From Desulfobacterales bacterium (GTDB lineage: Bacteria; Desulfobacterota; Desulfobacteria; Desulfobacterales; UBA5852), in NCBI GenBank assembly GCA_963674755.2, contig CAXXVS010000002.1, forward strand, positions 64,001-128,000: DNA of 64,000 nucleotides, read 5' to 3'. Of this stretch, positions 1 through 64,000 are shown one piece after another. The notes below the pieces were generated by a model. That model was given only the letters and a program-made list of their open reading frames with translations. It did no database searches and was not told the DNA's origin. Position numbers and translations under genes: made by a program. How positions within the stretch are numbered: the stretch's first letter is position 1; each line of letters opens with the position of its first letter.

Positions 1-610
1 CTAAGATATGCAACTGCCCCCATTGGGACGGATACACGAATACATGACTCAGAATCATCCCGCCAAAGACGAATCCCTTGACAAGCGTCTCCGGTTTGAA
101 TACCGGTCGCCCCTGGCTGGTCTGGCGAAACACAGCCAGCCACCAGACCTTCGCATTCAGTCTCGAATGAAGCCAAAAGCCGGCGACAATGCCGAGGATG
201 CTGGTGAAGGAGAGAAGATTGGCATAGAACAACTCGACCTCGTCGATGGTAAACCTACCTACCGCCAGCTGTTTTTGGGTTGCTATATTGCCAAAAACAC
301 CCACCAGCGGCCCAAACCCGAAGAATAGCGCCGATGAGACCAGGAACCAAAAAGCAGGAGACCAGAGTGCGGCCGGCAAGAGGCGCGCAACACGATAGCC
401 CGAGAATAGGGTTACCGCGATCAGGTAGAGTGGCGCGCTGGCGTTGAATAGGGTGGCAACCTCCTTGTCCGGGGGTGCTAGGGCGGCGCCTGCCATCACA
501 AGCGGCACGAGCAGGATAAAGGTGGTGGCATAGATGCCGGCGACCGGGTTCCTAAGCGAACGCCGGGCGTGAAAGCGCTGGTTGATCTGCCCAAGCGTTA
601 TCGGTAGCAT
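1..610 (-). CDS. Polytopic membrane protein of the glycan cluster, possibly O-antigen/EPS polymerase (Wzy-like); runs off the window edge
   Basis: Not in the ORF track because it has no stop inside the window. Manual translation from ATG 610 gives MLPITLGQINQRFHARRSLRNPVAGIYATTFILLVPLVMAGAAL..., open to position 1, with several hydrophobic segments. Lies directly downstream of the sulfotransferase. Confidence 0.6.
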   Translation of the reverse strand, partial: MLPITLGQINQRFHARRSLRNPVAGIYATTFILLVPLVMAGAALAPPDKEVATLFNASAPLYLIAVTLFSGYRVARLLPAALWSPAFWFLVSSALFFGFGPLVGVFGNIATQKQLAVGRFTIDEVELFYANLLSFTSILGIVAGFWLHSRLNAKVWWLAVFRQTSQGRPVFKPETLVKGFVFGGMILSHVFVYPSQWGQLHIL

Positions 611-628
611 GGTAGGCTCCACCGGAAC

Positions 629-1576
629 TTAATATTGCTCAGGTAGGTCGGTAAGCTTACGCTCATCGAGATACCGTTCCGCCAATGCAATGTCATCTGC
701 CAGAAACGCGTAAAGCTGCCTCCGAGTGACATCAGACACCTCGCTCACATAGGCACTCTTAACCCTGTTGAAACGGTTGACGGTCTTCAAAATCCCAAAA
801 CCTCGTCCGCCTCTTAATCGGCGCAATGGATCCAACACGGGATCCGCGAGCCGGTACACTTGCAACGCCAATCGGTTCACCAAAGGGCTTGCCAGTCCGC
901 TACGCGGATTAGATACGCCGAAATCGCTACGGCCATCGTCAGGCAAGCTCAAAAAATCCAATATCTTTACATAGACCGCGCGGGGCGCGTCGCGCAGTTC
1001 ACGCAGGTGGACCACAAGAACCTGATCGCGCTCAAACAGAGCAAACAAACGATCAAGCCGCGCGCCGAGATGGGCCCAAAAGACATAATTGAGATCACCT
1101 GGCCGGGATCGCGCCGTTTCAGGTGTCGTCTCAGCAAGCTCACGCAACCAGGCCTTTGCGAAATCCGTTTCCCGCTCCCATCCTTCACGGACCTTCTGGC
1201 TATGCAGGGAAACTGCAAGGTCAACAGGGTCGCGCACGCACACGATAATACGCGGCCGCTTGCTAAGGCACCGAATTTCCCGTAAAGCCAAATCGGAATG
1301 CAAGTATTTCGGAGTCGCATCGCCTTTCGATTTGCCGACCGCAAAGGATCCGGAAAAGAGTCCGCAATAGGCTTCGAGGTCAGGGATGTGTCCACTTAGT
1401 TCTGCGGTTGGAAAGATATCCTGTGAAAAGAAACAAAGCTCTTTTCTCGGCATGAATACCGAGTCGTGCTGGCTGAGCCAATCATAAAGCGTTGTCGTTC
1501 CGCATTTAGGTGCGCCGACAATGAAAAAATCGGGAAAAGCCGCTTCTGAAATGCTATTCATTGACCGAATTGTCAC
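629..1576 (-). CDS. PAPS-dependent sulfotransferase
   Basis: 5'-PSB motif PDFFIVGAPKCGTTTLY, GDATPKY, and 3'-PB-like VRDPVDLAVS. Confidence 0.9.
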   Translation of the reverse strand: MTIRSMNSISEAAFPDFFIVGAPKCGTTTLYDWLSQHDSVFMPRKELCFFSQDIFPTAELSGHIPDLEAYCGLFSGSFAVGKSKGDATPKYLHSDLALREIRCLSKRPRIIVCVRDPVDLAVSLHSQKVREGWERETDFAKAWLRELAETTPETARSRPGDLNYVFWAHLGARLDRLFALFERDQVLVVHLRELRDAPRAVYVKILDFLSLPDDGRSDFGVSNPRSGLASPLVNRLALQVYRLADPVLDPLRRLRGGRGFGILKTVNRFNRVKSAYVSEVSDVTRRQLYAFLADDIALAERYLDERKLTDLPEQY

Positions 1577-1719
1577 CGACTTGGTAGCTGCTGAAATTCA
1601 CCATGTTTCACTCGCTTGGTCCAGTCTGTCAGCAATACAACCTTGACATAGTTGATGCCCAAATTCGTGCATGACTCGCACGTCATGTTGATACAGCAAT
1701 TCAATCATGTTCATCGTAT

Positions 1720-3117
1720 TTATTCTGATTTAGCATCAACTCGTTGTGCCTGCCACCTAGGAGCAAAGAGATCCCCTCGAAAACCTACCAGTTTTATTGT
1801 TCTATTCCAAAGAAATGTTTGAATGAAGATAGTCGTAACCACAGTTGCAACCGCAGCACCATTTGGTCCGTATAAAGGAATCAAGATGATATTTAAAATC
1901 GCGTTCAATATGGCTGAAAAACTGAGGGAAAAAGCGGTAGTTCTTTCGTTTCCACTCATATTGAGAAGGACGACTACGGCACCAACACCTGTATTGTACA
2001 GATATCCTACAGCGACAATCATTGCGACAGTATAAGCAGCGGCGAATTCTTCGCTAAACAAAATCGAGATTAGATTAGGTCCGGCGAGCCAGATCACGAT
2101 GAGCAGGGCCGCCGAAGGAAGAAACGATAATCGACAGGCCTTGACCATCAGTTCTTGAACCCGAGCCTTGTCGCCACTAGCGTAGAACCGTGCGATGCGC
2201 GGTGCGATCGAGGCATTAAGCAACGCCTGGGTCACCATCAGTAGCCCAGCAACCTTTGTTCCTACATCGTAGACAGCGACACTCGCAGAACCGGTAATTA
2301 GGCCAAGCATCGCGATATCGAGCCGGCTGTTAATCATGGCCGCGCCCGACTGCAGGGTCATGGGCCACAGGCTGTGGAGCCAAGCGCGCGTCTCGAACAA
2401 CGGGGACTGCGCGCCTTTAACGTCGATCGCTGTAAGACAGTGTGAAGCCATGGACCAGGAAAGTACTGTGGCCACCCCAGCGGCGATGACATGGAGCGTC
2501 ATCACTGTGCTCGAATTGAGGCCCAGAAGCATTGCCGCGCCGGCGACAAGCGCGAGAAACAGCAGCGGACGCGCAAAGGTGTCTGGAACATTGGCCAAAA
2601 CAACATTCTCGAAACCCGAGATGATCGCGCGATAGAGCGATAGCAGCCCAAGTAGGCAAAGCAAAACAAAAGCCGGAACGATGATACCAACCAACATCTT
2701 GGTCGGCCATCGGCCCATTGTGTCCAAAGCGATCCATGCCCCAAATCCAATAACTCCGATAGTAAGCGCGCCAAGACCCACAAATCGGAAACTCCACCGG
2801 ATGATCCCCTTGAGGTGCCGGGTATCTCCGTTACTACGATAGATGGCCACTTGTCGCATGACCAGGGTCGGCAATCCCATCTGTAGCGGCATGCCAAGAA
2901 TAAAGACCCAGCCGAGCGCGAAGGTGTAGACTCCATAACCCTCCGTGCCGAGCACCCGTGCCAGCAACACGGTGGATGCGAGGCCGATCGCCATACTGAT
3001 GGCACGCATACCGCCCATGCCCATGCCGCTGCGCAAGAGCCACGAGGTTTCTCCGTGCGAGTTACCAGTTTTCAGGAATGCGCCAATCATAGACAGCAAG
3101 TCCGCATTGCCAAACAC
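1720..3117 (-). CDS. wzx: Oligosaccharide flippase (Wzx/MurJ-like polysaccharide exporter)
   Basis: LARVLGTEGYGVY, RLDIAMLG and LNIILIPLYGPNGAAVAT motifs; many transmembrane segments. Confidence 0.85.
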   Translation of the reverse strand: MFGNADLLSMIGAFLKTGNSHGETSWLLRSGMGMGGMRAISMAIGLASTVLLARVLGTEGYGVYTFALGWVFILGMPLQMGLPTLVMRQVAIYRSNGDTRHLKGIIRWSFRFVGLGALTIGVIGFGAWIALDTMGRWPTKMLVGIIVPAFVLLCLLGLLSLYRAIISGFENVVLANVPDTFARPLLFLALVAGAAMLLGLNSSTVMTLHVIAAGVATVLSWSMASHCLTAIDVKGAQSPLFETRAWLHSLWPMTLQSGAAMINSRLDIAMLGLITGSASVAVYDVGTKVAGLLMVTQALLNASIAPRIARFYASGDKARVQELMVKACRLSFLPSAALLIVIWLAGPNLISILFSEEFAAAYTVAMIVAVGYLYNTGVGAVVVLLNMSGNERTTAFSLSFSAILNAILNIILIPLYGPNGAAVATVVTTIFIQTFLWNRTIKLVGFRGDLFAPRWQAQRVDAKSE

Positions 3118-3149
3118 AGGTTCGCAGTCACGTAGCGTTCCAAAACACT

Positions 3150-4286
3150 TTACCCACGAACTGCACCTAACTCAATAGACCCTGCAGTCGCCGATATTGA
3201 TCGCAATTCTCGGTATTTCGAAATCAACTGATCGGCCCTATGGTCATAGGAACAATCGGATAGCAGCATCCTCCGCCGTCCGGCTTCAGCAATGGACGCT
3301 CTTTCCTTATCGTGTAATAGGAAATACTGAATTTTGTTAATCATATCATCCTGATCGACGAAAAACGCACATTCCTCGCCATCGGCGAAATAATGCGTTG
3401 CAAGCTCATTTCGCTCGTGCAACATGAAACCGCCAGTCGCTGGAATCTCGAAAGTGCGCGCGGTGATGAGATCCCCCGCTGGCGCCCATGGCGTTCCCTC
3501 GAAAAGCAGACCAAGATTGATTTTCGCTCCCAGAATGGCCTTTGCATATTCCTGTCCCCAGACAGGGGTATCCTGGTAAACAGACCGAACTCGCGGGCGG
3601 GACCTGCTCCAGCCATTGGGACCCCAGATCTTCACGGAAATTTCCGGCAGCGCCTCCAACAAATGAGCAATTTCCCCTTCCTTCTTTCTCGAAATATTTC
3701 CAATGAAAACAACGTCACAACCGTAGCGCGAATGATCCAGTTCCGTCAGCGTGACAGGAACGTGCACCTCTGGATCGTAGGCGTGACTCACAAAGGTAAT
3801 ATTGGTATAAGCATATCGTTCCCGGAGAAAATCCATGTGCGCAGGCTTTGTCGTGAATACCCAATCATAAAGCGTGATCGCTTTGGCAGCTTGCCCATCG
3901 AAGCCCGTATCAGGATAAAAATTGATTGATACCGCTCCGCTTGCGCGCAGCGTCCGCAGTGTCTCTGGCGTAACGCTATCACCCTTAAATGCGAAGAAAA
4001 GGTCCGGTTCAAAGCCGCGCATGGCAGCAATCAGAGCGCGGTTATACTCGGTAATCATAGCGGGCGCCATGAGACGCCGCACGGCTCGCAACCAACGGGT
4101 CTCCCAACGTGGAAGGTGACTTTCCGGCGGCACAACAAGTACTGAATGACCGGCTCGCCTTAACGCACGGATAAAGCTGTAATCGTTCCCACCATGGCGG
4201 ATGTTACAAGCCGCAAGAATCCGTAAGGGTCCTATATTCGAGCACTCTTCGAGTACGTTGGCTTGTGTTGCTTTGCTTAGTTCCAT
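3150..4286 (-). CDS. Glycosyltransferase (CgeB / Glyco_trans_1_2-like)
   Basis: DVVFIG, AKINLG, RTFEIPATGGFML and IAEAGRRR motifs. Confidence 0.85.
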   Translation of the reverse strand: MELSKATQANVLEECSNIGPLRILAACNIRHGGNDYSFIRALRRAGHSVLVVPPESHLPRWETRWLRAVRRLMAPAMITEYNRALIAAMRGFEPDLFFAFKGDSVTPETLRTLRASGAVSINFYPDTGFDGQAAKAITLYDWVFTTKPAHMDFLRERYAYTNITFVSHAYDPEVHVPVTLTELDHSRYGCDVVFIGNISRKKEGEIAHLLEALPEISVKIWGPNGWSRSRPRVRSVYQDTPVWGQEYAKAILGAKINLGLLFEGTPWAPAGDLITARTFEIPATGGFMLHERNELATHYFADGEECAFFVDQDDMINKIQYFLLHDKERASIAEAGRRRMLLSDCSYDHRADQLISKYRELRSISATAGSIELGAVRG

Positions 4287-4864
4287 CCCACATGATCCAT
4301 GAGTGGCGATGCCTCACGAACGAAAACAAGATCCATTTGCGTCAGTGTTCTGTCGTAAGGCCTCTGGACGTAGCTATCAATGTCGTAGATGCAAAAGCCG
4401 AGACCACCGAGAAATGCGATGACTTCTTGAGCAAGTGGATTTCCTTCATAGATGCGTTGCGTAGAGACCTCCACAAGGATAATCGTAGTAAATTCAAGCG
4501 TGTGTCCTGCCCCCCCCCCCCCCCCCCCCCCCGCGCGCAGGACTTCGCGCTCATGGCCCTGCACGTCCAGCTTGAGAAGCACACACGGCACGTCAGAGAG
4601 CTCCGTAAGCACCTCACGTAGTACATCATCACATGTCCGAACAGGCACCATGACTGGAGAGCCAACAAACGTTGGACTTTTTAGAAAAACGGAAACCGGT
4701 CTTTTTCAGTCTCTCAACACAGAGTGCGGTTTTCAGCCCTTCACTGAGCAGAAGAGATGAAAAACAAGCAATAGTGAGGCATTCCTATATATCCAACTGT
4801 CGTATCCAAGTATGGCTCGAACCCAACCGCGCACGATTTCAGTGATGTTTATCTTCCGAATCAC
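4277..4864 (-). pseudogene. Disrupted FkbM-family methyltransferase
   Basis: The C-terminal part (4277-4651) has VRTCDDV, LLKLDVQGHEREVL, ILVEVS and QMDLVF. An SD (AAGGAG) plus GTG at 4864 opens a frame that stops at about 4733. The SAM-binding DVGAN-type segment is not found in any frame. A 23-nt G run (minus strand) lies at 4510-4532. Confidence 0.6.
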
Positions 4865-4894
4865 TCTATGCTCTTCTCCTTTAGAACACCATAT

Positions 4895-6163
4895 CTACCA
4901 TAGAGAGAACACGCTCATACCTCGCCCACGCTTGGTACAAGTATCAACGCAGACATGACGCCCATCATACGACCACTTTGGATGCAAGTCGGCACGATAA
5001 CCGGTCGCCCGTACCGCGGAATCACTCGCAATTATTACTTCATCCAGAGGCTTGCGCTGCTCGACATCAAACAGGTAGAGGCGACAATTGCCTTCCTCGT
5101 CGGGGTATGTGTCGTTGATGATTGTAGTTGTGCTTCCCGGGCAAAATGTCGGATGTCCGTCCTCCGGCAGGATACTACGGTCTATTCGGTCGCGATCTCC
5201 GGTTTGGTCTGTAAATGACTGAAAACAGTCGCCGGTCACCTTGCGGGAAATCGCACCTCCAGGCGGGAACAATTTATGGTAAAGGGGAAGAAGTGGCTTT
5301 ATAAGGTTTTTGGCAATAGTCTTTTGTCCACGCAGTTTATTGAGCGTGGTACTGGTCCCGCCGTATCCGAACACGGTTCGATCGTCCCGCCAGCAGTAAT
5401 GACTCATACGTCCACTGTCGTTCAGCATGAACAGATTACGACCATCCGTGTCGGCGGTCAGCATGCGCGCATAGATACCCCCATCGACATTTAGCCAGCG
5501 GTGCAGGAAGACGAAACGGGAGTTGGCAGGATTGATCATCATATGCTCGAGATAATGAACTCCCGCATACATCGAGCTGACTCGCCCAATTTTCATCACA
5601 TCGCCGATAGCGATAATGCGCTCGAACGAGCCGTCGGCAAGTGACATCCTCCAGATACCATCCTCGGGATCGAACGGCTTCTTTTTCTCCAGGCGCGGTG
5701 TGCCTTGATAGTTATATCCTGGGCGGTACCAGAATAACCGATCGTAGTCGATCGAGAGCGCGTACTGACCATCACTGGTGATGGTGTAGGCTGGCATGGG
5801 CAGTACGGTTTCAGCGCCTGTCGCAATATCAAGCACAATTGCTCGGTAGTGGCCATCGCGGATGTCATTGTAGAGGACCCGACTACTAAAATCCGGTCCG
5901 AGCCACTGCAGCATCGAACCTTGCTGCCAGTTCCAGGAGCGCGTTTCGGCAATCGGCGTGAAGTCTCGGCCACCTGGAAATTCGAAGTATCCGATCGCGA
6001 TTGCCTCTCCAGCCTCGGGCATGCGGTTGATGAACGGCGTACGTTGCGCAAGTAGACGGTTGTTGTCGGCATTCAGGGGCGATTTGTCGTAGTAGCCAAA
6101 AAAATAATCGCCATCAGGAGGAGTTTCGTAGATCTGGTTTAACGTAATTGGAGTAGCGCTCAT
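4895..6163 (-). CDS. Conserved beta-propeller protein of polysaccharide clusters (TolB/oligogalacturonate-lyase-like)
   Basis: YFFGYYDKSP, WNWQQGSMLQW, DGHPT and DLHPKWS motifs; 4-nt overlap with the upstream glycosyltransferase. Confidence 0.65.
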   Translation of the reverse strand: MSATPITLNQIYETPPDGDYFFGYYDKSPLNADNNRLLAQRTPFINRMPEAGEAIAIGYFEFPGGRDFTPIAETRSWNWQQGSMLQWLGPDFSSRVLYNDIRDGHYRAIVLDIATGAETVLPMPAYTITSDGQYALSIDYDRLFWYRPGYNYQGTPRLEKKKPFDPEDGIWRMSLADGSFERIIAIGDVMKIGRVSSMYAGVHYLEHMMINPANSRFVFLHRWLNVDGGIYARMLTADTDGRNLFMLNDSGRMSHYCWRDDRTVFGYGGTSTTLNKLRGQKTIAKNLIKPLLPLYHKLFPPGGAISRKVTGDCFQSFTDQTGDRDRIDRSILPEDGHPTFCPGSTTTIINDTYPDEEGNCRLYLFDVEQRKPLDEVIIASDSAVRATGYRADLHPKWSYDGRHVCVDTCTKRGRGMSVFSLW

Positions 6164-7428
6164 CGCAGTTGTCCGGTTTCTTGTCGACTATCGCGTCCCG
6201 CAGCCCCTTCAACGGCACGGCCATTCAGCGCGAACCTGCAAGCCTCTTCCAATCCTGATGCGTTGGCTGCAAAAGAAAAGCGTGCTACATGCTTGTGCGC
6301 TGCTGTGGCGATACGCTTCCTCAGTTCGGAATCTTTTAGGAGTTTTAAATGCCCGGCAACCGTATCGACGCCTCCAACAGGGACGCGAAAACCGGTTTCT
6401 CCCTCAATAACAAGATCTCGGGATGTCCCGATTATTTCTGACACGATGACAGCGTTTGAAAAATTCATCGCTTCGTTCAATGCTTTTGGCGATGGATCAT
6501 ATTCGGAAAGGAGACAAAAAATGTCTGAAATAGAGTAGTAACGGCTGATCTCGGATTGGTTGACGAATCCGAGATGCACAGTGTGGATTTCATGGGCTTT
6601 TGCGACCGAAAGTAATTCGTCGCGTTGAGGACCGTCCCCCATAATGAGAAATGTAAAGGATTTCGGTCCAGCCCTCCGAATTGCTTCGAGCACATCCCCG
6701 GGCCGTTTTCTGCCAGTCAGACGCCCACAAAAAAGCACAACCAGGTTGTCTTCCGGGATGCCGAGTTCTGCTTTGGTCTGCAATTTTTTTGGGCGGTAGA
6801 TATCGTCCTGGGTGCGGAAAAAATCGTTATCTACAGCACATAGAAAGGGAAAGAGTTGTTCTGCACAAAGACCATGGTGAATCAAGAATTCCTTATTGCC
6901 TGAGCAGGTGTACATTACGGCATCACACCTTCGTAAAAACGCTTTAACCATCGCATCCCGCATGAAGTTACGAACTGCACCCACAAGTTGACCAGGTTTG
7001 AGCGTTACCTCGCCGCGCCAAATGACTTTGATACCAAGGTGGCGCGCCGAAAAAAGCGCAATCCAAAAAGATAAAATCGAGTAACCCTGTATGAGGATCG
7101 CGTCAAATCGCCCACGCTTTAAAGCCGAGAATAGCCCAATGTTGATACGCGATCCGAAACCAGACTTATTGTTGAGGGCGTAGTTCGGTAGAAATTCATA
7201 GGCATGCCCGTCCAGCAACGGTATATCCCACTCGATTTTAGTTCCGAATTCTTTGTCGTAGACACCTTTAAGTCCGAGGGTGTCAAGATACAGCACTTTT
7301 CCGTCAAATGCCGGCAAACTGCAAATGTTACTGTACAACGGAGAGTGATACTGCACAGGGTGCATCGCAAGAATCGCCAAGCGAATGGGGCGAGCATCCT
7401 TTTCGTGCGCTATAGATTCATATGGCAA
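6160..7428 (-). CDS. GT4-family glycosyltransferase
   Basis: HPVQYHSP, VLFCGRL..RKRP, GDGP, GFVNQ and ALNEAM motifs. Confidence 0.9.
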   Translation of the reverse strand: MPYESIAHEKDARPIRLAILAMHPVQYHSPLYSNICSLPAFDGKVLYLDTLGLKGVYDKEFGTKIEWDIPLLDGHAYEFLPNYALNNKSGFGSRINIGLFSALKRGRFDAILIQGYSILSFWIALFSARHLGIKVIWRGEVTLKPGQLVGAVRNFMRDAMVKAFLRRCDAVMYTCSGNKEFLIHHGLCAEQLFPFLCAVDNDFFRTQDDIYRPKKLQTKAELGIPEDNLVVLFCGRLTGRKRPGDVLEAIRRAGPKSFTFLIMGDGPQRDELLSVAKAHEIHTVHLGFVNQSEISRYYSISDIFCLLSEYDPSPKALNEAMNFSNAVIVSEIIGTSRDLVIEGETGFRVPVGGVDTVAGHLKLLKDSELRKRIATAAHKHVARFSFAANASGLEEACRFALNGRAVEGAAGRDSRQETGQLR

Positions 7429-7547
7429 GAGAGACTTTTCCTATAGAAAAAGAATGCGGCATGATTGAGTTGGAGGCGCTTGCTCTTAACAGGTTCTTCA
7501 AGAAAAACGATTGAAAAACGGCCAGTCTGTCACACACAAGGATTTTC

Positions 7548-9422
7548 CTACCACTCACCGGTTCCTGCATAGTTCCAAACAGAGTAAGCCCACCGCCTCG
7601 CCCATCGGCACTTTGGCTTTGCAAGTTTTTCAATCGTCTTCCAGGCTTGGGAGCGCTCGTCGGATTTCAGCCATTCAGCGATTGGAGTCGAGAAGCCCGT
7701 CTTTGCCCGATTGGTTACAGGTGCTGGCAGGGGTTGCACCGGTGCCGATGCGAGGAGCGATTTCCCCTTATTCTGCGCAAAACCGGAGACAAGTGCGGGG
7801 GATGTCTCTTCGAGAAGTATCTTGTCTACGAGTGGCACCCTGACCTCGAGCGAATGGGCCATGCTCGCCCAATCCGAATCGCGAAGCAACTGGTTCCGCA
7901 TGTAGAGCTCCGCTTCGAGTGCCGCGACTTTGCCGAATGGCGAGCGCGGCCCATCGCTTAATAAATCGGAGATCAGAGCAATCGGTTGTAACTCCCGTAG
8001 GCCGGCGGCAACGAACTCGGGCTCTAAAATAGCGTCGAGTTCGTCCGGCATGAAGACCCCTCTACGTACAAGATAAGCACCGGGATAGGTGCCGCCGTAG
8101 GTAAGTAGAGCGGCGATCTTCGGGTCGATGGCCTCGCCACTCAGCCGCTGCGCTCCCATGATCAGAGGCGCCAGCCAGGAGGTTCCGTCGTGGCGTATAC
8201 CCATTCGACCTAGAATGCTGACCGATCGTGGGACGTCGCGAAACGCTGGATAGCCGCCGAACAGTTCATCGCCACCCAGTCCGGAAATCGCCACCTTGAG
8301 TCCGAGTTCGTGTGCGGCCTTGCTGACGAACCAGGTGTTAAGGCCGTCGATGGTCGGCTGATCCATCGCGTCGAGTATTTTTGACAAATCTTCAAGGAAT
8401 TCTTTCCGAGAAACGCCTCTGCTCGTGTGACTGGCACCGTAACGACGGGCGATTTCCGCTGCCAGTGGTGCCTCGTCGTCATGTCTACCCTGAAATTCCT
8501 CGAAGTAGAGCGTTACGGTGTTGATTTCATGATCAGTCGCATCGCGCATCAAGCCAAGCAGGGCGCCAGAATCGATCCCCGCCGATAGAAACAGCCCCAC
8601 GGGGACGTCGGCCACCAGGTGATGGCGGACGCTGTCGGCGAGGCTGCGGCGGACCGTCTCGGTTACAAGCTCATCGTCCGGCTTTTCCCCTTTAGAAGCT
8701 GCTTCATTCGACCGAATTTCGGCCTGGGCAATTAAGTGACTGATCGAGCAATAGGGCATAATGCGCGGGTTGTCATTTGCCTCGACGATCATTGTTGTTC
8801 CTGCGGGCAATGCACGGATGGCGCGGCACCAGGTGAATGGCTCTGGTACCGAGCCGAACAAATAGAAACCGACGACGCCCGCCGGATCCACATCCTTCGC
8901 GATTTCTCCTCCGGCCAACAGCGACTTGACTTGGGATGCGAAGGTGATGCCTTTCGCGCTGTCGACGTAGTAGAGTGGCTTGATGCCGTAAGGATCGCGC
9001 GCGAGCATTAAGCGGCGTTTTTGGCGCTCGAATATCGCGAAGGCGAACATGCCTCGCAATCGCTCGACCATTGCGGGTCCATAAGCGTCGTAGAGATGCA
9101 ACAGGACTTCCGTGTCTGAGGTTGTTCTGAAGACATACCCACGCGCAATAAGGCCATCTCGGAGGATTTGGTAGTTATAGATTTCTCCATTGAATGTGAC
9201 GACCAGTCGCCCATCCGGCGTTTGCATCGGCTGTGATGCGCGCTCGGAAACATCGATGATCGAAAGCCGCCGATGCACAAAGCCGACGGACGCTTCCGTC
9301 TCTTCGATCCAAAGTCCATCACCGTCGGGCCCACGGCGGGACATGTGTTGCGAAATTGCCGCGAGTTCGATTTCGTTGACGCGTCCGCCCGCGTATCGGA
9401 ATTGACCACCGATCCCGCACAT
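7548..9422 (-). CDS. asnB: Asparagine synthase (glutamine-hydrolysing)-like amidotransferase, probably for sugar amidation
   Basis: N-terminal MCGIGG with catalytic Cys2; RGPD, HRRLSIID, FNGEIYN, LSAGIDS, SGLGGDELFGGY, SLEVRVP. Confidence 0.92.
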   Translation of the reverse strand: MCGIGGQFRYAGGRVNEIELAAISQHMSRRGPDGDGLWIEETEASVGFVHRRLSIIDVSERASQPMQTPDGRLVVTFNGEIYNYQILRDGLIARGYVFRTTSDTEVLLHLYDAYGPAMVERLRGMFAFAIFERQKRRLMLARDPYGIKPLYYVDSAKGITFASQVKSLLAGGEIAKDVDPAGVVGFYLFGSVPEPFTWCRAIRALPAGTTMIVEANDNPRIMPYCSISHLIAQAEIRSNEAASKGEKPDDELVTETVRRSLADSVRHHLVADVPVGLFLSAGIDSGALLGLMRDATDHEINTVTLYFEEFQGRHDDEAPLAAEIARRYGASHTSRGVSRKEFLEDLSKILDAMDQPTIDGLNTWFVSKAAHELGLKVAISGLGGDELFGGYPAFRDVPRSVSILGRMGIRHDGTSWLAPLIMGAQRLSGEAIDPKIAALLTYGGTYPGAYLVRRGVFMPDELDAILEPEFVAAGLRELQPIALISDLLSDGPRSPFGKVAALEAELYMRNQLLRDSDWASMAHSLEVRVPLVDKILLEETSPALVSGFAQNKGKSLLASAPVQPLPAPVTNRAKTGFSTPIAEWLKSDERSQAWKTIEKLAKPKCRWARRWAYSVWNYAGTGEW

Positions 9423-10510
9423 CAGCCAAGCACCTCAATCAATCGATTCTTGAATGCGCTGTACCGGAATTCCGCTTGCCAGCGTTCCTGGCCAGCGCGG
9501 CCCATATTGCTTGAGCGATCCGGGTTTCCCAGCAGGTCGATCAAGCGCTCTTCCAAAGCGTCTTTGCTGTTGAGGTCGATGTTGTAACCAGTGACTCCAT
9601 CAAGATTAACCTCTTGTCCGGCGTCGTGAACCGATGCAATAACGGGTATTCCATGACGCATTGCTTCGATATACACCAGCCCAAAACCTTCACCACGCGA
9701 GGGCATTGCAAAAACGTGTGCCTGTGACCATACTTGCGCTAACTCGGCCTCGCTCAAAAAGCCTTTGACATCGATATTCGTTGAGGCACTCGAATTTGCC
9801 GCATGCGTGATGATTGAGTCTTTCCCTGTTCCACTGCCGACAATGACGAGTCGGGCGTCTGGAACAGCAGAAACGATTTTTGGCCAGACCTCGATGATTT
9901 CGCGATGTCCCTTATACAGGTTACCGTCATCCATGCGCGCAACGATCAACGCGGTTGGTGGTCCGCTAAACGTTGCGGGCATTGAGGATGGTTTGTCCTC
10001 CTCGGTCCCCAACTGGCAGACTCGAGCCTGTTGTAGCGTACCATGCTTTTCTTCGAACCTGGCAAGCGTGTAGCTCGAGTTTGACAACACAAGGCCGGCG
10101 CGCCGTAGTACGTTTTTACGCTCCGTAGAAAGATCGCCCCAAACCTCAATTCCATGTATCCACACAACGTATGACCGTTTAAAACCCGGCAATCGCGGAT
10201 GGGCGCGTGCTGTGCCCAGAAAGTCGTAGATAAAACCGCCATGGGTTATTGCCGCCGCATGGCAATGTGCCAAAAAACGTACTTTACTTCCGTATGCCCT
10301 ACTCGCGACTCTACCAGCTACTTCAACCGGCGCCTCGTCGGATAAGGACAGAAGTGAAACATCCACCCCTGTCTCGATTAGCGCGCGCGCTGTGTTTCTC
10401 GCCACGCGGGCGATGCCACCCAGACCGGGGGTAAACAGTGCCGCAGCAACATGGATTTTCTGCGTGAGTGGTACGAATGCAGGGACGCTATTCACATTTT
10501 CACATTCCAT
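9422..10510 (-). CDS. GT4-family glycosyltransferase
   Basis: GGIARV, HGIEVW, YKGH and EGFGLVYIEAM motifs; TGATG overlap with asnB. Confidence 0.9.
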   Translation of the reverse strand: MECENVNSVPAFVPLTQKIHVAAALFTPGLGGIARVARNTARALIETGVDVSLLSLSDEAPVEVAGRVASRAYGSKVRFLAHCHAAAITHGGFIYDFLGTARAHPRLPGFKRSYVVWIHGIEVWGDLSTERKNVLRRAGLVLSNSSYTLARFEEKHGTLQQARVCQLGTEEDKPSSMPATFSGPPTALIVARMDDGNLYKGHREIIEVWPKIVSAVPDARLVIVGSGTGKDSIITHAANSSASTNIDVKGFLSEAELAQVWSQAHVFAMPSRGEGFGLVYIEAMRHGIPVIASVHDAGQEVNLDGVTGYNIDLNSKDALEERLIDLLGNPDRSSNMGRAGQERWQAEFRYSAFKNRLIEVLG

Positions 10511-11369
10511 CTATCCATTCAGTTATTTCATGTTGCACTTCCGGCAGCAGGGAATAGTTTCTTGGATAGCAGAGACTGTATGCCGGCAGGTGTTGCGTCA
10601 TATCTGCCATGCTGTCGAACAGGGCTATATTTTTTTTCTGATCCGTTACATCGAGTTGGAATGATTGTTTTATCAGGTTCATCAAGGCGGTTTGTTTGCT
10701 GATCGGCGAAATGTTTATTTGGCTGTTGTTCTTGCAAGCATCTCGATCTTCAAGAATGAAGACAGCCTTTAGCGGAAGCACCGTATTGATGGTCTCGCTG
10801 CCGGAGGTGAGCCGTTTTTTGGATGAATAGTATGCCATCGGCGCTAGTGCGGGGGCGGTTGCAAAAAGCGCTTCCAAGGAATCCGGCCAAAGCCTTGGGC
10901 CTGCGTCGAATGGCGTCAGCGTCACATGCCGGTTTTCCAGGTTGAGCTGGATGCAGTCGTCGGCCAGCAAGGGCGTTCCCTGCTGATGAAAGGCAGCGGC
11001 CAGGGTCGATTTGCCGTAGCCTGTCTCACCGATGAAGGCCACGGCTTGATCATCGATGGACACGGCGCTGGCGTGGACCATGATATGGCCCTGGTGGCTC
11101 AAGATCCGCGGCAGGACCTGGTCCCCAAAATAGTGGTCGATGGTGTCCTGGGTCGCATCGGACGCCGGATGGCACACAATATCCAGGCCGTTTTCTGAAA
11201 CGAGAAAGTCGGTCTGGTCCGGGAACCTCAGGAGATAGCCGAAGGCGGAGCGGGCCAGGGAGAGGGTGATTTCGCCATCGGGCAATTTCCAGTGGTGGAT
11301 CCAGCGATGGTTCCCATCGCCGGATAATCTTGTATTTTTAATGTTGAATTTTAAATTGGGGGGAATCAA
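10500..11369 (-). CDS. HPr-kinase-like lasso peptide kinase (PadeK/ThcoK/PsmK type)
   Basis: HASAV...FIGETGYGKSTLAA (Walker A) and LLADDCI; located next to the precursors. The TTG start is uncertain. Confidence 0.8.
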   Translation of the reverse strand: MIPPNLKFNIKNTRLSGDGNHRWIHHWKLPDGEITLSLARSAFGYLLRFPDQTDFLVSENGLDIVCHPASDATQDTIDHYFGDQVLPRILSHQGHIMVHASAVSIDDQAVAFIGETGYGKSTLAAAFHQQGTPLLADDCIQLNLENRHVTLTPFDAGPRLWPDSLEALFATAPALAPMAYYSSKKRLTSGSETINTVLPLKAVFILEDRDACKNNSQINISPISKQTALMNLIKQSFQLDVTDQKKNIALFDSMADMTQHLPAYSLCYPRNYSLLPEVQHEITEWIDGM

Positions 11370-11552
11370 TAGAAGCTATATTTGAATACAGTATGTTGAA
11401 TTCTGAATTGCCGGAAAAAACCCTTAATAAGTTTGAGTTATGGGTATATAAATTCATACTTTATGAAGCGGTGTTAGTGGTATTAATTTACTGCGTTCCC
11501 CCGAGTGGTGATGCTATCGCGGTCAGCGAACTTTTTTGGGATACGACAACGA

Positions 11553-11717
11553 TCAGGAACGTCTACCCGGATCATCCCGATGCCACCAACCTTCACGCCA
11601 TCCCCTTGATCCAGCGGCGGTCAATTCGCGGATGTTGCCATACTCTCTTAGAGATGGGCTTTGGTACGTTTTCTTAAGTTCCTCGTTTGACAATATTTTT
11701 CCTTCGGCGATTTTCAT
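11553..11717 (-). CDS. Lasso peptide precursor A2 (54 aa): MKIAEGKILSNEELKKTYQSPSLREYGNIRELTA|AGSRGWREGWWHRDDPGRRS
   Basis: Manual translation. Leader has YxxPxL (YQSPSL), the conserved G, and Thr at -2. Core has Glu8 and a C-terminal Ser. An alternative in-frame ATG lies at 11729. Confidence 0.9.
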   Translation of the reverse strand: MKIAEGKILSNEELKKTYQSPSLREYGNIRELTAAGSRGWREGWWHRDDPGRRS

Positions 11718-11803
11718 TTTTAAACCCATCTTTTATTGTTGGATACGGGGTTATGAGTTTTGAACGTGGAGTGATGTGTTTGAGATTGCCAGCAAGTTTT
11801 AGC

Positions 11804-11959
11804 TCAGGGGTACCGATGCCTTTGCTGTGGCCAGTTTTCTGGTTTTCGGCCTGAGCCGCCGGCGGTCAGGTCGCAGATGCGACCGTATTCCCTTAGCTCC
11901 GGCGGTCGGTAGTTCTTTTTAGGGCGGGTTTTCTTATTGGCGGTTATGTTGTCGGTCAT
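11804..11959 (-). CDS. Lasso peptide precursor A1 (51 aa): MTDNITANKKTRPKKNYRPPELREYGRICDLTA|GGSGRKPENWPQQRHRYP
   Basis: Manual translation. Leader has YRPPEL, the conserved G, and Thr at -2. Core has Gly1 and Glu8. Homologous to A2 (LREYGxIxxLTA). Confidence 0.9.
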   Translation of the reverse strand: MTDNITANKKTRPKKNYRPPELREYGRICDLTAGGSGRKPENWPQQRHRYP

Positions 11960-12112
11960 ATGCACAAATCGTTCTGAGGCTGCGGACGTCGCGTTATTAT
12001 CTTCCGTTATGATGGCGAATGATTACTAATTATCTTTTTGCCATTCGTAGTACCTAAGCAGGCGTTGTGTCAAATGATTACTTTTTCGGGCATCGGGCAT
12101 CAAATGCGTCAT

Positions 12113-14032
12113 TCAGCCCTCATAATTGTGGTCCTTCCATGCGATAAGCGCTGCGGCTTCCCACACGTATTGTCGATCGTTGTCCGAGGCGGCGCCGTTT
12201 TGGAAATTTTGGTTGGCCTGGCGGATTTTGGGTTCATCCACGTAGTCGCTGACTTCGGAAAGATCTTGCGTGATGGTCCGGTTCAGGTGGGTCTTGTGGC
12301 TGTTCATCAGGGCGGTGATGAATTGCCAACCCAAATGGTTTTTGTCGGTGCGAAAACAGACGTCCCGCGGCAGGTAGCGGGACATGGATCGGCGCAGGAG
12401 GTATTTCGACCACCCCCGGCGGTCTTTCTGGTCCAGGGGCAGGGAGAGGTAAAATTCCACCAAACGCCGGTCGGTGTATGGGCAGCGAGGTTCGATGCCG
12501 AACCGGGCCGCGACGCGGTCGTAGCGTTCCAGGCCCACGGTCAAGTAAGGATGGAGCAACTTTTGCGCGTGGGCCTGGATCGGGTCTTTGACCAGGCCGA
12601 TGGGGTGATGGCGCCGCAGCTGGTGGAGGCGGTCTTCGAGGCCGATCCGTTGGGCGAACTCCGGACGGATGGCCGACTCTTTCATGGCCTCACAGTAGTC
12701 GTTGCCGGCCGGCCAAAAACGGCGTTTGACCTTGCGCAGGCGGTCCGTGACAAATGCGGCCCGGGCATTGGCGTGGAGCAGGTGCCAGGGGGAATCATAC
12801 GCCCCGGCCGTGGTGTCTTTCCGGAAGGCGTCGGCCAGCACCGCGAGCCAGCGGCCCTGCCTGAGAAGGTAGGCCAAGTAGTCGGTGCCGTAAGAGCAAA
12901 GGTTGTCCCCGGCCACGCCGTCAAGCAGGGTTTTGCAGCCCTGCGCCCGGGCGGCACCGTACAGGGCGCCCGGCAGGACCATGAAGATGTCGAAAGGATT
13001 GTCCGTCGGCGCCACGGCCTGTCCGAGGTCCTCGAAAAAGGGGCCGGGTTGATTTACGGCAACCAGGTGCGATGTCTGGGTGCCGCTGTCGATGACGCGC
13101 CGGATGAAATGGGTCTCCGGGCAGGTGATGCGATCCGGCGTCACGGCGGAAAAGGTTTGCAGGCGCGTCCGGCCGGTCTGGTTTAGGATGTTGCGGCCAA
13201 TGGCCACCACCGCCGAGGAATCCATGCCGCCACTGAGCATGGAGGCCGGAGGGGTGGGGCTGCGCAGGCGGCAGCGAACGGCCTGGGTGAAAATTTCCAG
13301 AAAGGCTTCGGTGTATTGGGCGTCGGACGGCAAGAACGTTTTTTTAGTGACGTCGGGTTCCCAATAAGTCTGGGTGCGCAGGCCGTTGCGGTCCACGGTG
13401 ATCCAGCAGGCCGGCGGCAGACGATGGATGTTGGCGGAAAAGGTGCTCGTTTTGTCGATGCCCTCCAACTCGGAGACCAGAAAATCGGCGATGCGCCCTT
13501 CGTTGATCCGCAAGGGTACGGCGGGCAGGGCCCGCAAGGCGTTTTCTTCCGAGGCCAGGGCAAAGAGCCTGTTGGGCTGGTGGTGGTAATAAATCGGTTT
13601 GACCCCCAGGGCGTCCCGGGCGGCAAAGAGGCGCTGTTGGGTGCCGTCCCAGATGACAAAGGCGAAATCACCGATGAGTCTCAAGGGGGCGGCCGTGCCC
13701 CAGCACCGGTAGGCCTCGATGATCAGTTCGCCATCGCCCATGGGGGCCGCAGCGCCGGCGGCCAGGCCGAGGTTGCGAATCAATTCGTCGCGGTTGTCGA
13801 TGCGGGCATCGGCGATGATGGTCATCGGGGATAGCGAGTGGGTCAGGGGCATGTGTTCGGTGAGGGATTCCGGGGTCGTAAAAAGGGCGCCCCAGGCCAG
13901 GCCCACGGGCCCGCTGATCCAGGCGGCGCTGCCGTCCGGTCCTCGATGCGCCTGCATGTCGAGCATGAGCTGGAGATCGGCGGTCGATGCGGGCTTGTCG
14001 TTCAGGTGATATATGCCGGCGATGGCTGCCAT
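12113..14032 (-). CDS. Lasso peptide cyclase (C protein, asparagine-synthase fold)
   Basis: Starts MAAIAG and so lacks the glutaminase Cys; HRGPDG, DARIDNR, GDFAF, LSGGMDSS, DGVAGD, EPRCPYTDRRLVE. The track start at 14041 lies inside a repeat end, so 14032 is preferred. Confidence 0.9.
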   Translation of the reverse strand: MAAIAGIYHLNDKPASTADLQLMLDMQAHRGPDGSAAWISGPVGLAWGALFTTPESLTEHMPLTHSLSPMTIIADARIDNRDELIRNLGLAAGAAAPMGDGELIIEAYRCWGTAAPLRLIGDFAFVIWDGTQQRLFAARDALGVKPIYYHHQPNRLFALASEENALRALPAVPLRINEGRIADFLVSELEGIDKTSTFSANIHRLPPACWITVDRNGLRTQTYWEPDVTKKTFLPSDAQYTEAFLEIFTQAVRCRLRSPTPPASMLSGGMDSSAVVAIGRNILNQTGRTRLQTFSAVTPDRITCPETHFIRRVIDSGTQTSHLVAVNQPGPFFEDLGQAVAPTDNPFDIFMVLPGALYGAARAQGCKTLLDGVAGDNLCSYGTDYLAYLLRQGRWLAVLADAFRKDTTAGAYDSPWHLLHANARAAFVTDRLRKVKRRFWPAGNDYCEAMKESAIRPEFAQRIGLEDRLHQLRRHHPIGLVKDPIQAHAQKLLHPYLTVGLERYDRVAARFGIEPRCPYTDRRLVEFYLSLPLDQKDRRGWSKYLLRRSMSRYLPRDVCFRTDKNHLGWQFITALMNSHKTHLNRTITQDLSEVSDYVDEPKIRQANQNFQNGAASDNDRQYVWEAAALIAWKDHNYEG

Positions 14033-14033
14033 A

Positions 14034-14224
14034 GTGTCCATCCAGAAAGGGCATCTTTTAGCCCCTGGCGGCGTTCTCGCCTCCTGTCGGTCCTCGGCGT
14101 AGCCAAGCTACGCCTGTGGGCACCCACCGTTGAAGAATCAATCAGATGGGAAGTCCCGCTCAGCGGGACGCCAGTCGGCTGCGGCCTTGCCAGGAACCAA
14201 AATCTACCCTTTCTGGACGGACAC
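14034..14224. repeat. MITE/REPIN-like element, family A, copy 1
   Basis: Terminal inverted repeats gtgtccatccagaaaggg / ccctttctggacggacac (1 mismatch); internal hairpin gcgtagccaagctacgc. Confidence 0.85.
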
Positions 14225-14228
14225 TTTT

Positions 14229-14471
14229 GCTTATCCAAAAAAAGCATCTTTTAGCCCCTGGCGGCGTTCTCGCTTCCTGTCGGTCCTCGGCGTAGCCAAG
14301 CTACGCCTGTGGGCACCCACCGTTGAAGAATCAATCAGATGGGAAGTCCCGCTCAGCGGGACGCCTGTCGGCTGCGGTTTGTTGAACACCGATGTTTTTG
14401 AAGATCAGACGTGAAATCCCGCGCTGTGCTGCGGGACCGGGAACCAAAACCTACCATCTCCGGACGGACAC
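14229..14471. repeat. MITE/REPIN-like element, family A, copy 2 (tandem with copy 1, with an extra insert)
   Basis: About 130 nt nearly identical to copy 1; ends ggacggacac-TA; overlaps the 3' end of the B2 gene. Confidence 0.85.
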
Positions 14472-14955
14472 TATTCAAAAGCAAAGCGAATTTTATCCGG
14501 ACGTCCGGGTTCTCATGCAAGGGTTGGCCCTGGTATTCGACCCAGGCGTGGGCTTGAATGGTGCGGCTGTTTTTTTGGACCCCGATGCAAATGTCGCTGT
14601 CGATGCACTGACGGCGCAGCAGGCTCCAGAGGGTCAGGGAACGGGGCAGGCAGTTGGCGCGGCCGAGCCGGGTTTGAGCGGCCCGGTGGACCATTTGGGC
14701 TGCGGTCTGGGCGATATTGTCCGCGTTGGCTTGTCTTCCCCAAGGTGCTGTCTGTCGGCCGGTGACCCACGTTAGCAGATGGTGGAGCCTTTGGTAGCCC
14801 AGGGTTTTCAAACCGATCCTTACCAGGGGAAGGCTTACAAGAGCCTGGAGGAAGAACCGTTTTTCCTGGCAGGAAAGGGATTGGAATAATGACGGCCCTC
14901 TAAAAAGTCCGACCCGCCGCGATAAAGGCGGATGAATATCTGCGTTACGCTTCAT
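14353..14955 (-). CDS. Lasso peptide leader peptidase B2 (transglutaminase-like)
   Basis: NCLPRSL (Cys), CIGV and AHAWVE (His) motifs. Both termini lie within repeat elements. Confidence 0.88.
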   Translation of the reverse strand: MKRNADIHPPLSRRVGLFRGPSLFQSLSCQEKRFFLQALVSLPLVRIGLKTLGYQRLHHLLTWVTGRQTAPWGRQANADNIAQTAAQMVHRAAQTRLGRANCLPRSLTLWSLLRRQCIDSDICIGVQKNSRTIQAHAWVEYQGQPLHENPDVRIKFALLLNSVRPEMVGFGSRSRSTARDFTSDLQKHRCSTNRSRQASR

Positions 14956-15040
14956 TTCTCGCCACTGCGGCCTACGCGAAGTGCGCCTCTTTCCTCAAGA
15001 TTCGCAAGTCTTGTGGTCTCAAACGTCATACGAAACCGTC
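14891..15040. repeat. Degenerate palindromic repeat element (gacgg...ccgtc ends)
   Basis: Short inverted ends; contains ctgcgtt...ctcg and cctcaagattcgc..gtcttg, similar to cctcaggattcgccagccttg near 44550. Confidence 0.55.
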
Positions 15041-15065
15041 TGGATTTCGACTGGTCAGGAAGCCA

Positions 15066-15332
15066 TCAGGATGACCTGGCCTGTATGAGGCCTTTTTCCA
15101 GCAGCTTTGCGATGAGCTGCTCCAGGTCTGATTTCAGGGTGTCGGGGTCCACGTCGTATTGTTCAAGCAGCGATGCGAAGGCCGCTTCGACGGTCTGGCC
15201 GGAGGTGAGGGCATTGATCATGCGGGTGCCGACTTCGTCCAGACCGAAGTACATTTCCGAATCGAGATTGAGAAGGACCGCTTCCCCGTCCAACTCCCTG
15301 ATTTTTACGTAGTCCGGAAGATCGTATTTCAT
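15066..15332 (-). CDS. RiPP recognition element, lasso B1 / PqqD family (88 aa)
   Basis: MKYDLPDYVKIRELDGEAVLLNLDSEMYFGLDEVGTRM...YDVDPDTLKSDL...LLEKGLI is a typical PqqD pattern. Confidence 0.9.
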   Translation of the reverse strand: MKYDLPDYVKIRELDGEAVLLNLDSEMYFGLDEVGTRMINALTSGQTVEAAFASLLEQYDVDPDTLKSDLEQLIAKLLEKGLIQARSS

Positions 15333-15358
15333 GTCAGAGATCAATTGGTTTTTCGCTT

Positions 15359-16573
15359 CTAAGAAGTTTCCCAGGATGAAGGGGTGAAAGTCGTTTGCTT
15401 TGCATCCCTTCGTTGTTCGATCCAGTGGCGGAATTCCTTGGCCTGATCCGCCCAGCGATGGATATAGCAGGGTACCAGCGAACGATGAGCGGCGATGTTG
15501 TAACGGATGCGCATGTAGGCCGGGGGCGGCACGGCGGTCTGCAGGATCATGCGCAACGAATCGCTGAGGGAAAGGTTCGTCATGCTGCGGCGGGCGTTTT
15601 CCCATCGCGCCCCCTTATGATTCAGGCGGGTGATCAGGGTGAGGTCTTCATCGGCTGGGCGGCGATCGTGCAAGGCCTGGAAAACCGCATCCGGTAGGGC
15701 CGAGTCCAACTCGGGGGTGTCAAAGGACTGCTTGACCCGCCGCAGGGTGCGTTCTGCGGCATAGGTCCAACCGAAAGCCACGGCCTGGGTGACAAGCAGG
15801 TCCCAGTCGATGGCCTCCCGGGTAATGGATAGATACACGTCCATGGTGTGCAGGTGGGTGATTTCCGGCTCGCCATGCTGGAGTTGGGCATGGGCCATGA
15901 GGTAGAGCAAATGGGCTTCCGGTTTCAGCGTGAGGAAGCGGCCGGCCTCGATGTCGATTTCGCGGGTTTGATGATGGAACCAGGTCATTTTGGGTTCGGT
16001 CATCCAGGTATGGGGGGCGCTGAGCAGCCAGTAGTGGAGCTCCAGTGCCACGGCCCGGCCCATGCCGCCTTCGAGGACAAAGTGATGGCTGTTGTCGATG
16101 CCCTTGGCGTTCGTCTGGCTCCACAGGTGGCCGGGATCGTCTATTTTTTGAAAACCGCTGCATTCCAGGGTATGCAATGCTGGCTGCCGAAGATGGTAGG
16201 GAATCAGCACGTCGAGGTCGGCCATGGGGCGCGTCCAGGGTCTGGGGTAGACGGTGTTGGCCAGGATGCTGCCCTTGAGCCACAGGGCCGGGATGTGGGC
16301 GTCGCGGAGTGCTATATTGACCTGCTTCAGGGTGTCTTCATACATTTCATACAGGGCGGCGGTTTGCAGGGCAGCGTTTTTTACCGGCTGCCACTGTTCG
16401 CTGTCCAGTTCGACGGCCGGGACGGAGGCGTTAGCCTGTTTGATGACCCAGTAAAGCATGGGGGCCAGATCGTGGGCCAGGGCGACCTTAATGATCGGTG
16501 GCCAGTGGCCGGCCGGAATAGATGGCGGGTCGACTTGTTGGGTCAGCAGGGCGGTTAGGGTTTTTAAAACCAT
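15359..16573 (-). CDS. Nucleotidyltransferase (NTP_transf_5 family, PadeN/PsmN-like)
   Basis: LKGSILANTVYPRPWTRPMADLDVL and LELHYWL motifs. Confidence 0.85.
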   Translation of the reverse strand: MVLKTLTALLTQQVDPPSIPAGHWPPIIKVALAHDLAPMLYWVIKQANASVPAVELDSEQWQPVKNAALQTAALYEMYEDTLKQVNIALRDAHIPALWLKGSILANTVYPRPWTRPMADLDVLIPYHLRQPALHTLECSGFQKIDDPGHLWSQTNAKGIDNSHHFVLEGGMGRAVALELHYWLLSAPHTWMTEPKMTWFHHQTREIDIEAGRFLTLKPEAHLLYLMAHAQLQHGEPEITHLHTMDVYLSITREAIDWDLLVTQAVAFGWTYAAERTLRRVKQSFDTPELDSALPDAVFQALHDRRPADEDLTLITRLNHKGARWENARRSMTNLSLSDSLRMILQTAVPPPAYMRIRYNIAAHRSLVPCYIHRWADQAKEFRHWIEQRRDAKQTTFTPSSWETS

Positions 16574-16613
16574 GTTGGGGGGACTATGAATCCGTTCTTC
16601 TCAATTTTAGATA

Positions 16614-16790
16614 GTGCCTATCCATAAATGAAATGCATTTTTTGGCCCCTGCCGGTGTTCTCTGGGGCTGCGCCTGTGGGCGCCCGTCGGCTGAGGTTTG
16701 TTGAACACGGATGTGACCAAAAATCAGACGTGAAATCCCGCGTTCCGCGGTGGGACCGGAAGCCAGAATCTATCATCGCTGGATCGGCAC
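16614..16790. repeat. MITE/REPIN-like element, family A, copy 3 (degenerate)
   Basis: TA-gtgcc...ggcac-TA; shares the gttgaacac..atcagacgtgaaatcccgcg insert with copy 2; supplies the ABC gene's stop codon. Confidence 0.8.
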
Positions 16791-18650
16791 TATATAGTTG
16801 GCTGGGTTTGTCGATGCTGTTGATTCTTGGTTGTATTGGGCTCGCCAGGACCAGGCGTAGCGGCCATCGAGGGATATCAATTGTTCGTGGGTGCCGGACT
16901 CGGTTATGCGGCCGGCGCCCATGACGTGGATGATGTCGGCGTGCATGGCGGTGGTGAAGCTGTGTGTGATCACCAGGGCGGTTCGCCCCCGGGTAAGGGT
17001 GCGGAATCGGGCCAGCCAGTCAGCCTGGGCCCAGGAATCCATGAAACTGGTCGGCTCGTCCAGGACGATGATGGGCGATCGGCGCAGGAAGGCCCGGGCC
17101 AGGGCTATCCGCCGCCATTCGCCGGCGCTCAGGTCGGTGCCGCCGTCGAACCATTTCCCCAAACGCGTGTTGCCGCCGTCAGGCAGGCGTTGAACGATCT
17201 CTTCCGCGCCTGCGGCGGCAATCGCGTCGTTGAGGTCGTGCGGGCCGGGGACCGTCTGCACGCTGCCCATGGCGACGTTTTCAACTAAAGAAGCGTTGAA
17301 GCGAATAGGCTCTTGGAAGAGGACGCTTATCTGGCGCCGCAGGTCGGCGATAGCGAATTCCCGGATGTCGATGTCGTTGATGCGAATGGTCCCGGACTGG
17401 GGATCGTAGAACCGGCAGAGCAGTTTGAGCAAGGTGGTTTTGCCGGCGCCGTTGGGCCCCACGATGGCGGCTGTCTGGCCGGCGTGGATATGCAGATCCA
17501 GCTCTTCCAGTGCCGGGCGGTCGGTGCCGGGGTATCGAAAGCTTATATGGTCGAAACGAATGGCGTAGCGCTGTCGGTGGGGCATCGGTGCCGGTCGGGC
17601 AGGGTCCTTCATTCCAGGTGTCATATCCAGAAATTCGAAGAGGTTCCCCAGGAACAGGCTGTTGGAATAGAGTTCCCCCACATTGGCAAGCAGGGTCCGC
17701 ATGAGGCGCTGGCCCTGGCTGAAGGCCTGGTAGATAAGGGCCAAGTCGCCGAGGGTGTGTCGGCCGCGGGCGGTTTGCCATACCATCCAGATCATGGCCA
17801 GGCCGGTGATCAGCATAGCGGCCAGGGCGGCGCCGAATTCGGCCAGGCTGCGCCGTTTGATTAATTGGGTGAGCCGGTTGCGCAAGGTGCGGCGTACGTT
17901 CTGATAAAGGGATTTGAAACGGTCACCCAGGTCGAACAGGCGCAGTTCGGCGGCGGTTTCCCGGTCGGTGAGCAGCCAGTCATAGTACCAGCCCCGACGG
18001 CGATGGGCGGTGGATTCCAGCTGCCATTGGTGCATGAGCAGGCGGTGGTGAAGGACCACGTAAAGGGCCGGCAGGGTGCTGATAATGAGTGCGATGGGCA
18101 GCAGCCAGCCGTAGGAAAGCAGCACCCCGGCCATGGCTATGGCCGTAATGGCGGTTTGCAGCAGGCTGCCGAGGTTTTCCAGCAGGGCCACAGGGCGGTG
18201 GCCGGCGTCGTTGCGGGCCCGGTGCAGATGGTCGAAAAAATCAGGGGATTCGTAAAACGCCATGTCCACAGCCATCGATTGTTCGTGGACCAGACCGGCG
18301 ATGTAATCTTTGACCCGCTCGCCTTGAACGGTCCGCACCCAGTTGGTAAAGCCGCGCAGCAATTCGCCGAACAGCATGAGCCCGGCCATGAGCGCCACCC
18401 AGATCAGTACCGGTGTCGCCGCGGCGATGCTGACATCATTGCCGATCAGGTCGACCAGGCCGTTGACCAGAGCCCGGGTCAAGTAGACCGTGGCAACAGG
18501 CAAAAGGCCCTGGAGGACGAGCAACGTGATCCAGCCCAGCGTCCATTTCCCCGTTGCGGCACGGACCAGGGCGAAGGTGCGGGGGAGGAAGCGGAGTTGG
18601 TTGCGGAAGCGGCTCAGCCTGTCTTTTATTATGGGCAGGAGAGGGGGCAA
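16773..18650 (-). CDS. ABC exporter, fused permease and ATPase (lasso D type)
   Basis: Six-TM-like N-terminal domain; GPNGAGKTT, LSAGEWRR signature, IIVLDEPT. Confidence 0.88.
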   Translation of the reverse strand: MPPLLPIIKDRLSRFRNQLRFLPRTFALVRAATGKWTLGWITLLVLQGLLPVATVYLTRALVNGLVDLIGNDVSIAAATPVLIWVALMAGLMLFGELLRGFTNWVRTVQGERVKDYIAGLVHEQSMAVDMAFYESPDFFDHLHRARNDAGHRPVALLENLGSLLQTAITAIAMAGVLLSYGWLLPIALIISTLPALYVVLHHRLLMHQWQLESTAHRRRGWYYDWLLTDRETAAELRLFDLGDRFKSLYQNVRRTLRNRLTQLIKRRSLAEFGAALAAMLITGLAMIWMVWQTARGRHTLGDLALIYQAFSQGQRLMRTLLANVGELYSNSLFLGNLFEFLDMTPGMKDPARPAPMPHRQRYAIRFDHISFRYPGTDRPALEELDLHIHAGQTAAIVGPNGAGKTTLLKLLCRFYDPQSGTIRINDIDIREFAIADLRRQISVLFQEPIRFNASLVENVAMGSVQTVPGPHDLNDAIAAAGAEEIVQRLPDGGNTRLGKWFDGGTDLSAGEWRRIALARAFLRRSPIIVLDEPTSFMDSWAQADWLARFRTLTRGRTALVITHSFTTAMHADIIHVMGAGRITESGTHEQLISLDGRYAWSWRAQYNQESTASTNPANYIVPIQR

Positions 18651-18715
18651 GAGTTTATGTTTTAGGGTTTTAGGGAAAGTGAGGGGACGTCTATGTTTTT
18701 CAATCGTCTCCGCCC

Positions 18716-18808
18716 GATAGCGGCGTTGTGCTCAAAATGTAATCCTCGGAATATCAACCATATGCCTCTTGATCTCGACCCAATTGGCCAATTTCTGGAT
18801 CGGCACTA
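18716..18808. repeat. Truncated palindromic repeat element
   Basis: gcggcgtt...cctcgg..atat..atatgcct..cttgatctc core as at 44069-44210; ends ggatcggcacTA like copy 3 of family A. Confidence 0.55.
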
Positions 18809-18967
18809 CCTAACAACATATGACATGTTATGAACAGCCGTTGACGCGCCCCTGAGCAACATCAGGACGAATGATGGAATTCTTTTCGAAATCAGTTCTG
18901 GTCTTTCGAAGTTGCTTGGCAGCTTATGGGGTTGACAGCGCACTCGCCGGCAGCTTGCCACCCGGAT

Positions 18968-19288
18968 TCACTTCTTTTTAAGATCGATGATGTTATCCGC
19001 ACCAGCTTTTGGGGCCCTGGCGCTTTTGACCTTGCGGAGCAGGTGGGGCGACACATTCCACTTCTGACCGGCTTCCGTGATGATCGTAACGGTTTTCTTG
19101 TTGTATTTTACCAGCGTGCCAAACTGCTTGCCACGGCCGGGAGGCTCGAAAGACACCTGATCGCCGGGTGCAAATTGCATCATCTCCCTGTGCGTGTGCA
19201 TGGCATCCAGGAATTTAAGGCGCGCCACAATCTGGTGGTTCAAAGCGACGAGTTCATCGTAGCTTAACGATTCGATATCGATTTTCAT
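18968..19288 (-). CDS. Conserved hypothetical protein (small SH3/KOW-like C-terminal domain)
   Basis: 106-aa ORF with SD (aggggg/aagg); FAPGDQVSF...GTLVKYNKKTVTI...WNVSP. Confidence 0.7.
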   Translation of the reverse strand: MKIDIESLSYDELVALNHQIVARLKFLDAMHTHREMMQFAPGDQVSFEPPGRGKQFGTLVKYNKKTVTIITEAGQKWNVSPHLLRKVKSARAPKAGADNIIDLKKK

Positions 19289-19395
19289 TCCTTACCCCCT
19301 GACAAATAATCCCGGAAGGAGCTGAATCGACTGGGTCCTGCCTGCGCGGGGATAGGATGACAGAACGACGCCTTCAGAGACTTGCTGCGCATTCA

Positions 19396-19863
19396 TCAAT
19401 AGTCGTCTTCTTCTTCGTCATAGTCCGGGTATTGCTCCGGGGACTGGCCGACACGCTTGACTATGGTGATCACTTTGGTCTGGCCGGGAACTTCCGTGAT
19501 GCGCTCCACCCGGATGCGATGCCACCAGTCGTCGCCGAAATCGAAAAGATAGTGAAAGACCTCTTTTTCGGGCAGATCCAGATCGCCCAGACGGGTTTGG
19601 GCGGCCGAGTGTCGGGAGGGGCCGAAACCAATGGCATTCTGAACATTCTGGGGATGGGTGATCTCCGGCGCATTGTATATCGTGCGGACGTTCTTGGTAT
19701 CCTGGCGGGTCATGAAAAAGGAGTACAGATGGGGATCGTAGCGGTCGAAGGCCTCGAAGATGGCCTCGTGGAGATCCTCCAGGGTGGCGTTGGATGAAAT
19801 GTCGATCAGCCGGTAAAGACGCGGGATGCCAATGATGGATACTTTCAGGCGGTAACGTTTCAT
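19396..19863 (-). CDS. Plasmid pRiA4b ORF-3 / TnpR-like family protein
   Basis: TLEDLHEAI..AF...HLYSF and FHYLFDFGDDWWHRI motifs. Confidence 0.85.
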   Translation of the reverse strand: MKRYRLKVSIIGIPRLYRLIDISSNATLEDLHEAIFEAFDRYDPHLYSFFMTRQDTKNVRTIYNAPEITHPQNVQNAIGFGPSRHSAAQTRLGDLDLPEKEVFHYLFDFGDDWWHRIRVERITEVPGQTKVITIVKRVGQSPEQYPDYDEEEDDY

Positions 19864-20035
19864 TCGTTGGCTCTCCGAAGGGATCAGAGCTTATGCCGCC
19901 TTCGTTGGAACTACGGCGGACAAGGTGGTTTTAGGGGTGAAAAAAGAGAAGCGGGAATTCTCCAGGGCCTCAAGGGGCCCCTAAAACTCTAATACTTTAA
20001 CCCCACCATAATACGATTATTATAGCGGTCACCAC

Positions 20036-21025
20036 TTAGCGGCGTTTGGTCGGCGACTTGTGCCATTGCCAGGCGGATTCGATGATCACCTCCAGGGTTT
20101 CGAACTTGGGCTGCCAGCCCAGTTCTGCCCGGGCTTTCGCGGAGCGGGCCACCAGGACGGCGGGGTCGCCGGGACGTTTTGGTCCTTCCACGGCCGGGAT
20201 GGGGTGACCGGTGATGCGGCGGGCGGTTTCAATCACGTCTCTGACCGAATGACCGGTGCTGTTGCCAAGGTTATAGGCCGCGCTGGGGGCGTTGTTTTGC
20301 AGGGCTTCCAGGGCCAGGAGGTGGGCGGCGGCCAGGTCGTTCACGTGGACGTAGTCTCGCAGGCAGGTGCCGTCCGGGGTGTTGTGGTCCATGCCGAAGA
20401 TGGTGATGTCCTCGCGCTCACCGGTGGCCACCTTGAGCACCAGGGGGATCAGATGGCTTTCCGGGTCATGGCGCTCCCCGATGGTGCCGGAGGCGTCGGC
20501 CCCGGCCGCATTGAAATAGCGCAGGGCTATGAAGCGCAGCCCATAGGCCTGGTCATAGTCCCGCAGGATGTCTTCCACCATCAATTTGGTGCGGCCGTAA
20601 GGGTTGGTTGGCCGGCAGGGGTGGTTCTCGTCGATGGGGGTATAATCCGGCTCGCCATAGACCGCGGCCGAAGATGAAAAGATGAACCGTTTCACATCGT
20701 GGCGCTGCATGGCTTGGAGCAGGTTGAGGGTACCGGCCACGTTGTTCCGGTAGTATTTCTGGGGATCCCGGACCGATTCGCCCACTTCGGTGAAGGCGCT
20801 GAAGTGCATGACCGCATCGAAGTGCCGGGAGGCGAACACCTGTTCGAGGACCACCGCATCGTTGATGTCACCCCCCACGAAAACCCCGCCCGGCAGTAGA
20901 TCGCGGTTGCCCTTAGAGAGGTTGTCCAGGGTGACGACGTCGTGCCCGGCCGACAGCAGGGCCTTGACCATGTGGGTGCCGATGTAACCGCATCCGCCAA
21001 TGATTAAAATGGCTAACTTTTTCAT
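20036..21025 (-). CDS. galE: UDP-glucose 4-epimerase
   Basis: GGCGYIG, FSSSAAVYG, PYGRTK, LRYFNAAGA and RDYVHVNDLA motifs. Confidence 0.95.
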   Translation of the reverse strand: MKKLAILIIGGCGYIGTHMVKALLSAGHDVVTLDNLSKGNRDLLPGGVFVGGDINDAVVLEQVFASRHFDAVMHFSAFTEVGESVRDPQKYYRNNVAGTLNLLQAMQRHDVKRFIFSSSAAVYGEPDYTPIDENHPCRPTNPYGRTKLMVEDILRDYDQAYGLRFIALRYFNAAGADASGTIGERHDPESHLIPLVLKVATGEREDITIFGMDHNTPDGTCLRDYVHVNDLAAAHLLALEALQNNAPSAAYNLGNSTGHSVRDVIETARRITGHPIPAVEGPKRPGDPAVLVARSAKARAELGWQPKFETLEVIIESAWQWHKSPTKRR

Positions 21026-21095
21026 AGTGGTTTTGGCCTTAAGGAACGATGTGGTCAAACCTATCACCTTGCGGCAAGGATGGCGTCAGCCGTGA

Positions 21096-21479
21096 CTAGT
21101 CCGCCACCACACTGGCCTGACCGTCGTATTCCGCGGTCTGGCTCTTGATGTAGTCGGCCAGGGATTGCTGAGCGGAGTCGTCTTTCCAGCCCACCCAGTA
21201 GAACTCACAGCCCAGGTCGAACATTTCGTCGAAGTGGCGTTTTTTACACCATACCGCCCGGGCCATGGCGATGATGGGCATCTCCCATTCGGGCGATTCA
21301 AGCTCCAGAGCCAGCAGGGAATCGGGCGCGACTTCATCCAAGGTAGCAAAGCAAACGCCGCCGCCGCTCAGGTTGATGGCCAGACTGCTCAGGGGACTGC
21401 CCTGGTCCACATGCTTTTCTAACTTGCGGTACTTGAGTTGCCAGTTCCGGTCGATGCGCGGGAATTTTCTGTTTTTCAT
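21096..21479 (-). CDS. Stand-alone PilZ-domain (c-di-GMP-binding) protein
   Basis: RxxxR (RKFPR) and NLSGGG motifs; start set at MKNRK. Confidence 0.85.
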   Translation of the reverse strand: MKNRKFPRIDRNWQLKYRKLEKHVDQGSPLSSLAINLSGGGVCFATLDEVAPDSLLALELESPEWEMPIIAMARAVWCKKRHFDEMFDLGCEFYWVGWKDDSAQQSLADYIKSQTAEYDGQASVVAD

Positions 21480-21586
21480 GGATAGCGCCCTTTCGCGGTA
21501 TTGAAAAAGTTCCTCATGCAATGGCAGGCCGGCGTCCCTCTCCCGGCCATGCCGCCACACGTTCCTCTCGACCCGGCTGCCCCTGT

Positions 21587-22168
21587 CTATGGGCTGGGCA
21601 TCGCCTGGCGGTTCTCGCAATCTTCCAGGATCCCGCCCAATAGGGCCCCCATCGTGTTGGCGATGACATCATAGAGTGACGAGGTGCGGCCGGGCAGGAA
21701 AAAGTATTGCAGGATTTCAATGGCCAGACTGACCGCTAAACAAAAGGCCAGCGTCCACGCAAGGTGATGCCGACGGCCGACGGGCTGCATTTCGGCCAGG
21801 AGGGCCATGGTCAGGAACCCGAGGGGGATAAACCCCAGCGTGTTGATGATAAAGTCGCCCCGGGCAAAAGCGGCCATACTGAGCAACGCCAGGTGATGAT
21901 GGCCATGGGAAGGGCCCGGCCGCAGTCCCATGAACAGAATGCCGCCCAGGTAGAGCAGAAATAGACTTGCCAGGCTGAATTTCTTCTGCCAGGGCAGCCG
22001 GTCGTAAATAGCGGATAGAATGATGATGATGCTGATGGCGAGGCCTGCGAATTGCTGCAGACCGATGTCGACGGTTTGGCCCCGCAGCATATCGAAGCCT
22101 GCAAAGAAGATCAATCCGCTGATTCCCGTGGCCAGGTGCAGGGCGCGAAGCATGTTGTGCTTTTGCAT
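21587..22168 (-). CDS. VanZ-family membrane protein
   Basis: DFIINTLGFIPLG and EILQYFFLPGRTSSLYDVIANTMG motifs. Confidence 0.8.
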   Translation of the reverse strand: MQKHNMLRALHLATGISGLIFFAGFDMLRGQTVDIGLQQFAGLAISIIIILSAIYDRLPWQKKFSLASLFLLYLGGILFMGLRPGPSHGHHHLALLSMAAFARGDFIINTLGFIPLGFLTMALLAEMQPVGRRHHLAWTLAFCLAVSLAIEILQYFFLPGRTSSLYDVIANTMGALLGGILEDCENRQAMPSP

Positions 22169-22855
22169 ATGCCATCCGAATAGCGCCTTGGCATCGAATA
22201 CCGAAAGATCGGTATGGCGCCATGGCGATAATCCGTCCGAAGGTTTAATTCCCCGCCGCTTGCGGCGTTAGATTGTCTTGGTCGATACCCCGCTGTTCTG
22301 GGGTGGGATCGTTTATTTTATAACAGGAATTCTTCTTAATAAAGGGGGGCTGAAACGGCTCCGCCGCTTGCCTTACACATCAAAAATGATGCGAGTGGCT
22401 GAAATTACATCCTATTTGTTGGAAAATCCCAATGCCGCGATATTTATCCCGACCCTGTCTATCGACCGCAAGACACCGCACGCAGATCGACCGCTCCGAA
22501 GGGATAAGCTCCTCTGCGGGTCCATATCTGACCGTTGATTGTTTCGTGGATGGGTGGTTCGGGAACTGCGGTACCAGGCACGCGTCAAACTCGGATCCAA
22601 TCGCCGCCGAGGGGGTGGTATGCCCCTCGGCCCCTTTGTCATGAACACCTAACCCCTTAATGCCATTGGACTTTGTCTATATCCGCACGAGCATAAAAAA
22701 GCAACAGGAAAATGGCGGAAAAATAAGGGGTTTAAGCGGTTAAGGGACAGAAGTTATTGAGCTGGTCGGCTGATAAGCTGTTGAGCTGGCGAGGGCCCAC
22801 TGGTTTTAATATTTTAAGGTAACCACTTTCTATTCCGCTATCTATTTAGCGCGGG

Positions 22856-23380
22856 TTATCGCGGGATAAATTCGGCGCGGCGGTTCATGGACCAGGCGCG
22901 TTCGCCGCTGCCTTCGGCATCCGGGCGCTCCTTGCCCCAACTGACGACCTGGATGCGCTGGGGGGCGATGCCCTGTTCGATCAGGTAAACGCGGACGGCC
23001 TCGGCCCGGTGTTTGCCGAGGGCCATGTTGTATTCGGTGCTGCCCCGCGCATCGCAGTGGCCTTCCACGATCACAGTGGCCTGGGGGTGGGAAGCGAGCC
23101 ATGCCGCTTTGCGGTTGAGGGCGCGCTTGCCCCCTGGCAGGAGAACACTGCTGTCCAGGTTGAAATGGACGTTTTCATAGCGGAATATCAGGCGTTCGAG
23201 GGCATCGATGGCCGAATCGGTAAGGCGTTCGGCGGGAACGGCTTCGGTGTCCGGCTGGTTGACTGCCAGGGCGGCCGGCGCCGGAGGGGTGTTGTCGGCC
23301 CACGTTTCAGAGCAGAGGGGCAGGCCCATCGTCAGAATCAGGAGCAGGAAGACCGGGGCAGGGCGCAAAAGGTTTCTCAT
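22856..23380 (-). CDS. OmpA/Pal-like peptidoglycan-binding protein
   Basis: VHFNLDS, IVEGHCDARGSTEYNMALG, SWGKERP, NRRAEF; signal peptide follows a gagg SD. Confidence 0.88.
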   Translation of the reverse strand: MRNLLRPAPVFLLLILTMGLPLCSETWADNTPPAPAALAVNQPDTEAVPAERLTDSAIDALERLIFRYENVHFNLDSSVLLPGGKRALNRKAAWLASHPQATVIVEGHCDARGSTEYNMALGKHRAEAVRVYLIEQGIAPQRIQVVSWGKERPDAEGSGERAWSMNRRAEFIPR

Positions 23381-23487
23381 AGCGATTTCCTCGTTGCGGT
23401 CGGCGGTATGTAAAACGGGAGTGACCTTGATAATCGACATAGCAAAGATTTGTCAGTGTTTCAAGCGGTTAGAGGGTAAGGACATGA

Positions 23488-23850
23488 GGTGGTATTTTCC
23501 TGCCCGAAGTTCTCGGGGCCGTGGAAACCCGCACCCATGCCAAGGGCTATGTGGTGGCCCGGACCGGCTCCTTTAACCAGGTACTGACGTTCACCCCTCC
23601 CCCGGAGGCCGCCGCCCACGAGCTCTTTCACATGCTGGGCATCGATCACGATGAGGAGACTGCGGCCGCTTTGCGCCGCATGGCCCGCATCCGGCAGCTG
23701 GCCCTGGAAAACCGCCGCGTAGGGCACGATTTCTTCCCCGCCGTCGCCTCCAATGGAACGGTCTATCGCACCTGCCAGGCCGTGGACCGCCGTTTCGGCA
23801 TCGACCCGTCCCAGACCTGCCTGGCAGAGGCCGGCGGGGATGGGTGTTGA
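23488..23850 (+). pseudogene. 5'-truncated paralog of the adjacent metallo-lipoprotein
   Basis: FLPEVLGAVETRTHAKGYVVA...HELFHMLGIDH...DFFPA aligns with the C-terminal half of 24266-25015; in-frame TGA at 23485; no signal peptide. Confidence 0.75.
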
Positions 23851-24265
23851 ATCGACATCGATGCCGGGTGCTGGATTCTGGGTGCTGGATACCGACAGAG
23901 GTTCAAAAGGCTGGGAGAAGTGTTTAAGTCCTAAGGAATCAAATGGTTAAGGTAAGAGCAGCTGCTAAACTCGTCATTGGATGCGGAATGCCTTCACCTG
24001 ACCCCTTGGATCTTTGATCCCTCGACGCCTTTTTAATCACCTCTAAAACCAAAATTCCTTACCCGCTTATCAGCTCATTAGCTCACCAGCTGTTTTACAA
24101 ACCCCTCAAGTTTTCCGCCGATTCCCCGATGTAGTCTCCAGGCAGTCAGCGCGCAAATCATACCTGCCACCGTGCCTGTGGCACGGCCTTCATGAAGGAC
24201 CATCGCCATGTGGATCCAGAATGGATTCCTAAGACAGAACCGTCACACATTGGGAATGGTCGATA

Positions 24266-25015
24266 ATGGAACGTTTTGCCGGAGGTCTCTTCCTCCTGGC
24301 CGTCCTGTCCGCCTGCACGTCCATCGGCGTGTCGGTCGGAACCGGGCCGGCCCCCCATGAATTCGGACCGGATATGGAGATTTGCCTCTGTGTCTATCAG
24401 GACACCGGCGTCTCCGATGAAACCACCCAAACCATCCTGGACGCCATCCGCGGGGAGTTTGCTCCCATGGGGCTGCACGTTAAAACGCCCTGGATCCGTC
24501 CTTGGCAACGTCCGGCCTTCAGCCAGAAAGGCATCACCCGGGATATCGCCCGGCGCCCCCTGGAAGCCCCCTGCGACCGCATCCTGGCCCTGGTGGGCCG
24601 CGATGCCCGGGACTTCCTGTGGGGAGCCCTGATGCCCGAAATCCTGGGTGCCGTGGAGACCCGCACCAATACGAAAGGCTACGTGGTGGCGGAAGTGGGT
24701 TCCCTGAATCAGGTGCTCACCTTTGAATCCCCTTCCGGCGCGGCCGTGCACGAGTTCTACCATCTGCTGGGCGTCGGCCACGGCCTGGAAAAGCAGGATG
24801 CCTATGACCAGGTGCGCCGCATCAAGGATCTGGCCGTTCGCAATCGGTTGGCCGGACGCGATTTTTTCCCGGCGATGACCGAAAAGGGGCGTGTCTATAC
24901 GACCCGGGCCGCAGTGGACCGCCGCTTCGGCATTCGCCCGCCGGCGCAGACCGCGGCAGCCGGGAAGAAAAAGATCGAACTCGTCAAGACCGACGTGGCT
25001 TCGCCGGGGGAATAG
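24266..25015 (+). CDS. Putative lipoprotein with a metzincin-type zinc motif
   Basis: Lipobox LSAC; HEFYHLLGVGH fits HExxHxxGxxH. Confidence 0.7.
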   Translation: MERFAGGLFLLAVLSACTSIGVSVGTGPAPHEFGPDMEICLCVYQDTGVSDETTQTILDAIRGEFAPMGLHVKTPWIRPWQRPAFSQKGITRDIARRPLEAPCDRILALVGRDARDFLWGALMPEILGAVETRTNTKGYVVAEVGSLNQVLTFESPSGAAVHEFYHLLGVGHGLEKQDAYDQVRRIKDLAVRNRLAGRDFFPAMTEKGRVYTTRAAVDRRFGIRPPAQTAAAGKKKIELVKTDVASPGE

Positions 25016-25193
25016 GGAGACCAAGGGTTTTATGGATTTAAGGTTTTATGGTTAACGTCAAAATTCTTAAAACAATACAGGCTTAAATCACACTGCTTGG
25101 ATGCGAGCAATTCTCGTTGTTTTCCCTTAAAATCCTAAAACTTTAAATCCATAAAACTTCGCCCTTAACCACTTCTTCCAACCCCAAAAAACG

Positions 25194-25220
25194 AAAAGCC
25201 TCCCGCATTGGGAGGCTTTT
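25194..25220. terminator. Intrinsic, probably bidirectional terminator
   Basis: aaaagcctccc-gcatt-gggaggctttt between convergent genes. Confidence 0.8.
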
Positions 25221-25247
25221 GATATCAGGGGACTGCAGGGCGCGGGT

Positions 25248-25975
<728 letters not shown>

Positions 25976-25979
<4 letters not shown>

Positions 25980-26989
25980 GAGACGAGCATCCTCCTTTCC
26001 AGATACTGCGTCAGCATGGACAGCGAAAATGTGAGCACCAGATACAACAAGGCACAGATAAACCACATTTCAAAGGGCTGCAGACTGGTTGTAACCACTT
26101 CCCGGGTCGCTTTGGTCAGTTCCCGGATAGCGATGATGCCGAGCAGGGAGGAATCTTTGATCAGGCTGATGAACTGGCCCGCCAAAGGCGGAATGATCCG
26201 ACGCAGCGCCTGGGGTAGAATGACGTGATACATGCCCTGCAAGTAGTTCATGCCCAGCGAGCGGGCCGCCTCGGTCTGGCCCCGATGAATCGACTGGATG
26301 CCCGCGCGCACGATTTCGGCCACATAGGCACCGGCGAAACAGGCCAGCGAGGCCGTGCCGTACCAGAGATCCGGAATTTCAGGCAATCCGGCATGGGCCA
26401 GCAGGGTATTGAAAAGCGTACCCAGCACGAAATACCAGATAAAGATCTGAACGAGCAGGGGGGAGCCGCGAATGATTTCAATGTAGGTGATGGCCGCCCA
26501 TTTGAGGGCCGGATTGGAGGATATCCGGAACAATCCGCCGAAAAGTCCGATGATCATGCCGAAAAACGTGGCAATGACACTGATCTTGAGGGTCATCCAC
26601 AACCCCTGCAGGAGCAACCCCGCTTTCCACTTCTTGGAGGTCCCCAGCACATCGGCGGGATAAATATAATCGCCCTCGCTAACCCTCACGTCGCCGCCCG
26701 GCACGAAATAGGACTCACTGATTCCGGAATCGTTTTTTACGGTGACGGACTTGCCACCGTCGGCCGGGTTTATGGCGGCGACGGTGCCCTCGATCTCGGC
26801 CCGGACATCGACGGTGTCCTCAAAGAAAAAATACTGGGGCACCCGGTACCAGCGCCAGACATAATCAATTTGCTTGGTTGAATAATACAACCCGGCAATG
26901 AGTCCTCCCAGACAGAGAAAAAAAACCCCAACCCAGAGGTAGTAGGAGAAATCTTTCCTTAAAACACCTATTTTCCCTGTTGCATTCAT
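25976..26989 (-). CDS. Polar amino-acid ABC transporter permease
   Basis: [13 protein letters not shown] and [26 protein letters not shown] (EAA loop). Confidence 0.93.
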
Positions 26990-27151
26990 AGGATCCCAAT
27001 TCACTTCCATGCTGCGGTTGGATTCTACGGGTTTGAACCCCGGAGGATGATCTGGCGGTCCAGATGCCTCGCGGCGCGTTGCTCGCAGACCGGAGGGACT
27101 TTGTTGCCCCACCGGCCTGCGTTGAGGTGGATAACCGGCATTAGGCCGCGG

Positions 27152-27979
27152 CTATTGGACTTCGCCCAGCCAATCGGTGCTCAGGATCCATTTGTTATAC
27201 ATGCGATCGTAGCGGCCGTCGTTTTTGACCTGGCGCAGGAAGTTGTTCAGCCAGTTCATGAAATCCGGATCGCCTTTGCGGATGGCCCAGGCCAGGGGCT
27301 CGTAGGTGAAGGGCTCCTCGAGAAAAAAGAGGGCGCCGGCTCCCTGCTGGGCGAAAAAGGAGCCGCAGTAGGGCAGGTCGTATACAAAGGCATCGGCCTT
27401 CCCGTTGACCACTTCCATGGCGGCCTCGGACTCGGCCTCGAAAGATTTATAGGTCGCCTTGGGCATGTACTGCTTGACGGCCTTTTCACCGGTGGTGCCC
27501 AGCTTGGAGGTGATGATATACTTGGGGTCATTGAGGTCTTTGTAGGATTTGATCTTGCCTTCGAGCTTCTTGTTGACCAGCAGGGTCTGTCCTACGACGA
27601 TGTAGGGATCGGCAAAATTGATCTGCAGGTTGCGCTCCTGGGTCACCGTCATGCCGCTCATGATGATGTCGAACTTGTTTGTCAGCAGGGCGGGGATGAT
27701 GCCGTCCCAGGCGGTGTTGACGGGCACGAACTTGACGCCCATGGCTTTGGCCATTTCCTTGGCCATGTCGATGTCGAAGCCCACGAAATTGCCCTTCTTG
27801 TCGGTCATCTCAAACGGCATGTAGGCGGCTTCAAATCCCACCCGCAGTTCGCCTCTTTCGAGAATCGTGTTCAGGGTGGATTTCTTGGCCAGTTCGATGT
27901 CGTCGGCCATTGCAAAGGGAACGGCAAGGGCTAGGATCGCCAGTGCTGCCATAAGACCCAACCAAAAACGCTTTTTCAT
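27152..27979 (-). CDS. Amino-acid ABC substrate-binding protein (family 3)
   Basis: Signal peptide after an aggagagg SD; LRVG..AYMPFE, GFDID, WDGIIPALL, SGMTVTQER. Confidence 0.93.
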   Translation of the reverse strand: MKKRFWLGLMAALAILALAVPFAMADDIELAKKSTLNTILERGELRVGFEAAYMPFEMTDKKGNFVGFDIDMAKEMAKAMGVKFVPVNTAWDGIIPALLTNKFDIIMSGMTVTQERNLQINFADPYIVVGQTLLVNKKLEGKIKSYKDLNDPKYIITSKLGTTGEKAVKQYMPKATYKSFEAESEAAMEVVNGKADAFVYDLPYCGSFFAQQGAGALFFLEEPFTYEPLAWAIRKGDPDFMNWLNNFLRQVKNDGRYDRMYNKWILSTDWLGEVQ

Positions 27980-28333
27980 TCCTCTCCTCCTTGAGTAGAT
28001 AAGGTTGTCGTCAGCCGCCGCCCCCTGGTGCGGGTCAGGCGCGCGGCTGAAATTGCCTTGGCCGTCCCCGGTGGAACGGGCCGGCCGGTGGGGTTTACCC
28101 GGCCGAGGCGGACCGTCGGCAGACGGTGTCATCGGCAGGGCGTCGTGCCTGGACGACGTCCATCTGACATATGTCATATGTTGCCGTTTGGTCAAGGGAA
28201 ATGGGGGAAATCCATTGAATTCCCGCCGCTCTCTATGCTATTAAAAAACCGTTTCCCCAGCCGGGCTTTTCTGCCGAAATCCGTGTTGATGCCGCCTGCG
28301 CGGCCCACCTATGCGAACCAACGGGAGAGATCC

Positions 28334-30424
28334 ATGACCGTCAGCGACAATTCCCAACTTCAAAAACTCATGCAAACGCCGGAAGTCCGCAACGCCATCA
28401 GCAGTCTCAACGAGGGCATGGCCCAGCGGCGCGCGTTCAAACCGCCACGCTGCCCGGTTTTCGATCACCCCTACACCGTACTGGAAGAAAAACGGGGCTA
28501 CCGTTTCGAGATCGATGCCGAGGCCCAACGACAGCTGCCGCGTATCATCGACAACCCGGTGCAGGTGGTGGTGGGATGCGACGAGCTGGACGACCCCGAG
28601 TGCCGGGCCTATGAGCGGCCGCATACGGTGGGTATTGTCTTCTCCGGCGGGCCGGCTCCGGGGGGGCACAACGTGATCGCCGGCTTGTTCGACGCCCTGC
28701 GGGCCGCCAATCCGGCCAGCCGCCTGATCGGGTTCCTAATGGGGCCCGACGGCATCATCGAAGGCGAGACCATCGAGATTACGGACGAACTGGTGGACCA
28801 GTACCGCAACATCGGCGGGTTCACCATGATCCGCACCGGGCGCACCAAGATCGACACGCCCGAAAAGATGGCCCTTTCCCGCAAGACCTGCCAGGACATG
28901 GGCCTGGACGCCCTGGTGGTGGTGGGAGGTGACGACTCCAACACCAATGCGGCTTTCCTGGCCCACGAGATGCTGGACGACGGCATCCAGGTGATCGGCG
29001 TACCCAAAACCATCGATGGGGACGTGCAAGTACGCGACGCCGACGACAACGTGCTGTGCGCCATTTCTTTCGGTTTTCACTCCGCGGCCCGGGCCTTCTC
29101 CCAGGATATTTCCAACCTCTGCAACGACTGCAGTTCGGACCGCAAATACTGGCACATCTGCAAGGTCATGGGGCGCTCGGCCAGCCACCTGGCTCTGGAA
29201 GTGGCCCTCCAGACCCACGCCAACATGACCTTGATCGGGGAAGATCTGGCCGATTTCGTGGACGAACGACGAATCCAGGCGGCGGCCGAAAGCGGGGCCA
29301 CCGACTTCACCGCTTTCGGCATCACCCTGCGCCACCTCTCGCGGGTCATCTGCGACGGCATCGTGCGCCGGGCGGCGGTGGGCAAAAACTGCGGGGTGCT
29401 CGTGATCCCGGAGGGGCTGCTGGAGTTCATCAACGAGATCCAGGTCTTCATCATCAAGCTTTCCACCATCATCGCCGACTACAACAACAAGCACGACCTG
29501 GATTTTCACGCCAGCTACCCGCGTCTGGAAAGCAAGCTGGAATACCTGCGGCGCCTCTCCAAGGATATCGCGGATGACGCCAACCAGGGGGTCTGGACCG
29601 CCCGGGACGACGAATTGTTCAACGACATCCCGGCGTTCTTCCAGGAGGGGCTGCTCACCGAGCGCGACAGCCACGGCAACTTCCAGTTCTCCCTGGTGGA
29701 GACGGACAAGGTGCTGATGGGGCTGGTGAAGGACTATCTGACGATCCTGCTGGAAAAAGGCCTCTACAAAATGGGCATCGAGCGGGCTTACTACAAGAAG
29801 ACCATGCTGCGGGGCGGCCTCGATCCGGAAGAATATGCCCAAGCGCTCTTCGCGGATCCGGCGGCCGACTACCTGCTGGTCAAGGAATCCATCATTTCCC
29901 AGAAGACCCTCAAACAGGCCCTGGTCAAGGCCGGGCTTATCAAGGAAAACGACGAGATCCCGCCGGCGGCGGCCAAGATTTTCAGCCAGTCCGTGCCCGG
30001 TTTCAAAACCCAGACCCATTTCTACGGCTACGACGGCCGGGGAAGCAATCCCACGCGCTTCGACTGCAATTACACTTACAACCTGGGGCTGACCGCCTTC
30101 AGTCTGATCGCCAACGGGGCCACGGGCCAGATGGCCGCCATCCGCAATCTGGAGAAAGACTTCTCCGAGTGGGAACCCATCGGCGTGCCCATCGCTCCCC
30201 TGATGCATCTGGAAGAGCGCAAGGGCAAACTCGCCCTGGTGCTGGAGAAGAGTCTGGTGGACATCAATTCCTTAGCCTTTCAGATCGTCAAGGCCTGTCG
30301 GGAGGAGTGGCTGGGGGCCGCACCGGGCGAAGACCGCTACCGTCGCCCGGCGCCCATCCTTTTCGACGGGCACAGCGAGGATGAGCGGCCGTTGACGTTG
30401 GAACTCAACCGGCTATCGCTTTAA
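28334..30424 (+). CDS. pfp: Pyrophosphate-dependent 6-phosphofructokinase (long type with insertions)
   Basis: SGGPAPGGHNVIAG, GGDDSNT, PKTIDGD, VMGRSASH and FYGYDGR motifs. Confidence 0.88.
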   Translation: MTVSDNSQLQKLMQTPEVRNAISSLNEGMAQRRAFKPPRCPVFDHPYTVLEEKRGYRFEIDAEAQRQLPRIIDNPVQVVVGCDELDDPECRAYERPHTVGIVFSGGPAPGGHNVIAGLFDALRAANPASRLIGFLMGPDGIIEGETIEITDELVDQYRNIGGFTMIRTGRTKIDTPEKMALSRKTCQDMGLDALVVVGGDDSNTNAAFLAHEMLDDGIQVIGVPKTIDGDVQVRDADDNVLCAISFGFHSAARAFSQDISNLCNDCSSDRKYWHICKVMGRSASHLALEVALQTHANMTLIGEDLADFVDERRIQAAAESGATDFTAFGITLRHLSRVICDGIVRRAAVGKNCGVLVIPEGLLEFINEIQVFIIKLSTIIADYNNKHDLDFHASYPRLESKLEYLRRLSKDIADDANQGVWTARDDELFNDIPAFFQEGLLTERDSHGNFQFSLVETDKVLMGLVKDYLTILLEKGLYKMGIERAYYKKTMLRGGLDPEEYAQALFADPAADYLLVKESIISQKTLKQALVKAGLIKENDEIPPAAAKIFSQSVPGFKTQTHFYGYDGRGSNPTRFDCNYTYNLGLTAFSLIANGATGQMAAIRNLEKDFSEWEPIGVPIAPLMHLEERKGKLALVLEKSLVDINSLAFQIVKACREEWLGAAPGEDRYRRPAPILFDGHSEDERPLTLELNRLSL

Positions 30425-30478
30425 GAAGTGGTTAAGTTTTAAGTGATTAAGTTTTAAGTGATTAAGTGGTTAAGGTAA
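30421..30478. repeat. Tandem 7-8-nt TTAAG-based array (left arm); inverted partner at 31085-31122
   Basis: ttaagtgg/ttaagtt/ttaagtga units. Confidence 0.8.
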
Positions 30479-30757
30479 AAACTGCGGTTAGGCGCGTCAG
30501 CTCATGAATTGGTAGTGGGAACGTTTATGTTTCAGGGCTTTAAGGGGAACAACAGGGAGCGTCCGCATCCAAGCGACGCGATTTCGGCCTTTATGGTGTT
30601 AATGCGTTTGACGCTACCCATAACCTTAAATGCCTAAAGCTCTATAACCTTTCATTCAATTCCCTTGGTGGTTCGATCCCGATTTCATACCGATAGTCGC
30701 TATGAGTCCCGAAGCCTACTTTTCTTCTTCTTTTGGTCCTTAGTTTCGATTTAAGCC

Positions 30758-31082
30758 CTCCACCTCTGGTGGAGGACCCGGAGAGGTTTTACCGATCCGG
30801 GGTGGCTTTACATCAATTGGTTCCTTCATTTTCTTTCACGTGAAAGAAAACAGAAGCAAAAGAAAACGCCCGTGTCCCGCTTAATCCTGCGCGTCGTCGA
30901 GGTGGCCGGAGCGCGCGGAAACTCGCTTTGCTCAGACAGTCCGCGCGCTTTTTTCCGGCCGCATCGCCGATGCTCGGCGCGGGACAAAGGGAAATTCAAA
31001 ACCAAAACCTCAAAAACTGTTTTCCAGCCCCCTTCGAGGGGGCTTCCTGAGGCCTCCCGCTAAGCGGGAGGAGGCTCATTGA
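30758..31082. repeat. Palindromic repeat family B, copy 1
   Basis: ttttctttcacgtgaaagaaaa palindrome plus nested stems; homologous to 50037-50230, 56369-56505 and 38791-38860. Confidence 0.85.
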
Positions 31083-31121
31083 AGTTACCTTAACCACTTA
31101 AAACTTAATCACTTAACCACT

Positions 31122-32729
31122 TTAAAAAACAACCGCCTGCCCATCCTTCCGCGGATCCGACCCGGCCCAATAGACATCGCCCTGTTTGAGAATGAGCTGG
31201 GCGCCGCCGTAGCCCCAATAGGGATCCTCATCGATGATGACATGGCCCCGCCGGGCCAGCTCGTCCTTTATCCCGGCCGGGATGCCGGGCTCCAGGCTGA
31301 TGCGTCCGTCTTCGGCAATGTGCCAGCGCGGCGCATCACAGGCCGCCTGGGGATTCTGGCTGTAGTCGAAGAGCCGCACCACCATCTGGAGGTGTCCCTG
31401 GGGCTGCATGTAGCCCCCCATCACCCCGAAGCTCAACAGGGGCTGCCCGTTGCGGGTGACAAAGCCGGGAATGATGGTGTGGTAGGGGCGTTTGCTGCCG
31501 CCCACTTCATTGGGGTGGTTCTTTTCCAGGGTGAAGCCCAGGGCCCGGTTCTGGAGGCTGATGCCGGTGCCCGGCACCACTACGCCGGAGCCGAAGCCCG
31601 TGAAATTGGACTGGATCATGGAAACCATCCCGCCGTTGTGATCGGCGGCGGTCAGGTAGACCGTGCCGGCATCGAAAGGCAGGCTGCCGGCGGGCGCGGC
31701 GGCCCGGTCCGGGCGGATGGTCTCGGCCTGGCGGGTCAGGAAATCGGGTGCCAATAGATCTGCCGGGGTCACCCGCATGCAGCGGGGATCGGCGATGTGG
31801 CAGGCCGCCAGGGCGAACCCGATCTTCATGGCTTCGATCTGGAGGTGCAGGCTGTCGGCGGAATCCACCGGGTGGGTCCCCAGGTCGAAACAGGCCAGAA
31901 CCCCCAGGGCGATCAGGGCGGCCAACCCCTGACCGTTGGGCGGAATTTCGTGAACTTCCACATCCCGGTAGGCCACGGAAAGCGGCGTGACCCACTCGCA
32001 GCGGTGGCCGGCCAGGTCCTCCCGGTTCAGGGCGGCCCCGTGGGTCGCGGCATCGGCTGCGATGCGCTCGGCCAGGGCCCCGCGGTAGAAGGATTCCCCG
32101 TGGGTGGCGGCAATCTCCTGAAGCGTGCGGGCCATGTCCGGGCAGCGGAAGATTTCCCCCGGACGGGGGGCGCGTCCTTCCGGCAAAAAGGCGGCCCCAA
32201 AGGCCTCGAAATCCCGGTAGGTCTCGGCGGCTTCGGCCCAGCGCCGGGCGGTGAGGGGGGATACCGGATAGCCCCCGGCCGCATAGGCCAGGGCCGGGCC
32301 AAAGAGCGCTTCGAAAGGCAGGTTCCCGAAGCGGGACGACAACTGAGCCCAGGTATCCACGGCACCGGGCACGGTGACGGCCTCCCAGCCGTGGACGGGC
32401 ATGGTGTCAAGGTCGGCAAAGCGCGCCGGCGTCCACCCGGCGGGGGAGCGGCCGGAGCCGTTGATGCCGGTCAGGGCCTCACCGTCCCACACCAGGGCAA
32501 AGGCGTCGCTGCCCAGCCCGTTGCTGGTGGGCTCCACCACGGTCAGGGCGATGGCCGTAGCCAGGGCGGCATCCACGGCGTTGCCGCCCTGCTGGAGCAT
32601 ACGCAGTCCGGCCTGGGCCGCCAGCGGTTGGGAAGTGGCCACGGCGTTGGCGCCCATGACCGGCATGCGGCGGGAAGGGTAGGGGTATTGCCAGAGGGAT
32701 TCTTCGTTGCGAGACTGGGATTCGTTCAA
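31122..32729 (-). CDS. ggt: Gamma-glutamyltransferase family protein
   Basis: GGNAVDAA, GLGSDAF, TVPGAV, PPNGQG, TVYL (Thr nucleophile), RPYHTI, GVMGG, SDPRKDG. Confidence 0.9.
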   Translation of the reverse strand: MNESQSRNEESLWQYPYPSRRMPVMGANAVATSQPLAAQAGLRMLQQGGNAVDAALATAIALTVVEPTSNGLGSDAFALVWDGEALTGINGSGRSPAGWTPARFADLDTMPVHGWEAVTVPGAVDTWAQLSSRFGNLPFEALFGPALAYAAGGYPVSPLTARRWAEAAETYRDFEAFGAAFLPEGRAPRPGEIFRCPDMARTLQEIAATHGESFYRGALAERIAADAATHGAALNREDLAGHRCEWVTPLSVAYRDVEVHEIPPNGQGLAALIALGVLACFDLGTHPVDSADSLHLQIEAMKIGFALAACHIADPRCMRVTPADLLAPDFLTRQAETIRPDRAAAPAGSLPFDAGTVYLTAADHNGGMVSMIQSNFTGFGSGVVVPGTGISLQNRALGFTLEKNHPNEVGGSKRPYHTIIPGFVTRNGQPLLSFGVMGGYMQPQGHLQMVVRLFDYSQNPQAACDAPRWHIAEDGRISLEPGIPAGIKDELARRGHVIIDEDPYWGYGGAQLILKQGDVYWAGSDPRKDGQAVVF

Positions 32730-32832
32730 CTATACCTCCATAATGGAATGCGGAAAGAAAAAGCTGTTAAGCTCGTGAGCTGGTAAGCTGTTTAGCAAGA
32801 GAAAGAAACCCATTCAACAGTTCACAAGCTTA

Positions 32833-35673
32833 TTATCTGTTTTTCAATCGTTTCGCTACAATCTCCACCGGGTGGCGGATGGGCAAGTGGGAGAATTCTT
32901 CCATCTGCATCCGGCAGGTGGGGCAGTCGGTAACCCCGTAGTGGGCCCCGGAACGGTCGAGCTGGCTGATCAGGTCTTCGCCGATGGTGCGGCTCAGTTC
33001 GAAGTGCGCGGCCGTCATGCCCCAGCTGCCGGCCATGCCGCAGCAGTGGGTCTTCAGGGGGTGGACACGGACCTTATCCAGAGCGGCCAGCATATCCACC
33101 GAAGCGCTGGGAGCCACCTGGATTTTGAGGTGGCAGGGAGCGTGGTAGGCCAGTTCCAACGGGGGGCCGGCGGTATGCAGGCGGTCCCCGAAGCGGTTGA
33201 CAAGCCGACTGATGTGGATGGTTTTCGCCCCCAGGTTGGCGATGGCGGCCGAATCCGCGAGGGTGGTCCATTCCTGTTGCAGGGCATAGCCGCAGGAGGA
33301 GCAGGTGACCACGATGGCATCGACCGCGGCCGCTTGTTGGCTCCACTGGCGCAGGTTGGCCTGAACCTTGGCGCGGGCTGCACGGGCCATACCCTTGGAC
33401 AGCAGGGGCAGGCCGCAGCAATGCTGTTTGGGCAGATGCACCGTGCAACCGAGGTGCTCCAGCACCCGGATGGCGGCGGTCCCGATTTCCGGGCGGATAT
33501 AGCCCGCATAGCAGCCGGCGAAGTAGAGCACCCGGAAGCCGGATGACGCGCTGCGCGGTTCGGCCCGGGCCGCCAGGGGGCGCGGATCGAAGGCCGGCAA
33601 ACGACGCCGGGCGGAGATTCCCGTGGTTTTTTCCATGAGACGGCGTACCGGCGCCAGGGCCATCAGGGGAGCCGTGAGGGGGCTGAAGGGATGCGTGAAA
33701 CGGGCCCCCAGCTCCACGTTGGCCAGCAGGTGGTCGGTCAGGGGCGATCCAAAGCGTTCGGCATAGCGGGCGCGTGCCTCGATGGCCATTTGGGGGATGT
33801 TGACGTTGGAGGGGCACTCGTAATGGCAGCTGCCGCAGCTGACGCAGTGGCGCATGACCTCCTGGAAGGCTTCCGTGTAAAGGGCCTGGTCATCAATGGC
33901 GCCACTGATCAAGGCCCGCAGGACATTGGCCTTGGCCTTGGGGGAAGCGGCCTCCTCCCGGGTGAATTTATAGACCGGGCACATGCGGGTGGCCGTGGTT
34001 ACCGTGGTGCACTGGGAGCAGCCGTGGCATTTTTCGACGGCCTCGCAAAACCCTTCCTCCTCCCAGTGAAGCCGGGGTTTTTCCGGATCCCGGCTGCGGT
34101 AGGCGGCGCCATAGCGCAGCGCGCGGGTCATCTGGTCAGGCTGGTGACGGGTGATGATGGCGGGGTTGAGGCGGCCGTCCGGGTCCAGCAGGGCCTTGGT
34201 CGTCAGGAAAAGGCCGTAGATGTCCGGGTAGCGCCGCTGGATGTAGGCGCTGCGCAGCCGTCCGTCGCCGTGTTCGCCGGAGACGGTGCCGTCCAGGTCG
34301 CGCACCATGGTGTAGTAGTCGTCCGCGATGGCCTGCAGCCGCCCCAGGTCGCGTTCATCCTTGAGATCCAGCAGGGGACGGGTGTGCAGGAGGCCCTTGG
34401 CGATATGGCCGTAGATCACGAACGGCACCTTGTGGCCTTCCAGCACCCGGTAGACGCCTTCGAAAAAGGGGACCAGGTTGCGGATGGGCACGGCGGCATC
34501 TTCCACCAGGGCCAGGATTTTGCGGCGGCCCCTCATCTTGTAGAGGATGGGCACGGCGGCCTTGCGCACCGCCCAGAAACGCTCCTTCTCCCGGGCCGTG
34601 ACGGCGGTGTAGGCGCGCTGGGTAAAGCCCCCGGAGCGCAAAAGGGCCTGCACGGCCTCGGCCTGCCGGGAGCACTCTTCGTTGGTGAAACCGTCGAATT
34701 CGATCAGCAGCACATTGTCCACGTCCTCGGGGACGGCCTGGCGAAGGGCGGGGTTGCTTTCGCAAGCCAGCCGGAGCAGGGAGCGGTCCATGATTTCGAT
34801 GCCCGAGGGGGCCATGGGCAGGATCTGCTGGACTGCCCGGGCGGATGCCACGATAGCGTCCATGAAGGCCACCACCAGGCTGTCATGGGGTGGCTTTTCC
34901 TTCAGGCGGAAGGTGAGCCGGGTGACGATGCCCAGGGTGCCTTCGGCCCCGGCCAGCAGGCGCCGCAGGTCCAGGCGTCCTTCCCGCACCAAGCCCCGCA
35001 GGTTGTAGCCCGCCGAATTGTAGGGCGTGTCCGGGTAGGCGGTCCGGATGCGTCCGGCATTCTCCTCGTAGAGGGCGGCCAGCCGCTGGAAATGGGCCGG
35101 CAGGGTGCGGGGTTCGCGGGTCATGATTTCCGAGAGCCGGATAACGCTTCCGTCGGCCAGCACCACTTCGGCATCTTCCAGGTAGTCGGCCGTGTTGCCG
35201 TACTTCACCGAATGGGCCCCGCTGGCGTTGGTCCCCAGCATGCCGCCAAAGGTGGCGTATTCCCCGCTGGAGGGATCGGGCGGGAAAAAGAGCCCCTGGT
35301 TCTTGAGAAGCGCCTGGAGTTCGCCGAAGCGGTAGCCCGGCTGGCAGGTGAATGTTTTAGCGGCTCTATCCAGCCCGATGAGACGGTTCATGTAGCGGGT
35401 GAAATCGATGACCAGGCCCCGGCCCAGGGCGCTGCCGCACAGCCCGCTGCCAGCCCCCCGGGGGTGCAGGGTCAGATTGTACCGGGCGGCGAAGCGCACC
35501 GTGCGCCGCACGTCTTCCGTATGACGGGGGTAGACCACCCCGGCCGGCCGCACGCTGAAAATACTGCCGTCCGTGGCCAGCATGACACGGCACAGGGCAT
35601 CGGTATGGACTTCGCCGGAAAGCGTTTTTTGTAAAAGGCTGAAATCGATGGGGGGTGAAGCGTTGGTTGTCAT
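32833..35673 (-). CDS. FAD-linked 2-hydroxyacid oxidoreductase fused to Fe-S/CCG domains (GlcD-GlcF / D-lactate dehydrogenase-like)
   Basis: PRGAGSGL, GAEGTLG, GEHGDG, two CxxCxxC clusters, and two CCG motifs. Confidence 0.9.
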   Translation of the reverse strand: MTTNASPPIDFSLLQKTLSGEVHTDALCRVMLATDGSIFSVRPAGVVYPRHTEDVRRTVRFAARYNLTLHPRGAGSGLCGSALGRGLVIDFTRYMNRLIGLDRAAKTFTCQPGYRFGELQALLKNQGLFFPPDPSSGEYATFGGMLGTNASGAHSVKYGNTADYLEDAEVVLADGSVIRLSEIMTREPRTLPAHFQRLAALYEENAGRIRTAYPDTPYNSAGYNLRGLVREGRLDLRRLLAGAEGTLGIVTRLTFRLKEKPPHDSLVVAFMDAIVASARAVQQILPMAPSGIEIMDRSLLRLACESNPALRQAVPEDVDNVLLIEFDGFTNEECSRQAEAVQALLRSGGFTQRAYTAVTAREKERFWAVRKAAVPILYKMRGRRKILALVEDAAVPIRNLVPFFEGVYRVLEGHKVPFVIYGHIAKGLLHTRPLLDLKDERDLGRLQAIADDYYTMVRDLDGTVSGEHGDGRLRSAYIQRRYPDIYGLFLTTKALLDPDGRLNPAIITRHQPDQMTRALRYGAAYRSRDPEKPRLHWEEEGFCEAVEKCHGCSQCTTVTTATRMCPVYKFTREEAASPKAKANVLRALISGAIDDQALYTEAFQEVMRHCVSCGSCHYECPSNVNIPQMAIEARARYAERFGSPLTDHLLANVELGARFTHPFSPLTAPLMALAPVRRLMEKTTGISARRRLPAFDPRPLAARAEPRSASSGFRVLYFAGCYAGYIRPEIGTAAIRVLEHLGCTVHLPKQHCCGLPLLSKGMARAARAKVQANLRQWSQQAAAVDAIVVTCSSCGYALQQEWTTLADSAAIANLGAKTIHISRLVNRFGDRLHTAGPPLELAYHAPCHLKIQVAPSASVDMLAALDKVRVHPLKTHCCGMAGSWGMTAAHFELSRTIGEDLISQLDRSGAHYGVTDCPTCRMQMEEFSHLPIRHPVEIVAKRLKNR

Positions 35674-35828
35674 GGAATCGAGGAATAAAGTAATAAAGTG
35701 GTTAAGTTTTAAGTGATTATGGTTTTAAAGATTTAGGGGTTTAAGAGAAAAAGGCGGGGATCGTCCGCTTCGAGGGTAAAGATGTTGACCTTAACCCTAA
35801 ACCTGTAAATCCCTAAGACGTTAAAACC

Positions 35829-36578
35829 CTATATCTTTTTCCTTTTTCCGTTGCCATTGTTATCCGCGGCCAGTCCGGCTTCGCGGGCGTTGTCTTCGGC
35901 GTAGTGCAGGTGCTCCGCCATGGCCTGGTAGGCGGCCTGGCGGTCGCGCCGGGCAATGGCCTCCACGATGGCGGTATGCTGGGCAAGCAATGCATCGAAA
36001 GTTTTCCGATCGTCGTAGAGATCGGCGTAGACCTTGTGGGTCACCTGCTTGATCCAGTCGGAAATGCTGTTCATCATGTGCACCAGAAAACGGTTGCGCG
36101 AGGCCGTGGAGATGAGAAAGTGCAGGCGGACATTGAGTTCGTAGCTGATAGGGCCTTCCCGCCGCGCCCGGCGCATGTCGTCCAGGCAGGTCCGCATGGC
36201 TGTGATCTCTTCGTCCTGGACGCGTTCGGCCGCGGTGGCCGCGCCCCAGGTTTCCAGAACGGCCCGGATTTCCATCAGGTCGAAGATAAAATCGTCTTTC
36301 TTGATGAGCTCCTGCATCATGTCCGTCATAGGGCCGGCCGTGGCTGAACGCACGAAGGTGCCGTCCCCCTGGCGCTGATCGACAAAGCCCAGGCACTCCA
36401 GCTTGAGGATGGCCTCGCGCACCGAGGAACGGCTGACGTCCATCATGGTGGTCAGCTCCCGCTCCGGTGGCAGCTTGTCGCCCGGCAGCAGGCGGCCGCT
36501 GGTGATGAGATCGCGCACCTGGTCGAAAACCCGGTCGCTGACTTTTTTCTGGGGTATTTTTTTAAAAAGCGCTGTCAT
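35829..36578 (-). CDS. FadR/GntR-family regulator (LldR/PdhR-like)
   Basis: PGDKLPPERELT..VSRSSVREA and RQGDGTFV; FCD domain. Confidence 0.92.
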   Translation of the reverse strand: MTALFKKIPQKKVSDRVFDQVRDLITSGRLLPGDKLPPERELTTMMDVSRSSVREAILKLECLGFVDQRQGDGTFVRSATAGPMTDMMQELIKKDDFIFDLMEIRAVLETWGAATAAERVQDEEITAMRTCLDDMRRARREGPISYELNVRLHFLISTASRNRFLVHMMNSISDWIKQVTHKVYADLYDDRKTFDALLAQHTAIVEAIARRDRQAAYQAMAEHLHYAEDNAREAGLAADNNGNGKRKKI

Positions 36579-36727
36579 GGTTATTTAGGTCAAACCCTGT
36601 GGATTGCGGCGGGATGCGTTATTCGCGATTCATCCCCGGGTCAGGGGAGGGGCCGTGCGCCTCCTCTGTCCATTTATTGGGGCTCCAAGCCGTTGGGATT
36701 AAGGTTTTGTGTCGATGTCCTGGCCGG

Positions 36728-38695
36728 TCAGGTCAAGGCCACCTCGGCCGCCCGGCGGCTGATCATTTTCTGCACCATGACCAGACCTGTGAACAGGGCC
36801 AATCCGCCCAGGTGCAGGACAAAAGACGGTATCACCAGCGGTGTTTCCCCGGCGGAAAGCGATACCTGCGGCCAGAGCAGGAGGGCGGCCGTAATCAGGT
36901 AGAGCAGCCGCAGGCCCCAGTTCAGCAGGATGACATGGAAGCCTTCAAACATGGCCGCCGCGCAGAACAGACCCAGCAGGGCGGCGATGGACGTTTCGAT
37001 GACCTGCCAGATCGGCCCTTCGAAGAGAATGGGCGTGTACACGAAAAGCAGTGGGATGATGTAGATGCCCTTGGCCAATTTCCATGATTCGAAGCCGGTT
37101 TCCAGCGGTTTGCTGCCGGAGATCCCGGCAGCCGAATAGGCGGCCAGGCAGACCGGCGGGGTGACGTTGGCGTCCTGGGAGTACCAGAAGATCAGCATGT
37201 GGGAGGCGATCAGGGAGGCCCCCAGCATCTCCATGGACGGCGCCGCCAGGACCGCCAGCACGATGTAGGAGGCGGTTACCGGCAACCCCATGCCCAGCAC
37301 GAGGGAGGCCAGGGCTACCAGGACGATGGTGATAAAAAGGTTACCGCCGGAAATGGTGGAAATCATGATGGAGAACTTGATGCCGGCGCCCACCATGAGG
37401 ACCACGCCCACCACGATCCCCGAGCACAGCAGGATGACGCCGGTGGAGACCATGTTGCGGGACCCATGGGCCATGGCATCGAGGATGTCCTGGAAGCCCA
37501 TACGGGTTTTCTTGTTGAGCCAGGAGGATACCACGATGGCCCCAATGCCGACGCAGGCCGCGAAAGTGGGGGTGAACCCGTAGACCAGCAGGCCCATCAG
37601 CACCCCGATGGGGATGAAGAAATGCCAGCCTTCTTTGAGGACCGCCCCGATGGACGGAATTTCGCTTTTGTCCAGAGCCTGCAGGCCCTGTTTTTTGGCG
37701 CGCAAGTGAACGAAGAAGGCCACGCTGATGAAATACAGCAGGGCCGGGATGATGGCCACCCCCACGATGGTCAGATAGGGGATCTGGGTCCACTGGCTCA
37801 TGATAAAGGCGCCCGCCCCCATGATGGGCGGCATGAGCTGGCCGCCGGTGGAGGCGGCCGCTTCCACGCCGCCGGCGAACTTGGGGGAGAACCCGACCCG
37901 TTTCATCAGGGGGATCGTGATGGAGCCGGTGCCCACCGTGTTGGCCACGGCGCTGCCGGAAATGGAGCCCATCAGGCCGCTGGCGAAGACCGCCATCTTG
38001 GCCGGCCCGCCGATCATGCGGCCCATGACAGCCACCGAGAGTTGGATGATAAAATCCCCTGCGCCGGATTTCAGCAGAAAGGCGGCAAAGAGTACAAATA
38101 GAAAGACAAACGTGGAGGAGATGGTGGCAATCGTCCCGAAGATGCCGTCCGGGGCGAAGTACATGCGGTAGAGCATGCGCTCTACGGTCACACCGGGAAA
38201 GTTCCACAGGCCGCCCATATACTTGCCGAACCAGAGGGCGTAGCCGAGAAAAACGGCCGCAATGGAAGGGATGATGTAGCCGGCCGTGCGTCGCGTGATC
38301 TCGATCATCAGCACAATGGCGATGGCCGCGAAGACCATATCCACGGCAATGGGAACTTCGTTGCGGGCATGCAGGGCGTCTTCGAAGAGCACCAGGTAGC
38401 AGCCGGTGGCCACGGCCAGGACGGCCAGCCCGTAGTCGATAAAGCGGGTCTGGCGTGCGAATCGGCTGCTGACGGGGTAGATGATAAACCCCATGAAAAG
38501 CACGAAGGCAAAGTGCAAGGCGTTGCGTTGGATTTCGGGCATGATGCCGATGGTGTTGACCCACAGGTGAAAGAGAGCCATCAGAACGCCGGCCCAGTAT
38601 ATGACGCGGGCCTGCAAGCCTTCCAGGCGGCGCTGGGTGGAACGGGACTCGCCGCTGACTTCGGTTGTGGTGGCGGAATCGTCGGGTGCGGGCAT
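36728..38695 (-). CDS. TRAP transporter fused permease (4TM/12TM)
   Basis: GGPAK, GSAVAN, EAAASTGGQLMPPIMGAGAF, LGMGLP and TPPVCLAA motifs. Confidence 0.92.
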   Translation of the reverse strand: MPAPDDSATTTEVSGESRSTQRRLEGLQARVIYWAGVLMALFHLWVNTIGIMPEIQRNALHFAFVLFMGFIIYPVSSRFARQTRFIDYGLAVLAVATGCYLVLFEDALHARNEVPIAVDMVFAAIAIVLMIEITRRTAGYIIPSIAAVFLGYALWFGKYMGGLWNFPGVTVERMLYRMYFAPDGIFGTIATISSTFVFLFVLFAAFLLKSGAGDFIIQLSVAVMGRMIGGPAKMAVFASGLMGSISGSAVANTVGTGSITIPLMKRVGFSPKFAGGVEAAASTGGQLMPPIMGAGAFIMSQWTQIPYLTIVGVAIIPALLYFISVAFFVHLRAKKQGLQALDKSEIPSIGAVLKEGWHFFIPIGVLMGLLVYGFTPTFAACVGIGAIVVSSWLNKKTRMGFQDILDAMAHGSRNMVSTGVILLCSGIVVGVVLMVGAGIKFSIMISTISGGNLFITIVLVALASLVLGMGLPVTASYIVLAVLAAPSMEMLGASLIASHMLIFWYSQDANVTPPVCLAAYSAAGISGSKPLETGFESWKLAKGIYIIPLLFVYTPILFEGPIWQVIETSIAALLGLFCAAAMFEGFHVILLNWGLRLLYLITAALLLWPQVSLSAGETPLVIPSFVLHLGGLALFTGLVMVQKMISRRAAEVALT

Positions 38696-38967
38696 GGGTG
38701 GATCGTCCTTCCGTGACGGCTGCTTGCCGATTTTAGCGCTTGTCGCTTCTGGCGGTGGCATTAGGAGAAGGCATCGGCCTTTCAAGGGCGGTTACGTTGC
38801 TTGCGTGTGAAAGAAACGTAAGCGTCGTGTCCCGCTTAATGCGGCCCGTCGTCCCATCCGCCGATCAAGTGGCGCCTCATGTCGCCGAAGCCCGGCGGAG
38901 GCAAAGGGGGGGTGATTTCACCCCCCCTCCTCATCCGTTATAAGAGAACGCGCTGCCATCTGTTGAG

Positions 38968-39969
38968 CTACATCAGGCTGGCCGGGATCTGGATGCCCTG
39001 CTCCTTGTAATATTTGATGGCACCGGGATGCAGCGGCACCGGGAGTCCGCTGATAGCGCGTTCCAGGCTCATGGCTTTGGTGGCTTTGTGAATGTTGGTG
39101 AGGAACGGCAGGTTTTCATAAATGGTCTTGGTGATCAGGTAGACGGTTTCTTCGGAGAGGTCCGGAGTGACCGCCAGGAAATTGGGCTGGGAGATGGTCC
39201 GGATGTCTTTCTCCTGCCCGGGATAGGTACCGGCCTTGACGACGTAGCGGTTCCAGATGGGGTATTTCTTCTGGATGGTGGCCAGTTGTTCGTCGCTGAA
39301 ATCCAGCACCTTGATTTTTTTGTTGCCCATCTGGGCGAAGAGCTGGGTGACGGCGGCCACCGGGGGGCCGGCCGGGGTGTTCATGCCGGCGATGCGTCCG
39401 TCCATCATGGCCTGGGCCGAAGGGGTATAGGCCAGGTATTCGAGAGTCATCTCTTTCTCAGGGTCGATGCCCAGAGCGGCCAGGATCGTGCGGCCGGAGC
39501 CCTCGGTGCCGCTGCCCCGCTTACCGATGGAGAATTTCTGGCCGAAATCCTTCAGGTCCCCGATGGTGCCGGTTTTTTGATATTTGCTCAGAATGGTGAA
39601 GTGTTCCACGTTTTCCCAGAGCATGGTGATGGAACGGAAATCTTTGATGGCCTTGCCCTTGTAAGGCCCTTCGCCGTTGTAAGCGTTAAGCCCAAAGAGG
39701 GATTGGAGGATGGCCATCTGGGCCTCTTTGTTCTTAAGCATCTGGACGTTTTCGCCCGAGCCGGCCGAGTTGATGGCCGTGGCGGTGATCTGATGCTTGC
39801 CGGCCAGTTTGATGCTGATCAGGGTGCCGATAGCCACACCCACCGGGTAGTAGGTGCCGCCGGTGGTGGCTGTTGCGATGATCAGGCTTTCGGCAGCCTT
39901 GGTTTGGTGTGCGCTGAAGCTCAGCACCAGACAGACGGCGACGATTGCGATGAGGAATTTTTTAGCCAC
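38968..39969 (-). CDS. TAXI-family TRAP solute-binding protein
   Basis: IATATTGGTYY, GSGEN, GSGTE, PLHPGA; GTG start after aaggagg. Confidence 0.92.
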   Translation of the reverse strand: MAKKFLIAIVAVCLVLSFSAHQTKAAESLIIATATTGGTYYPVGVAIGTLISIKLAGKHQITATAINSAGSGENVQMLKNKEAQMAILQSLFGLNAYNGEGPYKGKAIKDFRSITMLWENVEHFTILSKYQKTGTIGDLKDFGQKFSIGKRGSGTEGSGRTILAALGIDPEKEMTLEYLAYTPSAQAMMDGRIAGMNTPAGPPVAAVTQLFAQMGNKKIKVLDFSDEQLATIQKKYPIWNRYVVKAGTYPGQEKDIRTISQPNFLAVTPDLSEETVYLITKTIYENLPFLTNIHKATKAMSLERAISGLPVPLHPGAIKYYKEQGIQIPASLM

Positions 39970-40119
39970 GGGACCCTCCTTGGAAAGTTTGGGGTTGAGA
40001 AGGTGCATCGGTTTATACGACCGGTTGCGGGCAGGCCGATCAAGCAGGCGGGCAGGTGGTTGCCGCAATCGGATCGATCCGGCTTTACAGGAACCAAGCT
40101 TTTCGTTATAGGATGTCCG

Positions 40120-40177
40120 ATGGTCAGTGGTCTGACCAATCTATTGTGCTATAGATAACTTCGTTACACGATGTCAA
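40120..40177 (-). promoter_or_regulatory. Putative sigma70 promoter with a FadR-family operator
   Basis: TTGACA (40177-40172)-N18-TATAGC on the minus strand, followed by TGGTCTGACCA (40128-40138), which fits the TGGT-N3-ACCA PdhR/LldR box. The cognate FadR gene is in the operon. Confidence 0.6.
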
Positions 40178-40186
40178 GCATAAATA

Positions 40187-40369
40187 GTGTCCATCCATAT
40201 ATGGCATCTTTTGACCCCTGGCCCGCCGCCGGTGGACCAAATCCACCTTTGGCGGACAAGCTGGCGTTCTCGCCTTCTGTCGGTCCTCGGCGTAGCCGGG
40301 CTACGCCTGTGGGCGCCAGTCGGCTGCGGCCTTGCCAGGAACCAAAATCTACCACCTTGGGATGGACAC
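40187..40369. repeat. MITE/REPIN-like element, family A, copy 4
   Basis: TA-gtgtccatcc...ggatggacac-TA; carries a different internal insert (ccgccgccggtgga...tccacctttggcgg). Confidence 0.88.
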
Positions 40370-40386
40370 TAAATAAGGCAAAGCCC

Positions 40387-41685
40387 ATGCGATACCCTCC
40401 CTTTATCGAGACGGACATCGATTTTCCGCCCTTTTGGCACATCCGAATGAACCCCGAAGCGCCGCGCATCGACGATGTAACGGCCGCCACGGCCCGCACC
40501 GTGGACCGGGCCGTATCCGAGAGCCCCATCCGTTCCGGGGATTCGGTGGCGCTGGCCGTGGGCAGCCGCGGCATGGCCAATCTCCCGCAGATGGTGCGCA
40601 CCTTTTGCCGGCGATTGCAGGCGGCCGGGGCGCACCCCTTTATCGTGCCGGCCATGGGCAGCCACGGCGGCGCCACGGCCGAGGGCCAGACGGCCCTGCT
40701 GGCACGCCTGGGGGTGACGGAGGACGTCTGTGGGGTTCCGCTGCGTGCCTCCATGGAGGCGGTCCGTATCGCCACCGTATTCGATGAGGTGCCGGTATTC
40801 CTGGCCCGGGAGATCCTGGCGGCGGACCATGCCGTCTGCCTCAACCGGGTCAAGCCCCACACCAAGTTCAAGGGGACCCTGGAAAGCGGGCTGGCCAAGA
40901 TGCTTTGTGTGGGCATGGGCAAGCACGCCGGGGCCCTGGCCTACCATCGTTGGGCCCTGCGTTACGGCTTCTTCCCCCTGTTGCAGGAAATGGCCAGGGC
41001 TATCTTGAGCCACAGTCCCTTCCGTTTCGGCCTGGCGGTGGTGGAAAGCGCGCGGGACGAAACCAGCCTGATCGAGGCGGTGGCAGCCGACGAACTGCTG
41101 GAACGGGAGCCGGTTCTGCTCGCCAAGGCCAAAGCGCAGTTTCCCCGCCTGCCGTTTACTGAAATGGATGTACTGGCGGTGGAGACCATCGGCAAGGAAA
41201 TCAGCGGTGCCGGTATGGATCCCAACGTGACCGGGCGGGCTTTCGATCTGATGGAAAGCGACTTCTCCGCAGCACTGAAGGCTACCCGGGTGGCCGTGTT
41301 GAACCTGTCTTCCCGAACAGGCGGCAATGCCATCGGCCTGGGCAACGCCGACATCATCACCGAGAAGGTCTTCCGGGCCATGGACTACGAGGCCACCCTG
41401 ATGAACGCCCTGACCAGTCTCTCCCTCCACAAGGCCTTTATCCCGGTGCGGCTGCCCAGCGACCGCAAAGCCCTCCAGGCCTGCTTCACCACCCTCGGCC
41501 CGACGCCCCTAGAGTTGATCCGCGCGGCCATCGTCCGCGACACCCGACATGTTCAGGAATTCCTGGCCACGGCGCCCCTGGGAGAGGAATTGGCCGGTCG
41601 CTCAGATGTCGAGGTGCTTTCCAGGGATGCCCTGATATTCAATGGGGAAGATAATTTGCGATGCCCCTGGGAGCGTGGAGCCTGA
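40387..41685 (+). CDS. LarA_N/DUF362-like (lactate-racemase-domain) protein
   Basis: VALAVGSRG, PAMGSHGGATAEGQ, NRVKPHT, ESGLAKM..GMGK and GKEISGAGMDPN motifs; start MRYPP follows the repeat. Confidence 0.75.
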   Translation: MRYPPFIETDIDFPPFWHIRMNPEAPRIDDVTAATARTVDRAVSESPIRSGDSVALAVGSRGMANLPQMVRTFCRRLQAAGAHPFIVPAMGSHGGATAEGQTALLARLGVTEDVCGVPLRASMEAVRIATVFDEVPVFLAREILAADHAVCLNRVKPHTKFKGTLESGLAKMLCVGMGKHAGALAYHRWALRYGFFPLLQEMARAILSHSPFRFGLAVVESARDETSLIEAVAADELLEREPVLLAKAKAQFPRLPFTEMDVLAVETIGKEISGAGMDPNVTGRAFDLMESDFSAALKATRVAVLNLSSRTGGNAIGLGNADIITEKVFRAMDYEATLMNALTSLSLHKAFIPVRLPSDRKALQACFTTLGPTPLELIRAAIVRDTRHVQEFLATAPLGEELAGRSDVEVLSRDALIFNGEDNLRCPWERGA

Positions 41686-41735
41686 TCCATTTTCCCTGGC
41701 GTCGGCTGTCTGATAGCTGCTCTGCAGCTCGCCTA

Positions 41736-42259
41736 TTACCTGAAAATGACGAACGGCATGTAGCGTACCGGCAGGGCGAAGAGAATGGGTTTCGCCCTCC
41801 GGATCCAGGGCGCGTTACGGCCGAAGACCGATCCCAATAGGGCGGCGACGGCCAGGAATTGGGCCACGAGCTGCATCAGCATGCCGGTGGAGGCGATCAG
41901 GCTGCGTAGGTCTGGAAGCCCGGGCCGAACCGGCGGCCCAGATACTGGGCCACGGTCACGGATCCGCTCTCCCGCAGGGCCCGGGAGAAGACCAGGGCCA
42001 GGACGAGACAGGCCAGGCCGCTGCCCAGGGTGAAGTGCCAGGCGGCGAAGCTGAAAAGATAGGCCATTTGAACGGTGCCCACGGTGGATGCCCCGCCCTC
42101 CAGGGTGCCGATGATGATCCAGGCCACATCGGTGGCCGTCGCCCGCCGCCCGGAAAGCGCAAAGTCGGCGCCCCTGGCCGGCGCCCCTCCGGAGCGCAGG
42201 GTAAAGACCGGAACCGCAATGAACGCCGCAAAGAAAACGAGATAGTAGATCGTCGCCAT
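41736..42259 (-). pseudogene. Frameshifted, truncated sodium:solute symporter
   Basis: N-terminus DFALSGR..IIGTLEGGASTVG..TVAQYLGRRFG. After a frameshift near 41900 it continues SLIASTGMLMQLVAQFLA and stops at 41736, about a third of normal length. Confidence 0.75.
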
Positions 42260-42710
42260 GATCTCCCCACTTGTAGTTTCACCCCTGTGTTTGTGCTGTA
42301 AAAACCGGAATCCTTGACCCCCCGCGTTTTCCCCAGGTGCCTATAGACGATTCTGTTCCGGAGGCCAACATTTTCATGCACCGGGCGGCCGTCCTCCTTT
42401 GATCAGGTCCGCCGCGGGGGCGGGGCGTGCGCCACGGCGCTTGTCCACGGGGCGGGAACGTCCTCCTCAGGCGGCGGACGGGCAGCGCGGGGCAGCCGCC
42501 GGCCTACCCGGCACTGGGGGAACCTGCGACGTGGGAGGGGTTGTCAACGTTCTTGTCAGGCGAGACTACCCGATAGGCATCCATCGGAGAGGGTGGCCGT
42601 GAACGTACTGAAACGACATCAACTTTTTTTGGCGATCAACGGCATGACTATTGCTCTTCCGCAGGGGGATTGCATTTCCACAAGGGATACCGATAACAAA
42701 AAGGGGTGTC

Positions 42711-43217
42711 ATGCTGCAAAAGGGGGTCATCGGATTGATCTGCATCTTGGCGGGGGTGATCGGGTATCTGGTCTTCGGCGGGATCGGTTTGGCGGTGGGG
42801 CCCCTTACAGGTCTTGTTACCGTGGCCGATTGCTATCTGAGGAAACGGCAGCATTGCTCCCGGTCCGCCGGCCCGGCCTGCTTTCGCCTATGGCGCAGGG
42901 AACCGCATCGGGCGGCAAGACGGAACAGGGCCCGCCTGGAGGCCCTTCTGGCAAAGGCCCATCGGCTGGCGGACACCTTCCACGATGCGTACGGGGCCCG
43001 CAACTGCTGCCTGGACATTATCCGCCAGACCGACAAGGAAGATCCGTTGTTTATCGCAGCTTACGAGCTCTTTATGAGTACAGTCATCCGACGGGCGGAC
43101 AAACCGGCGCCATCGACCGACCAGCCCGTTTCAAACCGGCGCCGGCTAGGGCCCCAAACCAACCACCGGAACGATGCCCAAGTGATTCGATTTCCCCATC
43201 ACGTTTCCCGCCAATGA
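42711..43217 (+). CDS. Hypothetical protein with an N-terminal hydrophobic hairpin
   Basis: aaggggt SD before the ATG; hydrophobic first 40 aa. Confidence 0.5.
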   Translation: MLQKGVIGLICILAGVIGYLVFGGIGLAVGPLTGLVTVADCYLRKRQHCSRSAGPACFRLWRREPHRAARRNRARLEALLAKAHRLADTFHDAYGARNCCLDIIRQTDKEDPLFIAAYELFMSTVIRRADKPAPSTDQPVSNRRRLGPQTNHRNDAQVIRFPHHVSRQ

Positions 43218-43266
43218 TTCCGATGGCGGCCGCCGGGCGCTCCCCCTGTCGCGGCCCAGCCCTCTT

Positions 43267-44055
43267 CTAATCGTCCTTTTTTATAAAGCGGTAGATGGCC
43301 TCGTCCTCGTGGGAGAGAGGTGCGCCGCGATCATAGAGTTTGTCCAGGAAATAGTGATAAAAATCGTGGCGCAGGCTGTCCCGGTTGGCGATGACGAACC
43401 AGCGGTTGCGGGTCCAGATAACGGGGGAGATCGCCTCCTGACCGGTTTCAAAATTACCCACCAGCGCTTCGGCACGGTCCACGATGATATCGATGGATTC
43501 CCCGCCCAGTTTGTCCCGCAGTGAGCCTGCTTCAGGATGGGTGACCTGGATGTCGCAAATGGCCGGTATGGCGCCCATGCCAATCAGCCGGATACCCACC
43601 CCCCGTTCGATGGCGTGGCGGATTTCCTTTTCCAGCCGTTTCCAGGTTCCCGGAAAGAGGCGCAGATAGATTTCCTGCCGGGCCGCATCGATAATATCGC
43701 GTGCCTTGTGGATGGCTTCCCGTCGTCCGCGGATGGTCAGCAGATAATCATAGTCCGTATCAGGATCGAGCTGTGCCACCTGTTTTTCGAGCAGGCTCAG
43801 GTTGGCTTCGAACTGGCCCTGCAGGCGCTTTTTGAGTTCTTCGAAGGGGAGGGGTACGAAAAGCCCTTTTTCGATTTCGAAGACTACGCCTTTGCGGGTC
43901 AGACCCCGCAGGACGTCGTAGATCCGGGAGCGCGCGATCCCGGATAATTTGCTGAGTTGGGAGCCGTTGCAGGGGTGTTGGCGCAGCAGGGCGAGGTAGC
44001 AGGAGGACTCGTATTTCGAGAACGCGAAATCCTGCAGTAGGCTGGTAATGTCCAT
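43267..44055 (-). CDS. TrmB-family transcriptional regulator
   Basis: FSKYESSCYLALL..GSQLSKLSGIARSRIYDVL..KG helix-turn-helix; IIDAARQEI. Confidence 0.88.
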   Translation of the reverse strand: MDITSLLQDFAFSKYESSCYLALLRQHPCNGSQLSKLSGIARSRIYDVLRGLTRKGVVFEIEKGLFVPLPFEELKKRLQGQFEANLSLLEKQVAQLDPDTDYDYLLTIRGRREAIHKARDIIDAARQEIYLRLFPGTWKRLEKEIRHAIERGVGIRLIGMGAIPAICDIQVTHPEAGSLRDKLGGESIDIIVDRAEALVGNFETGQEAISPVIWTRNRWFVIANRDSLRHDFYHYFLDKLYDRGAPLSHEDEAIYRFIKKDD

Positions 44056-44068
44056 GGCGGATTCCTAA

Positions 44069-44210
44069 TAAGCTATCTCAAAAAAGTCTTTTCGCTCGAT
44101 ATCTGCGTTGATGCCTCGTTTCAAGCCCTCGCCATACTTGAGTATGCCTGCGGGTTGAATCTCTGCCTCGCCTTGATCTCAAGCGAAAATCCTAATTTTG
44201 AGATGGCTTA
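44069..44210. repeat. MITE-like element, family C
   Basis: 15-nt inverted ends taagctatctcaaaa / ttttgagatggctta; internal hairpin catac-ttga-gtatg. Confidence 0.8.
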
Positions 44211-44216
44211 TAGTAA

Positions 44217-44430
44217 GTGTCCATCTATAAACGGCATCTTTTGGCCCCGGCCGGCGTTCTCACTCTTTGGGAATCCTCGCCGTAGCCGGGCTACGCAACG
44301 CTATCGCTCATACGGCTACGCCGTCGGTTTCCACCCACAACGGGGTTGGATCGGACGGGAAGTCCAGCAGCGCTGGACAAATCGCTGCGGCCTTGGCCGG
44401 AACCGAAATCTACCATTTATGGACGGACAC
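44217..44430. repeat. MITE/REPIN-like element, family A, copy 5 (followed by another degenerate element to about 44600)
   Basis: gtgtccatctataaa...tttatggacggacac; core cgtagccgggctacg. Confidence 0.82.
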
Positions 44431-44714
44431 CAATATGGTTGCCCATCCATAAAAGGCCAATTTGCCCGATATCGGCATTACGCGTATCGCTCGTCCCAGC
44501 GGCTTACGGTAATCAGGCGTTCTTCAGGTCCCGTTTAAGCCGTATCCCTCAGGATTCGCCAGCCTTGATCTCAAGCATTGTACGAATACGTCTTAAATTT
44601 GAGGTGCTACGGACCCATCAAAAAATAAAGCCAGTAACGGCTTTCTTAGAAAATGGCGGCGGAAAGGTCAATCATGATCGTGGCGGGGGAAGAAAGTCGT
44701 GTTGCCAGAGCCGA

Positions 44715-44768
44715 TTGACAACCTCCGGGAAATGGTGATATTAATGTTGCTACAAAGATAGCAACATT
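44715..44768 (+). promoter_or_regulatory. sigma70 promoter and palindromic operator upstream of rocD
   Basis: TTGACA at 44715, -10-like GATATT at 44737, then aatgttgcta-N6-tagcaacatt (44743-44768, perfect 10-bp arms). Confidence 0.65.
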
Positions 44769-44787
44769 ATTGCCCAAGGAGGCCGCC

Positions 44788-46074
44788 ATGTTGTCCACCC
44801 TGCATGCCATAAACACACCGCCGGTTTTCGGTTTTTCCAATGTGCCCGATGATGCGATCCGCCGGCTGGAGACCCAATACGGGGCGCACCATTACGAACG
44901 CCTTGATGTGGTGGTGCGGCAGGCCCGCGGGAGCTGGATCACGGACGTCAACGGCAAGCGCTACCTGGACTGCCTGGCTGCTTACTCCGCGGCCAATCCC
45001 GGTCACCATCACCCCAAGATCGTCAATGCCCTGGTAAAGGCCCTGCTGGGGGATTATGCCGCGGTCATTTCAAACGTGGTCTATACCGATCCCCTGGGGC
45101 TGTTTCTGTCCCGTATGGCGGAATTCGTGCCGCCGCTGGGGCGGCGCTTCGGGGAAGCCGGCAACAAAGTCCTGCCCAAGAACGGCGGTGTCGAATCGGT
45201 GGAAACCGCCATCAAGATGGCCCGTTTCTACGGCTGGAAGGCCAAGGGAATTCCGGACGGCAAGCAGGAGATCATCGTTTTTAACAACAACTTCCACGGC
45301 CGCATGATCACGGTGGTGTCCTTTTCCACCACCGAGAAATACCGCCGCGGGTTCGGCCCGCTGACCCCGGGGTTCGTGTCGGTGCCCTTCGGCAACCTGG
45401 ATGCCGTGGCGGCGGCCGTCAACCAAAACACCTGCGGCATCCTGGTGGAGCCCATGCAGGGTGAAGGGGGCATGCAGGTACCGCCCCCCGGTTTCCTCAA
45501 GGGGCTGCGGGAGATTGCCGACCATCACGATCTATTGCTGCTGTGCGACGAGATTCAGGTGGGATTGGGACGCACCGGCAAACGCTTCTGCTTCGAGCAC
45601 GAAAACGTGGTCCCTGACGGTCTCGTCCTGGGCAAGGCCCTCTCCGGCGGCCTGGTGCCGCTTTCCGTGTTCGTTACCAATGCCAAGCTGATGGATATGG
45701 CTTTCAACGTGGGCTCTGACGGGTCCACCTTCGGCGGCTATCCCCTGGCCTGCGTGGCCGGCCTGGCGGGCCTGGAAGTGGTGGAAGAAGAGAAACTGGC
45801 GGAAGCTTCGGCGCGCCAGGGCGCCCGGCTCAAGGCGGCCCTTCAAGCGTTGGCTGAGCGCTCGCCCCACGTGAAAGAGGTGCGCGGCCAGGGCCTGTTC
45901 ATCGGCATCGAAGTCAAAGAACGCAACGCCATGGACTTCTGCCACAAACTGGTCGAGCTGGGCCTCATCATCAACGACAGCCACGGCCACACCATCCGCG
46001 TATCCCCGCCCCTCAACATCAGCGATGAAGATGCGGATCTGCTGGTGGACCGGCTGCGGCAGGTGCTGTGCTGA
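44788..46074 (+). CDS. rocD: Class-III aminotransferase, ornithine aminotransferase-like
   Basis: YGAHHY, YLDCLAAYSAANPGH, NFHGR, EPMQGEGG, DEIQVGLGRTG, LGKALSGG, GSTFGG. Confidence 0.85.
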   Translation: MLSTLHAINTPPVFGFSNVPDDAIRRLETQYGAHHYERLDVVVRQARGSWITDVNGKRYLDCLAAYSAANPGHHHPKIVNALVKALLGDYAAVISNVVYTDPLGLFLSRMAEFVPPLGRRFGEAGNKVLPKNGGVESVETAIKMARFYGWKAKGIPDGKQEIIVFNNNFHGRMITVVSFSTTEKYRRGFGPLTPGFVSVPFGNLDAVAAAVNQNTCGILVEPMQGEGGMQVPPPGFLKGLREIADHHDLLLLCDEIQVGLGRTGKRFCFEHENVVPDGLVLGKALSGGLVPLSVFVTNAKLMDMAFNVGSDGSTFGGYPLACVAGLAGLEVVEEEKLAEASARQGARLKAALQALAERSPHVKEVRGQGLFIGIEVKERNAMDFCHKLVELGLIINDSHGHTIRVSPPLNISDEDADLLVDRLRQVLC

Positions 46075-46149
46075 TGCCGGCGCATCTTTCCCCCAACCAA
46101 TAAGGACCGAACGGTCATATTATAAATGCTCCCGCGCCATCGGGAGCAT

Positions 46150-47883
46150 TTATCTTTTGATGATCCGCGGCAGGATCATCTGGTGCTGGGGGCAGATGGA
46201 TTTCGGGTTCTGGTAAGCGGCACCGGCGAAGGCCGTCAGGTAGCGGCGCAGATCCTTGAGGGCCACGATCTCATCCACCAGGCCGGTGCGGGCGCAGAAC
46301 AGGGGCCGCGATTTGTCGTGGTAATCCCGGGCCAGGGCGTTCATCTTTTCCACCACCGGCTCCAGGGGGCGTCCGGCTTCCTTTTCCTTCACCAAGCGGC
46401 GGGCGTAGGTGGCCACGGCTGCGGTTTCCCCGTGCATGACATAGATTTCCGTGGCCACGGTTCCCAGGGTGAAGGCGTTGTGGCGATTGGCCGTGGGACC
46501 GCCCAGGACATAGTGGGCCGCGGCCGTGCCCTTGCGCAGGACCACGAGCATCATGGGGATGTCGGTCTGCTGGATGGAGTAGATCAGGGACTGGCCCAAC
46601 CCTAATAGCTCGGCTTTTTCGGCGGCATCGCCCACATCGATCCCGGTGGTGTCCTGAAACCAGACGATGGGGATACGGTCCCGGCCACAGAGGGTGACAA
46701 ATTCGTTCATCTTGATGAGGCCCTGGCGGTAGAGCTTGCCGCCGAAGCCGGGAGTGTCGGCGTATTCCGGATAGTCTTTGCCGAGATAACCCTGGCGGTT
46801 GCCGATGCAGGCCACCAGGAAGCCGTCCAGCTTGCACAGCCCGGTGTACATTTCAGGGCCGTAGTCCGGCCGGAACTCCATGTGCTCGCCCCCGTCCACC
46901 AGGCGGGCCAGGATCTGCTCGAATTCGTAGACCCGCTTGGGCTCCAGGGGGAGCAAGCTGTAGAGATCTTCCTGGGGGAAGCCGGGCTCCCGGGGCGGGG
47001 CTACCCGGAAGAATTTGGGATGATAGGAGGGAATCGCCTTCATGTAGTCCTTGAGCCCATCGAGGACGCCCTGCTCCTCCTCGAAGACATAGCGGAAGAA
47101 GCCTGTCTCGTCGTAGTGGGTGGCCACCGTGCCGGGGGGCTGGGCCTTGAAGTGCTTGGCCTTTTCGATAAGGCCTTCGGCCATCTCCAGGTCGAAATGG
47201 CCCCTGGGGGCCATGCCGCTCACGATGCCGGCTCCGCCCACGGCGATATTGCAGTCCTTGTGGGCGAAGAGAATGGTGGGGCTGATGCTCTGGTAGCCGC
47301 CCCCGGCCGGATTGGTGCCGTAGATGCCCGCCAGCACGGGAATGCCCATCTGCTCCAGTTCGGCATGACGGAAAAAGGGCGTGCCGGCGCCCCGGCGGTT
47401 GGCGTAGAATTTCTCTTGCTCGGTGAGTTTGGCGCCGCTGCAGTTGACCAGCCAGACCAGGGGGATGTTCAGTCGTTTGGCCAGATCGGTGACCCGCAGG
47501 ATGTTTTCGGACTGGCCCGGCAGCCAGGCCCCGGCCATGACCTTGTTGTCGAAGCCGATGATGACTGCCCATTTGCCGGCGATGCAGCCCAGACCGTCGA
47601 TGACGTTGGTGGTGCCTTCCGTGTTGTCCAGGGGGTTGTAGAGGATGTGCAGCGGGCACCAGGACCCCGGATCCACCAGGTAGTCCAGGCGCTGCCAGAC
47701 GGTCATCTGCCCGCGGGCATTAATTTTTTCGGTGGGGAAACCGGCCGCTTTGACCGTTTCCACCTGGGCCTGAATTTCGGCCTCGGCCGCCTCCAGCGCG
47801 GCGCGGTTTTTAGCCGTCTGCTTGAGCTGGCCCGGTTTCAGGGCCTTGCCGATTTCCGTCATCTTTTCAAAATACGGTCGCAT
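46150..47883 (-). CDS. gcdA: Glutaconyl-CoA decarboxylase carboxyltransferase (alpha) subunit
   Basis: AGAWLPGQ, GTNPAGGGY, GGKLYRQGL, QDTTGIDVG and KGTAAAHYVLGGP motifs; operon context. Confidence 0.9.
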   Translation of the reverse strand: MRPYFEKMTEIGKALKPGQLKQTAKNRAALEAAEAEIQAQVETVKAAGFPTEKINARGQMTVWQRLDYLVDPGSWCPLHILYNPLDNTEGTTNVIDGLGCIAGKWAVIIGFDNKVMAGAWLPGQSENILRVTDLAKRLNIPLVWLVNCSGAKLTEQEKFYANRRGAGTPFFRHAELEQMGIPVLAGIYGTNPAGGGYQSISPTILFAHKDCNIAVGGAGIVSGMAPRGHFDLEMAEGLIEKAKHFKAQPPGTVATHYDETGFFRYVFEEEQGVLDGLKDYMKAIPSYHPKFFRVAPPREPGFPQEDLYSLLPLEPKRVYEFEQILARLVDGGEHMEFRPDYGPEMYTGLCKLDGFLVACIGNRQGYLGKDYPEYADTPGFGGKLYRQGLIKMNEFVTLCGRDRIPIVWFQDTTGIDVGDAAEKAELLGLGQSLIYSIQQTDIPMMLVVLRKGTAAAHYVLGGPTANRHNAFTLGTVATEIYVMHGETAAVATYARRLVKEKEAGRPLEPVVEKMNALARDYHDKSRPLFCARTGLVDEIVALKDLRRYLTAFAGAAYQNPKSICPQHQMILPRIIKR

Positions 47884-47956
47884 GAACTCCCCCCCTCTTG
47901 AATCCCCTAACAGGCAATCGGATGAAATACTGCTGGCATTGACAGGTGTGCGATGA

Positions 47957-48175
47957 TCAGGTGTCGATGAGGGCCAGAACGTCGTCCTCCTCCACCTCGT
48001 CGCCCTGCTTGACCCGGACTTCCGTAATCGTCCCGCTGACGGGCGCGAATACCGGGGTTTCCATCTTCATGGCCTCGATGACCAGAACCTCTTCGTCTTC
48101 CTCTACGCTTTGGCCAGCCGCCATATTGAGCTGGATGATCTTGCCCGCCAGGGGGGCCAGGATTTCTTCTGCCAT
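47957..48175 (-). CDS. gcdC: Biotin carboxyl carrier subunit
   Basis: APLAGKI...IEAMKMET; 72 aa after a ggagg SD. Confidence 0.92.
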   Translation of the reverse strand: MAEEILAPLAGKIIQLNMAAGQSVEEDEEVLVIEAMKMETPVFAPVSGTITEVRVKQGDEVEEDDVLALIDT

Positions 48176-48266
48176 TGTGCTACCTCCCGAAAATTGCTTG
48201 TGCCTATTGAATGTCAGTCGTTCGGAGAACACCAACCCAATTAAGGGCGAACGGCTTTGCCATTGT

Positions 48267-49385
48267 CTATCCAAGCAGCGTCAAAAATATCCCCGCCGCG
48301 ATCACCGTGCCGATAACGCCGGCCACGTTGGGGCCCATGGCAAACATGAGCAGGTAGTTTTTCTTATCATACTGGGAGCCGACTTTGTGCACCACCCGGG
48401 CGGACATGGGCACGGCCGATACGCCGGCCGCCCCCAGCAAGGGATTGATCTTCTCCCGGCGCGCCAGGTTCATCAGTTTGGCCAGCAGGATACCCGTGGC
48501 CGTGCTGACGATGAAGGCGAACAGCCCGAAGAAGAAGATAAAGAGCGAGCGGGGCTGCAAAAAGGTTTCCGCGTTCATGGTGGCCCCCACCGGCAGCCCC
48601 AGGAAAATCGTGACGATATTGAGCAGTTCGCTCTGGGCCGCCTGGGTCAGGCGCTCCACCACCTTGGCCTCCCGGAAGAGGTTGCCCAGCATGAACATGG
48701 CGATCAAGGGCGCGGCGGCTGGAACCAGCAGGATGATGACCAGGGTGGCCACGATAGGAAAGATGATTTTCTCCAGCTGACTCACCTTGCGGCCCTTTTT
48801 CATCCGGATGGTACGCTCTTTCGAAGTGGTCAGCAACCGCATGACCGGCGGCTGGATGATGGGCACCAGGGCCATGTAGGAATAGGCCGCCACGGCACAG
48901 CTGCCCAGCATGTGGGGCGCCAGTTTGGACGCCAGGAAGATGGTGGTGGGCCCGTCGGCGCCCCCGATAATCCCCATGGTGGCGGCTTCCCTGAGGTCGA
49001 ACCCCATGGCGCTGGCCGCAAAAAAGGTCAGGTAGACTCCGGCCTGGGCCCCGGCGCCCAAAAAGATTAAGACCGGTTTGGACAGCAGGGGGCCGAAGTC
49101 GGTCAGGGCCCCGAGACCCAAAAAGATCAGGGGCGGTATGATTTCCCATTGGATGCCGTAGTGGTAGAAGCGCCACAGGAGCCCCTCGCCAGGTTCCATC
49201 AGGCCGGCCAGGGGTAGATTCGCCAGGAGAATGCCGAAACCGATGGGCAACAGCAGGAGCGGTTCATATTGTTTGGCGATGGCCAGATAGATGAGGACGC
49301 TCGCGATCAGCCACATCAAAAGCATGCCCGGTGTGAGGTGGAACAAGCCTGCCGTTTGAAAGACGGCCAGCATGTCATTTCCCAT
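48267..49385 (-). CDS. gcdB: Na+-translocating decarboxylase beta subunit
   Basis: YEPLLLLPIGFG, IIGGADGPT, GVSAVPM and MGPNVAGVIG motifs. Confidence 0.93.
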   Translation of the reverse strand: MGNDMLAVFQTAGLFHLTPGMLLMWLIASVLIYLAIAKQYEPLLLLPIGFGILLANLPLAGLMEPGEGLLWRFYHYGIQWEIIPPLIFLGLGALTDFGPLLSKPVLIFLGAGAQAGVYLTFFAASAMGFDLREAATMGIIGGADGPTTIFLASKLAPHMLGSCAVAAYSYMALVPIIQPPVMRLLTTSKERTIRMKKGRKVSQLEKIIFPIVATLVIILLVPAAAPLIAMFMLGNLFREAKVVERLTQAAQSELLNIVTIFLGLPVGATMNAETFLQPRSLFIFFFGLFAFIVSTATGILLAKLMNLARREKINPLLGAAGVSAVPMSARVVHKVGSQYDKKNYLLMFAMGPNVAGVIGTVIAAGIFLTLLG

Positions 49386-49509
49386 GGGATTCGCCTTTCG
49401 CGAGAGCCTCAGCCGCCAGGCGGGTCAGGCGGATGGCGACATAGAGCAGGGTCATGCCGATGAAGACCCCTCCCAAACCGGAGGCGAAGATTTGCAGCGC
49501 CGTTTTCAT
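49375..49509 (-). CDS. Small membrane anchor subunit (OadG/GcdD-like, 44 aa)
   Basis: MKTALQIFASGLGGVFIGMTLLYVAIRL, a single TM helix; overlaps both neighbours. Confidence 0.75.
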   Translation of the reverse strand: MKTALQIFASGLGGVFIGMTLLYVAIRLTRLAAEALAKGESHGK

Positions 49510-49925
49510 TTTTTCTCTCCACCCACCGCCGTCTGTGAGTCCAGCGGCCAGGCCCTCTTTTCCTCCAGTACGGCGCGCAGCACCTTCAACGCCTGGTTGG
49601 TCGCCGGAACACCGCCGTAAATCGCCGTCTGGAAGATCGTTTCGGCAATGTCCCCCACGGCGCAGCCCACATTCAAAGCGGCCTGGATGTGGAGCTTCAG
49701 TTCCTCGGATTTCCCCAGCACTGTCAGGGCCGCCACCGTTACGAGCTGGCGGGTGGGGTGGGGCAGCTTCTCCCGGGCGTACATCTTGCCCGTGATAAAC
49801 AGGGACAGGTCTTTGGCCAAACCGGGGTCGAAGGCCTTCCACAACTCGAAGGGTTTTTCGTCCTCGACGCCCTCGAAATAAAGGGCTGCCGTGCGTTTGG
49901 TCTTCTCGACAAGGTCATCGCTCAT
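49506..49925 (-). CDS. Carboxymuconolactone decarboxylase (CMD/AhpD) family protein
   Basis: RQLVTVAALTVLG..ELKLHIQAALNVG..ETIFQTAIYGGVP. Confidence 0.88.
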   Translation of the reverse strand: MSDDLVEKTKRTAALYFEGVEDEKPFELWKAFDPGLAKDLSLFITGKMYAREKLPHPTRQLVTVAALTVLGKSEELKLHIQAALNVGCAVGDIAETIFQTAIYGGVPATNQALKVLRAVLEEKRAWPLDSQTAVGGEKK

Positions 49926-50036
49926 GAGTCGATATCCTTTGCAGTGCTGTTTCTATAAAAGGGTGTATGAACCTGATGGTATTCCCATTGAAGTAAAGTC
50001 CTTGTTAAGACTTGTCACTGATGTGCTGAATGTATC

Positions 50037-50230
50037 GTTACTTTTCTTTCGCGTGAAAGAAAAGTAACCAAAAGAAAACGCCCGTGTCCCGCTTCAACCT
50101 GCGCGTCGTCGACACGGCCGGAGCGCGCGGAAACTCGCCCGCCTTCGCCAAGGCTACGGCGGACTCAAACAGTCCGCGCGCTTTTATCCGGCCGCGTCGC
50201 CGATGCTCGGCGCGGGACAAAGGGGAATTT
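50037..50230. repeat. Palindromic repeat family B, copy 2, with a nested REP-like hairpin
   Basis: Near-identical to 30829-30995, with insert ccgccttcgccaaggctacggcgga (50139-50163). A similar free hairpin occurs at 19896-19920. Confidence 0.85.
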
Positions 50231-50328
50231 CCCCACCATATGCATGAACCTCATGGACCATCAGTTTCAACAGAGGATTGCCGTATTCGTTCAAGGTCAA
50301 CGCCGAGATTGGGCGAATGCTGCAACAC

Positions 50329-51492
50329 TCAGCGGTTGGCTTTGCGGTAGCCCAGCTGATCCAACGCAATAATCCACTTGCAGATGTTGGCCGAGCCTTC
50401 CACCATGGTATAGGTGGGGGCGTCCCGGTAGTAACGCGCCACCGGGTATTCGGTGGAATAGCCGTAGGCCCCCAGGATGCGCATGGCGTAGTTGGCGCAC
50501 TTGACGGCCGTCTCCCCGGCCAGGTACTTGGCCATGGCCACATCCAGGCCGTTGTTGAGCCGGCCCTGGTCCTTGGCCCAGGCCGCCTTGTAGACCAGCA
50601 ACCGGGAGGCTTCGATTTCGGTGGCCATCTGGGCGATCATGTCCTGGTTCATTTGGTACTCGCCGATGGGCTTGCCGAATTGTTTACGTTCGTTGCAATA
50701 TTTCAAAACCGTTTCCAGACAGGCCTGGGCCAGGCCCACGGCACCGGCGGCGGCCGACAGGCGGGTCTGGTTGAGGGAGCCGAAGACGATCTTGGCCCCG
50801 TCGCCCGGCTGGCCGATGATGTTTTCCTTGGGGACACGGGTGTCCGTTAGAAATACCTCCCCGGTGGGCGAGGAGTGGGATCCCATTTTTTCCAGGGTGG
50901 TCGTTTTGATGCCGTTGAAGTTTTTCAGCTCGACCACGAAGGCCGAAAGCCCCTTGGCACCCATGGACTTATCCGTATAGGCGTAATAAATGACCACATC
51001 GCCCACGGGGGCGTTGGAGATCCAGGTTTTGGAGCCGTTAAGCAGCCAGTGGTCGCCCTTGTCCTCGGCCGTGGAGCTCATGGCCATGACATCCGAGCCG
51101 GCATCCGGTTCGGTGATGCCGAAGCCGCCCACATATTCGGCCCGCACAAGTTTGGGGACATATTTGGCGGCCAGGTCCGCGCTGCCGTAGTGGTAAATCG
51201 TGTAGGCGCATCCCAGGGTCTGCATGTTGATCTGGACCCGCAGGGAGCTTGACGCCCGGGCGATTTCTTCGGTAACGATCATGGCCGAGAGCCAGCCCAT
51301 GTCCTCGCCGTCGTATTTTTCGGGGATCACGGTGCCGAACAGGCCCAGTTCGGCCATGGGCCGCATGGCCTCCTCGTAGGGGAAATGGTGGTCGGCGTCC
51401 CACTCGTCCGCATGGGGGGCAATCTGTTTGTTGGCAAATTCCCGGACGGCTTTCCTCAGCATCTCGAGCTCTTTGGGCAGTGCAAAATCCAC
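50329..51492 (-). CDS. acd: Glutaryl-CoA dehydrogenase (non-decarboxylating)
   Basis: Acyl-CoA dehydrogenase motifs (FGITEPDAGSD, GSKTWISN, RKQFGKPIG, GAYGYSTEY, MVEGSANI); closely resembles the Desulfococcus multivorans enzyme as recalled; next to the gcd genes. Confidence 0.9.
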   Translation of the reverse strand: MDFALPKELEMLRKAVREFANKQIAPHADEWDADHHFPYEEAMRPMAELGLFGTVIPEKYDGEDMGWLSAMIVTEEIARASSSLRVQINMQTLGCAYTIYHYGSADLAAKYVPKLVRAEYVGGFGITEPDAGSDVMAMSSTAEDKGDHWLLNGSKTWISNAPVGDVVIYYAYTDKSMGAKGLSAFVVELKNFNGIKTTTLEKMGSHSSPTGEVFLTDTRVPKENIIGQPGDGAKIVFGSLNQTRLSAAAGAVGLAQACLETVLKYCNERKQFGKPIGEYQMNQDMIAQMATEIEASRLLVYKAAWAKDQGRLNNGLDVAMAKYLAGETAVKCANYAMRILGAYGYSTEYPVARYYRDAPTYTMVEGSANICKWIIALDQLGYRKANR

Positions 51493-51526
51493 GGTTGGCT
51501 TCCTTTTCTTCCTTATAGTAAAACAT

Positions 51527-52828
51527 TTACGAACGGTTGATTATCTTCTCGACGACCGCCATGGCCAGTTCGTGGACTTTGCCTTTGAAGCGCAGGTCGA
51601 GGGCGGTCTGCAGCATGGCCGGGTTGGCGACGGTATTGCGGGCGGCTATCAGGGCCAGGGCGGCCAGGGCCCAGTCCGGTTCCCGGATGCCGGCGGCCTT
51701 GAAATCGATGGTTTCAATTTGGGCCCGGCACATTGGCAGGTCGATGCCGGCGGCGCAGATGACAAGGGTTTCTTCCTCAAGCCCGGCCAACATTTCCTTC
51801 CGGCGGGCCACGCCCTCTGGCGCCAGGGCAAGGACGACGGCCGGGCGGTCGATGCCGGTGAAGCCGATGTCGTTTTTGGAGAGAATCACTTCGCTGACGG
51901 AATGACCCCGCAGCACGGTGATGGGGTAGTCGTTTTTCTGGGAGGCCTGCAGCCCGGCCGAGGCTGCGGCCAGGCACAGCAGTTCCCCTGCCGTGACGAT
52001 GCGCTGCCCGGCGCTGCCCAGCAGCACTACCTCCTGGCGGGCTTCCGCCACCGGGGTATGACGGACCGGGATGGCCTGGGGCGCTGCGGCCGGCGGGAGC
52101 GCGGCGGCTTCCCGCCGATAGTGCCGTCCGTACTCCTCCCGGGCGTTTTCTTTCCGAAAACGGACCACCGACGGGAGGGAGGCCAGAGATCCCGCAATGG
52201 ATTGGGGGGAGAGTTTGTTGCGCTTGGTGTAGCGTCCCGGGCAGACGCCCCAGATGTCGAGCAGGGCAAAGCCCTCGAATCGGATGGCCGCCTCCATAAG
52301 CGCTGCCAGATCGGGGTCGTAGGCCGACACCCGCTCCAGATGGGGGGCGCCGGCTGCCCCGGCCACCTGGCAGACGTCCATGGGTTTTTCCAGGCGGTTT
52401 AAGAAGCCCGATCCCACTGCCGCTTCCGGAGGGGTGGTGGAGGAACACTGGCCACCGGTCATGCCGTAGTTGAAATTGTTGAGGACCAGCAGGGTCAGGT
52501 CGATGTTCCGGCGGCAGGTGCTTAGCAGGTGGGCCCCGCCGATGCCCAACCCGCCGTCGCCCATGGTGACCACCACGTGCAGGTCCGGGCGGGCCATCTT
52601 GATGCCGGTGGCATAGGTCAGGGCGCGGCCGTGGAGGCCGTGCAGGGCATGGGTGTGGAAGAAGGTATCGAAGAGGCCGGAACAGCCGATGTCCGATACG
52701 ATGGCGATCTCTTCGCCCTTGAGGCCCATGCCCTGGAAGGCCTTGTCCAGGGCCCCGACGACGCGTTCGTGGGCACACCCCGGACAGAAGACCGGCGGGC
52801 GCTCCTGATTGAGCAGGCTCGGCGTCAT
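51527..52828 (-). CDS. 2-oxoacid:ferredoxin oxidoreductase, beta-gamma fusion
   Basis: FCPGC, DIGCS, LHGRA, GDGG..NNFNYGMTGGQ (TPP site); C-terminal gamma-like GSAGQRIV domain. Confidence 0.88.
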   Translation of the reverse strand: MTPSLLNQERPPVFCPGCAHERVVGALDKAFQGMGLKGEEIAIVSDIGCSGLFDTFFHTHALHGLHGRALTYATGIKMARPDLHVVVTMGDGGLGIGGAHLLSTCRRNIDLTLLVLNNFNYGMTGGQCSSTTPPEAAVGSGFLNRLEKPMDVCQVAGAAGAPHLERVSAYDPDLAALMEAAIRFEGFALLDIWGVCPGRYTKRNKLSPQSIAGSLASLPSVVRFRKENAREEYGRHYRREAAALPPAAAPQAIPVRHTPVAEARQEVVLLGSAGQRIVTAGELLCLAAASAGLQASQKNDYPITVLRGHSVSEVILSKNDIGFTGIDRPAVVLALAPEGVARRKEMLAGLEEETLVICAAGIDLPMCRAQIETIDFKAAGIREPDWALAALALIAARNTVANPAMLQTALDLRFKGKVHELAMAVVEKIINRS

Positions 52829-53943
52829 GGTTCGAGCACCTCCTGTATCTGGCGCGGCTTGATCAGCTCGCCGTTCATCTGACCCAGAAAGCGGACATCG
52901 CGTCCCGGCAGCGCGCGCTGGATCTCGCGCACATATTGACCCAGATTCATTTCCACGACCAGGATGCGGTCATAGCCGGCGGTCTTTTCCCTCAGAAGCG
53001 TTTCGGGGACCGGCCAGAGGGTCTTCAGGACGAGAAGGTCGACGGGCCGTCCGTCCGCCCGAAGCGCCTGAACAGCGGTTTGCGCGGCCCGGGCGGTGAC
53101 GCCGTAAGCGATGACCAGGGTTTGCGCTTCCGGCACGGTATCCGCTTCGAAATAGGTGAAGCGATGCGCCTCGGCGGTGATCTTGCGCTGCAGGCGGTCC
53201 TGGCTGCGTGCGATCAGGTCCGGGTCGGCGGTGATGTAGCCGTCCGGTCCGTGGGTGGACGACGTCTGGCGCACGGGTCGATCGGCGCCGATGGGCAGAA
53301 AATCAGGGACCAGGCGGTCTCCGGCAGTTCCGAAGGGCAGAAAAGGGGCCTGCGCATCAGCTGACCGGCGGTGGACGATCTCCGGCAGGGCAATCGCCTC
53401 AAGATCCACGGTTTCCCGGGTCATGGCGATTTCCTTGTTGGTGGCCAGAAACACCGGACAGCGGTAGCTCTCGGACAGGTTGAAGGCCTGCAGGGTGAGC
53501 ACAATGCAGTCCCGGATGTCAACCGGCGCCAGCACGATGACCGGCAGCCCGCCGCTGTTGCCCCACTGCAGGAACTGGATGTCCCCGTCGGCCCCCTTGG
53601 TGGCGGAGCCGGTGGACGGTCCCAGGCGCTGGACATCGACGATGACGAGCGGGATCTCGCTGCCCACCGCAAAGGAAATCTGCTCGCTATAGAGGCTGAT
53701 GCCGGGCCCGGAAGTGGCCGTCATGGCCTTCCAGCCGGCCATGGATGCCCCCAGGCAAAACCCGATGGAGGCGATTTCATCCTCTCCCTGCAAACAGACA
53801 CCGCCCTCCGGGGGCAGGTAGCGTAGCATGGCGTTGTAGATCGTCGTGGCCGGCGTAATGGGGTAACCGGCGAAGAAACGGCACCCGGCCGCCCGGGCGC
53901 CCCAGGCGATCGCTTCGTTACCTTCCATCAGTGTGAGCGCCAT
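52825..53943 (-). CDS. 2-oxoacid:ferredoxin oxidoreductase, alpha subunit
   Basis: GNEA, FAGYPITP, EDEIAS, TSGPG, QRLGPSTG and VEMNLGQY motifs. Confidence 0.92.
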   Translation of the reverse strand: MALTLMEGNEAIAWGARAAGCRFFAGYPITPATTIYNAMLRYLPPEGGVCLQGEDEIASIGFCLGASMAGWKAMTATSGPGISLYSEQISFAVGSEIPLVIVDVQRLGPSTGSATKGADGDIQFLQWGNSGGLPVIVLAPVDIRDCIVLTLQAFNLSESYRCPVFLATNKEIAMTRETVDLEAIALPEIVHRRSADAQAPFLPFGTAGDRLVPDFLPIGADRPVRQTSSTHGPDGYITADPDLIARSQDRLQRKITAEAHRFTYFEADTVPEAQTLVIAYGVTARAAQTAVQALRADGRPVDLLVLKTLWPVPETLLREKTAGYDRILVVEMNLGQYVREIQRALPGRDVRFLGQMNGELIKPRQIQEVLEP

Positions 53944-53966
53944 GGCGCGTTTCTCCCTATTGCCGG

Positions 53967-54674
53967 TTAGAGGCCGGCCGCCTGTTTGGCCGCGCTGATT
54001 TGCCGCAGCCCCTTCAGGACATGTTCCCGGACCCGCCGGATATGACCGGAGAGCACGCGGCGGGCGGTTTTGATATCGCGCGCCGCGATGCTGTCGAAGA
54101 GGGCCTGGTGGTCGGCGTCGGCCGAGTCCATGGCGTTGGAAAAGAGCAGGTTGCCGCTGTATTTAAGGTATAGGAGATCGAAGAGGTCCCGCAGGATCCG
54201 GCAGTGCACCTGACGACCCGAGAGTTCGGCCAGGGTAAGATGAAACTCCCGGTCCTGCTTGAGGCGTTCGGCTAGATAGACTTCCCGGGAGGCTTTGAGG
54301 TGGGCCTCCAGGGCCGTGCGCAGGGTTCCAAGGCCCCGGGCGTCGATGGTGCGCACCGTATCCGGCAGCAGACGCATCTCCAGGGTTTCGCGCACATCGT
54401 AGATTTCTTCCACTTCCCGGAGATCGACCGGAGCGGTGAAATAGCCCCGGTTGGGCTCGTGCCGCACCAATTGTTGGAACTCCAGCCACTTGAGGGCCTG
54501 GATGACAGGTGTCTGGCTCATCCCCAGCCGTTCGGCCAGATCGCGGTAGGCGATTTTGTGTCCGGGCGTTAGCTCGTTGTGGAGCATCATGCTGCGGATG
54601 CCGAGATAGGCCTTGCGGGTGTGGCCCATGGCGCCGTTGGCGGCTTCGGAAGTTTTAGGAGGGCGCTGTGCCAT
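53967..54674 (-). CDS. GntR-family regulator (FCD domain)
   Basis: DLAERLGMSQTPVIQAL..PNRGY. Confidence 0.9.
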   Translation of the reverse strand: MAQRPPKTSEAANGAMGHTRKAYLGIRSMMLHNELTPGHKIAYRDLAERLGMSQTPVIQALKWLEFQQLVRHEPNRGYFTAPVDLREVEEIYDVRETLEMRLLPDTVRTIDARGLGTLRTALEAHLKASREVYLAERLKQDREFHLTLAELSGRQVHCRILRDLFDLLYLKYSGNLLFSNAMDSADADHQALFDSIAARDIKTARRVLSGHIRRVREHVLKGLRQISAAKQAAGL

Positions 54675-54697
54675 GTCATGTGATCCGTTATTCAATC

Positions 54698-54717
54698 AAA
54701 AATTTGATCAAATTTTT
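54698..54717. promoter_or_regulatory. Perfect 20-bp palindrome, putative GntR operator
   Basis: aaaaatttgatcaaattttt just upstream of the GntR start; TTGACA on the minus strand at 54744-54739. Confidence 0.6.
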
Positions 54718-54747
54718 TATCTGACAATCCGCGCCGGTTGTCAAGCC

Positions 54748-54785
54748 CGATTTCGCGGCCGGCCGTGATGGCCGCCGCGAAATCG
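54748..54785 (-). terminator. GC-rich hairpin downstream of gnd
   Basis: cgatttcgcggc...gccgcgaaatcg; U-tract is weak. Confidence 0.45.
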
Positions 54786-54829
54786 AAACGGCAGGGACGG
54801 CTGGCGGATGGCATGGCGAGGCGGCCGGG

Positions 54830-56272
54830 TCAGGGATGCGGGGCGGTCCACTCGGTATGGAAGAAGGTTCCGCGGGGGCGGTCGACGCGTTCGTAGGTGT
54901 GGGCGCCGAAGAAATCCCGCTGGGCCTGCAGCAGGTTGGCCGGCAGGCGGGCGCAACGCAGGCCGTCGTAGTAAGTCAGGGCGCCGGCCAGGGCCGGTAT
55001 GGGGAGACCGTGCCGGAGAGCGGCGGCCGCGATCCGGCGCCAGCCCGTCTGGGCCTGGCGGAGCTTCTCCCGGAAGAAGGGGGCCAGAACGAGATGGGAA
55101 AGATCGGGAGCGGTCTGAAAGGCTTCGGCGATGGGATCCAGAAAACCCGAGCGGATGATGCAGCCGCTGCGCCAGACCTTGGCGATGTCACTGTAGTTCA
55201 AGGCCCAGTCATAGGTGGCGGAGCCCTCCCGCAGAAGCGTGAAGCCCTGGGCGTAGGAAATGATCTTGGCCGCCAGCAGGGCCTGTTCCAGGTCGGTCAC
55301 AAAGGTCTTGGCGTCCGGCACCGGCGGGCAATCGGCAGGTGGGGCTAAAATTTCGGCCGCAGCCACCCGTTCATCTTTGAGGGCCGAAAGGTAGCGGGCG
55401 AAGACCGATTCGCCGATGAGGGTCAGGGGTACTCCCAGGTCGAGGGCGGCCACCGCGGTCCAGCGGCCCGTGCCTTTTTGGCCGGCGGTGTCCAGAATGC
55501 GCTCCAGCAGAAGCTCGCCGTCCGGTTCCCGGTAGGCCAGGATGGCGGCCGTGATTTCGATCAGGTAGCTTTGCAGGTCCCCCCGGTTCCAGGTTTCGAA
55601 GATGGTGGACATGGCATCACCGGGAAGGCGCAGCAGATTCCGCATGAGGTGATAGGCCTCGGCGATGAGCTGCATGTCGCCGTATTCGATGCCGTTGTGG
55701 ATCATCTTGACAAAATGTCCGGCGCCTCCCGGCCCCATCCAGCGGCAGCAGGGCGCGCCGTCCGGCGCCCGGGCGGCGATGGCTTCGAACAAGGGGCGCA
55801 GGGTCTCCCAGGCGGCCGGCGATCCGCCCGGCATGATGGCGGGTCCCTTGAGGGCGCCTTCTTCCCCTCCGGACACGCCGGCGCCCACATAGAGCAGCCC
55901 CTGCCGCTCCACCTCGGCCATGCGCCGTTCGGTGTCGCCATAGTTGGAATTGCCGCCGTCCACGATGATATCGCCCCTGGACATCAGGGGGATCAGGGCT
56001 TCGATGGTGTCTTGGACGGGGGTGCCGGCCTTGACCATCAGCATGACCCGGCGGGGCGGTTTGAGGTTCTGGACCAGTTCTTCAAGGGACGCGGCGGCAA
56101 TGAAGCGTTTGCCGGCCGCGCGGCCGTCCATGAAGGCGCGGGTCTTCGCGGCGGTGCGGTTATAGACGGCCACCGTAAATCCCCGGCTTTCCATGTTCAG
56201 GGCCAGATTTTCGCCCATCACGGCCAGGCCGATGAGGCCGATGTCGGCTTGGGGTGGGTTGCGGTCGCTCAT
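54830..56272 (-). CDS. gnd: 6-phosphogluconate dehydrogenase, decarboxylating
   Basis: IGLAVMG, VSGGEEGA, KMIHNGIEYGDMQ, GQKGTG and QAQRDFFGAH motifs. Confidence 0.96.
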   Translation of the reverse strand: MSDRNPPQADIGLIGLAVMGENLALNMESRGFTVAVYNRTAAKTRAFMDGRAAGKRFIAAASLEELVQNLKPPRRVMLMVKAGTPVQDTIEALIPLMSRGDIIVDGGNSNYGDTERRMAEVERQGLLYVGAGVSGGEEGALKGPAIMPGGSPAAWETLRPLFEAIAARAPDGAPCCRWMGPGGAGHFVKMIHNGIEYGDMQLIAEAYHLMRNLLRLPGDAMSTIFETWNRGDLQSYLIEITAAILAYREPDGELLLERILDTAGQKGTGRWTAVAALDLGVPLTLIGESVFARYLSALKDERVAAAEILAPPADCPPVPDAKTFVTDLEQALLAAKIISYAQGFTLLREGSATYDWALNYSDIAKVWRSGCIIRSGFLDPIAEAFQTAPDLSHLVLAPFFREKLRQAQTGWRRIAAAALRHGLPIPALAGALTYYDGLRCARLPANLLQAQRDFFGAHTYERVDRPRGTFFHTEWTAPHP

Positions 56273-56368
56273 TAGACAATTATTCCTTTGAAATAGGTGT
56301 TACGATGGCAATTTTAAATGCCAACCCATTGAGATTTTGTTCCGGTCGTGAAATTTCGTTCGAAATCT

Positions 56369-56505
56369 TCCACCTTTGGTGGAGGCCCCGACGATGCTCG
56401 GCACATGACAAAGGGAAATTCAATTCCAAAACCTTGGAAACCGTCTATAGTCGGAGCGCTATGAAACTACCTGAAGCCACCGGCTATGCAGGAGGGGGCT
56501 CACTG
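56369..56505. repeat. Palindromic repeat family B, internally deleted copy
   Basis: ccacctttggtggagg followed by cgatgctcggc..gacaaagggaaattcaa..ccaaaacc...ggaggggg ctca matches both ends of 30758-31082. Confidence 0.7.
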
Positions 56506-56996
56506 GTAACTATGCCGGTCAAAGCCGCCACGATCCGGGTCACGATCGTCTCCGGATCGGCGTCGATATCCACACTCAGGCCGCCATCGGGTTTTTCCAG
56601 GGTATCGAGCTGGCTGCGCAGCAGCTCCGGCGGCATGAAGTGGCCCCGGCGGTCGGCCAGACGACGCTGCAAGAGGTCGAAGGTCCCCCGCAGATAGACG
56701 GTCCTGACAGTCTGCTGATCCACCCCGAGCAAGTCCCGGTAGGATTGCTTGAGGGCGGAACAGGCCAGAACGGCGGATTTCCCGGCCTGCATAAGGCGTT
56801 CCATTTCCCGGCGCAAAGCCAGCAGCCAGGGGCGGCGGTCGTCGTCGTTCAGGGGCTGTCCGCTGTGCATCTTGGCCACGTTGGCCGCCGGGTGGTAGTC
56901 GTCGCCGTCTATAAAGGCCCATCCCAGGTGCCGGGCCAGGCGGCGTCCGATGGTGGTCTTGCCGCAGCCCGTGGGGCCCATGAGAATAAGAATCAT
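56484..56996 (-). CDS. gntK: Gluconokinase
   Basis: MGPTGCGKTT, DGDDYHP, PLNDDDR.PWL, ACSALK and HFMP..LL.SQL motifs. Confidence 0.93.
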   Translation of the reverse strand: MILILMGPTGCGKTTIGRRLARHLGWAFIDGDDYHPAANVAKMHSGQPLNDDDRRPWLLALRREMERLMQAGKSAVLACSALKQSYRDLLGVDQQTVRTVYLRGTFDLLQRRLADRRGHFMPPELLRSQLDTLEKPDGGLSVDIDADPETIVTRIVAALTGIVTSEPPPA

Positions 56997-56997
56997 G

Positions 56998-58413
56998 TCA
57001 GTCCGCGTCAATTCCGAAGTAGTTCACGGCATTGTGGTAGCAAATGTCTTGTACCATCCCGCCTATAAAGTCGAAGTCGTGAGGCAATTCGCCCTGTTCA
57101 ATATCGGTTCCCAGAAGATTGCACAACACACGACGGAAGTATTCGTGGCGTGGATAGGAGAGAAAGCTGCGGGAGTCGGTGAGCATGCCCACGAAACGGC
57201 TGAGCAGCCCCATGTTCGAAAGGGCGTTGAGCTGGCGCTGCATGCCGTCCTTCTGGTCGTTGAACCACCAGCCCGATCCGAACTGAATCTTGCCGGGTAC
57301 CGTGCCGTCCTGGAAGTTGCCGATCATGGTGGCCACGAGATCGTTGTCCCTGGGGTTGAGGACATAGAGGATGGTGCGGGCCAGGCGGTCTTCGCTTGCC
57401 AAACGGTCGAGGAAACATGCCAGGGGGGCGGCCAGCAGTTCGTCACCCATGGAATCGTATCCGGTATCGGGGCCTAATTCCCGGAAGGCGCGGGAATTGG
57501 TGTTGCGCAAGGCGCCGAAATGAAACTGCTGGGTCCAGTTCCGTTCGGCATCCATGCGGGCCAGCTCCAGCAGCAGGGCGCTTTTAAACTGCTCTGTCTC
57601 CAGCGCCGTCGGGAGTTCGTTGCGGCGCACCTTGGCGAAGATGCGCACGATGTCGTCCGGAGTGAAATGGGTGGCATAGGGACGCTCCAGGCCGTGGTCG
57701 GACAGGCGGCAGCCGGTCCGGTGGAAAAACGCGTGGCGGGCCTTCAAAGCGGCCAGCAGGGCATCGTAGTCGGCAATGGGAATGCCGGAGACGGCGGCGA
57801 GCCGGTCGAGATACGGGTTGTAGACCGCCGGATCTTCCACGGCCATGGCCTTGTCCGGCCGGAAGGCCGGCAAGACCTTGACCGTGAAATCCGGGTCGGC
57901 CGCCAGAGCCCGGTGGTGTTCGAGGTCGTCCGTGGGGTCGTCCGTGGTGCAGACCACCTTGACCTTCATGCGGGTCAGGATGGCCCGCGTGCTGAAATCC
58001 GGGCTCTGCAGGAGGGCGCCGGCACGGTCATAGATCTCCCGGGCACTATCCGGATCGAGGAGACGGTCCGTGATGCCGAAATAGCGTTTTAGTTCCAGGT
58101 GGGTCCAGTGGTAGAGCGGGTTGCGCAGGGTTTTGGGCACGGTGGCGGCCCAGGCCGCAAATTTCTCCCAGTCCTCCGCCGCTCCCGTAACAAAGCGCTC
58201 CGGAATGCCGTTGGCCCGCATGGCCCGCCACTTGTAGTGGTCGCCGTAGAGCCAGATTTGGGTCAGGTTGGGGAAGATGCGGTCGGCGGCGATGTCTTCC
58301 ACCGGCAAGTGGCAGTGGTAGTCGAAGATGGGCATGGCTTCGGCATAATCGTGGTAGAGGCGGCGTGCGGCCGCCGTCTGCAGGAGAAAATCTTCGGAGA
58401 GAAAGGGCGTCAC
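56998..58413 (-). CDS. uxaC: Glucuronate/galacturonate (uronate) isomerase
   Basis: DYHCHL, GDHYKWRAMR, NPLYHWTHLEL, GSGWWFND and DSRSFLSYPRHEYFRR motifs. Confidence 0.96.
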   Translation of the reverse strand: MTPFLSEDFLLQTAAARRLYHDYAEAMPIFDYHCHLPVEDIAADRIFPNLTQIWLYGDHYKWRAMRANGIPERFVTGAAEDWEKFAAWAATVPKTLRNPLYHWTHLELKRYFGITDRLLDPDSAREIYDRAGALLQSPDFSTRAILTRMKVKVVCTTDDPTDDLEHHRALAADPDFTVKVLPAFRPDKAMAVEDPAVYNPYLDRLAAVSGIPIADYDALLAALKARHAFFHRTGCRLSDHGLERPYATHFTPDDIVRIFAKVRRNELPTALETEQFKSALLLELARMDAERNWTQQFHFGALRNTNSRAFRELGPDTGYDSMGDELLAAPLACFLDRLASEDRLARTILYVLNPRDNDLVATMIGNFQDGTVPGKIQFGSGWWFNDQKDGMQRQLNALSNMGLLSRFVGMLTDSRSFLSYPRHEYFRRVLCNLLGTDIEQGELPHDFDFIGGMVQDICYHNAVNYFGIDAD

Positions 58414-58422
58414 AGGATCCTC

Positions 58423-59682
58423 CTAATTGAGTTTGTAAAGCATCTCACCGGCATGTTCGACCACAAGGATGCTTTCATCTTCCTTGTGACGGTAGTCTTC
58501 GATCCGAATACCGGCGGGGTCCATGTAGCCCAGATTGATCCGGCGGCAGACCGCCTCGGGGATGCCGGTGGCCAGGACGACGTCGATGCGTGGCCGCTCC
58601 ACCCCGTTTTCATAGGTGCCGGTGCCCCGCACATGGGTCGAGTGGGCCAGGATGCCGCGGGGGATGTCCCGGAAGCGGTCCATCTGTTCTAAGAAGTAAT
58701 CCCGCACGTGGTAGCCGACCTTTTCGATCAGCGGCCCCCAGGTGCGCGAGACATGGCGGATGTGGGGGCCGTAGATGATGAGTTGGCCTCCGTCCGCCAC
58801 CACCTGCTCCAGCTTGTACATGACCTTGCCGGCCACCCAGATCTCGTCGTACATGGCGGGCGCTTCGCCCAGAACCGTGGCAAACGGTGCCTGCCGGTAG
58901 GCAATGTGCACTTGGCCGGACAGATCGGCGGCCCGGGACCAGGATTCGATCACGTCGCCCACGTAAAGCCCGCAGAGCTGGTTGGCCGGGGTGACCACCA
59001 TGGCCATATTGTGAACCGGCACCTTGACCATTTCCAGGGCCCGATGGATGACGGCCCGCACGGGCGTGTCCCGGGTGCCGATGATGCCCGCGCAGGTGAT
59101 GACCGCCCCCAGCCAGTGGAAGAAATGCAGAAAGTCCCCGCCGGCAATGCCGGGGAAGAGGTATTTGGCTCCGCCCGAAAAGCCCACCACCTCATGGGGG
59201 AAGACCGGTCCCAGGATCAGAATCAGGTCGTAGTCGAAGATGGCGCGGTTGATGGTGACGGGCACGCGCTCTTGCAGGCGTCCCTGGGAGAAGGCGCCGA
59301 TTTCGTCGGCTTCGATGTGGCCGATGGGGGTCAGGGTATCGGGGAGATCCCAGCGGTGGTTGCGGAAGCGGCAGCCGGCGAAGCGCTCGGCCCGCATGGC
59401 GGGCGTGATGCCATAGAGGGCGAGAATGTCCTTTTCCGGCAGGGGCGGGTGGGTCCCCAGGGCTACCATGAAATCCAGGGCCCGGCAGTGGGGTGCGACG
59501 ATGTCCCGCACGGCCCGGATCATCATGGGCAGGGGGCAGGTGCGGGTGGCATCCGGGGTCAATACGAGTACCCGTTTGCCGGCGTAGAGCACGCGGGGCG
59601 TGCCGGCCTCGATGAGGTCGTGGACGTCTTCCGCGGAGAGGATCAGGTCGGGTCGGCCGGTTCCGGAAATCATGACGGGCAT
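58423..59682 (-). CDS. LarA-family nickel-pincer epimerase, candidate mannonate/gluconate 2-epimerase (GntE-like)
   Basis: PDATR, ALGTH and PHEVVGFSGGAK LarA motifs; lies between the SDR and uxaC-gntK. Confidence 0.8.
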   Translation of the reverse strand: MPVMISGTGRPDLILSAEDVHDLIEAGTPRVLYAGKRVLVLTPDATRTCPLPMMIRAVRDIVAPHCRALDFMVALGTHPPLPEKDILALYGITPAMRAERFAGCRFRNHRWDLPDTLTPIGHIEADEIGAFSQGRLQERVPVTINRAIFDYDLILILGPVFPHEVVGFSGGAKYLFPGIAGGDFLHFFHWLGAVITCAGIIGTRDTPVRAVIHRALEMVKVPVHNMAMVVTPANQLCGLYVGDVIESWSRAADLSGQVHIAYRQAPFATVLGEAPAMYDEIWVAGKVMYKLEQVVADGGQLIIYGPHIRHVSRTWGPLIEKVGYHVRDYFLEQMDRFRDIPRGILAHSTHVRGTGTYENGVERPRIDVVLATGIPEAVCRRINLGYMDPAGIRIEDYRHKEDESILVVEHAGEMLYKLN

Positions 59683-59695
59683 TCCTTGTTACCTA

Positions 59696-59837
59696 GTGTT
59701 CATCCCGAGATGGTAGATTTTGGTTCCTGGTAAGGCCGCAGCCGACGGGCGCCCGCAGGCGTAGCCCGCTACGCCGAGGACCGACAGGAGGCGAGAACGC
59801 CGCCAGGGACCAAAAGATGCCATCTCGGGGTGGACAC
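59696..59837. repeat. MITE/REPIN-like element, family A, copy 6 (minimal ~142-nt form, opposite orientation)
   Basis: TA-gtgttcatcccgagatgg...ccatctcggggtggacac. Confidence 0.85.
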
Positions 59838-59840
59838 TCC

Positions 59841-60671
59841 CTAAATGTTGTGGATCAGGTAGCCGCCGTCCACCGGGATGGACACCCCTGTGACGAAACC
59901 GGAGGCTTTTTCGCTGGCCAGAAACAGGGTGGCCCCGGCCAGTTCCTCCGGGGCGCCGAAGCGCCCGAAAGGGGTGCGGGCGATGACCGCCTGCCCCCGG
60001 GGGGTGTAGTCCCCGGTCTCCTCGTCAACGAGCAGGGCCTTGTTCTGCTTACCCAGGAAAAAGCCCGGTGCGATAGCATTGACCCGGATCCCGTAGCGGG
60101 CAAATTCGTTGGCCGTGGCCTGGGTGAGGCTCAACACACCGGCCTTGGCCGCGTCGTAGCCCCAGACGCCCGACAAGGGGGTGTAGGACGTCATGGAGGT
60201 CAGATTGATGATGGATCCCCGGATGCCTTTGTCAATCCAAAAAGCCGCCACGACTTTGGTGGGGATCACCAGACCGGCCAGGAGATTGAGGCGCAGGATC
60301 TCCTCGAACTGGGCCGTGTCCGTGGCGATGAAGGGGCCTTTGCCGCGGTTGCCCCCCACGGCGTTGATCAGAATGCTGGGCGGCGTCCAGCGGGCGGCGG
60401 TGTCCCGCAAGGCCTGGGCAACCTTTTCTTCATCCCCCGTATCCACCTGGAAGCCCGCCAAGCGGTCGGCCCCACCGGTTTCAGCGGTCAATTGTTCCAG
60501 GGCCCGATCGAGGGATTCCCGGGTGCGGCTCCAAACGGCCACATTGGCACCGGCCTTCAACAGGGCGCCGGCCATGACCGTGCCGATAACGCCGGCCCCG
60601 CCGGCCACGATGGCCGTGCGTCCTTCCAGAAGGAAGAGCTGTTCTAACCAATTTGATGCAGGATTTGACAT
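59841..60671 (-). CDS. SDR oxidoreductase, probably D-mannonate oxidoreductase / fructuronate reductase
   Basis: GGAGVIG, NAVGGN, YDAAK, NAIAPGFF..QNKALL and VDGG motifs; hexuronate context. Confidence 0.8.
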   Translation of the reverse strand: MSNPASNWLEQLFLLEGRTAIVAGGAGVIGTVMAGALLKAGANVAVWSRTRESLDRALEQLTAETGGADRLAGFQVDTGDEEKVAQALRDTAARWTPPSILINAVGGNRGKGPFIATDTAQFEEILRLNLLAGLVIPTKVVAAFWIDKGIRGSIINLTSMTSYTPLSGVWGYDAAKAGVLSLTQATANEFARYGIRVNAIAPGFFLGKQNKALLVDEETGDYTPRGQAVIARTPFGRFGAPEELAGATLFLASEKASGFVTGVSIPVDGGYLIHNI

Positions 60672-60687
60672 GAGGACCTCAATGGTT

Positions 60688-62244
60688 TCAGCGGCGTTTG
60701 AAAGGGGTCAAATGCCGGTCGAAATGCTTGGCGATAAGGGTTGTATAGAGAGACACGTTGGCGTCCAATACGGACCGCAAAGAGGGTCCCAGGTCCGGAT
60801 GGTTCAAGACCGATCCATAGGTGACATGCAGAATTTCCCGGGCATGAAAATTTTCCAACAGGTCGGGCAGGGCGGCCTCCGTCATGGCACTTGCCTGTGG
60901 CAGGGCGTCGATGCGGGCGGAGACATGGTAGCTGGCCCGGTCTTCCGGATAGCGCACCACCGCCAGGGCAAGGATGCGGCGGAAAAGATCGGGGTCGGTC
61001 ATGGCAACGGCCCGCAAGGCTTCCAGGTAGCTCGTACCGGCGGTTTTGAGATGCACCCGACCGCGGGTGTGTTCGGCTGCCAAGGGATAGATACGGAACT
61101 TGTCCGATCCGGAATGCAGGCTCAATTTGTAGGGTCCCAGGGCGCGCGCCACGGCGGCATGCTGCTTGAAAGAGGCTTCGAAGGCCGCCAGATCGCCGAT
61201 ATAGTCGACGCCCTTTTCGAACTCCCCCACATAGCGGGGCGCCAGGCTGACCCAGCGCACCCCCAGCCGTTGGAGTTCGGCGGCGATATAGATGTGCTCG
61301 GCCAGGCTGGTGACGGTATCGGTTTCATCCACGCTGACTTCGAGCTCGAAGGGTCTTGCCCCCATACGGGTTAGGAGATGGCGATACATACCTACGGTGT
61401 GGCCCACCACCCGGCCGTATTTGGCGGCGGCCCGCCATATCTGATGTTTCGTCAGTTGGCAAGGCGCACCGTCCAATTCCAGGGGCTTCCGGCAGAGGGC
61501 CTGCGCGAGATCGGCCGGCCGGCTTTCCAGGGCGTCCCAGGGCAGGGCCCGGACCAGGGCTTCGAGGTCGGTCTCGGCCGCAGTATCGGCCCGGGGGTCC
61601 ACGTGATCGCCGGGATCGATGGTGAAGAACGTGTAGCCGGCCTCCACAAAGGGGTCGAGAGCTTCGGGCGTCTTGAGGTGGTCCGCATCGGCCCCGAACC
61701 CTCTCCGCCAGCCGGTTTCGAACACCCCCCAGACGGCATCCGCCATCACGTCGGCCGGGGTGCGCCCGGTACGCTCATTTTCGCGCACCGACTGCTGGGC
61801 CAGAATGGGCGCCAGGCCGGCCCGGCGCACGGCCTGGATGTGGCCCGGCGTGGCCAGACCGAGGCGGTCGCCGCACCCGGCCGAGGTTTGCAGACCGAGC
61901 AGGGTCGGGTTGAGAAAGGCCAGGCGCTCCTGCAGGGCCGCAAGGTTGGCCGGGGACGTGGGCCCAACGGTGACGGTCAGGGACGGATCGCCGGCGGGGC
62001 GACGCTGCGCGCCCACGAAGTGTTCGGCGGCCCCCCCCGGTCGGCTGACCACCACGATCCGCCGGCCGGAATCCGTTGGGGCCAGGCCCACAAGGCCGTC
62101 GGGGGCGACGGCCAGGGAAGCGGGGTAGGGTGCCAAACCGCACAGCGCCGACAACGCTTCCTCCGCCAGCTGCTGGCGGGCCGCGCTGTTCAGATCGACA
62201 TCCGCATGGGGCTGGCTCAACAATTGCGCGATTCGGGATGTCAC
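60688..62244 (-). CDS. uxaE: Tagaturonate/fructuronate epimerase
   Basis: GDRLGLATPGH, AQQSVRE, GADADHLK, EVSVDET, FEKGVDY, SLHSGSDKF and HLKTAGTSYLEA motifs. Confidence 0.92.
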   Translation of the reverse strand: MTSRIAQLLSQPHADVDLNSAARQQLAEEALSALCGLAPYPASLAVAPDGLVGLAPTDSGRRIVVVSRPGGAAEHFVGAQRRPAGDPSLTVTVGPTSPANLAALQERLAFLNPTLLGLQTSAGCGDRLGLATPGHIQAVRRAGLAPILAQQSVRENERTGRTPADVMADAVWGVFETGWRRGFGADADHLKTPEALDPFVEAGYTFFTIDPGDHVDPRADTAAETDLEALVRALPWDALESRPADLAQALCRKPLELDGAPCQLTKHQIWRAAAKYGRVVGHTVGMYRHLLTRMGARPFELEVSVDETDTVTSLAEHIYIAAELQRLGVRWVSLAPRYVGEFEKGVDYIGDLAAFEASFKQHAAVARALGPYKLSLHSGSDKFRIYPLAAEHTRGRVHLKTAGTSYLEALRAVAMTDPDLFRRILALAVVRYPEDRASYHVSARIDALPQASAMTEAALPDLLENFHAREILHVTYGSVLNHPDLGPSLRSVLDANVSLYTTLIAKHFDRHLTPFKRR

Positions 62245-62266
62245 GATCGATTCCTTTCAGCTATGG

Positions 62267-63601
62267 CTAGGGCATGAACATATTGGGCAGCCACATGGAT
62301 ATGGACGGGATATAGGTGATGGCCAGGAGTGTAATGAACATGAAAAGATAAAACGGCAGCAAGGGTTTTACCATGTCTTCGATGCGGATGCGCCCGATGG
62401 CGCAGCCCACGAAAAGGGTCGAACCCACCGGGGGCGTGAGCAGCCCCATGCCCAGGTTGAGCATCATGACGATGCCGAACTGGTGCGGGTCCATGCCGAA
62501 GTTGGCCACCACCGGCAGGAGAATCGGCGTGGTGATCAGGATCAGGGGGGCCATGTCCATGATCATGCCCAGCCCCAGCAGGATGACATTAATAATCAGG
62601 AAGACGATGTAGCGGTTGTCGGTCAGATTGATCAGGGCGTCGGTTACGAGCTGGGGGATGCTCAGACGGGTCATCATGTAGCCGTAGGCGCTGGAGGTGG
62701 TGATCAGGGCGGCCACGATGGCCAGGGTCTTGAGGGATTCGAAAAGCACCACCCTGAGGTTGCCCCAACCCAGTTCGCGGTAGACGAAGGCCGTGATGAT
62801 AAAGGCATAGGCTACCGCAATGGCGGCGGATTCGGTGGCCGTGAAGATACCCGAGACCACCCCCCCGATGATGATCACCGCTGTCAAGAGGCCCAGCAGG
62901 CCGTCCATGACACGGGCCACGCCTTCCCGGAAAGCCACCGGCTGACCTTTGGGGTAGTTGCGTCGCACCGCCAGAAAATAGGAGATGACCATCAGGGCCA
63001 GGCCCAGCAGGATACCCGGGGTGACGCCGGCCAGAAAAAGTTTGCCGATGGAAAGGGAAAACTGCTTGGAGATCCCGTCCACCGTTACGGTCACCCATCC
63101 GGCGGCCAGGGCGTAGATGATGACGTTGTGGCTGGGCGGGATGATGACGCCCTGGACCGAGGAGGAGATGGTGACGGCTACCGAGTAGTCATTGTCGTAG
63201 CCGGCCTTTTTCATCATGGGGATCATGATGGACCCGATGGAGGAGGTGTCGGCCACCGAGGAGCCGGAGATGCCGCCGAAGAGCATGGAGGCCATGATGT
63301 TCACCATGGCCAGCCCCCCCCGGATTTTACCCACCAGCACGTCGGCCATGGCGATCATCTTCTGGGAGATGCCCCCCACCCCCATGAGCTGGCCGGCCAG
63401 GATGAAGAAAGGGATGGCCATCAGCGAAAAGGAGTCCAGCCCCTTGGCCATCTGCTGCAGAACCACCATCAGGGGCAGATCCAGATACCAGCCCGTGAGC
63501 ACCGAGGCGGTCCCCAGGGCGAAGGCCACCGGCACCCGTACCGCCAGCAGGACGAAGAAAGTGCCCACCAGAAGGGTTATGCCCAGAACATCGGCTTCCA
63601 T
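62267..63601 (-). CDS. dctM: TRAP transporter large permease
   Basis: AIPFFILAG, FGGISGSSVAD, IIPPS, FTATES and TPPVG motifs. Confidence 0.93.
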   Translation of the reverse strand: MEADVLGITLLVGTFFVLLAVRVPVAFALGTASVLTGWYLDLPLMVVLQQMAKGLDSFSLMAIPFFILAGQLMGVGGISQKMIAMADVLVGKIRGGLAMVNIMASMLFGGISGSSVADTSSIGSIMIPMMKKAGYDNDYSVAVTISSSVQGVIIPPSHNVIIYALAAGWVTVTVDGISKQFSLSIGKLFLAGVTPGILLGLALMVISYFLAVRRNYPKGQPVAFREGVARVMDGLLGLLTAVIIIGGVVSGIFTATESAAIAVAYAFIITAFVYRELGWGNLRVVLFESLKTLAIVAALITTSSAYGYMMTRLSIPQLVTDALINLTDNRYIVFLIINVILLGLGMIMDMAPLILITTPILLPVVANFGMDPHQFGIVMMLNLGMGLLTPPVGSTLFVGCAIGRIRIEDMVKPLLPFYLFMFITLLAITYIPSISMWLPNMFMP

Positions 63602-63610
63602 GACCGTCCT

Positions 63611-64000
63611 TTAGGTTTGGCCGCTGGGCGGCTGCTGTTCGAGAAAAGTGCCATAGGGCACCCAGAAAAGCTCCATGGCATTGAAGATCAGGAGGACACC
63701 GGAAATCGGGATGACGGCGTACTCCACGGCGCTGGGCAGCTTGGTGGCCGGCAGGGTGGACATGGACGTGAATTCCACCAGTTCCAGTCCGTTGACGATC
63801 ATCACCAATCCGAACCCGGCGATCAGCAGGTAGATCAGGCGGGAAACCACATACTGGCCCTTCAACGGAAACAGATTGAAAAGATATTCGATGCCGATGT
63901 GCAGGTGCAGCTTGACGCCGATGGGAATGCTGAGGATGCCGAACCAGATCATCAGCAAGATGGCGATCTCTTCGGTCCAGGAAGGGGAGTCGTTGAAGAC
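63611..64000 (-). CDS. dctQ: TRAP transporter small permease, 5' end outside the window
   Basis: SWTEEIAILLMIWFG..HIGIE; frame is open to the window edge. Confidence 0.85.
   Translation of the reverse strand, partial: VFNDSPSWTEEIAILLMIWFGILSIPIGVKLHLHIGIEYLFNLFPLKGQYVVSRLIYLLIAGFGLVMIVNGLELVEFTSMSTLPATKLPSAVEYAVIPISGVLLIFNAMELFWVPYGTFLEQQPPSGQT

What the first reader, a model, noticed from the sequence alone, without database searches (positions are those of the whole stretch)
629..18650. Lasso peptide cluster joined to a sulfated-glycan assembly line: candidate phospho-glyco-lassopeptide system
Seen: all genes are on one strand in the order ABC exporter, nucleotidyltransferase, RRE, B2, cyclase, A1, A2, kinase, GT4, AsnB, GT4, propeller protein, FkbM remnant, GT, flippase, sulfotransferase, Wzy-like. 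The kinase stop overlaps the GT4 start (10500-10510) and the GT4 stop overlaps the asnB start (TGATG, 9420-9424), so there is no break between the two modules. Established: in paeninodin/pseudomycoidin-type clusters an HPr-like kinase phosphorylates the C-terminal Ser, and a nucleotidyltransferase has been linked to glycosylation of that phosphate. Inferred: the peptide could be a primer, anchor or decoration for a larger amidated and sulfated glycan, that is an envelope/biofilm role rather than an antibiotic one, in an anaerobe. Simple co-transcription with an unrelated EPS locus is equally possible.
Basis: partly seen in the sequence, partly recalled or inferred. Interest (0 to 1): 0.85.

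Follow-up and report, generated by a model that had tools for sequence, protein, structure and literature searches.

The report
Lasso peptides heading a polysaccharide locus
A sulfate-reducing bacterium carries intact genes that likely make two knotted, phosphate-tagged peptides at the front of its slime-polysaccharide gene cluster; such neighbours recur in many bacteria, but the sugar genes next door look separately acquired and probably build the slime rather than decorate the peptides.

Summary
Gene order and overlaps are real. The lasso cassette is intact (cyclase, B2, RRE, kinase, nucleotidyltransferase, ABC exporter, two precursors). It resembles the Ser3-phosphorylating Bsf/LPP type more than the C-terminal-Ser paeninodin type: both cores have Ser3, only A2 ends in Ser. 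The glycan genes are the variable middle of a full Wzx/Wzy exopolysaccharide locus that runs 20 kb past the window and has its own priming transferase, Wzc and Wza. At the kinase-GT4 junction codon usage turns foreign. None of 15 cassette genes has an orthologue at 116 other loci. A sister genome has the same chassis with other glycan genes and a cyclase-less kinase/nucleotidyltransferase cassette. The link to polysaccharide loci in general is strong: 22 of 41 cyclase windows hold two or more such genes, against 1 of 41 recA windows of the same genomes. It is in print for Bacilli (PMC13381572), and this scan noted it before on other DNA. So: no dedicated sulfated-glycan line, but a real, unexplained peptide-EPS coupling. 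New member of a known kind; interest 0.4.

The parts
16773..18650 (-). MsbA-like ABC exporter (D)
   Evidence: PF00005, PF00664; host-like codon usage, 64th percentile
16607..16812 (.). Host repeat element (REP-like), up to 31 hits in the genome
15359..16573 (-). PsmN/BsfN-type nucleotidyltransferase (N); invariant K100-G101 and D119-x-D121; ANT(2'')/LnuA/MenT-like fold
   Evidence: PF14907; alignment of 40; model pLDDT 84; fold searches
15066..15332 (-). Discrete RRE (B1, PqqD family); likely start ATG 15332
   Evidence: PF05402 59.4 bits; sequence
14353..14955 (-). Leader peptidase B2; last ~40 codons run into a repeat
   Evidence: NF033537 90.2 bits, cut-off 33
14024..14479 (.). Host repeat element (REP-like, internally duplicated), up to 85 hits in the genome
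12113..14041 (-). Lasso cyclase (C); lacks the N-terminal Cys that AsnB has
   Evidence: NF033535 581.5 bits, cut-off 525; translation
11804..11959 (-). Precursor A1: Tyr-17, Pro-14, Leu-12, Thr-2; predicted core GGSGRKPENWPQQRHRYP (Gly1-Glu8 ring, Ser3, no C-terminal Ser)
11553..11717 (-). Precursor A2: same leader motif; predicted core AGSRGWREGWWHRDDPGRRS (Ala1-Glu8 ring, Ser3 and C-terminal Ser)
10500..11369 (-). HprK-like peptide kinase (K); H99-G114-G117-G119-K120-S121-D137-D138, same spacing as BsfK
   Evidence: PMC10368454 section 23
9422..10510 (-). GT4, first gene of the foreign-signature glycan block; the five homologues with an organism name are Alphaproteobacteria
   Evidence: (0.3rd percentile)
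7548..9422 (-). AsnB-type glutamine amidotransferase with N-terminal Cys (not a second cyclase)
   Evidence: TIGR01536 375 bits; NF033535 only 165 bits
6160..7428 (-). GT4
   Evidence: PF00534
4895..6163 (-).
   Evidence: no hit
4277..4850 (-). Broken FkbM methyltransferase gene with a 23-nt G run (4510-4532); an intact FkbM gene lies beyond the window
3150..4286 (-). Glycosyltransferase-like (PF13524)
1720..3117 (-). Wzx flippase
   Evidence: PF01943 59.7 bits
629..1576 (-). Sulfotransferase
   Evidence: PF00685, PF13469
1..622 (-). 5' part of a 539-aa membrane protein (Wzy-like by position only). Beyond the window, same strand: two methyltransferases, FkbM, GT4, carbamoyltransferase, two GT2, WecA-like priming transferase, Wzy_C ligase, CpsB/CapC, TPR protein, Wzc, ExeA-like ATPase; Wza on the other strand
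20036..21067 (-). galE, upstream part of the conserved EPS chassis (shared with sister genome G004)
   Evidence: TIGR01179 445 bits

Best explanation
An intact lasso-peptide cassette that likely makes two knotted peptides phosphorylated on ring Ser3 sits at the head of a Wzx/Wzy exopolysaccharide locus, whose foreign-looking sugar-gene block likely builds an ordinary lipid-linked repeat unit and probably does not act on the peptides. Steps: RRE binds the YxxPxL leader (motif shown, binding inferred); the kinase phosphorylates Ser3 of the precursor (inferred from BsfK and LppK); B2 cuts after Thr-2/Ala-1 and C closes Gly1/Ala1 to Glu8 (inferred from family membership); N adds a nucleotide or hexose to that phosphate (inferred from PsmN; chemistry open); D exports. 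Separately, the WecA-like enzyme primes on undecaprenyl phosphate, the GTs, AsnB, sulfo-, carbamoyl- and methyltransferases build and decorate the unit, and Wzx, Wzy, Wzc and Wza export it (established pathway, applied by inference). The cassette is tied to the EPS chassis and is probably co-expressed with it as a matrix or envelope accessory, whichever sugar block is present.
For: Ser3 in both cores, C-terminal Ser only in A2. In the kinase's 14-row clade (SH-aLRT 99, quick tree) 12 of 18 precursors have Ser/Thr3, 18 of 18 have Ser/Thr in positions 2-5, 1 of 18 ends in Ser. Ser3 is the shown site for BsfK and LppK. Codon fit to host: six lasso genes at percentiles 7.7-73.5, 14 of 15 block genes at 3.1 or below, one at 8.6; chassis genes 44.6-96.5; tetranucleotide score drops over the same span. 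Host repeats lie in the lasso cassette, none in the block. 0 of 15 block genes have a hit of 40% identity over 60% length in 116 other loci. Own initiator and export genes. Sister genome G004 keeps the chassis at 81-95% DNA identity with other glycan genes and another kinase/NTase cassette. Enrichment 22/41 versus 1/41; own-genome background 14 of 335 tiles. Synchronous up-regulation of lasso and eps genes reported in Paenibacillus.
Against: No chemistry or expression was measured. A2 does end in Ser, and the proteobacterial SyanK modifies a C-terminal Ser (PMC9266682). BsfK was not compared by sequence; both precursors have Thr-2, not the Bsf Ile-2. The tree is the quick version, not the finished search. 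Coupling is far from universal: 19 of 59 long loci had no labelled glycan gene, and in an independent same-phylum set 4 of 6 long loci had none. Kinase (12.5) and B2 (7.7) are the least host-like lasso genes. Foreign origin of a GT does not prove that it cannot act on a peptide. G004 has a contig gap inside the locus and 6% contamination.
Confidence: 0.6

Rival explanations
1. Hitch-hiking. EPS loci are hot spots of gene traffic; the cassette makes a diffusible (for example antimicrobial or signalling) phospho-lasso peptide and has no functional tie to the polysaccharide.
For: Patchy occurrence: cyclase in 0 of 12 same-genus genomes and 9 of 401 same-phylum genomes. The island is absent at this site in G001, G005, G010. 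Both cores are cationic (+3, +2). GT genes are all on the opposite strand at 9 of 25 loci. The recA control is a housekeeping neighbourhood, not another mobile cassette.
Against: Enrichment appears in seven phyla. The sister genome holds an unrelated kinase/NTase/RRE cassette in the same island. In 5 of 20 same-class NTase loci the priming transferase lies between NTase and kinase (likely kin). Pseudomycoidin producers inhibited none of three test strains.
Confidence: 0.18
2. Peptide-polysaccharide conjugate. K phosphorylates Ser3, N activates or transfers the peptidyl phosphate, and the peptide ends up joined through a phosphodiester to a sugar of whatever repeat unit the locus makes, as a decoration or anchor.
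For: N has an NMP-transferase fold (ANT(2'') Z 13.1, rmsd 3.3, 166 aligned; LnuA Z 11.8; FKRP Z 8.6), not a GT fold. PsmN gives peptide-phosphate-hexose(1-2). LppN was inactive in a heterologous host and its authors suspect an outside partner; native products were not detected. NTase-positive loci have two or more glycan genes in 25 of 39 cases against 7 of 20 without. PF14907 is in 53 of 151 same-class genomes, 9 of 20 fetched loci in glycan clusters.
Against: No conjugate has been shown in any paper I read. A shared fold shows no function. 10 of 26 complete cassettes have fewer than two glycan genes within about 10 kb. The cassette keeps its own ABC exporter, which suits a free peptide. Bsf is bordered by unrelated genes.
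Confidence: 0.15
3. First reader's model. The adjacent GT4s, AsnB and sulfotransferase are dedicated tailoring enzymes that grow an amidated, sulfated glycan on the phosphorylated C-terminal Ser of the lasso peptide.
For: Same strand, no gap at the junction, no terminator-like or promoter-like site there (counts overall at chance level). A GT that glycosylates a mature lasso peptide exists (IgtG).
Against: Compositional break at the junction; no orthologues at other lasso loci; Wzx and sulfotransferase together at 1 of 59 loci; no labelled GT follows the kinase in 60 cases, 14 next genes being unlabelled; A1 lacks a C-terminal Ser; the locus has a lipid-carrier initiator; a related kinase end in run X3 runs on into unlike DNA at 10512 (record 4, depth 2, weak).
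Confidence: 0.07

Closest known systems
bsf lasso cluster of Bradymonas sediminis FA350 (BsfA/B1/B2/C/D/K/N; PMC10368454)
   Same: Same seven-function gene set; YxxPxL leader; Ser3 in the ring; kinase motif with identical spacing; Gram-negative deltaproteobacterial-type host; role of N unknown.
   Different: Thr-2 here, Ile-2 in BsfA; Glu8 here, Asp8 in BsfA; two precursors; bsf is bordered by an FG-GAP protein and ribosomal genes, not an EPS locus. No direct sequence comparison was possible.
Paeninodin / pseudomycoidin clusters (PadeK, PsmK, PsmN; PMC6993621; pba in PMC13381572)
   Same: HprK-like kinase, NTP_transf_5 protein with DxD, split B, ABC exporter; reported to lie often in capsular polysaccharide loci of Bacilli.
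   Different: Those phosphorylate a C-terminal Ser and use WxxP leaders; here YxxP, only one of two cores ends in Ser, and the kinase falls outside the Bacillota clade.
Linear polyphosphorylated peptides (lppAKBSDN; PMC13381572)
   Same: Ser3 phosphorylation, YxxP leader, kinase + NTase + RRE + MsbA-like exporter, position in polysaccharide loci, function open.
   Different: LPPs lack cyclase and B2 and use a SipW-like peptidase; this cluster has both C and B2.
Wzx/Wzy-dependent EPS/capsule loci with a variable central cassette
   Same: Priming transferase, GTs, Wzx, Wzc, CpsB/CapC, Wza, ligase-like Wzy_C protein; low-GC variable middle that differs between sister genomes (pattern recalled from general knowledge; shown here for G000 and G004).
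   Different: A RiPP cassette stands at the 5' edge; Wzy identity unconfirmed.
Davasins / IgtG (PMC11912497)
   Same: Shows that a GT can glycosylate a mature lasso peptide on Ser.
   Different: IgtG is described as the sole GT of its lasso cluster; here the GTs belong to a flippase-bearing block.

Membership tests
Lasso peptide BGC | Macrolactam cyclase (C) | tested here: met
   NF033535 581.5 bits, cut-off 525
Lasso peptide BGC | B2 peptidase and RRE | tested here: met
   NF033537 90.2/33; PF05402 59.4/23.4
Lasso peptide BGC | Precursor with Y-17/P-14/L-12, Thr-2, small residue 1, Asp/Glu at 7-9 | tested here: met
   A1 and A2; spacing as in PMC10368454 section 22
Lasso peptide BGC | Threaded product actually made | not testable with these tools
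   needs MS/NMR
Paeninodin/pseudomycoidin type | HprK-like kinase with His-Lys-Asp-Asp motif, PsmN-like NTase with DxD | tested here: met
   PMC6993621
Paeninodin/pseudomycoidin type | C-terminal Ser in the precursor(s) | tested here: not met
   A1 ends in Pro; A2 ends in Ser; 1 of 18 in the kinase clade
Paeninodin/pseudomycoidin type | WxxP leader motif; Bacillota clade | tested here: not met
   both leaders YxxP; kinase apart from the 10 Bacillota rows (quick tree); PMC13381572 section 12
Bsf type | A, B1, B2, C, D, K, N gene set and Ser3 in the core | tested here: met
Bsf type | Ile/Val at leader position -2 | tested here: not met
   Thr-2 in both
Bsf type | Kinase in one clade with BsfK; Ser3 phosphorylation shown | not tested
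   no tool returned BsfK; only motif spacing compared
LPP | No cyclase or B2; SipW-like peptidase | tested here: not met
   C and B2 present
Wzx/Wzy EPS locus | Priming phosphoglycosyltransferase, Wzx, Wzc, Wza | tested here: met
   PF00953 130 bits; PF01943; TIGR01007 173.8/108.05; TIGR03028 155.8, below its cut-off, and clustered with a PF02563 protein
Wzx/Wzy EPS locus | Wzy polymerase | tested here: inconclusive
   539-aa membrane protein without family hit; a separate PF04932 Wzy_C protein is present
IgtG-type lasso glycosylation | IgtG-like GT as sole GT of the cluster | not tested
   IgtG sequence not available; architecture differs

The most novel reading that the evidence does not exclude
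The kinase + nucleotidyltransferase + RRE module is a general device for fixing peptides to bacterial exopolysaccharide: Ser3 is phosphorylated, the ANT-fold enzyme activates or hands on the peptidyl phosphate, and a lasso (or, in the sister genome, a Tat-leader) peptide becomes a phosphodiester-linked substituent of the repeat unit, whatever sugar block the locus carries. This would be a RiPP-polysaccharide conjugate class spread over many phyla, and would explain why native products have been missed by MS.
Probability: 0.15. Interest if true: 0.85.

Novelty: new member of a known kind. Interest (0 to 1): 0.4.

Why it matters
The role of phosphorylated lasso peptides and of their nucleotidyltransferase is stated to be open (PMC13381572, PMC10368454). 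This locus extends the lasso-EPS co-location from Bacilli to a sulfate reducer, puts a number on it across phyla, and offers a natural contrast: two sister genomes with one EPS chassis, two sugar blocks and two unrelated peptide cassettes. It also corrects the search target, from a C-terminal sulfated glycan to a Ser3 phosphate and what N puts on it. As a single cluster it is an uncharacterised member of a known type.

Tried and rejected
No RNA holder listed, so co-transcription was not testable. Promoter and terminator counts were at chance level (12 vs 12.1; 25 vs 22.2). Metagenome scans for close kinase relatives gave nothing usable (none; one 1.3-kb contig). Precursor homologue search found no candidate. 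GT4 9422-10510 had no match in plasmids or in 401 genomes of the class of G059, so the block's native context was not seen; an empty answer shows nothing. DNA of window 1-10600 was not found in 5 same-genus genomes (no positive control). PDB sequence searches with the NTase gave no significant relative. The 422-aa protein stayed without a family. The JBC paeninodin paper was not held; I cite it only through reviews. AsnB as a second cyclase: rejected (N-terminal Cys, NF033535 165 of 525). Assembly chimera at the junction: rejected. B2-family hits in G001, G005, G009 are short matches in ~500-aa frames, not taken as lasso B2. No complex prediction was run.
Full report
Observation. The window is G000:C2:64001-128000 of a 6.7-Mb genome that has dsrA above cut-off, so the host is likely a sulfate or sulfite reducer. 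The cyclase passes NF033535 (581.5 bits, cut-off 525), B2 passes NF033537 and the RRE passes PF05402. The kinase/GT4 overlap (11 nt from ATG 10510; a GTG at 10495 is an alternative start) and the TGATG overlap are as described. One contig of the likely source run spans 4544-14090 without a difference, and a contig from a second study bridges the junction. Two labels, 'propeller' and 'Wzy-like', have no family support. The FkbM gene is broken and holds a 23-nt G run.

The glycan genes are part of a larger, self-sufficient locus. Beyond base 1 the genome continues with methyltransferases, GT4, a carbamoyltransferase, two GT2, a WecA-like priming transferase (PF00953), a Wzy_C protein, CpsB/CapC, a TPR protein, Wzc, an ExeA-like ATPase and a Wza-like export protein. 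Such a locus starts its repeat unit on a lipid carrier (established knowledge), so it needs no peptide primer.

The junction is a seam. Against 1508 long host ORFs, the six lasso enzyme genes score at percentiles 7.7-73.5 for codon fit, the chassis genes at 44.6-96.5, and 14 of the 15 genes from GT4 (10510) to the last GT2 at 3.1 or below, one at 8.6. A tetranucleotide score is low over the same 18.5 kb. Host repeats with up to 85 and 31 genomic hits lie inside the lasso cassette, none in the block. Of 120 listed homologues of the first GT4, the five with an organism name are Alphaproteobacteria (class assignment recalled). None of the 15 block genes has a hit of 40% identity over 60% length in 116 other loci. 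In run X3 a contig 87% like the kinase end runs on for about 535 unlike letters from 10512 (depth 2: a weak hint).

Relatives. The cyclase was found in 0 of 12 same-genus genomes and 2 of 40 relatives. G004 (98% complete, 6% contamination) shares the chassis on both sides at about 81-95% DNA identity but has lower-GC, different glycan genes up to a contig gap. Between its PilZ gene and galE stands another cassette: an NTase, two short peptides with an RRxFL stretch and a YxxP motif, and an RRE-kinase fusion, with no cyclase. G001, G005 and G010 lack the island at this site.

Neighbourhood survey. 80 cyclase loci were fetched; ORFs were clustered and 99 cluster representatives plus 277 singletons of 190 aa or more were scanned with Pfam; shorter singletons were not. 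Of the 59 loci of 15 kb or more (21 shorter ones dropped), 40 have one or more glycan genes, 32 two or more, 29 three or more; sulfotransferases occur at 3, Wzx at 5, both at 1. At the 25 loci with GTs they are all on the cyclase strand in 10, all opposite in 9, mixed in 6; no labelled GT follows a kinase in 60 cases (14 next genes unlabelled). For a matched control I submitted 47 of the 59 genomes, 42 had recA, and 41 pairs were usable. With 4-fold cross-validated profiles, 22 of 41 cyclase windows and 1 of 41 recA windows held two or more polysaccharide genes (28 and 7 for one or more); positives fall in seven phyla. The sign test (p 6e-6) overstates: kin are not independent, five control windows are shorter, the profiles were trained on lasso neighbours, and recA is a housekeeping site. 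Tiling the own genome gave 14 of 335. Against a tight link: in an independent same-phylum set (9 of 401 genomes with NF033535, G000 included) only 2 of 6 loci of 14 kb or more had two or more glycan genes and 4 had none; one of the two, L143, has NTase, ABC, RRE, B2, C, kinase directly before Wza, Wzc, CpsB, Wzy_C. PF14907 is far commoner, 53 of 151 same-class genomes; of 20 loci fetched (chosen for long contigs) 9 have two or more glycan genes and 5 have the priming transferase between NTase and kinase.

Which serine. Both cores have Ser3; A1 ends in Pro. The kinase has the BsfK motif at identical spacing. In a quick tree of 71 kinases (careful search unfinished) it groups with Acidobacteriota, Chloroflexota and Pseudomonadota rows (14 rows, SH-aLRT 99), apart from the 10 Bacillota rows. 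In that clade 12 of 18 precursors have Ser/Thr3 and only A2 ends in Ser; over all 38 parsed precursors the counts are 17 and 5. BsfK and LppK phosphorylate Ser3. I infer Ser3 as the main site; A2's last Ser remains possible, as SyanK of Sphingobium uses a C-terminal Ser.

The nucleotidyltransferase. It keeps the DxD of PsmN. The model (pLDDT 84) matches MenT1 (Z 15.7, rmsd 2.8, 180 aligned), ANT(2'') (13.1, 3.3, 166), LnuA (11.8) and FKRP (8.6) over residues 70-293: an NMP-transferase fold, which shows no function but leaves room for activation of the peptidyl phosphate rather than plain glycosylation.

What is known. PMC13381572 (abstract, passages, sections 6, 7, 12 read; supplements not) reports paeninodin-like and LPP clusters embedded in capsular polysaccharide loci of Bacilli, synchronous up-regulation with an eps gene, undetected native products, an inactive LppN, and an untested biofilm role. 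PMC10368454 (passages, sections 22, 23) describes bsf. PMC6993621 (passages, section 9) describes PsmK and PsmN. PMC11912497 (abstract, section 9), PMC9266682 and PMC13352647 (passages) were also seen. Nine searches listed no paper on this link outside Bacilli or in sulfate reducers; the library lacks most subscription papers, and the supplements of PMC13381572 and PMC10368454, not read, may bear on this. Earlier notes of this scan describe lasso or cyclase-less kinase/NTase cassettes in EPS loci of other genomes; they are leads, not support.

Verdict. Shown: intact cassette, its position, the seam, the enrichment, the sister-genome swap. Inferred: Ser3 phosphorylation, action of N, co-expression, a matrix role. 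A dedicated sulfated-glycan line on the peptide is unlikely (0.07). Best reading 0.6, hitch-hiking 0.18, peptide-EPS conjugate 0.15. New member of a known kind; interest 0.4.

Noticed in passing
L131:7798-11191 (G004:C24): Cyclase-less cassette at the head of the sister genome's EPS island: NTase, two peptides with a Tat-like RRxFL stretch, a YxxP motif and a Ser 18 residues after the Tyr, Cys-containing tails, and an RRE-kinase fusion.
   Followed up: partly
L158, L159, L163, L165, L169: Priming glycosyltransferase (Bac_transf) lies between NTase and kinase in cyclase-less RRE cassettes; L158 and L165 carry Cys-containing peptides with a W-x-x-P leader.
   Followed up: partly
window 14024-14479 and 16607-16812: Genome-wide repeat elements (up to 85 and 31 hits), also abundant in same-genus genomes; one extends the B2 reading frame.
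   Followed up: partly
window 4510-4532: 23-nt G run inside the broken FkbM gene; contigs break there, so it may be a slippage site or a sequencing artefact.
   Followed up: partly
L015, L023, L025, L031, L039, L040, L041, L046, L053, L060, L063, L078: A PRMT-like methyltransferase recurs in 12 lasso loci, ten of them in the window kinase's clade; the window lacks it.
   Followed up: no
L070:997-2556: NTP_transf_5 domain fused to a GT2 domain beside a lasso cluster.
   Followed up: no
L006, L008, L012: Cyanobacterial lasso cassettes directly behind a priming transferase and an exosortase gene on the same strand.
   Followed up: no
L033, L034, L047, L055: Kinase/NTase lasso cassettes in Methanobacterium, two of them beside GT2 and GT28 genes.
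   Followed up: no
G000:C1 about 848-868 kb: A second, exosortase-bearing EPS locus with two AsnB genes and a Wzc-like protein; G000:C3:1371496-1372614 is another HprK-like protein.
   Followed up: no
G000:C3 about 1790584-1791355: A stretch of very long G/C homopolymer runs (up to 124 nt), probably an assembly artefact.
   Followed up: no

Follow-up and report, generated by a model that had tools for sequence, protein, structure and literature searches.

We sought to determine whether the 743-bp gap between a lasso cyclase gene and an HprK-like kinase gene in a Desulfobacterales genome encodes lasso peptide precursors, and which residue of such precursors the kinase would modify. The gap lies in a 64,000-nt stretch of DNA (the window). 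A preliminary description had reported two overlooked minus-strand ORFs here, and both were present as quoted, flanked by the cyclase and the kinase. Precursor A1 (11804..11959, minus strand) has a 33-aa leader and an 18-aa core (GGSGRKPENWPQQRHRYP), with a predicted Gly1-Glu8 ring and a predicted phosphorylation site at Ser3. Precursor A2 (11553..11717, minus strand) has a 34-aa leader and a 20-aa core (AGSRGWREGWWHRDDPGRRS), with a predicted Ala1-Glu8 ring and, again, a predicted site at Ser3; its C-terminal Ser is a possible second site. A1 comprises 51 aa from its ATG start (53 aa from a GTG at 11965), and A2 comprises 54 aa (58 aa from an alternative ATG at 11729). The two are 48% identical, mainly in the leader, and have in common the pattern Y-x-x-P-x-L-R-E-Y-G-x-I-x-x-L-T-A. 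The YxxPxL motif that had been described as shared falls in the same register in both, at positions -17/-14/-12, and Tyr-17, Pro-14, Leu-12, Thr-2 and core Glu8 are alike in A1 and A2. Ser3 is the sole Ser/Thr of the A1 core, the last residue of which is Pro. Neither core contains Cys, as in class II. The predicted monoisotopic masses are 2131.057 for A1 (2211.024 with one phosphate) and 2405.139 for A2 (2485.105), each phosphate adding 79.966 Da.

The two ORFs could be chance open frames. They are short, neither had a match in a Pfam search, and A1 scored 16.3 bits against the NCBI lasso leader model NF033521, just under its cut-off of 19; A2 passed the same model with 21.1 bits. A promoter scan of positions 11300-12200 gave 0 sites and no canonical promoter, its single terminator-like match was at chance level, and Rfam gave no match over positions 9000-20000. 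Against chance frames, a strict precursor pattern, devised after the ORFs were known, matched twice in the gap, while two matches occurred in 0/5000 dinucleotide shuffles of the gap and one match in 4/5000. In the whole 6.7-Mb genome the pattern had 4 matches, A1 and A2 among them. Furthermore, orthologues keep the reading frame, and most related loci have precursors at the same position. We regard chance frames as scarcely credible, and A1 and A2 as very probably real lasso precursors, judging from their sequences and those of their relatives. Three start variants of A1/A2 were absent among about 15 billion predicted proteins (the GTG start of A1 lay outside this look-up), so that the description of the ORFs as unannotated is plausible; the cyclase from the same contig was present in that set as a called gene of 639 aa. 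One sample, which may be the very source of the assembly, is represented by two public runs, and their contigs cover the region with 0 differences. In the ESM Atlas, A1 was closest to unnamed clusters at 0.90 and to lasso families at 0.84-0.85, which we take as a lead only.

The genes around the precursors, all on the minus strand, run in the order ABC exporter, nucleotidyltransferase, B1, B2, cyclase, A1, A2 and HprK-like kinase, and all eight cluster ORFs are open. The exporter D (16773..18650) is MsbA-like and matched PF00005 and PF00664. The nucleotidyltransferase N (15359..16573) is of the NTP_transf_5 type, carries a D-x-D motif and matched PF14907 with 116.5 bits. B1 (15066..15350, start approximate) is a stand-alone RRE with the PqqD fold (PF05402, 61.7 bits), and its best PDB match was TbiB1 (E 6e-10). 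The leader peptidase B2 (14353..14955) matched NF033537 with 90.2 bits (cut-off 33) as well as PF13471. The lasso cyclase C, a macrolactam synthetase (12113..14041, start probably at 14032), matched NF033535 with 581.5 bits (cut-off 525) and has no N-terminal Cys, in contrast to the AsnB-type gene at 7548-9422. The peptide kinase K (10500..11369), which lies 183 AT-rich bases away from A2, has the motif H99-G114-G117-G119-K120-S121-D137-D138, and in the ESM Atlas it fell into generic HPr-kinase-like clusters. Judged by sequence, the cluster shows all the features expected of class II lasso clusters, with ring closure and threading as predictions. The earlier reading of the ORFs as lasso precursors, with its proposed cleavage site and 1-8 rings, is thus backed by motif register, family matches, gene context and orthologues, and holds as a prediction.

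Relatives of the precursors were sought with a profile among 1.84 billion representatives, which gave 4122 matches at E <= 0.001; the best 150 were inspected. Three of these best 150 are close to A1 or A2, and all three are known from short contigs. The metagenomic P0134 is 74% identical to A1 overall and shares 15/18 core residues, including Arg14, Arg16 and Tyr17. P0136 has an A2-type leader, with 15/17 of the last residues the same and a common upstream G-L-K-M-K; its 20-residue core is unlike that of A2 and ends in Thr. In P0197 the leader is of the A1 type, and the core is yet another, third variant. Gly2, Ser3 and Glu8 are kept in all five peptides, while the tails vary. The preliminary description had made its reading depend on conservation of the reading frame in relatives, and these orthologous precursors do keep it. 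Among 147 parsed profile matches, Ser/Thr3 occurred in 143 and Glu8 in 144, counts that are circular, the residues being built into the profile, and that lend no support. When the A1/A2 alignment served as query in a word-index search, no candidate came back; this blank result reflects low sensitivity, as the later profile search gave many matches. A tblastn search of A1 against plasmids had no match. When a profile of 29 precursors, A1 and A2 included, was compared with the PDB, TbiA-alpha (E 1e-4) and TbiA-beta (E 4e-4) led, and the two TbiA leaders together with the TfuA leader ranked first of 9 matches. TbiB1 with TbiA-alpha/beta (PDB 5V1V, 5V1U) is the closest solved system in a comparison of leaders and B1 only, and there, as here, one B1 goes with two leader variants. 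We propose that A1 is the conserved, family-typical product and A2 an extra copy in which the tail may vary freely. A single 946-nt contig from one run (X3), at a depth of 2.7, matches positions 12069-11603 with 15 differences and then diverges just past Ser3-Arg4 of A2; it weakly hints at the same tail variability, possibly in a strain whose A2 tail has been exchanged. Separately, three profile matches (P0127, P0150, P0230) carry two to five lasso-type leader motifs per chain.

Which residue does the kinase modify? The shared Gly2-Ser3 of the preliminary description was confirmed in both cores; its likely reason was overlooked there, the kinase being taken as a mere flank. In the study of Duan et al. 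(2023, PMC10368454), the bsf cluster of Bradymonas sediminis FA350 consists of BsfA/B1/B2/C/D/K/N, and BsfK phosphorylates Ser3 of the precursor, accepts Thr3 and is strongly boosted by B1. The two clusters share the seven gene types A, B1, B2, C, D, K and N, YxxPxL at -17 to -12, a 1-8 ring with Ser3 and an identical spacing of the kinase motif (H148-G163-G166-G168-K169-S170-D186-D187 in BsfK), the kinases being compared by spacing alone. As all lasso kinases have this motif, the spacing says nothing on the phosphorylation site. The bsf cluster differs in having Ile(-2), Asp8 and Thr2, where A1 and A2 have Thr(-2), Glu8 and Gly2, and the window cluster has two precursors with basic, aromatic tails. 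The Ile/Val(-2) that marks the Bradymonadales group is replaced by Thr-2 in both A1 and A2, and for this reason the cluster, by analogy, would work in a bsf-like manner but outside the Ile(-2) group. The earlier statement that Thr(-2) is needed for B2 cleavage holds as the usual rule (146/147 parsed profile matches have it), but not as an absolute one, since BsfA has Ile there (PMC10368454).

We gathered 159 loci with relatives of the cyclase, most of which have precursor-like ORFs, usually between C and K. The cyclase tree was built from the 144 loci whose cyclase ORF was >=500 aa long, the remaining 15 being left out; a usable kinase was available for 105. We called "near" the 40 loci outside a large distal cyclase clade; these form a grade under midpoint rooting and were selected with their cores visible. 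They include loci from Acidobacteriota, Chloroflexota, Pseudomonadota, Cyanobacteriota, Rhodothermota and a Desulfocapsa MAG. In the kinase tree, which served as a separate check, the window kinase and all 23 near kinases formed one clade (FastTree, SH-like 99), with 0 of the other 82 inside, and the catalytic His, Lys and both Asp were intact in 23/23. The 34 unique near cores had Gly2 in 33, Ser/Thr3 in 32, Glu8 in 30, a penultimate Arg/Lys in 25 and a C-terminal Ser in 4, whereas the 106 other cores had Ser/Thr3 in 14, Glu8 in 4 and a C-terminal Ser in 41; a pattern set the limits of each core, and loci that are related do not count as independent. The counter-example is genome G232: its kinase match, at 275 bits, is the best among 400 genomes of the class and its gene set is the same, but the canonical cut gives a core with Gly3/Ser5.

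Phosphorylation of Ser3 is favored because of the conservation of Ser/Thr3 across the near clade, the BsfK precedent and the position of Ser3 as the only Ser/Thr of A1. We infer a two-precursor class II cluster of bsf type in which K phosphorylates the ring residue Ser3, with a probability of about 0.62 based on clade conservation and precedent. Several observations speak against this assignment. A common descent of K and BsfK is putative, the G232 core has Gly3/Ser5, A2 ends in Ser and P0136 in Thr, and a repeat breaks the B2-C junction. In addition, expression in five heterologous hosts never yielded a detectable mature Bsf lasso (PMC10368454), and no modification by LppN could be detected in a heterologous host (PMC13381572). 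Under the Ser3 assignment, the proposed heterologous expression of A+B1+B2+C would miss the likely real products, because Ser3 is the most likely target of the kinase.

The main competing site is the C terminus. In paeninodin-type systems the kinases PadeK, ThcoK and SyanK modify a C-terminal Ser (PMC9266682, PMC8498205), as does PsmK in pseudomycoidin, where PsmN is required for the addition of one or two hexoses to the C-terminal phosphate (PMC6993621). These systems also have, as here, a split B1/B2, an HprK-like kinase with His-Lys-Asp-Asp and an ABC exporter; the psm cluster likewise has a nucleotidyltransferase, and N carries the same Pfam-type annotation as PsmN and BsfN. The paeninodin-type kinase motif is intact in K (H99, K120, D137, D138). 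By this logic K would act only on a C-terminal Ser, so that Ser20 of A2 would be phosphorylated and perhaps glycosylated, while A1 would be left unmodified; the terminal Ser of A2 and the terminal Thr of its orthologue P0136 are in its favor. However, the C-terminal Ser conserved in these systems is replaced by Pro in A1, and this hallmark is not general in the family either (Ser in A2, Thr in P0136, Ser in 4/34 clade cores against 32/34 with Ser/Thr3). Most near loci encode one precursor that lacks a C-terminal Ser and yet have an intact kinase. We consider a purely C-terminal target unlikely. Ordinary unmodified lassos, with K and N serving the adjacent polysaccharide operon, would account for the 183 AT-rich bases between K and A2, the overlap of K with the first glycosyltransferase gene by 11 nt, and the fusion in G232 of the N domain to a Polysacc_synt_2 sugar dehydratase. 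K nevertheless adjoins C and A also in the 6/16 long loci that have no polysaccharide gene within about 8 kb, the kinase tree follows core type, and the conservation of Ser/Thr3 would be left unexplained; we judge service to the polysaccharide operon very unlikely.

The products may instead be phosphorylated but linear or branched-cyclic, that is, unthreaded, or the cluster may be a silent, decaying import. The failure to observe a mature Bsf lasso agrees with this, as does unmodified pseudomycoidin, which PMC6993621 reports as not threaded. So do the repeats at three junctions, one of which replaces the stop of B2, and the finding that 0/12 same-genus genomes have a cyclase over the cut-off. 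Yet the eight ORFs are open, C scores above its curated cut-off, Glu8 is present in 30/34 family cores, and the plug-type residues of A1 are kept in P0134. Unthreaded products or decay are an unlikely outcome, and Ser3 phosphorylation of a threaded lasso remains our preferred reading.

The pathway for Ser3 phosphorylation would proceed as follows. B1, assigned by family, would bind the YxxPxL leader of A1 or A2, in which the motif is present. K, aided by B1, would then phosphorylate Ser3 on the linear precursor, before cleavage. Next, B2 would cleave after Thr-Ala, and C would couple Gly1 or Ala1 to Glu8 and thread the tail, for which the bulky Arg14, Arg16 and Tyr17 are the likely plugs in A1. 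N might, most tentatively of all the steps, cap the phosphate with a sugar in a PsmN-like manner. Finally, D would export the products, which by prediction are most likely exported, surface-associated or antibacterial cationic peptides.

A second S3-acting system lends itself to comparison. In the work of Popov et al. (2026, PMC13381572), LppK modifies S3 on linear peptides, and deletion of lppN led to no detectable change. As described there, the Lpp system (LppA/K/B/S/D/N) resembles the window cluster in its RRE, its S3-acting HprK-like kinase, its NTP transferase, its MsbA-like exporter and its often glycosyltransferase-rich loci. It differs in lacking a cyclase and in using a signal-peptidase-like protease, whereas in the window cluster B2 and C are present and Glu8 is the predicted acceptor.

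The cluster stands at the head of a co-directional surface-polysaccharide operon, which forms its context. The operon starts within the window (629..10510, minus strand) with two GT4 genes, an amidotransferase, a flippase and a sulfotransferase; beyond the left end of the window it extends for at least another 19 kb, as far as Wzy and Wzc. A carbamoyltransferase and several methyltransferases were also seen in it (window 629-10510 and L213, G000:C2:44001-64000). An ORF of 124 aa at 4277-4651 covers only the C-terminal half of an FkbM-type methyltransferase domain, includes a run of Gly codons and is possibly broken or mis-assembled. The last 11 nt of K, its stop codon included, also belong to the beginning of the following GT4 gene. 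Polysaccharide genes lie within about 8 kb in 10/16 long loci (15 near loci and that of G232), a count with no genome-wide baseline behind it, and such proximity may reflect only an insertion hot spot. In the single genome G232, a 1061-aa ORF (L212:315-3497) fuses a Polysacc_synt_2 nucleotide-sugar dehydratase to NTP_transf_5, upstream of ABC-B1-B2-C-A-K and of Wza/Wzc/Wzy genes. Glycosyltransferase-rich settings have already been described for related clusters (PMC13381572). The K/GT4 overlap, the 10/16 long loci and the G232 fusion together suggest a speculative extension, which we think doubtful: phospho-Ser3 would be a sugar attachment point to which N links a glycan made by the operon, giving a phosphoglycosylated lasso tied to surface polysaccharide. 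If this were true, A1 and A2 would belong to a wide x-G-[S/T]-x4-E8...[K/R]-R-P subfamily found in several phyla, and most loci of this subfamily add an arginine-methyltransferase-like enzyme that is lacking here.

That enzyme, a bacterial methyltransferase closest to the eukaryotic protein arginine methyltransferases PRMT6/PRMT2/CARM1 (E 4e-23), occurs near the kinase gene in L023-L030, L032, L034, L035, L036, L079, L103, L145 and L166. It is present in 16/20 near loci with room for it after K and in 3/70 others, and it is absent from the genome of the window. As an explanation of the penultimate Arg it is not supported, with Arg found in 11/16 loci with the enzyme and 2/4 without. A literature search for lasso clusters paired with an arginine methyltransferase gave one unrelated-looking listing.

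The distribution of the cluster is patchy. Among 60 relatives, 12 of the same genus and several of them incomplete, none had a cyclase over the cut-off; of the same-family genomes, again with several incomplete, 0/12 had the precursor and 0/7 the kinase. The kinase profile matched 21/400 other genomes of the class at E <= 1e-20, only G232 exceeding 200 bits. A recent horizontal gain of the cluster would fit this pattern. Between B2 and C lie two tandem copies (14028..14475) of a genome-wide hairpin repeat of about 200 nt, which supplies the last ~40 codons and the stop of B2, a tail that matches many other places in the genome. The B2-C spacing is 30-130 bp in most relatives, compared with the repeat-interrupted junction here. 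The repeat has inverted ends and a long hairpin fold (-98 to -119 kcal/mol), with further copies at 16611-16794 and about 18790-18810, about 100 genome matches of >=60 nt and no Rfam match. No autonomous transposon bearing the same ends turned up in a search, and the repeat looks like a MITE/REP-type element.

Earlier work has already described clusters of this gene composition, as well as clusters that encode multiple precursors; A1 and A2 are new peptides from a known type of pathway and not a new class of system. The earlier author's failure to recognize either core as a characterized lasso peptide was borne out by the literature searched: four core strings gave no match, in a search whose scope excluded most subscription journals and mining-study supplements. 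The same literature contained no prior report on the A1/A2 peptides and no experimental study of their subfamily. Within it, the precursor BsfA is the only instance in which phosphorylation in a lasso ring has been shown; for the N enzyme, one system revealed a role, whereas another showed no effect. The cluster combines a canonical Thr(-2) leader with a built-in control pair, A1 with Ser3 alone and A2 with Ser3 and a C-terminal Ser, and it is of value because it would allow kinase site choice and the formation of a ring-phosphorylated lasso to be tested cleanly. It also offers two new cationic, Trp/Arg-rich lasso scaffolds from a sulfate-reducing anaerobe that bears DsrA (above cut-off in the host genome).

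Other loci in the survey showed further arrangements. L062, where B1, B2, C, A and K make up a lasso cluster, lies on a contig labeled as a euryarchaeal MAG. At L021 (genome G023), a cluster of N, ABC, K, C, B2 and B1 genes includes a lasso-like precursor (L021:8883-9029) that begins its core with Tyr1, contains Cys-Cys and ends in a strongly acidic tail. A 25-row cyclase clade, mostly cyanobacterial (members include L039, L043, L045-L048, L052, L055, L060, L061 and L067), has long cores of 30-45 aa, up to four precursor copies and a kinase clade of its own, and both Ser/Thr3 and a C-terminal Ser are missing from most of its cores.
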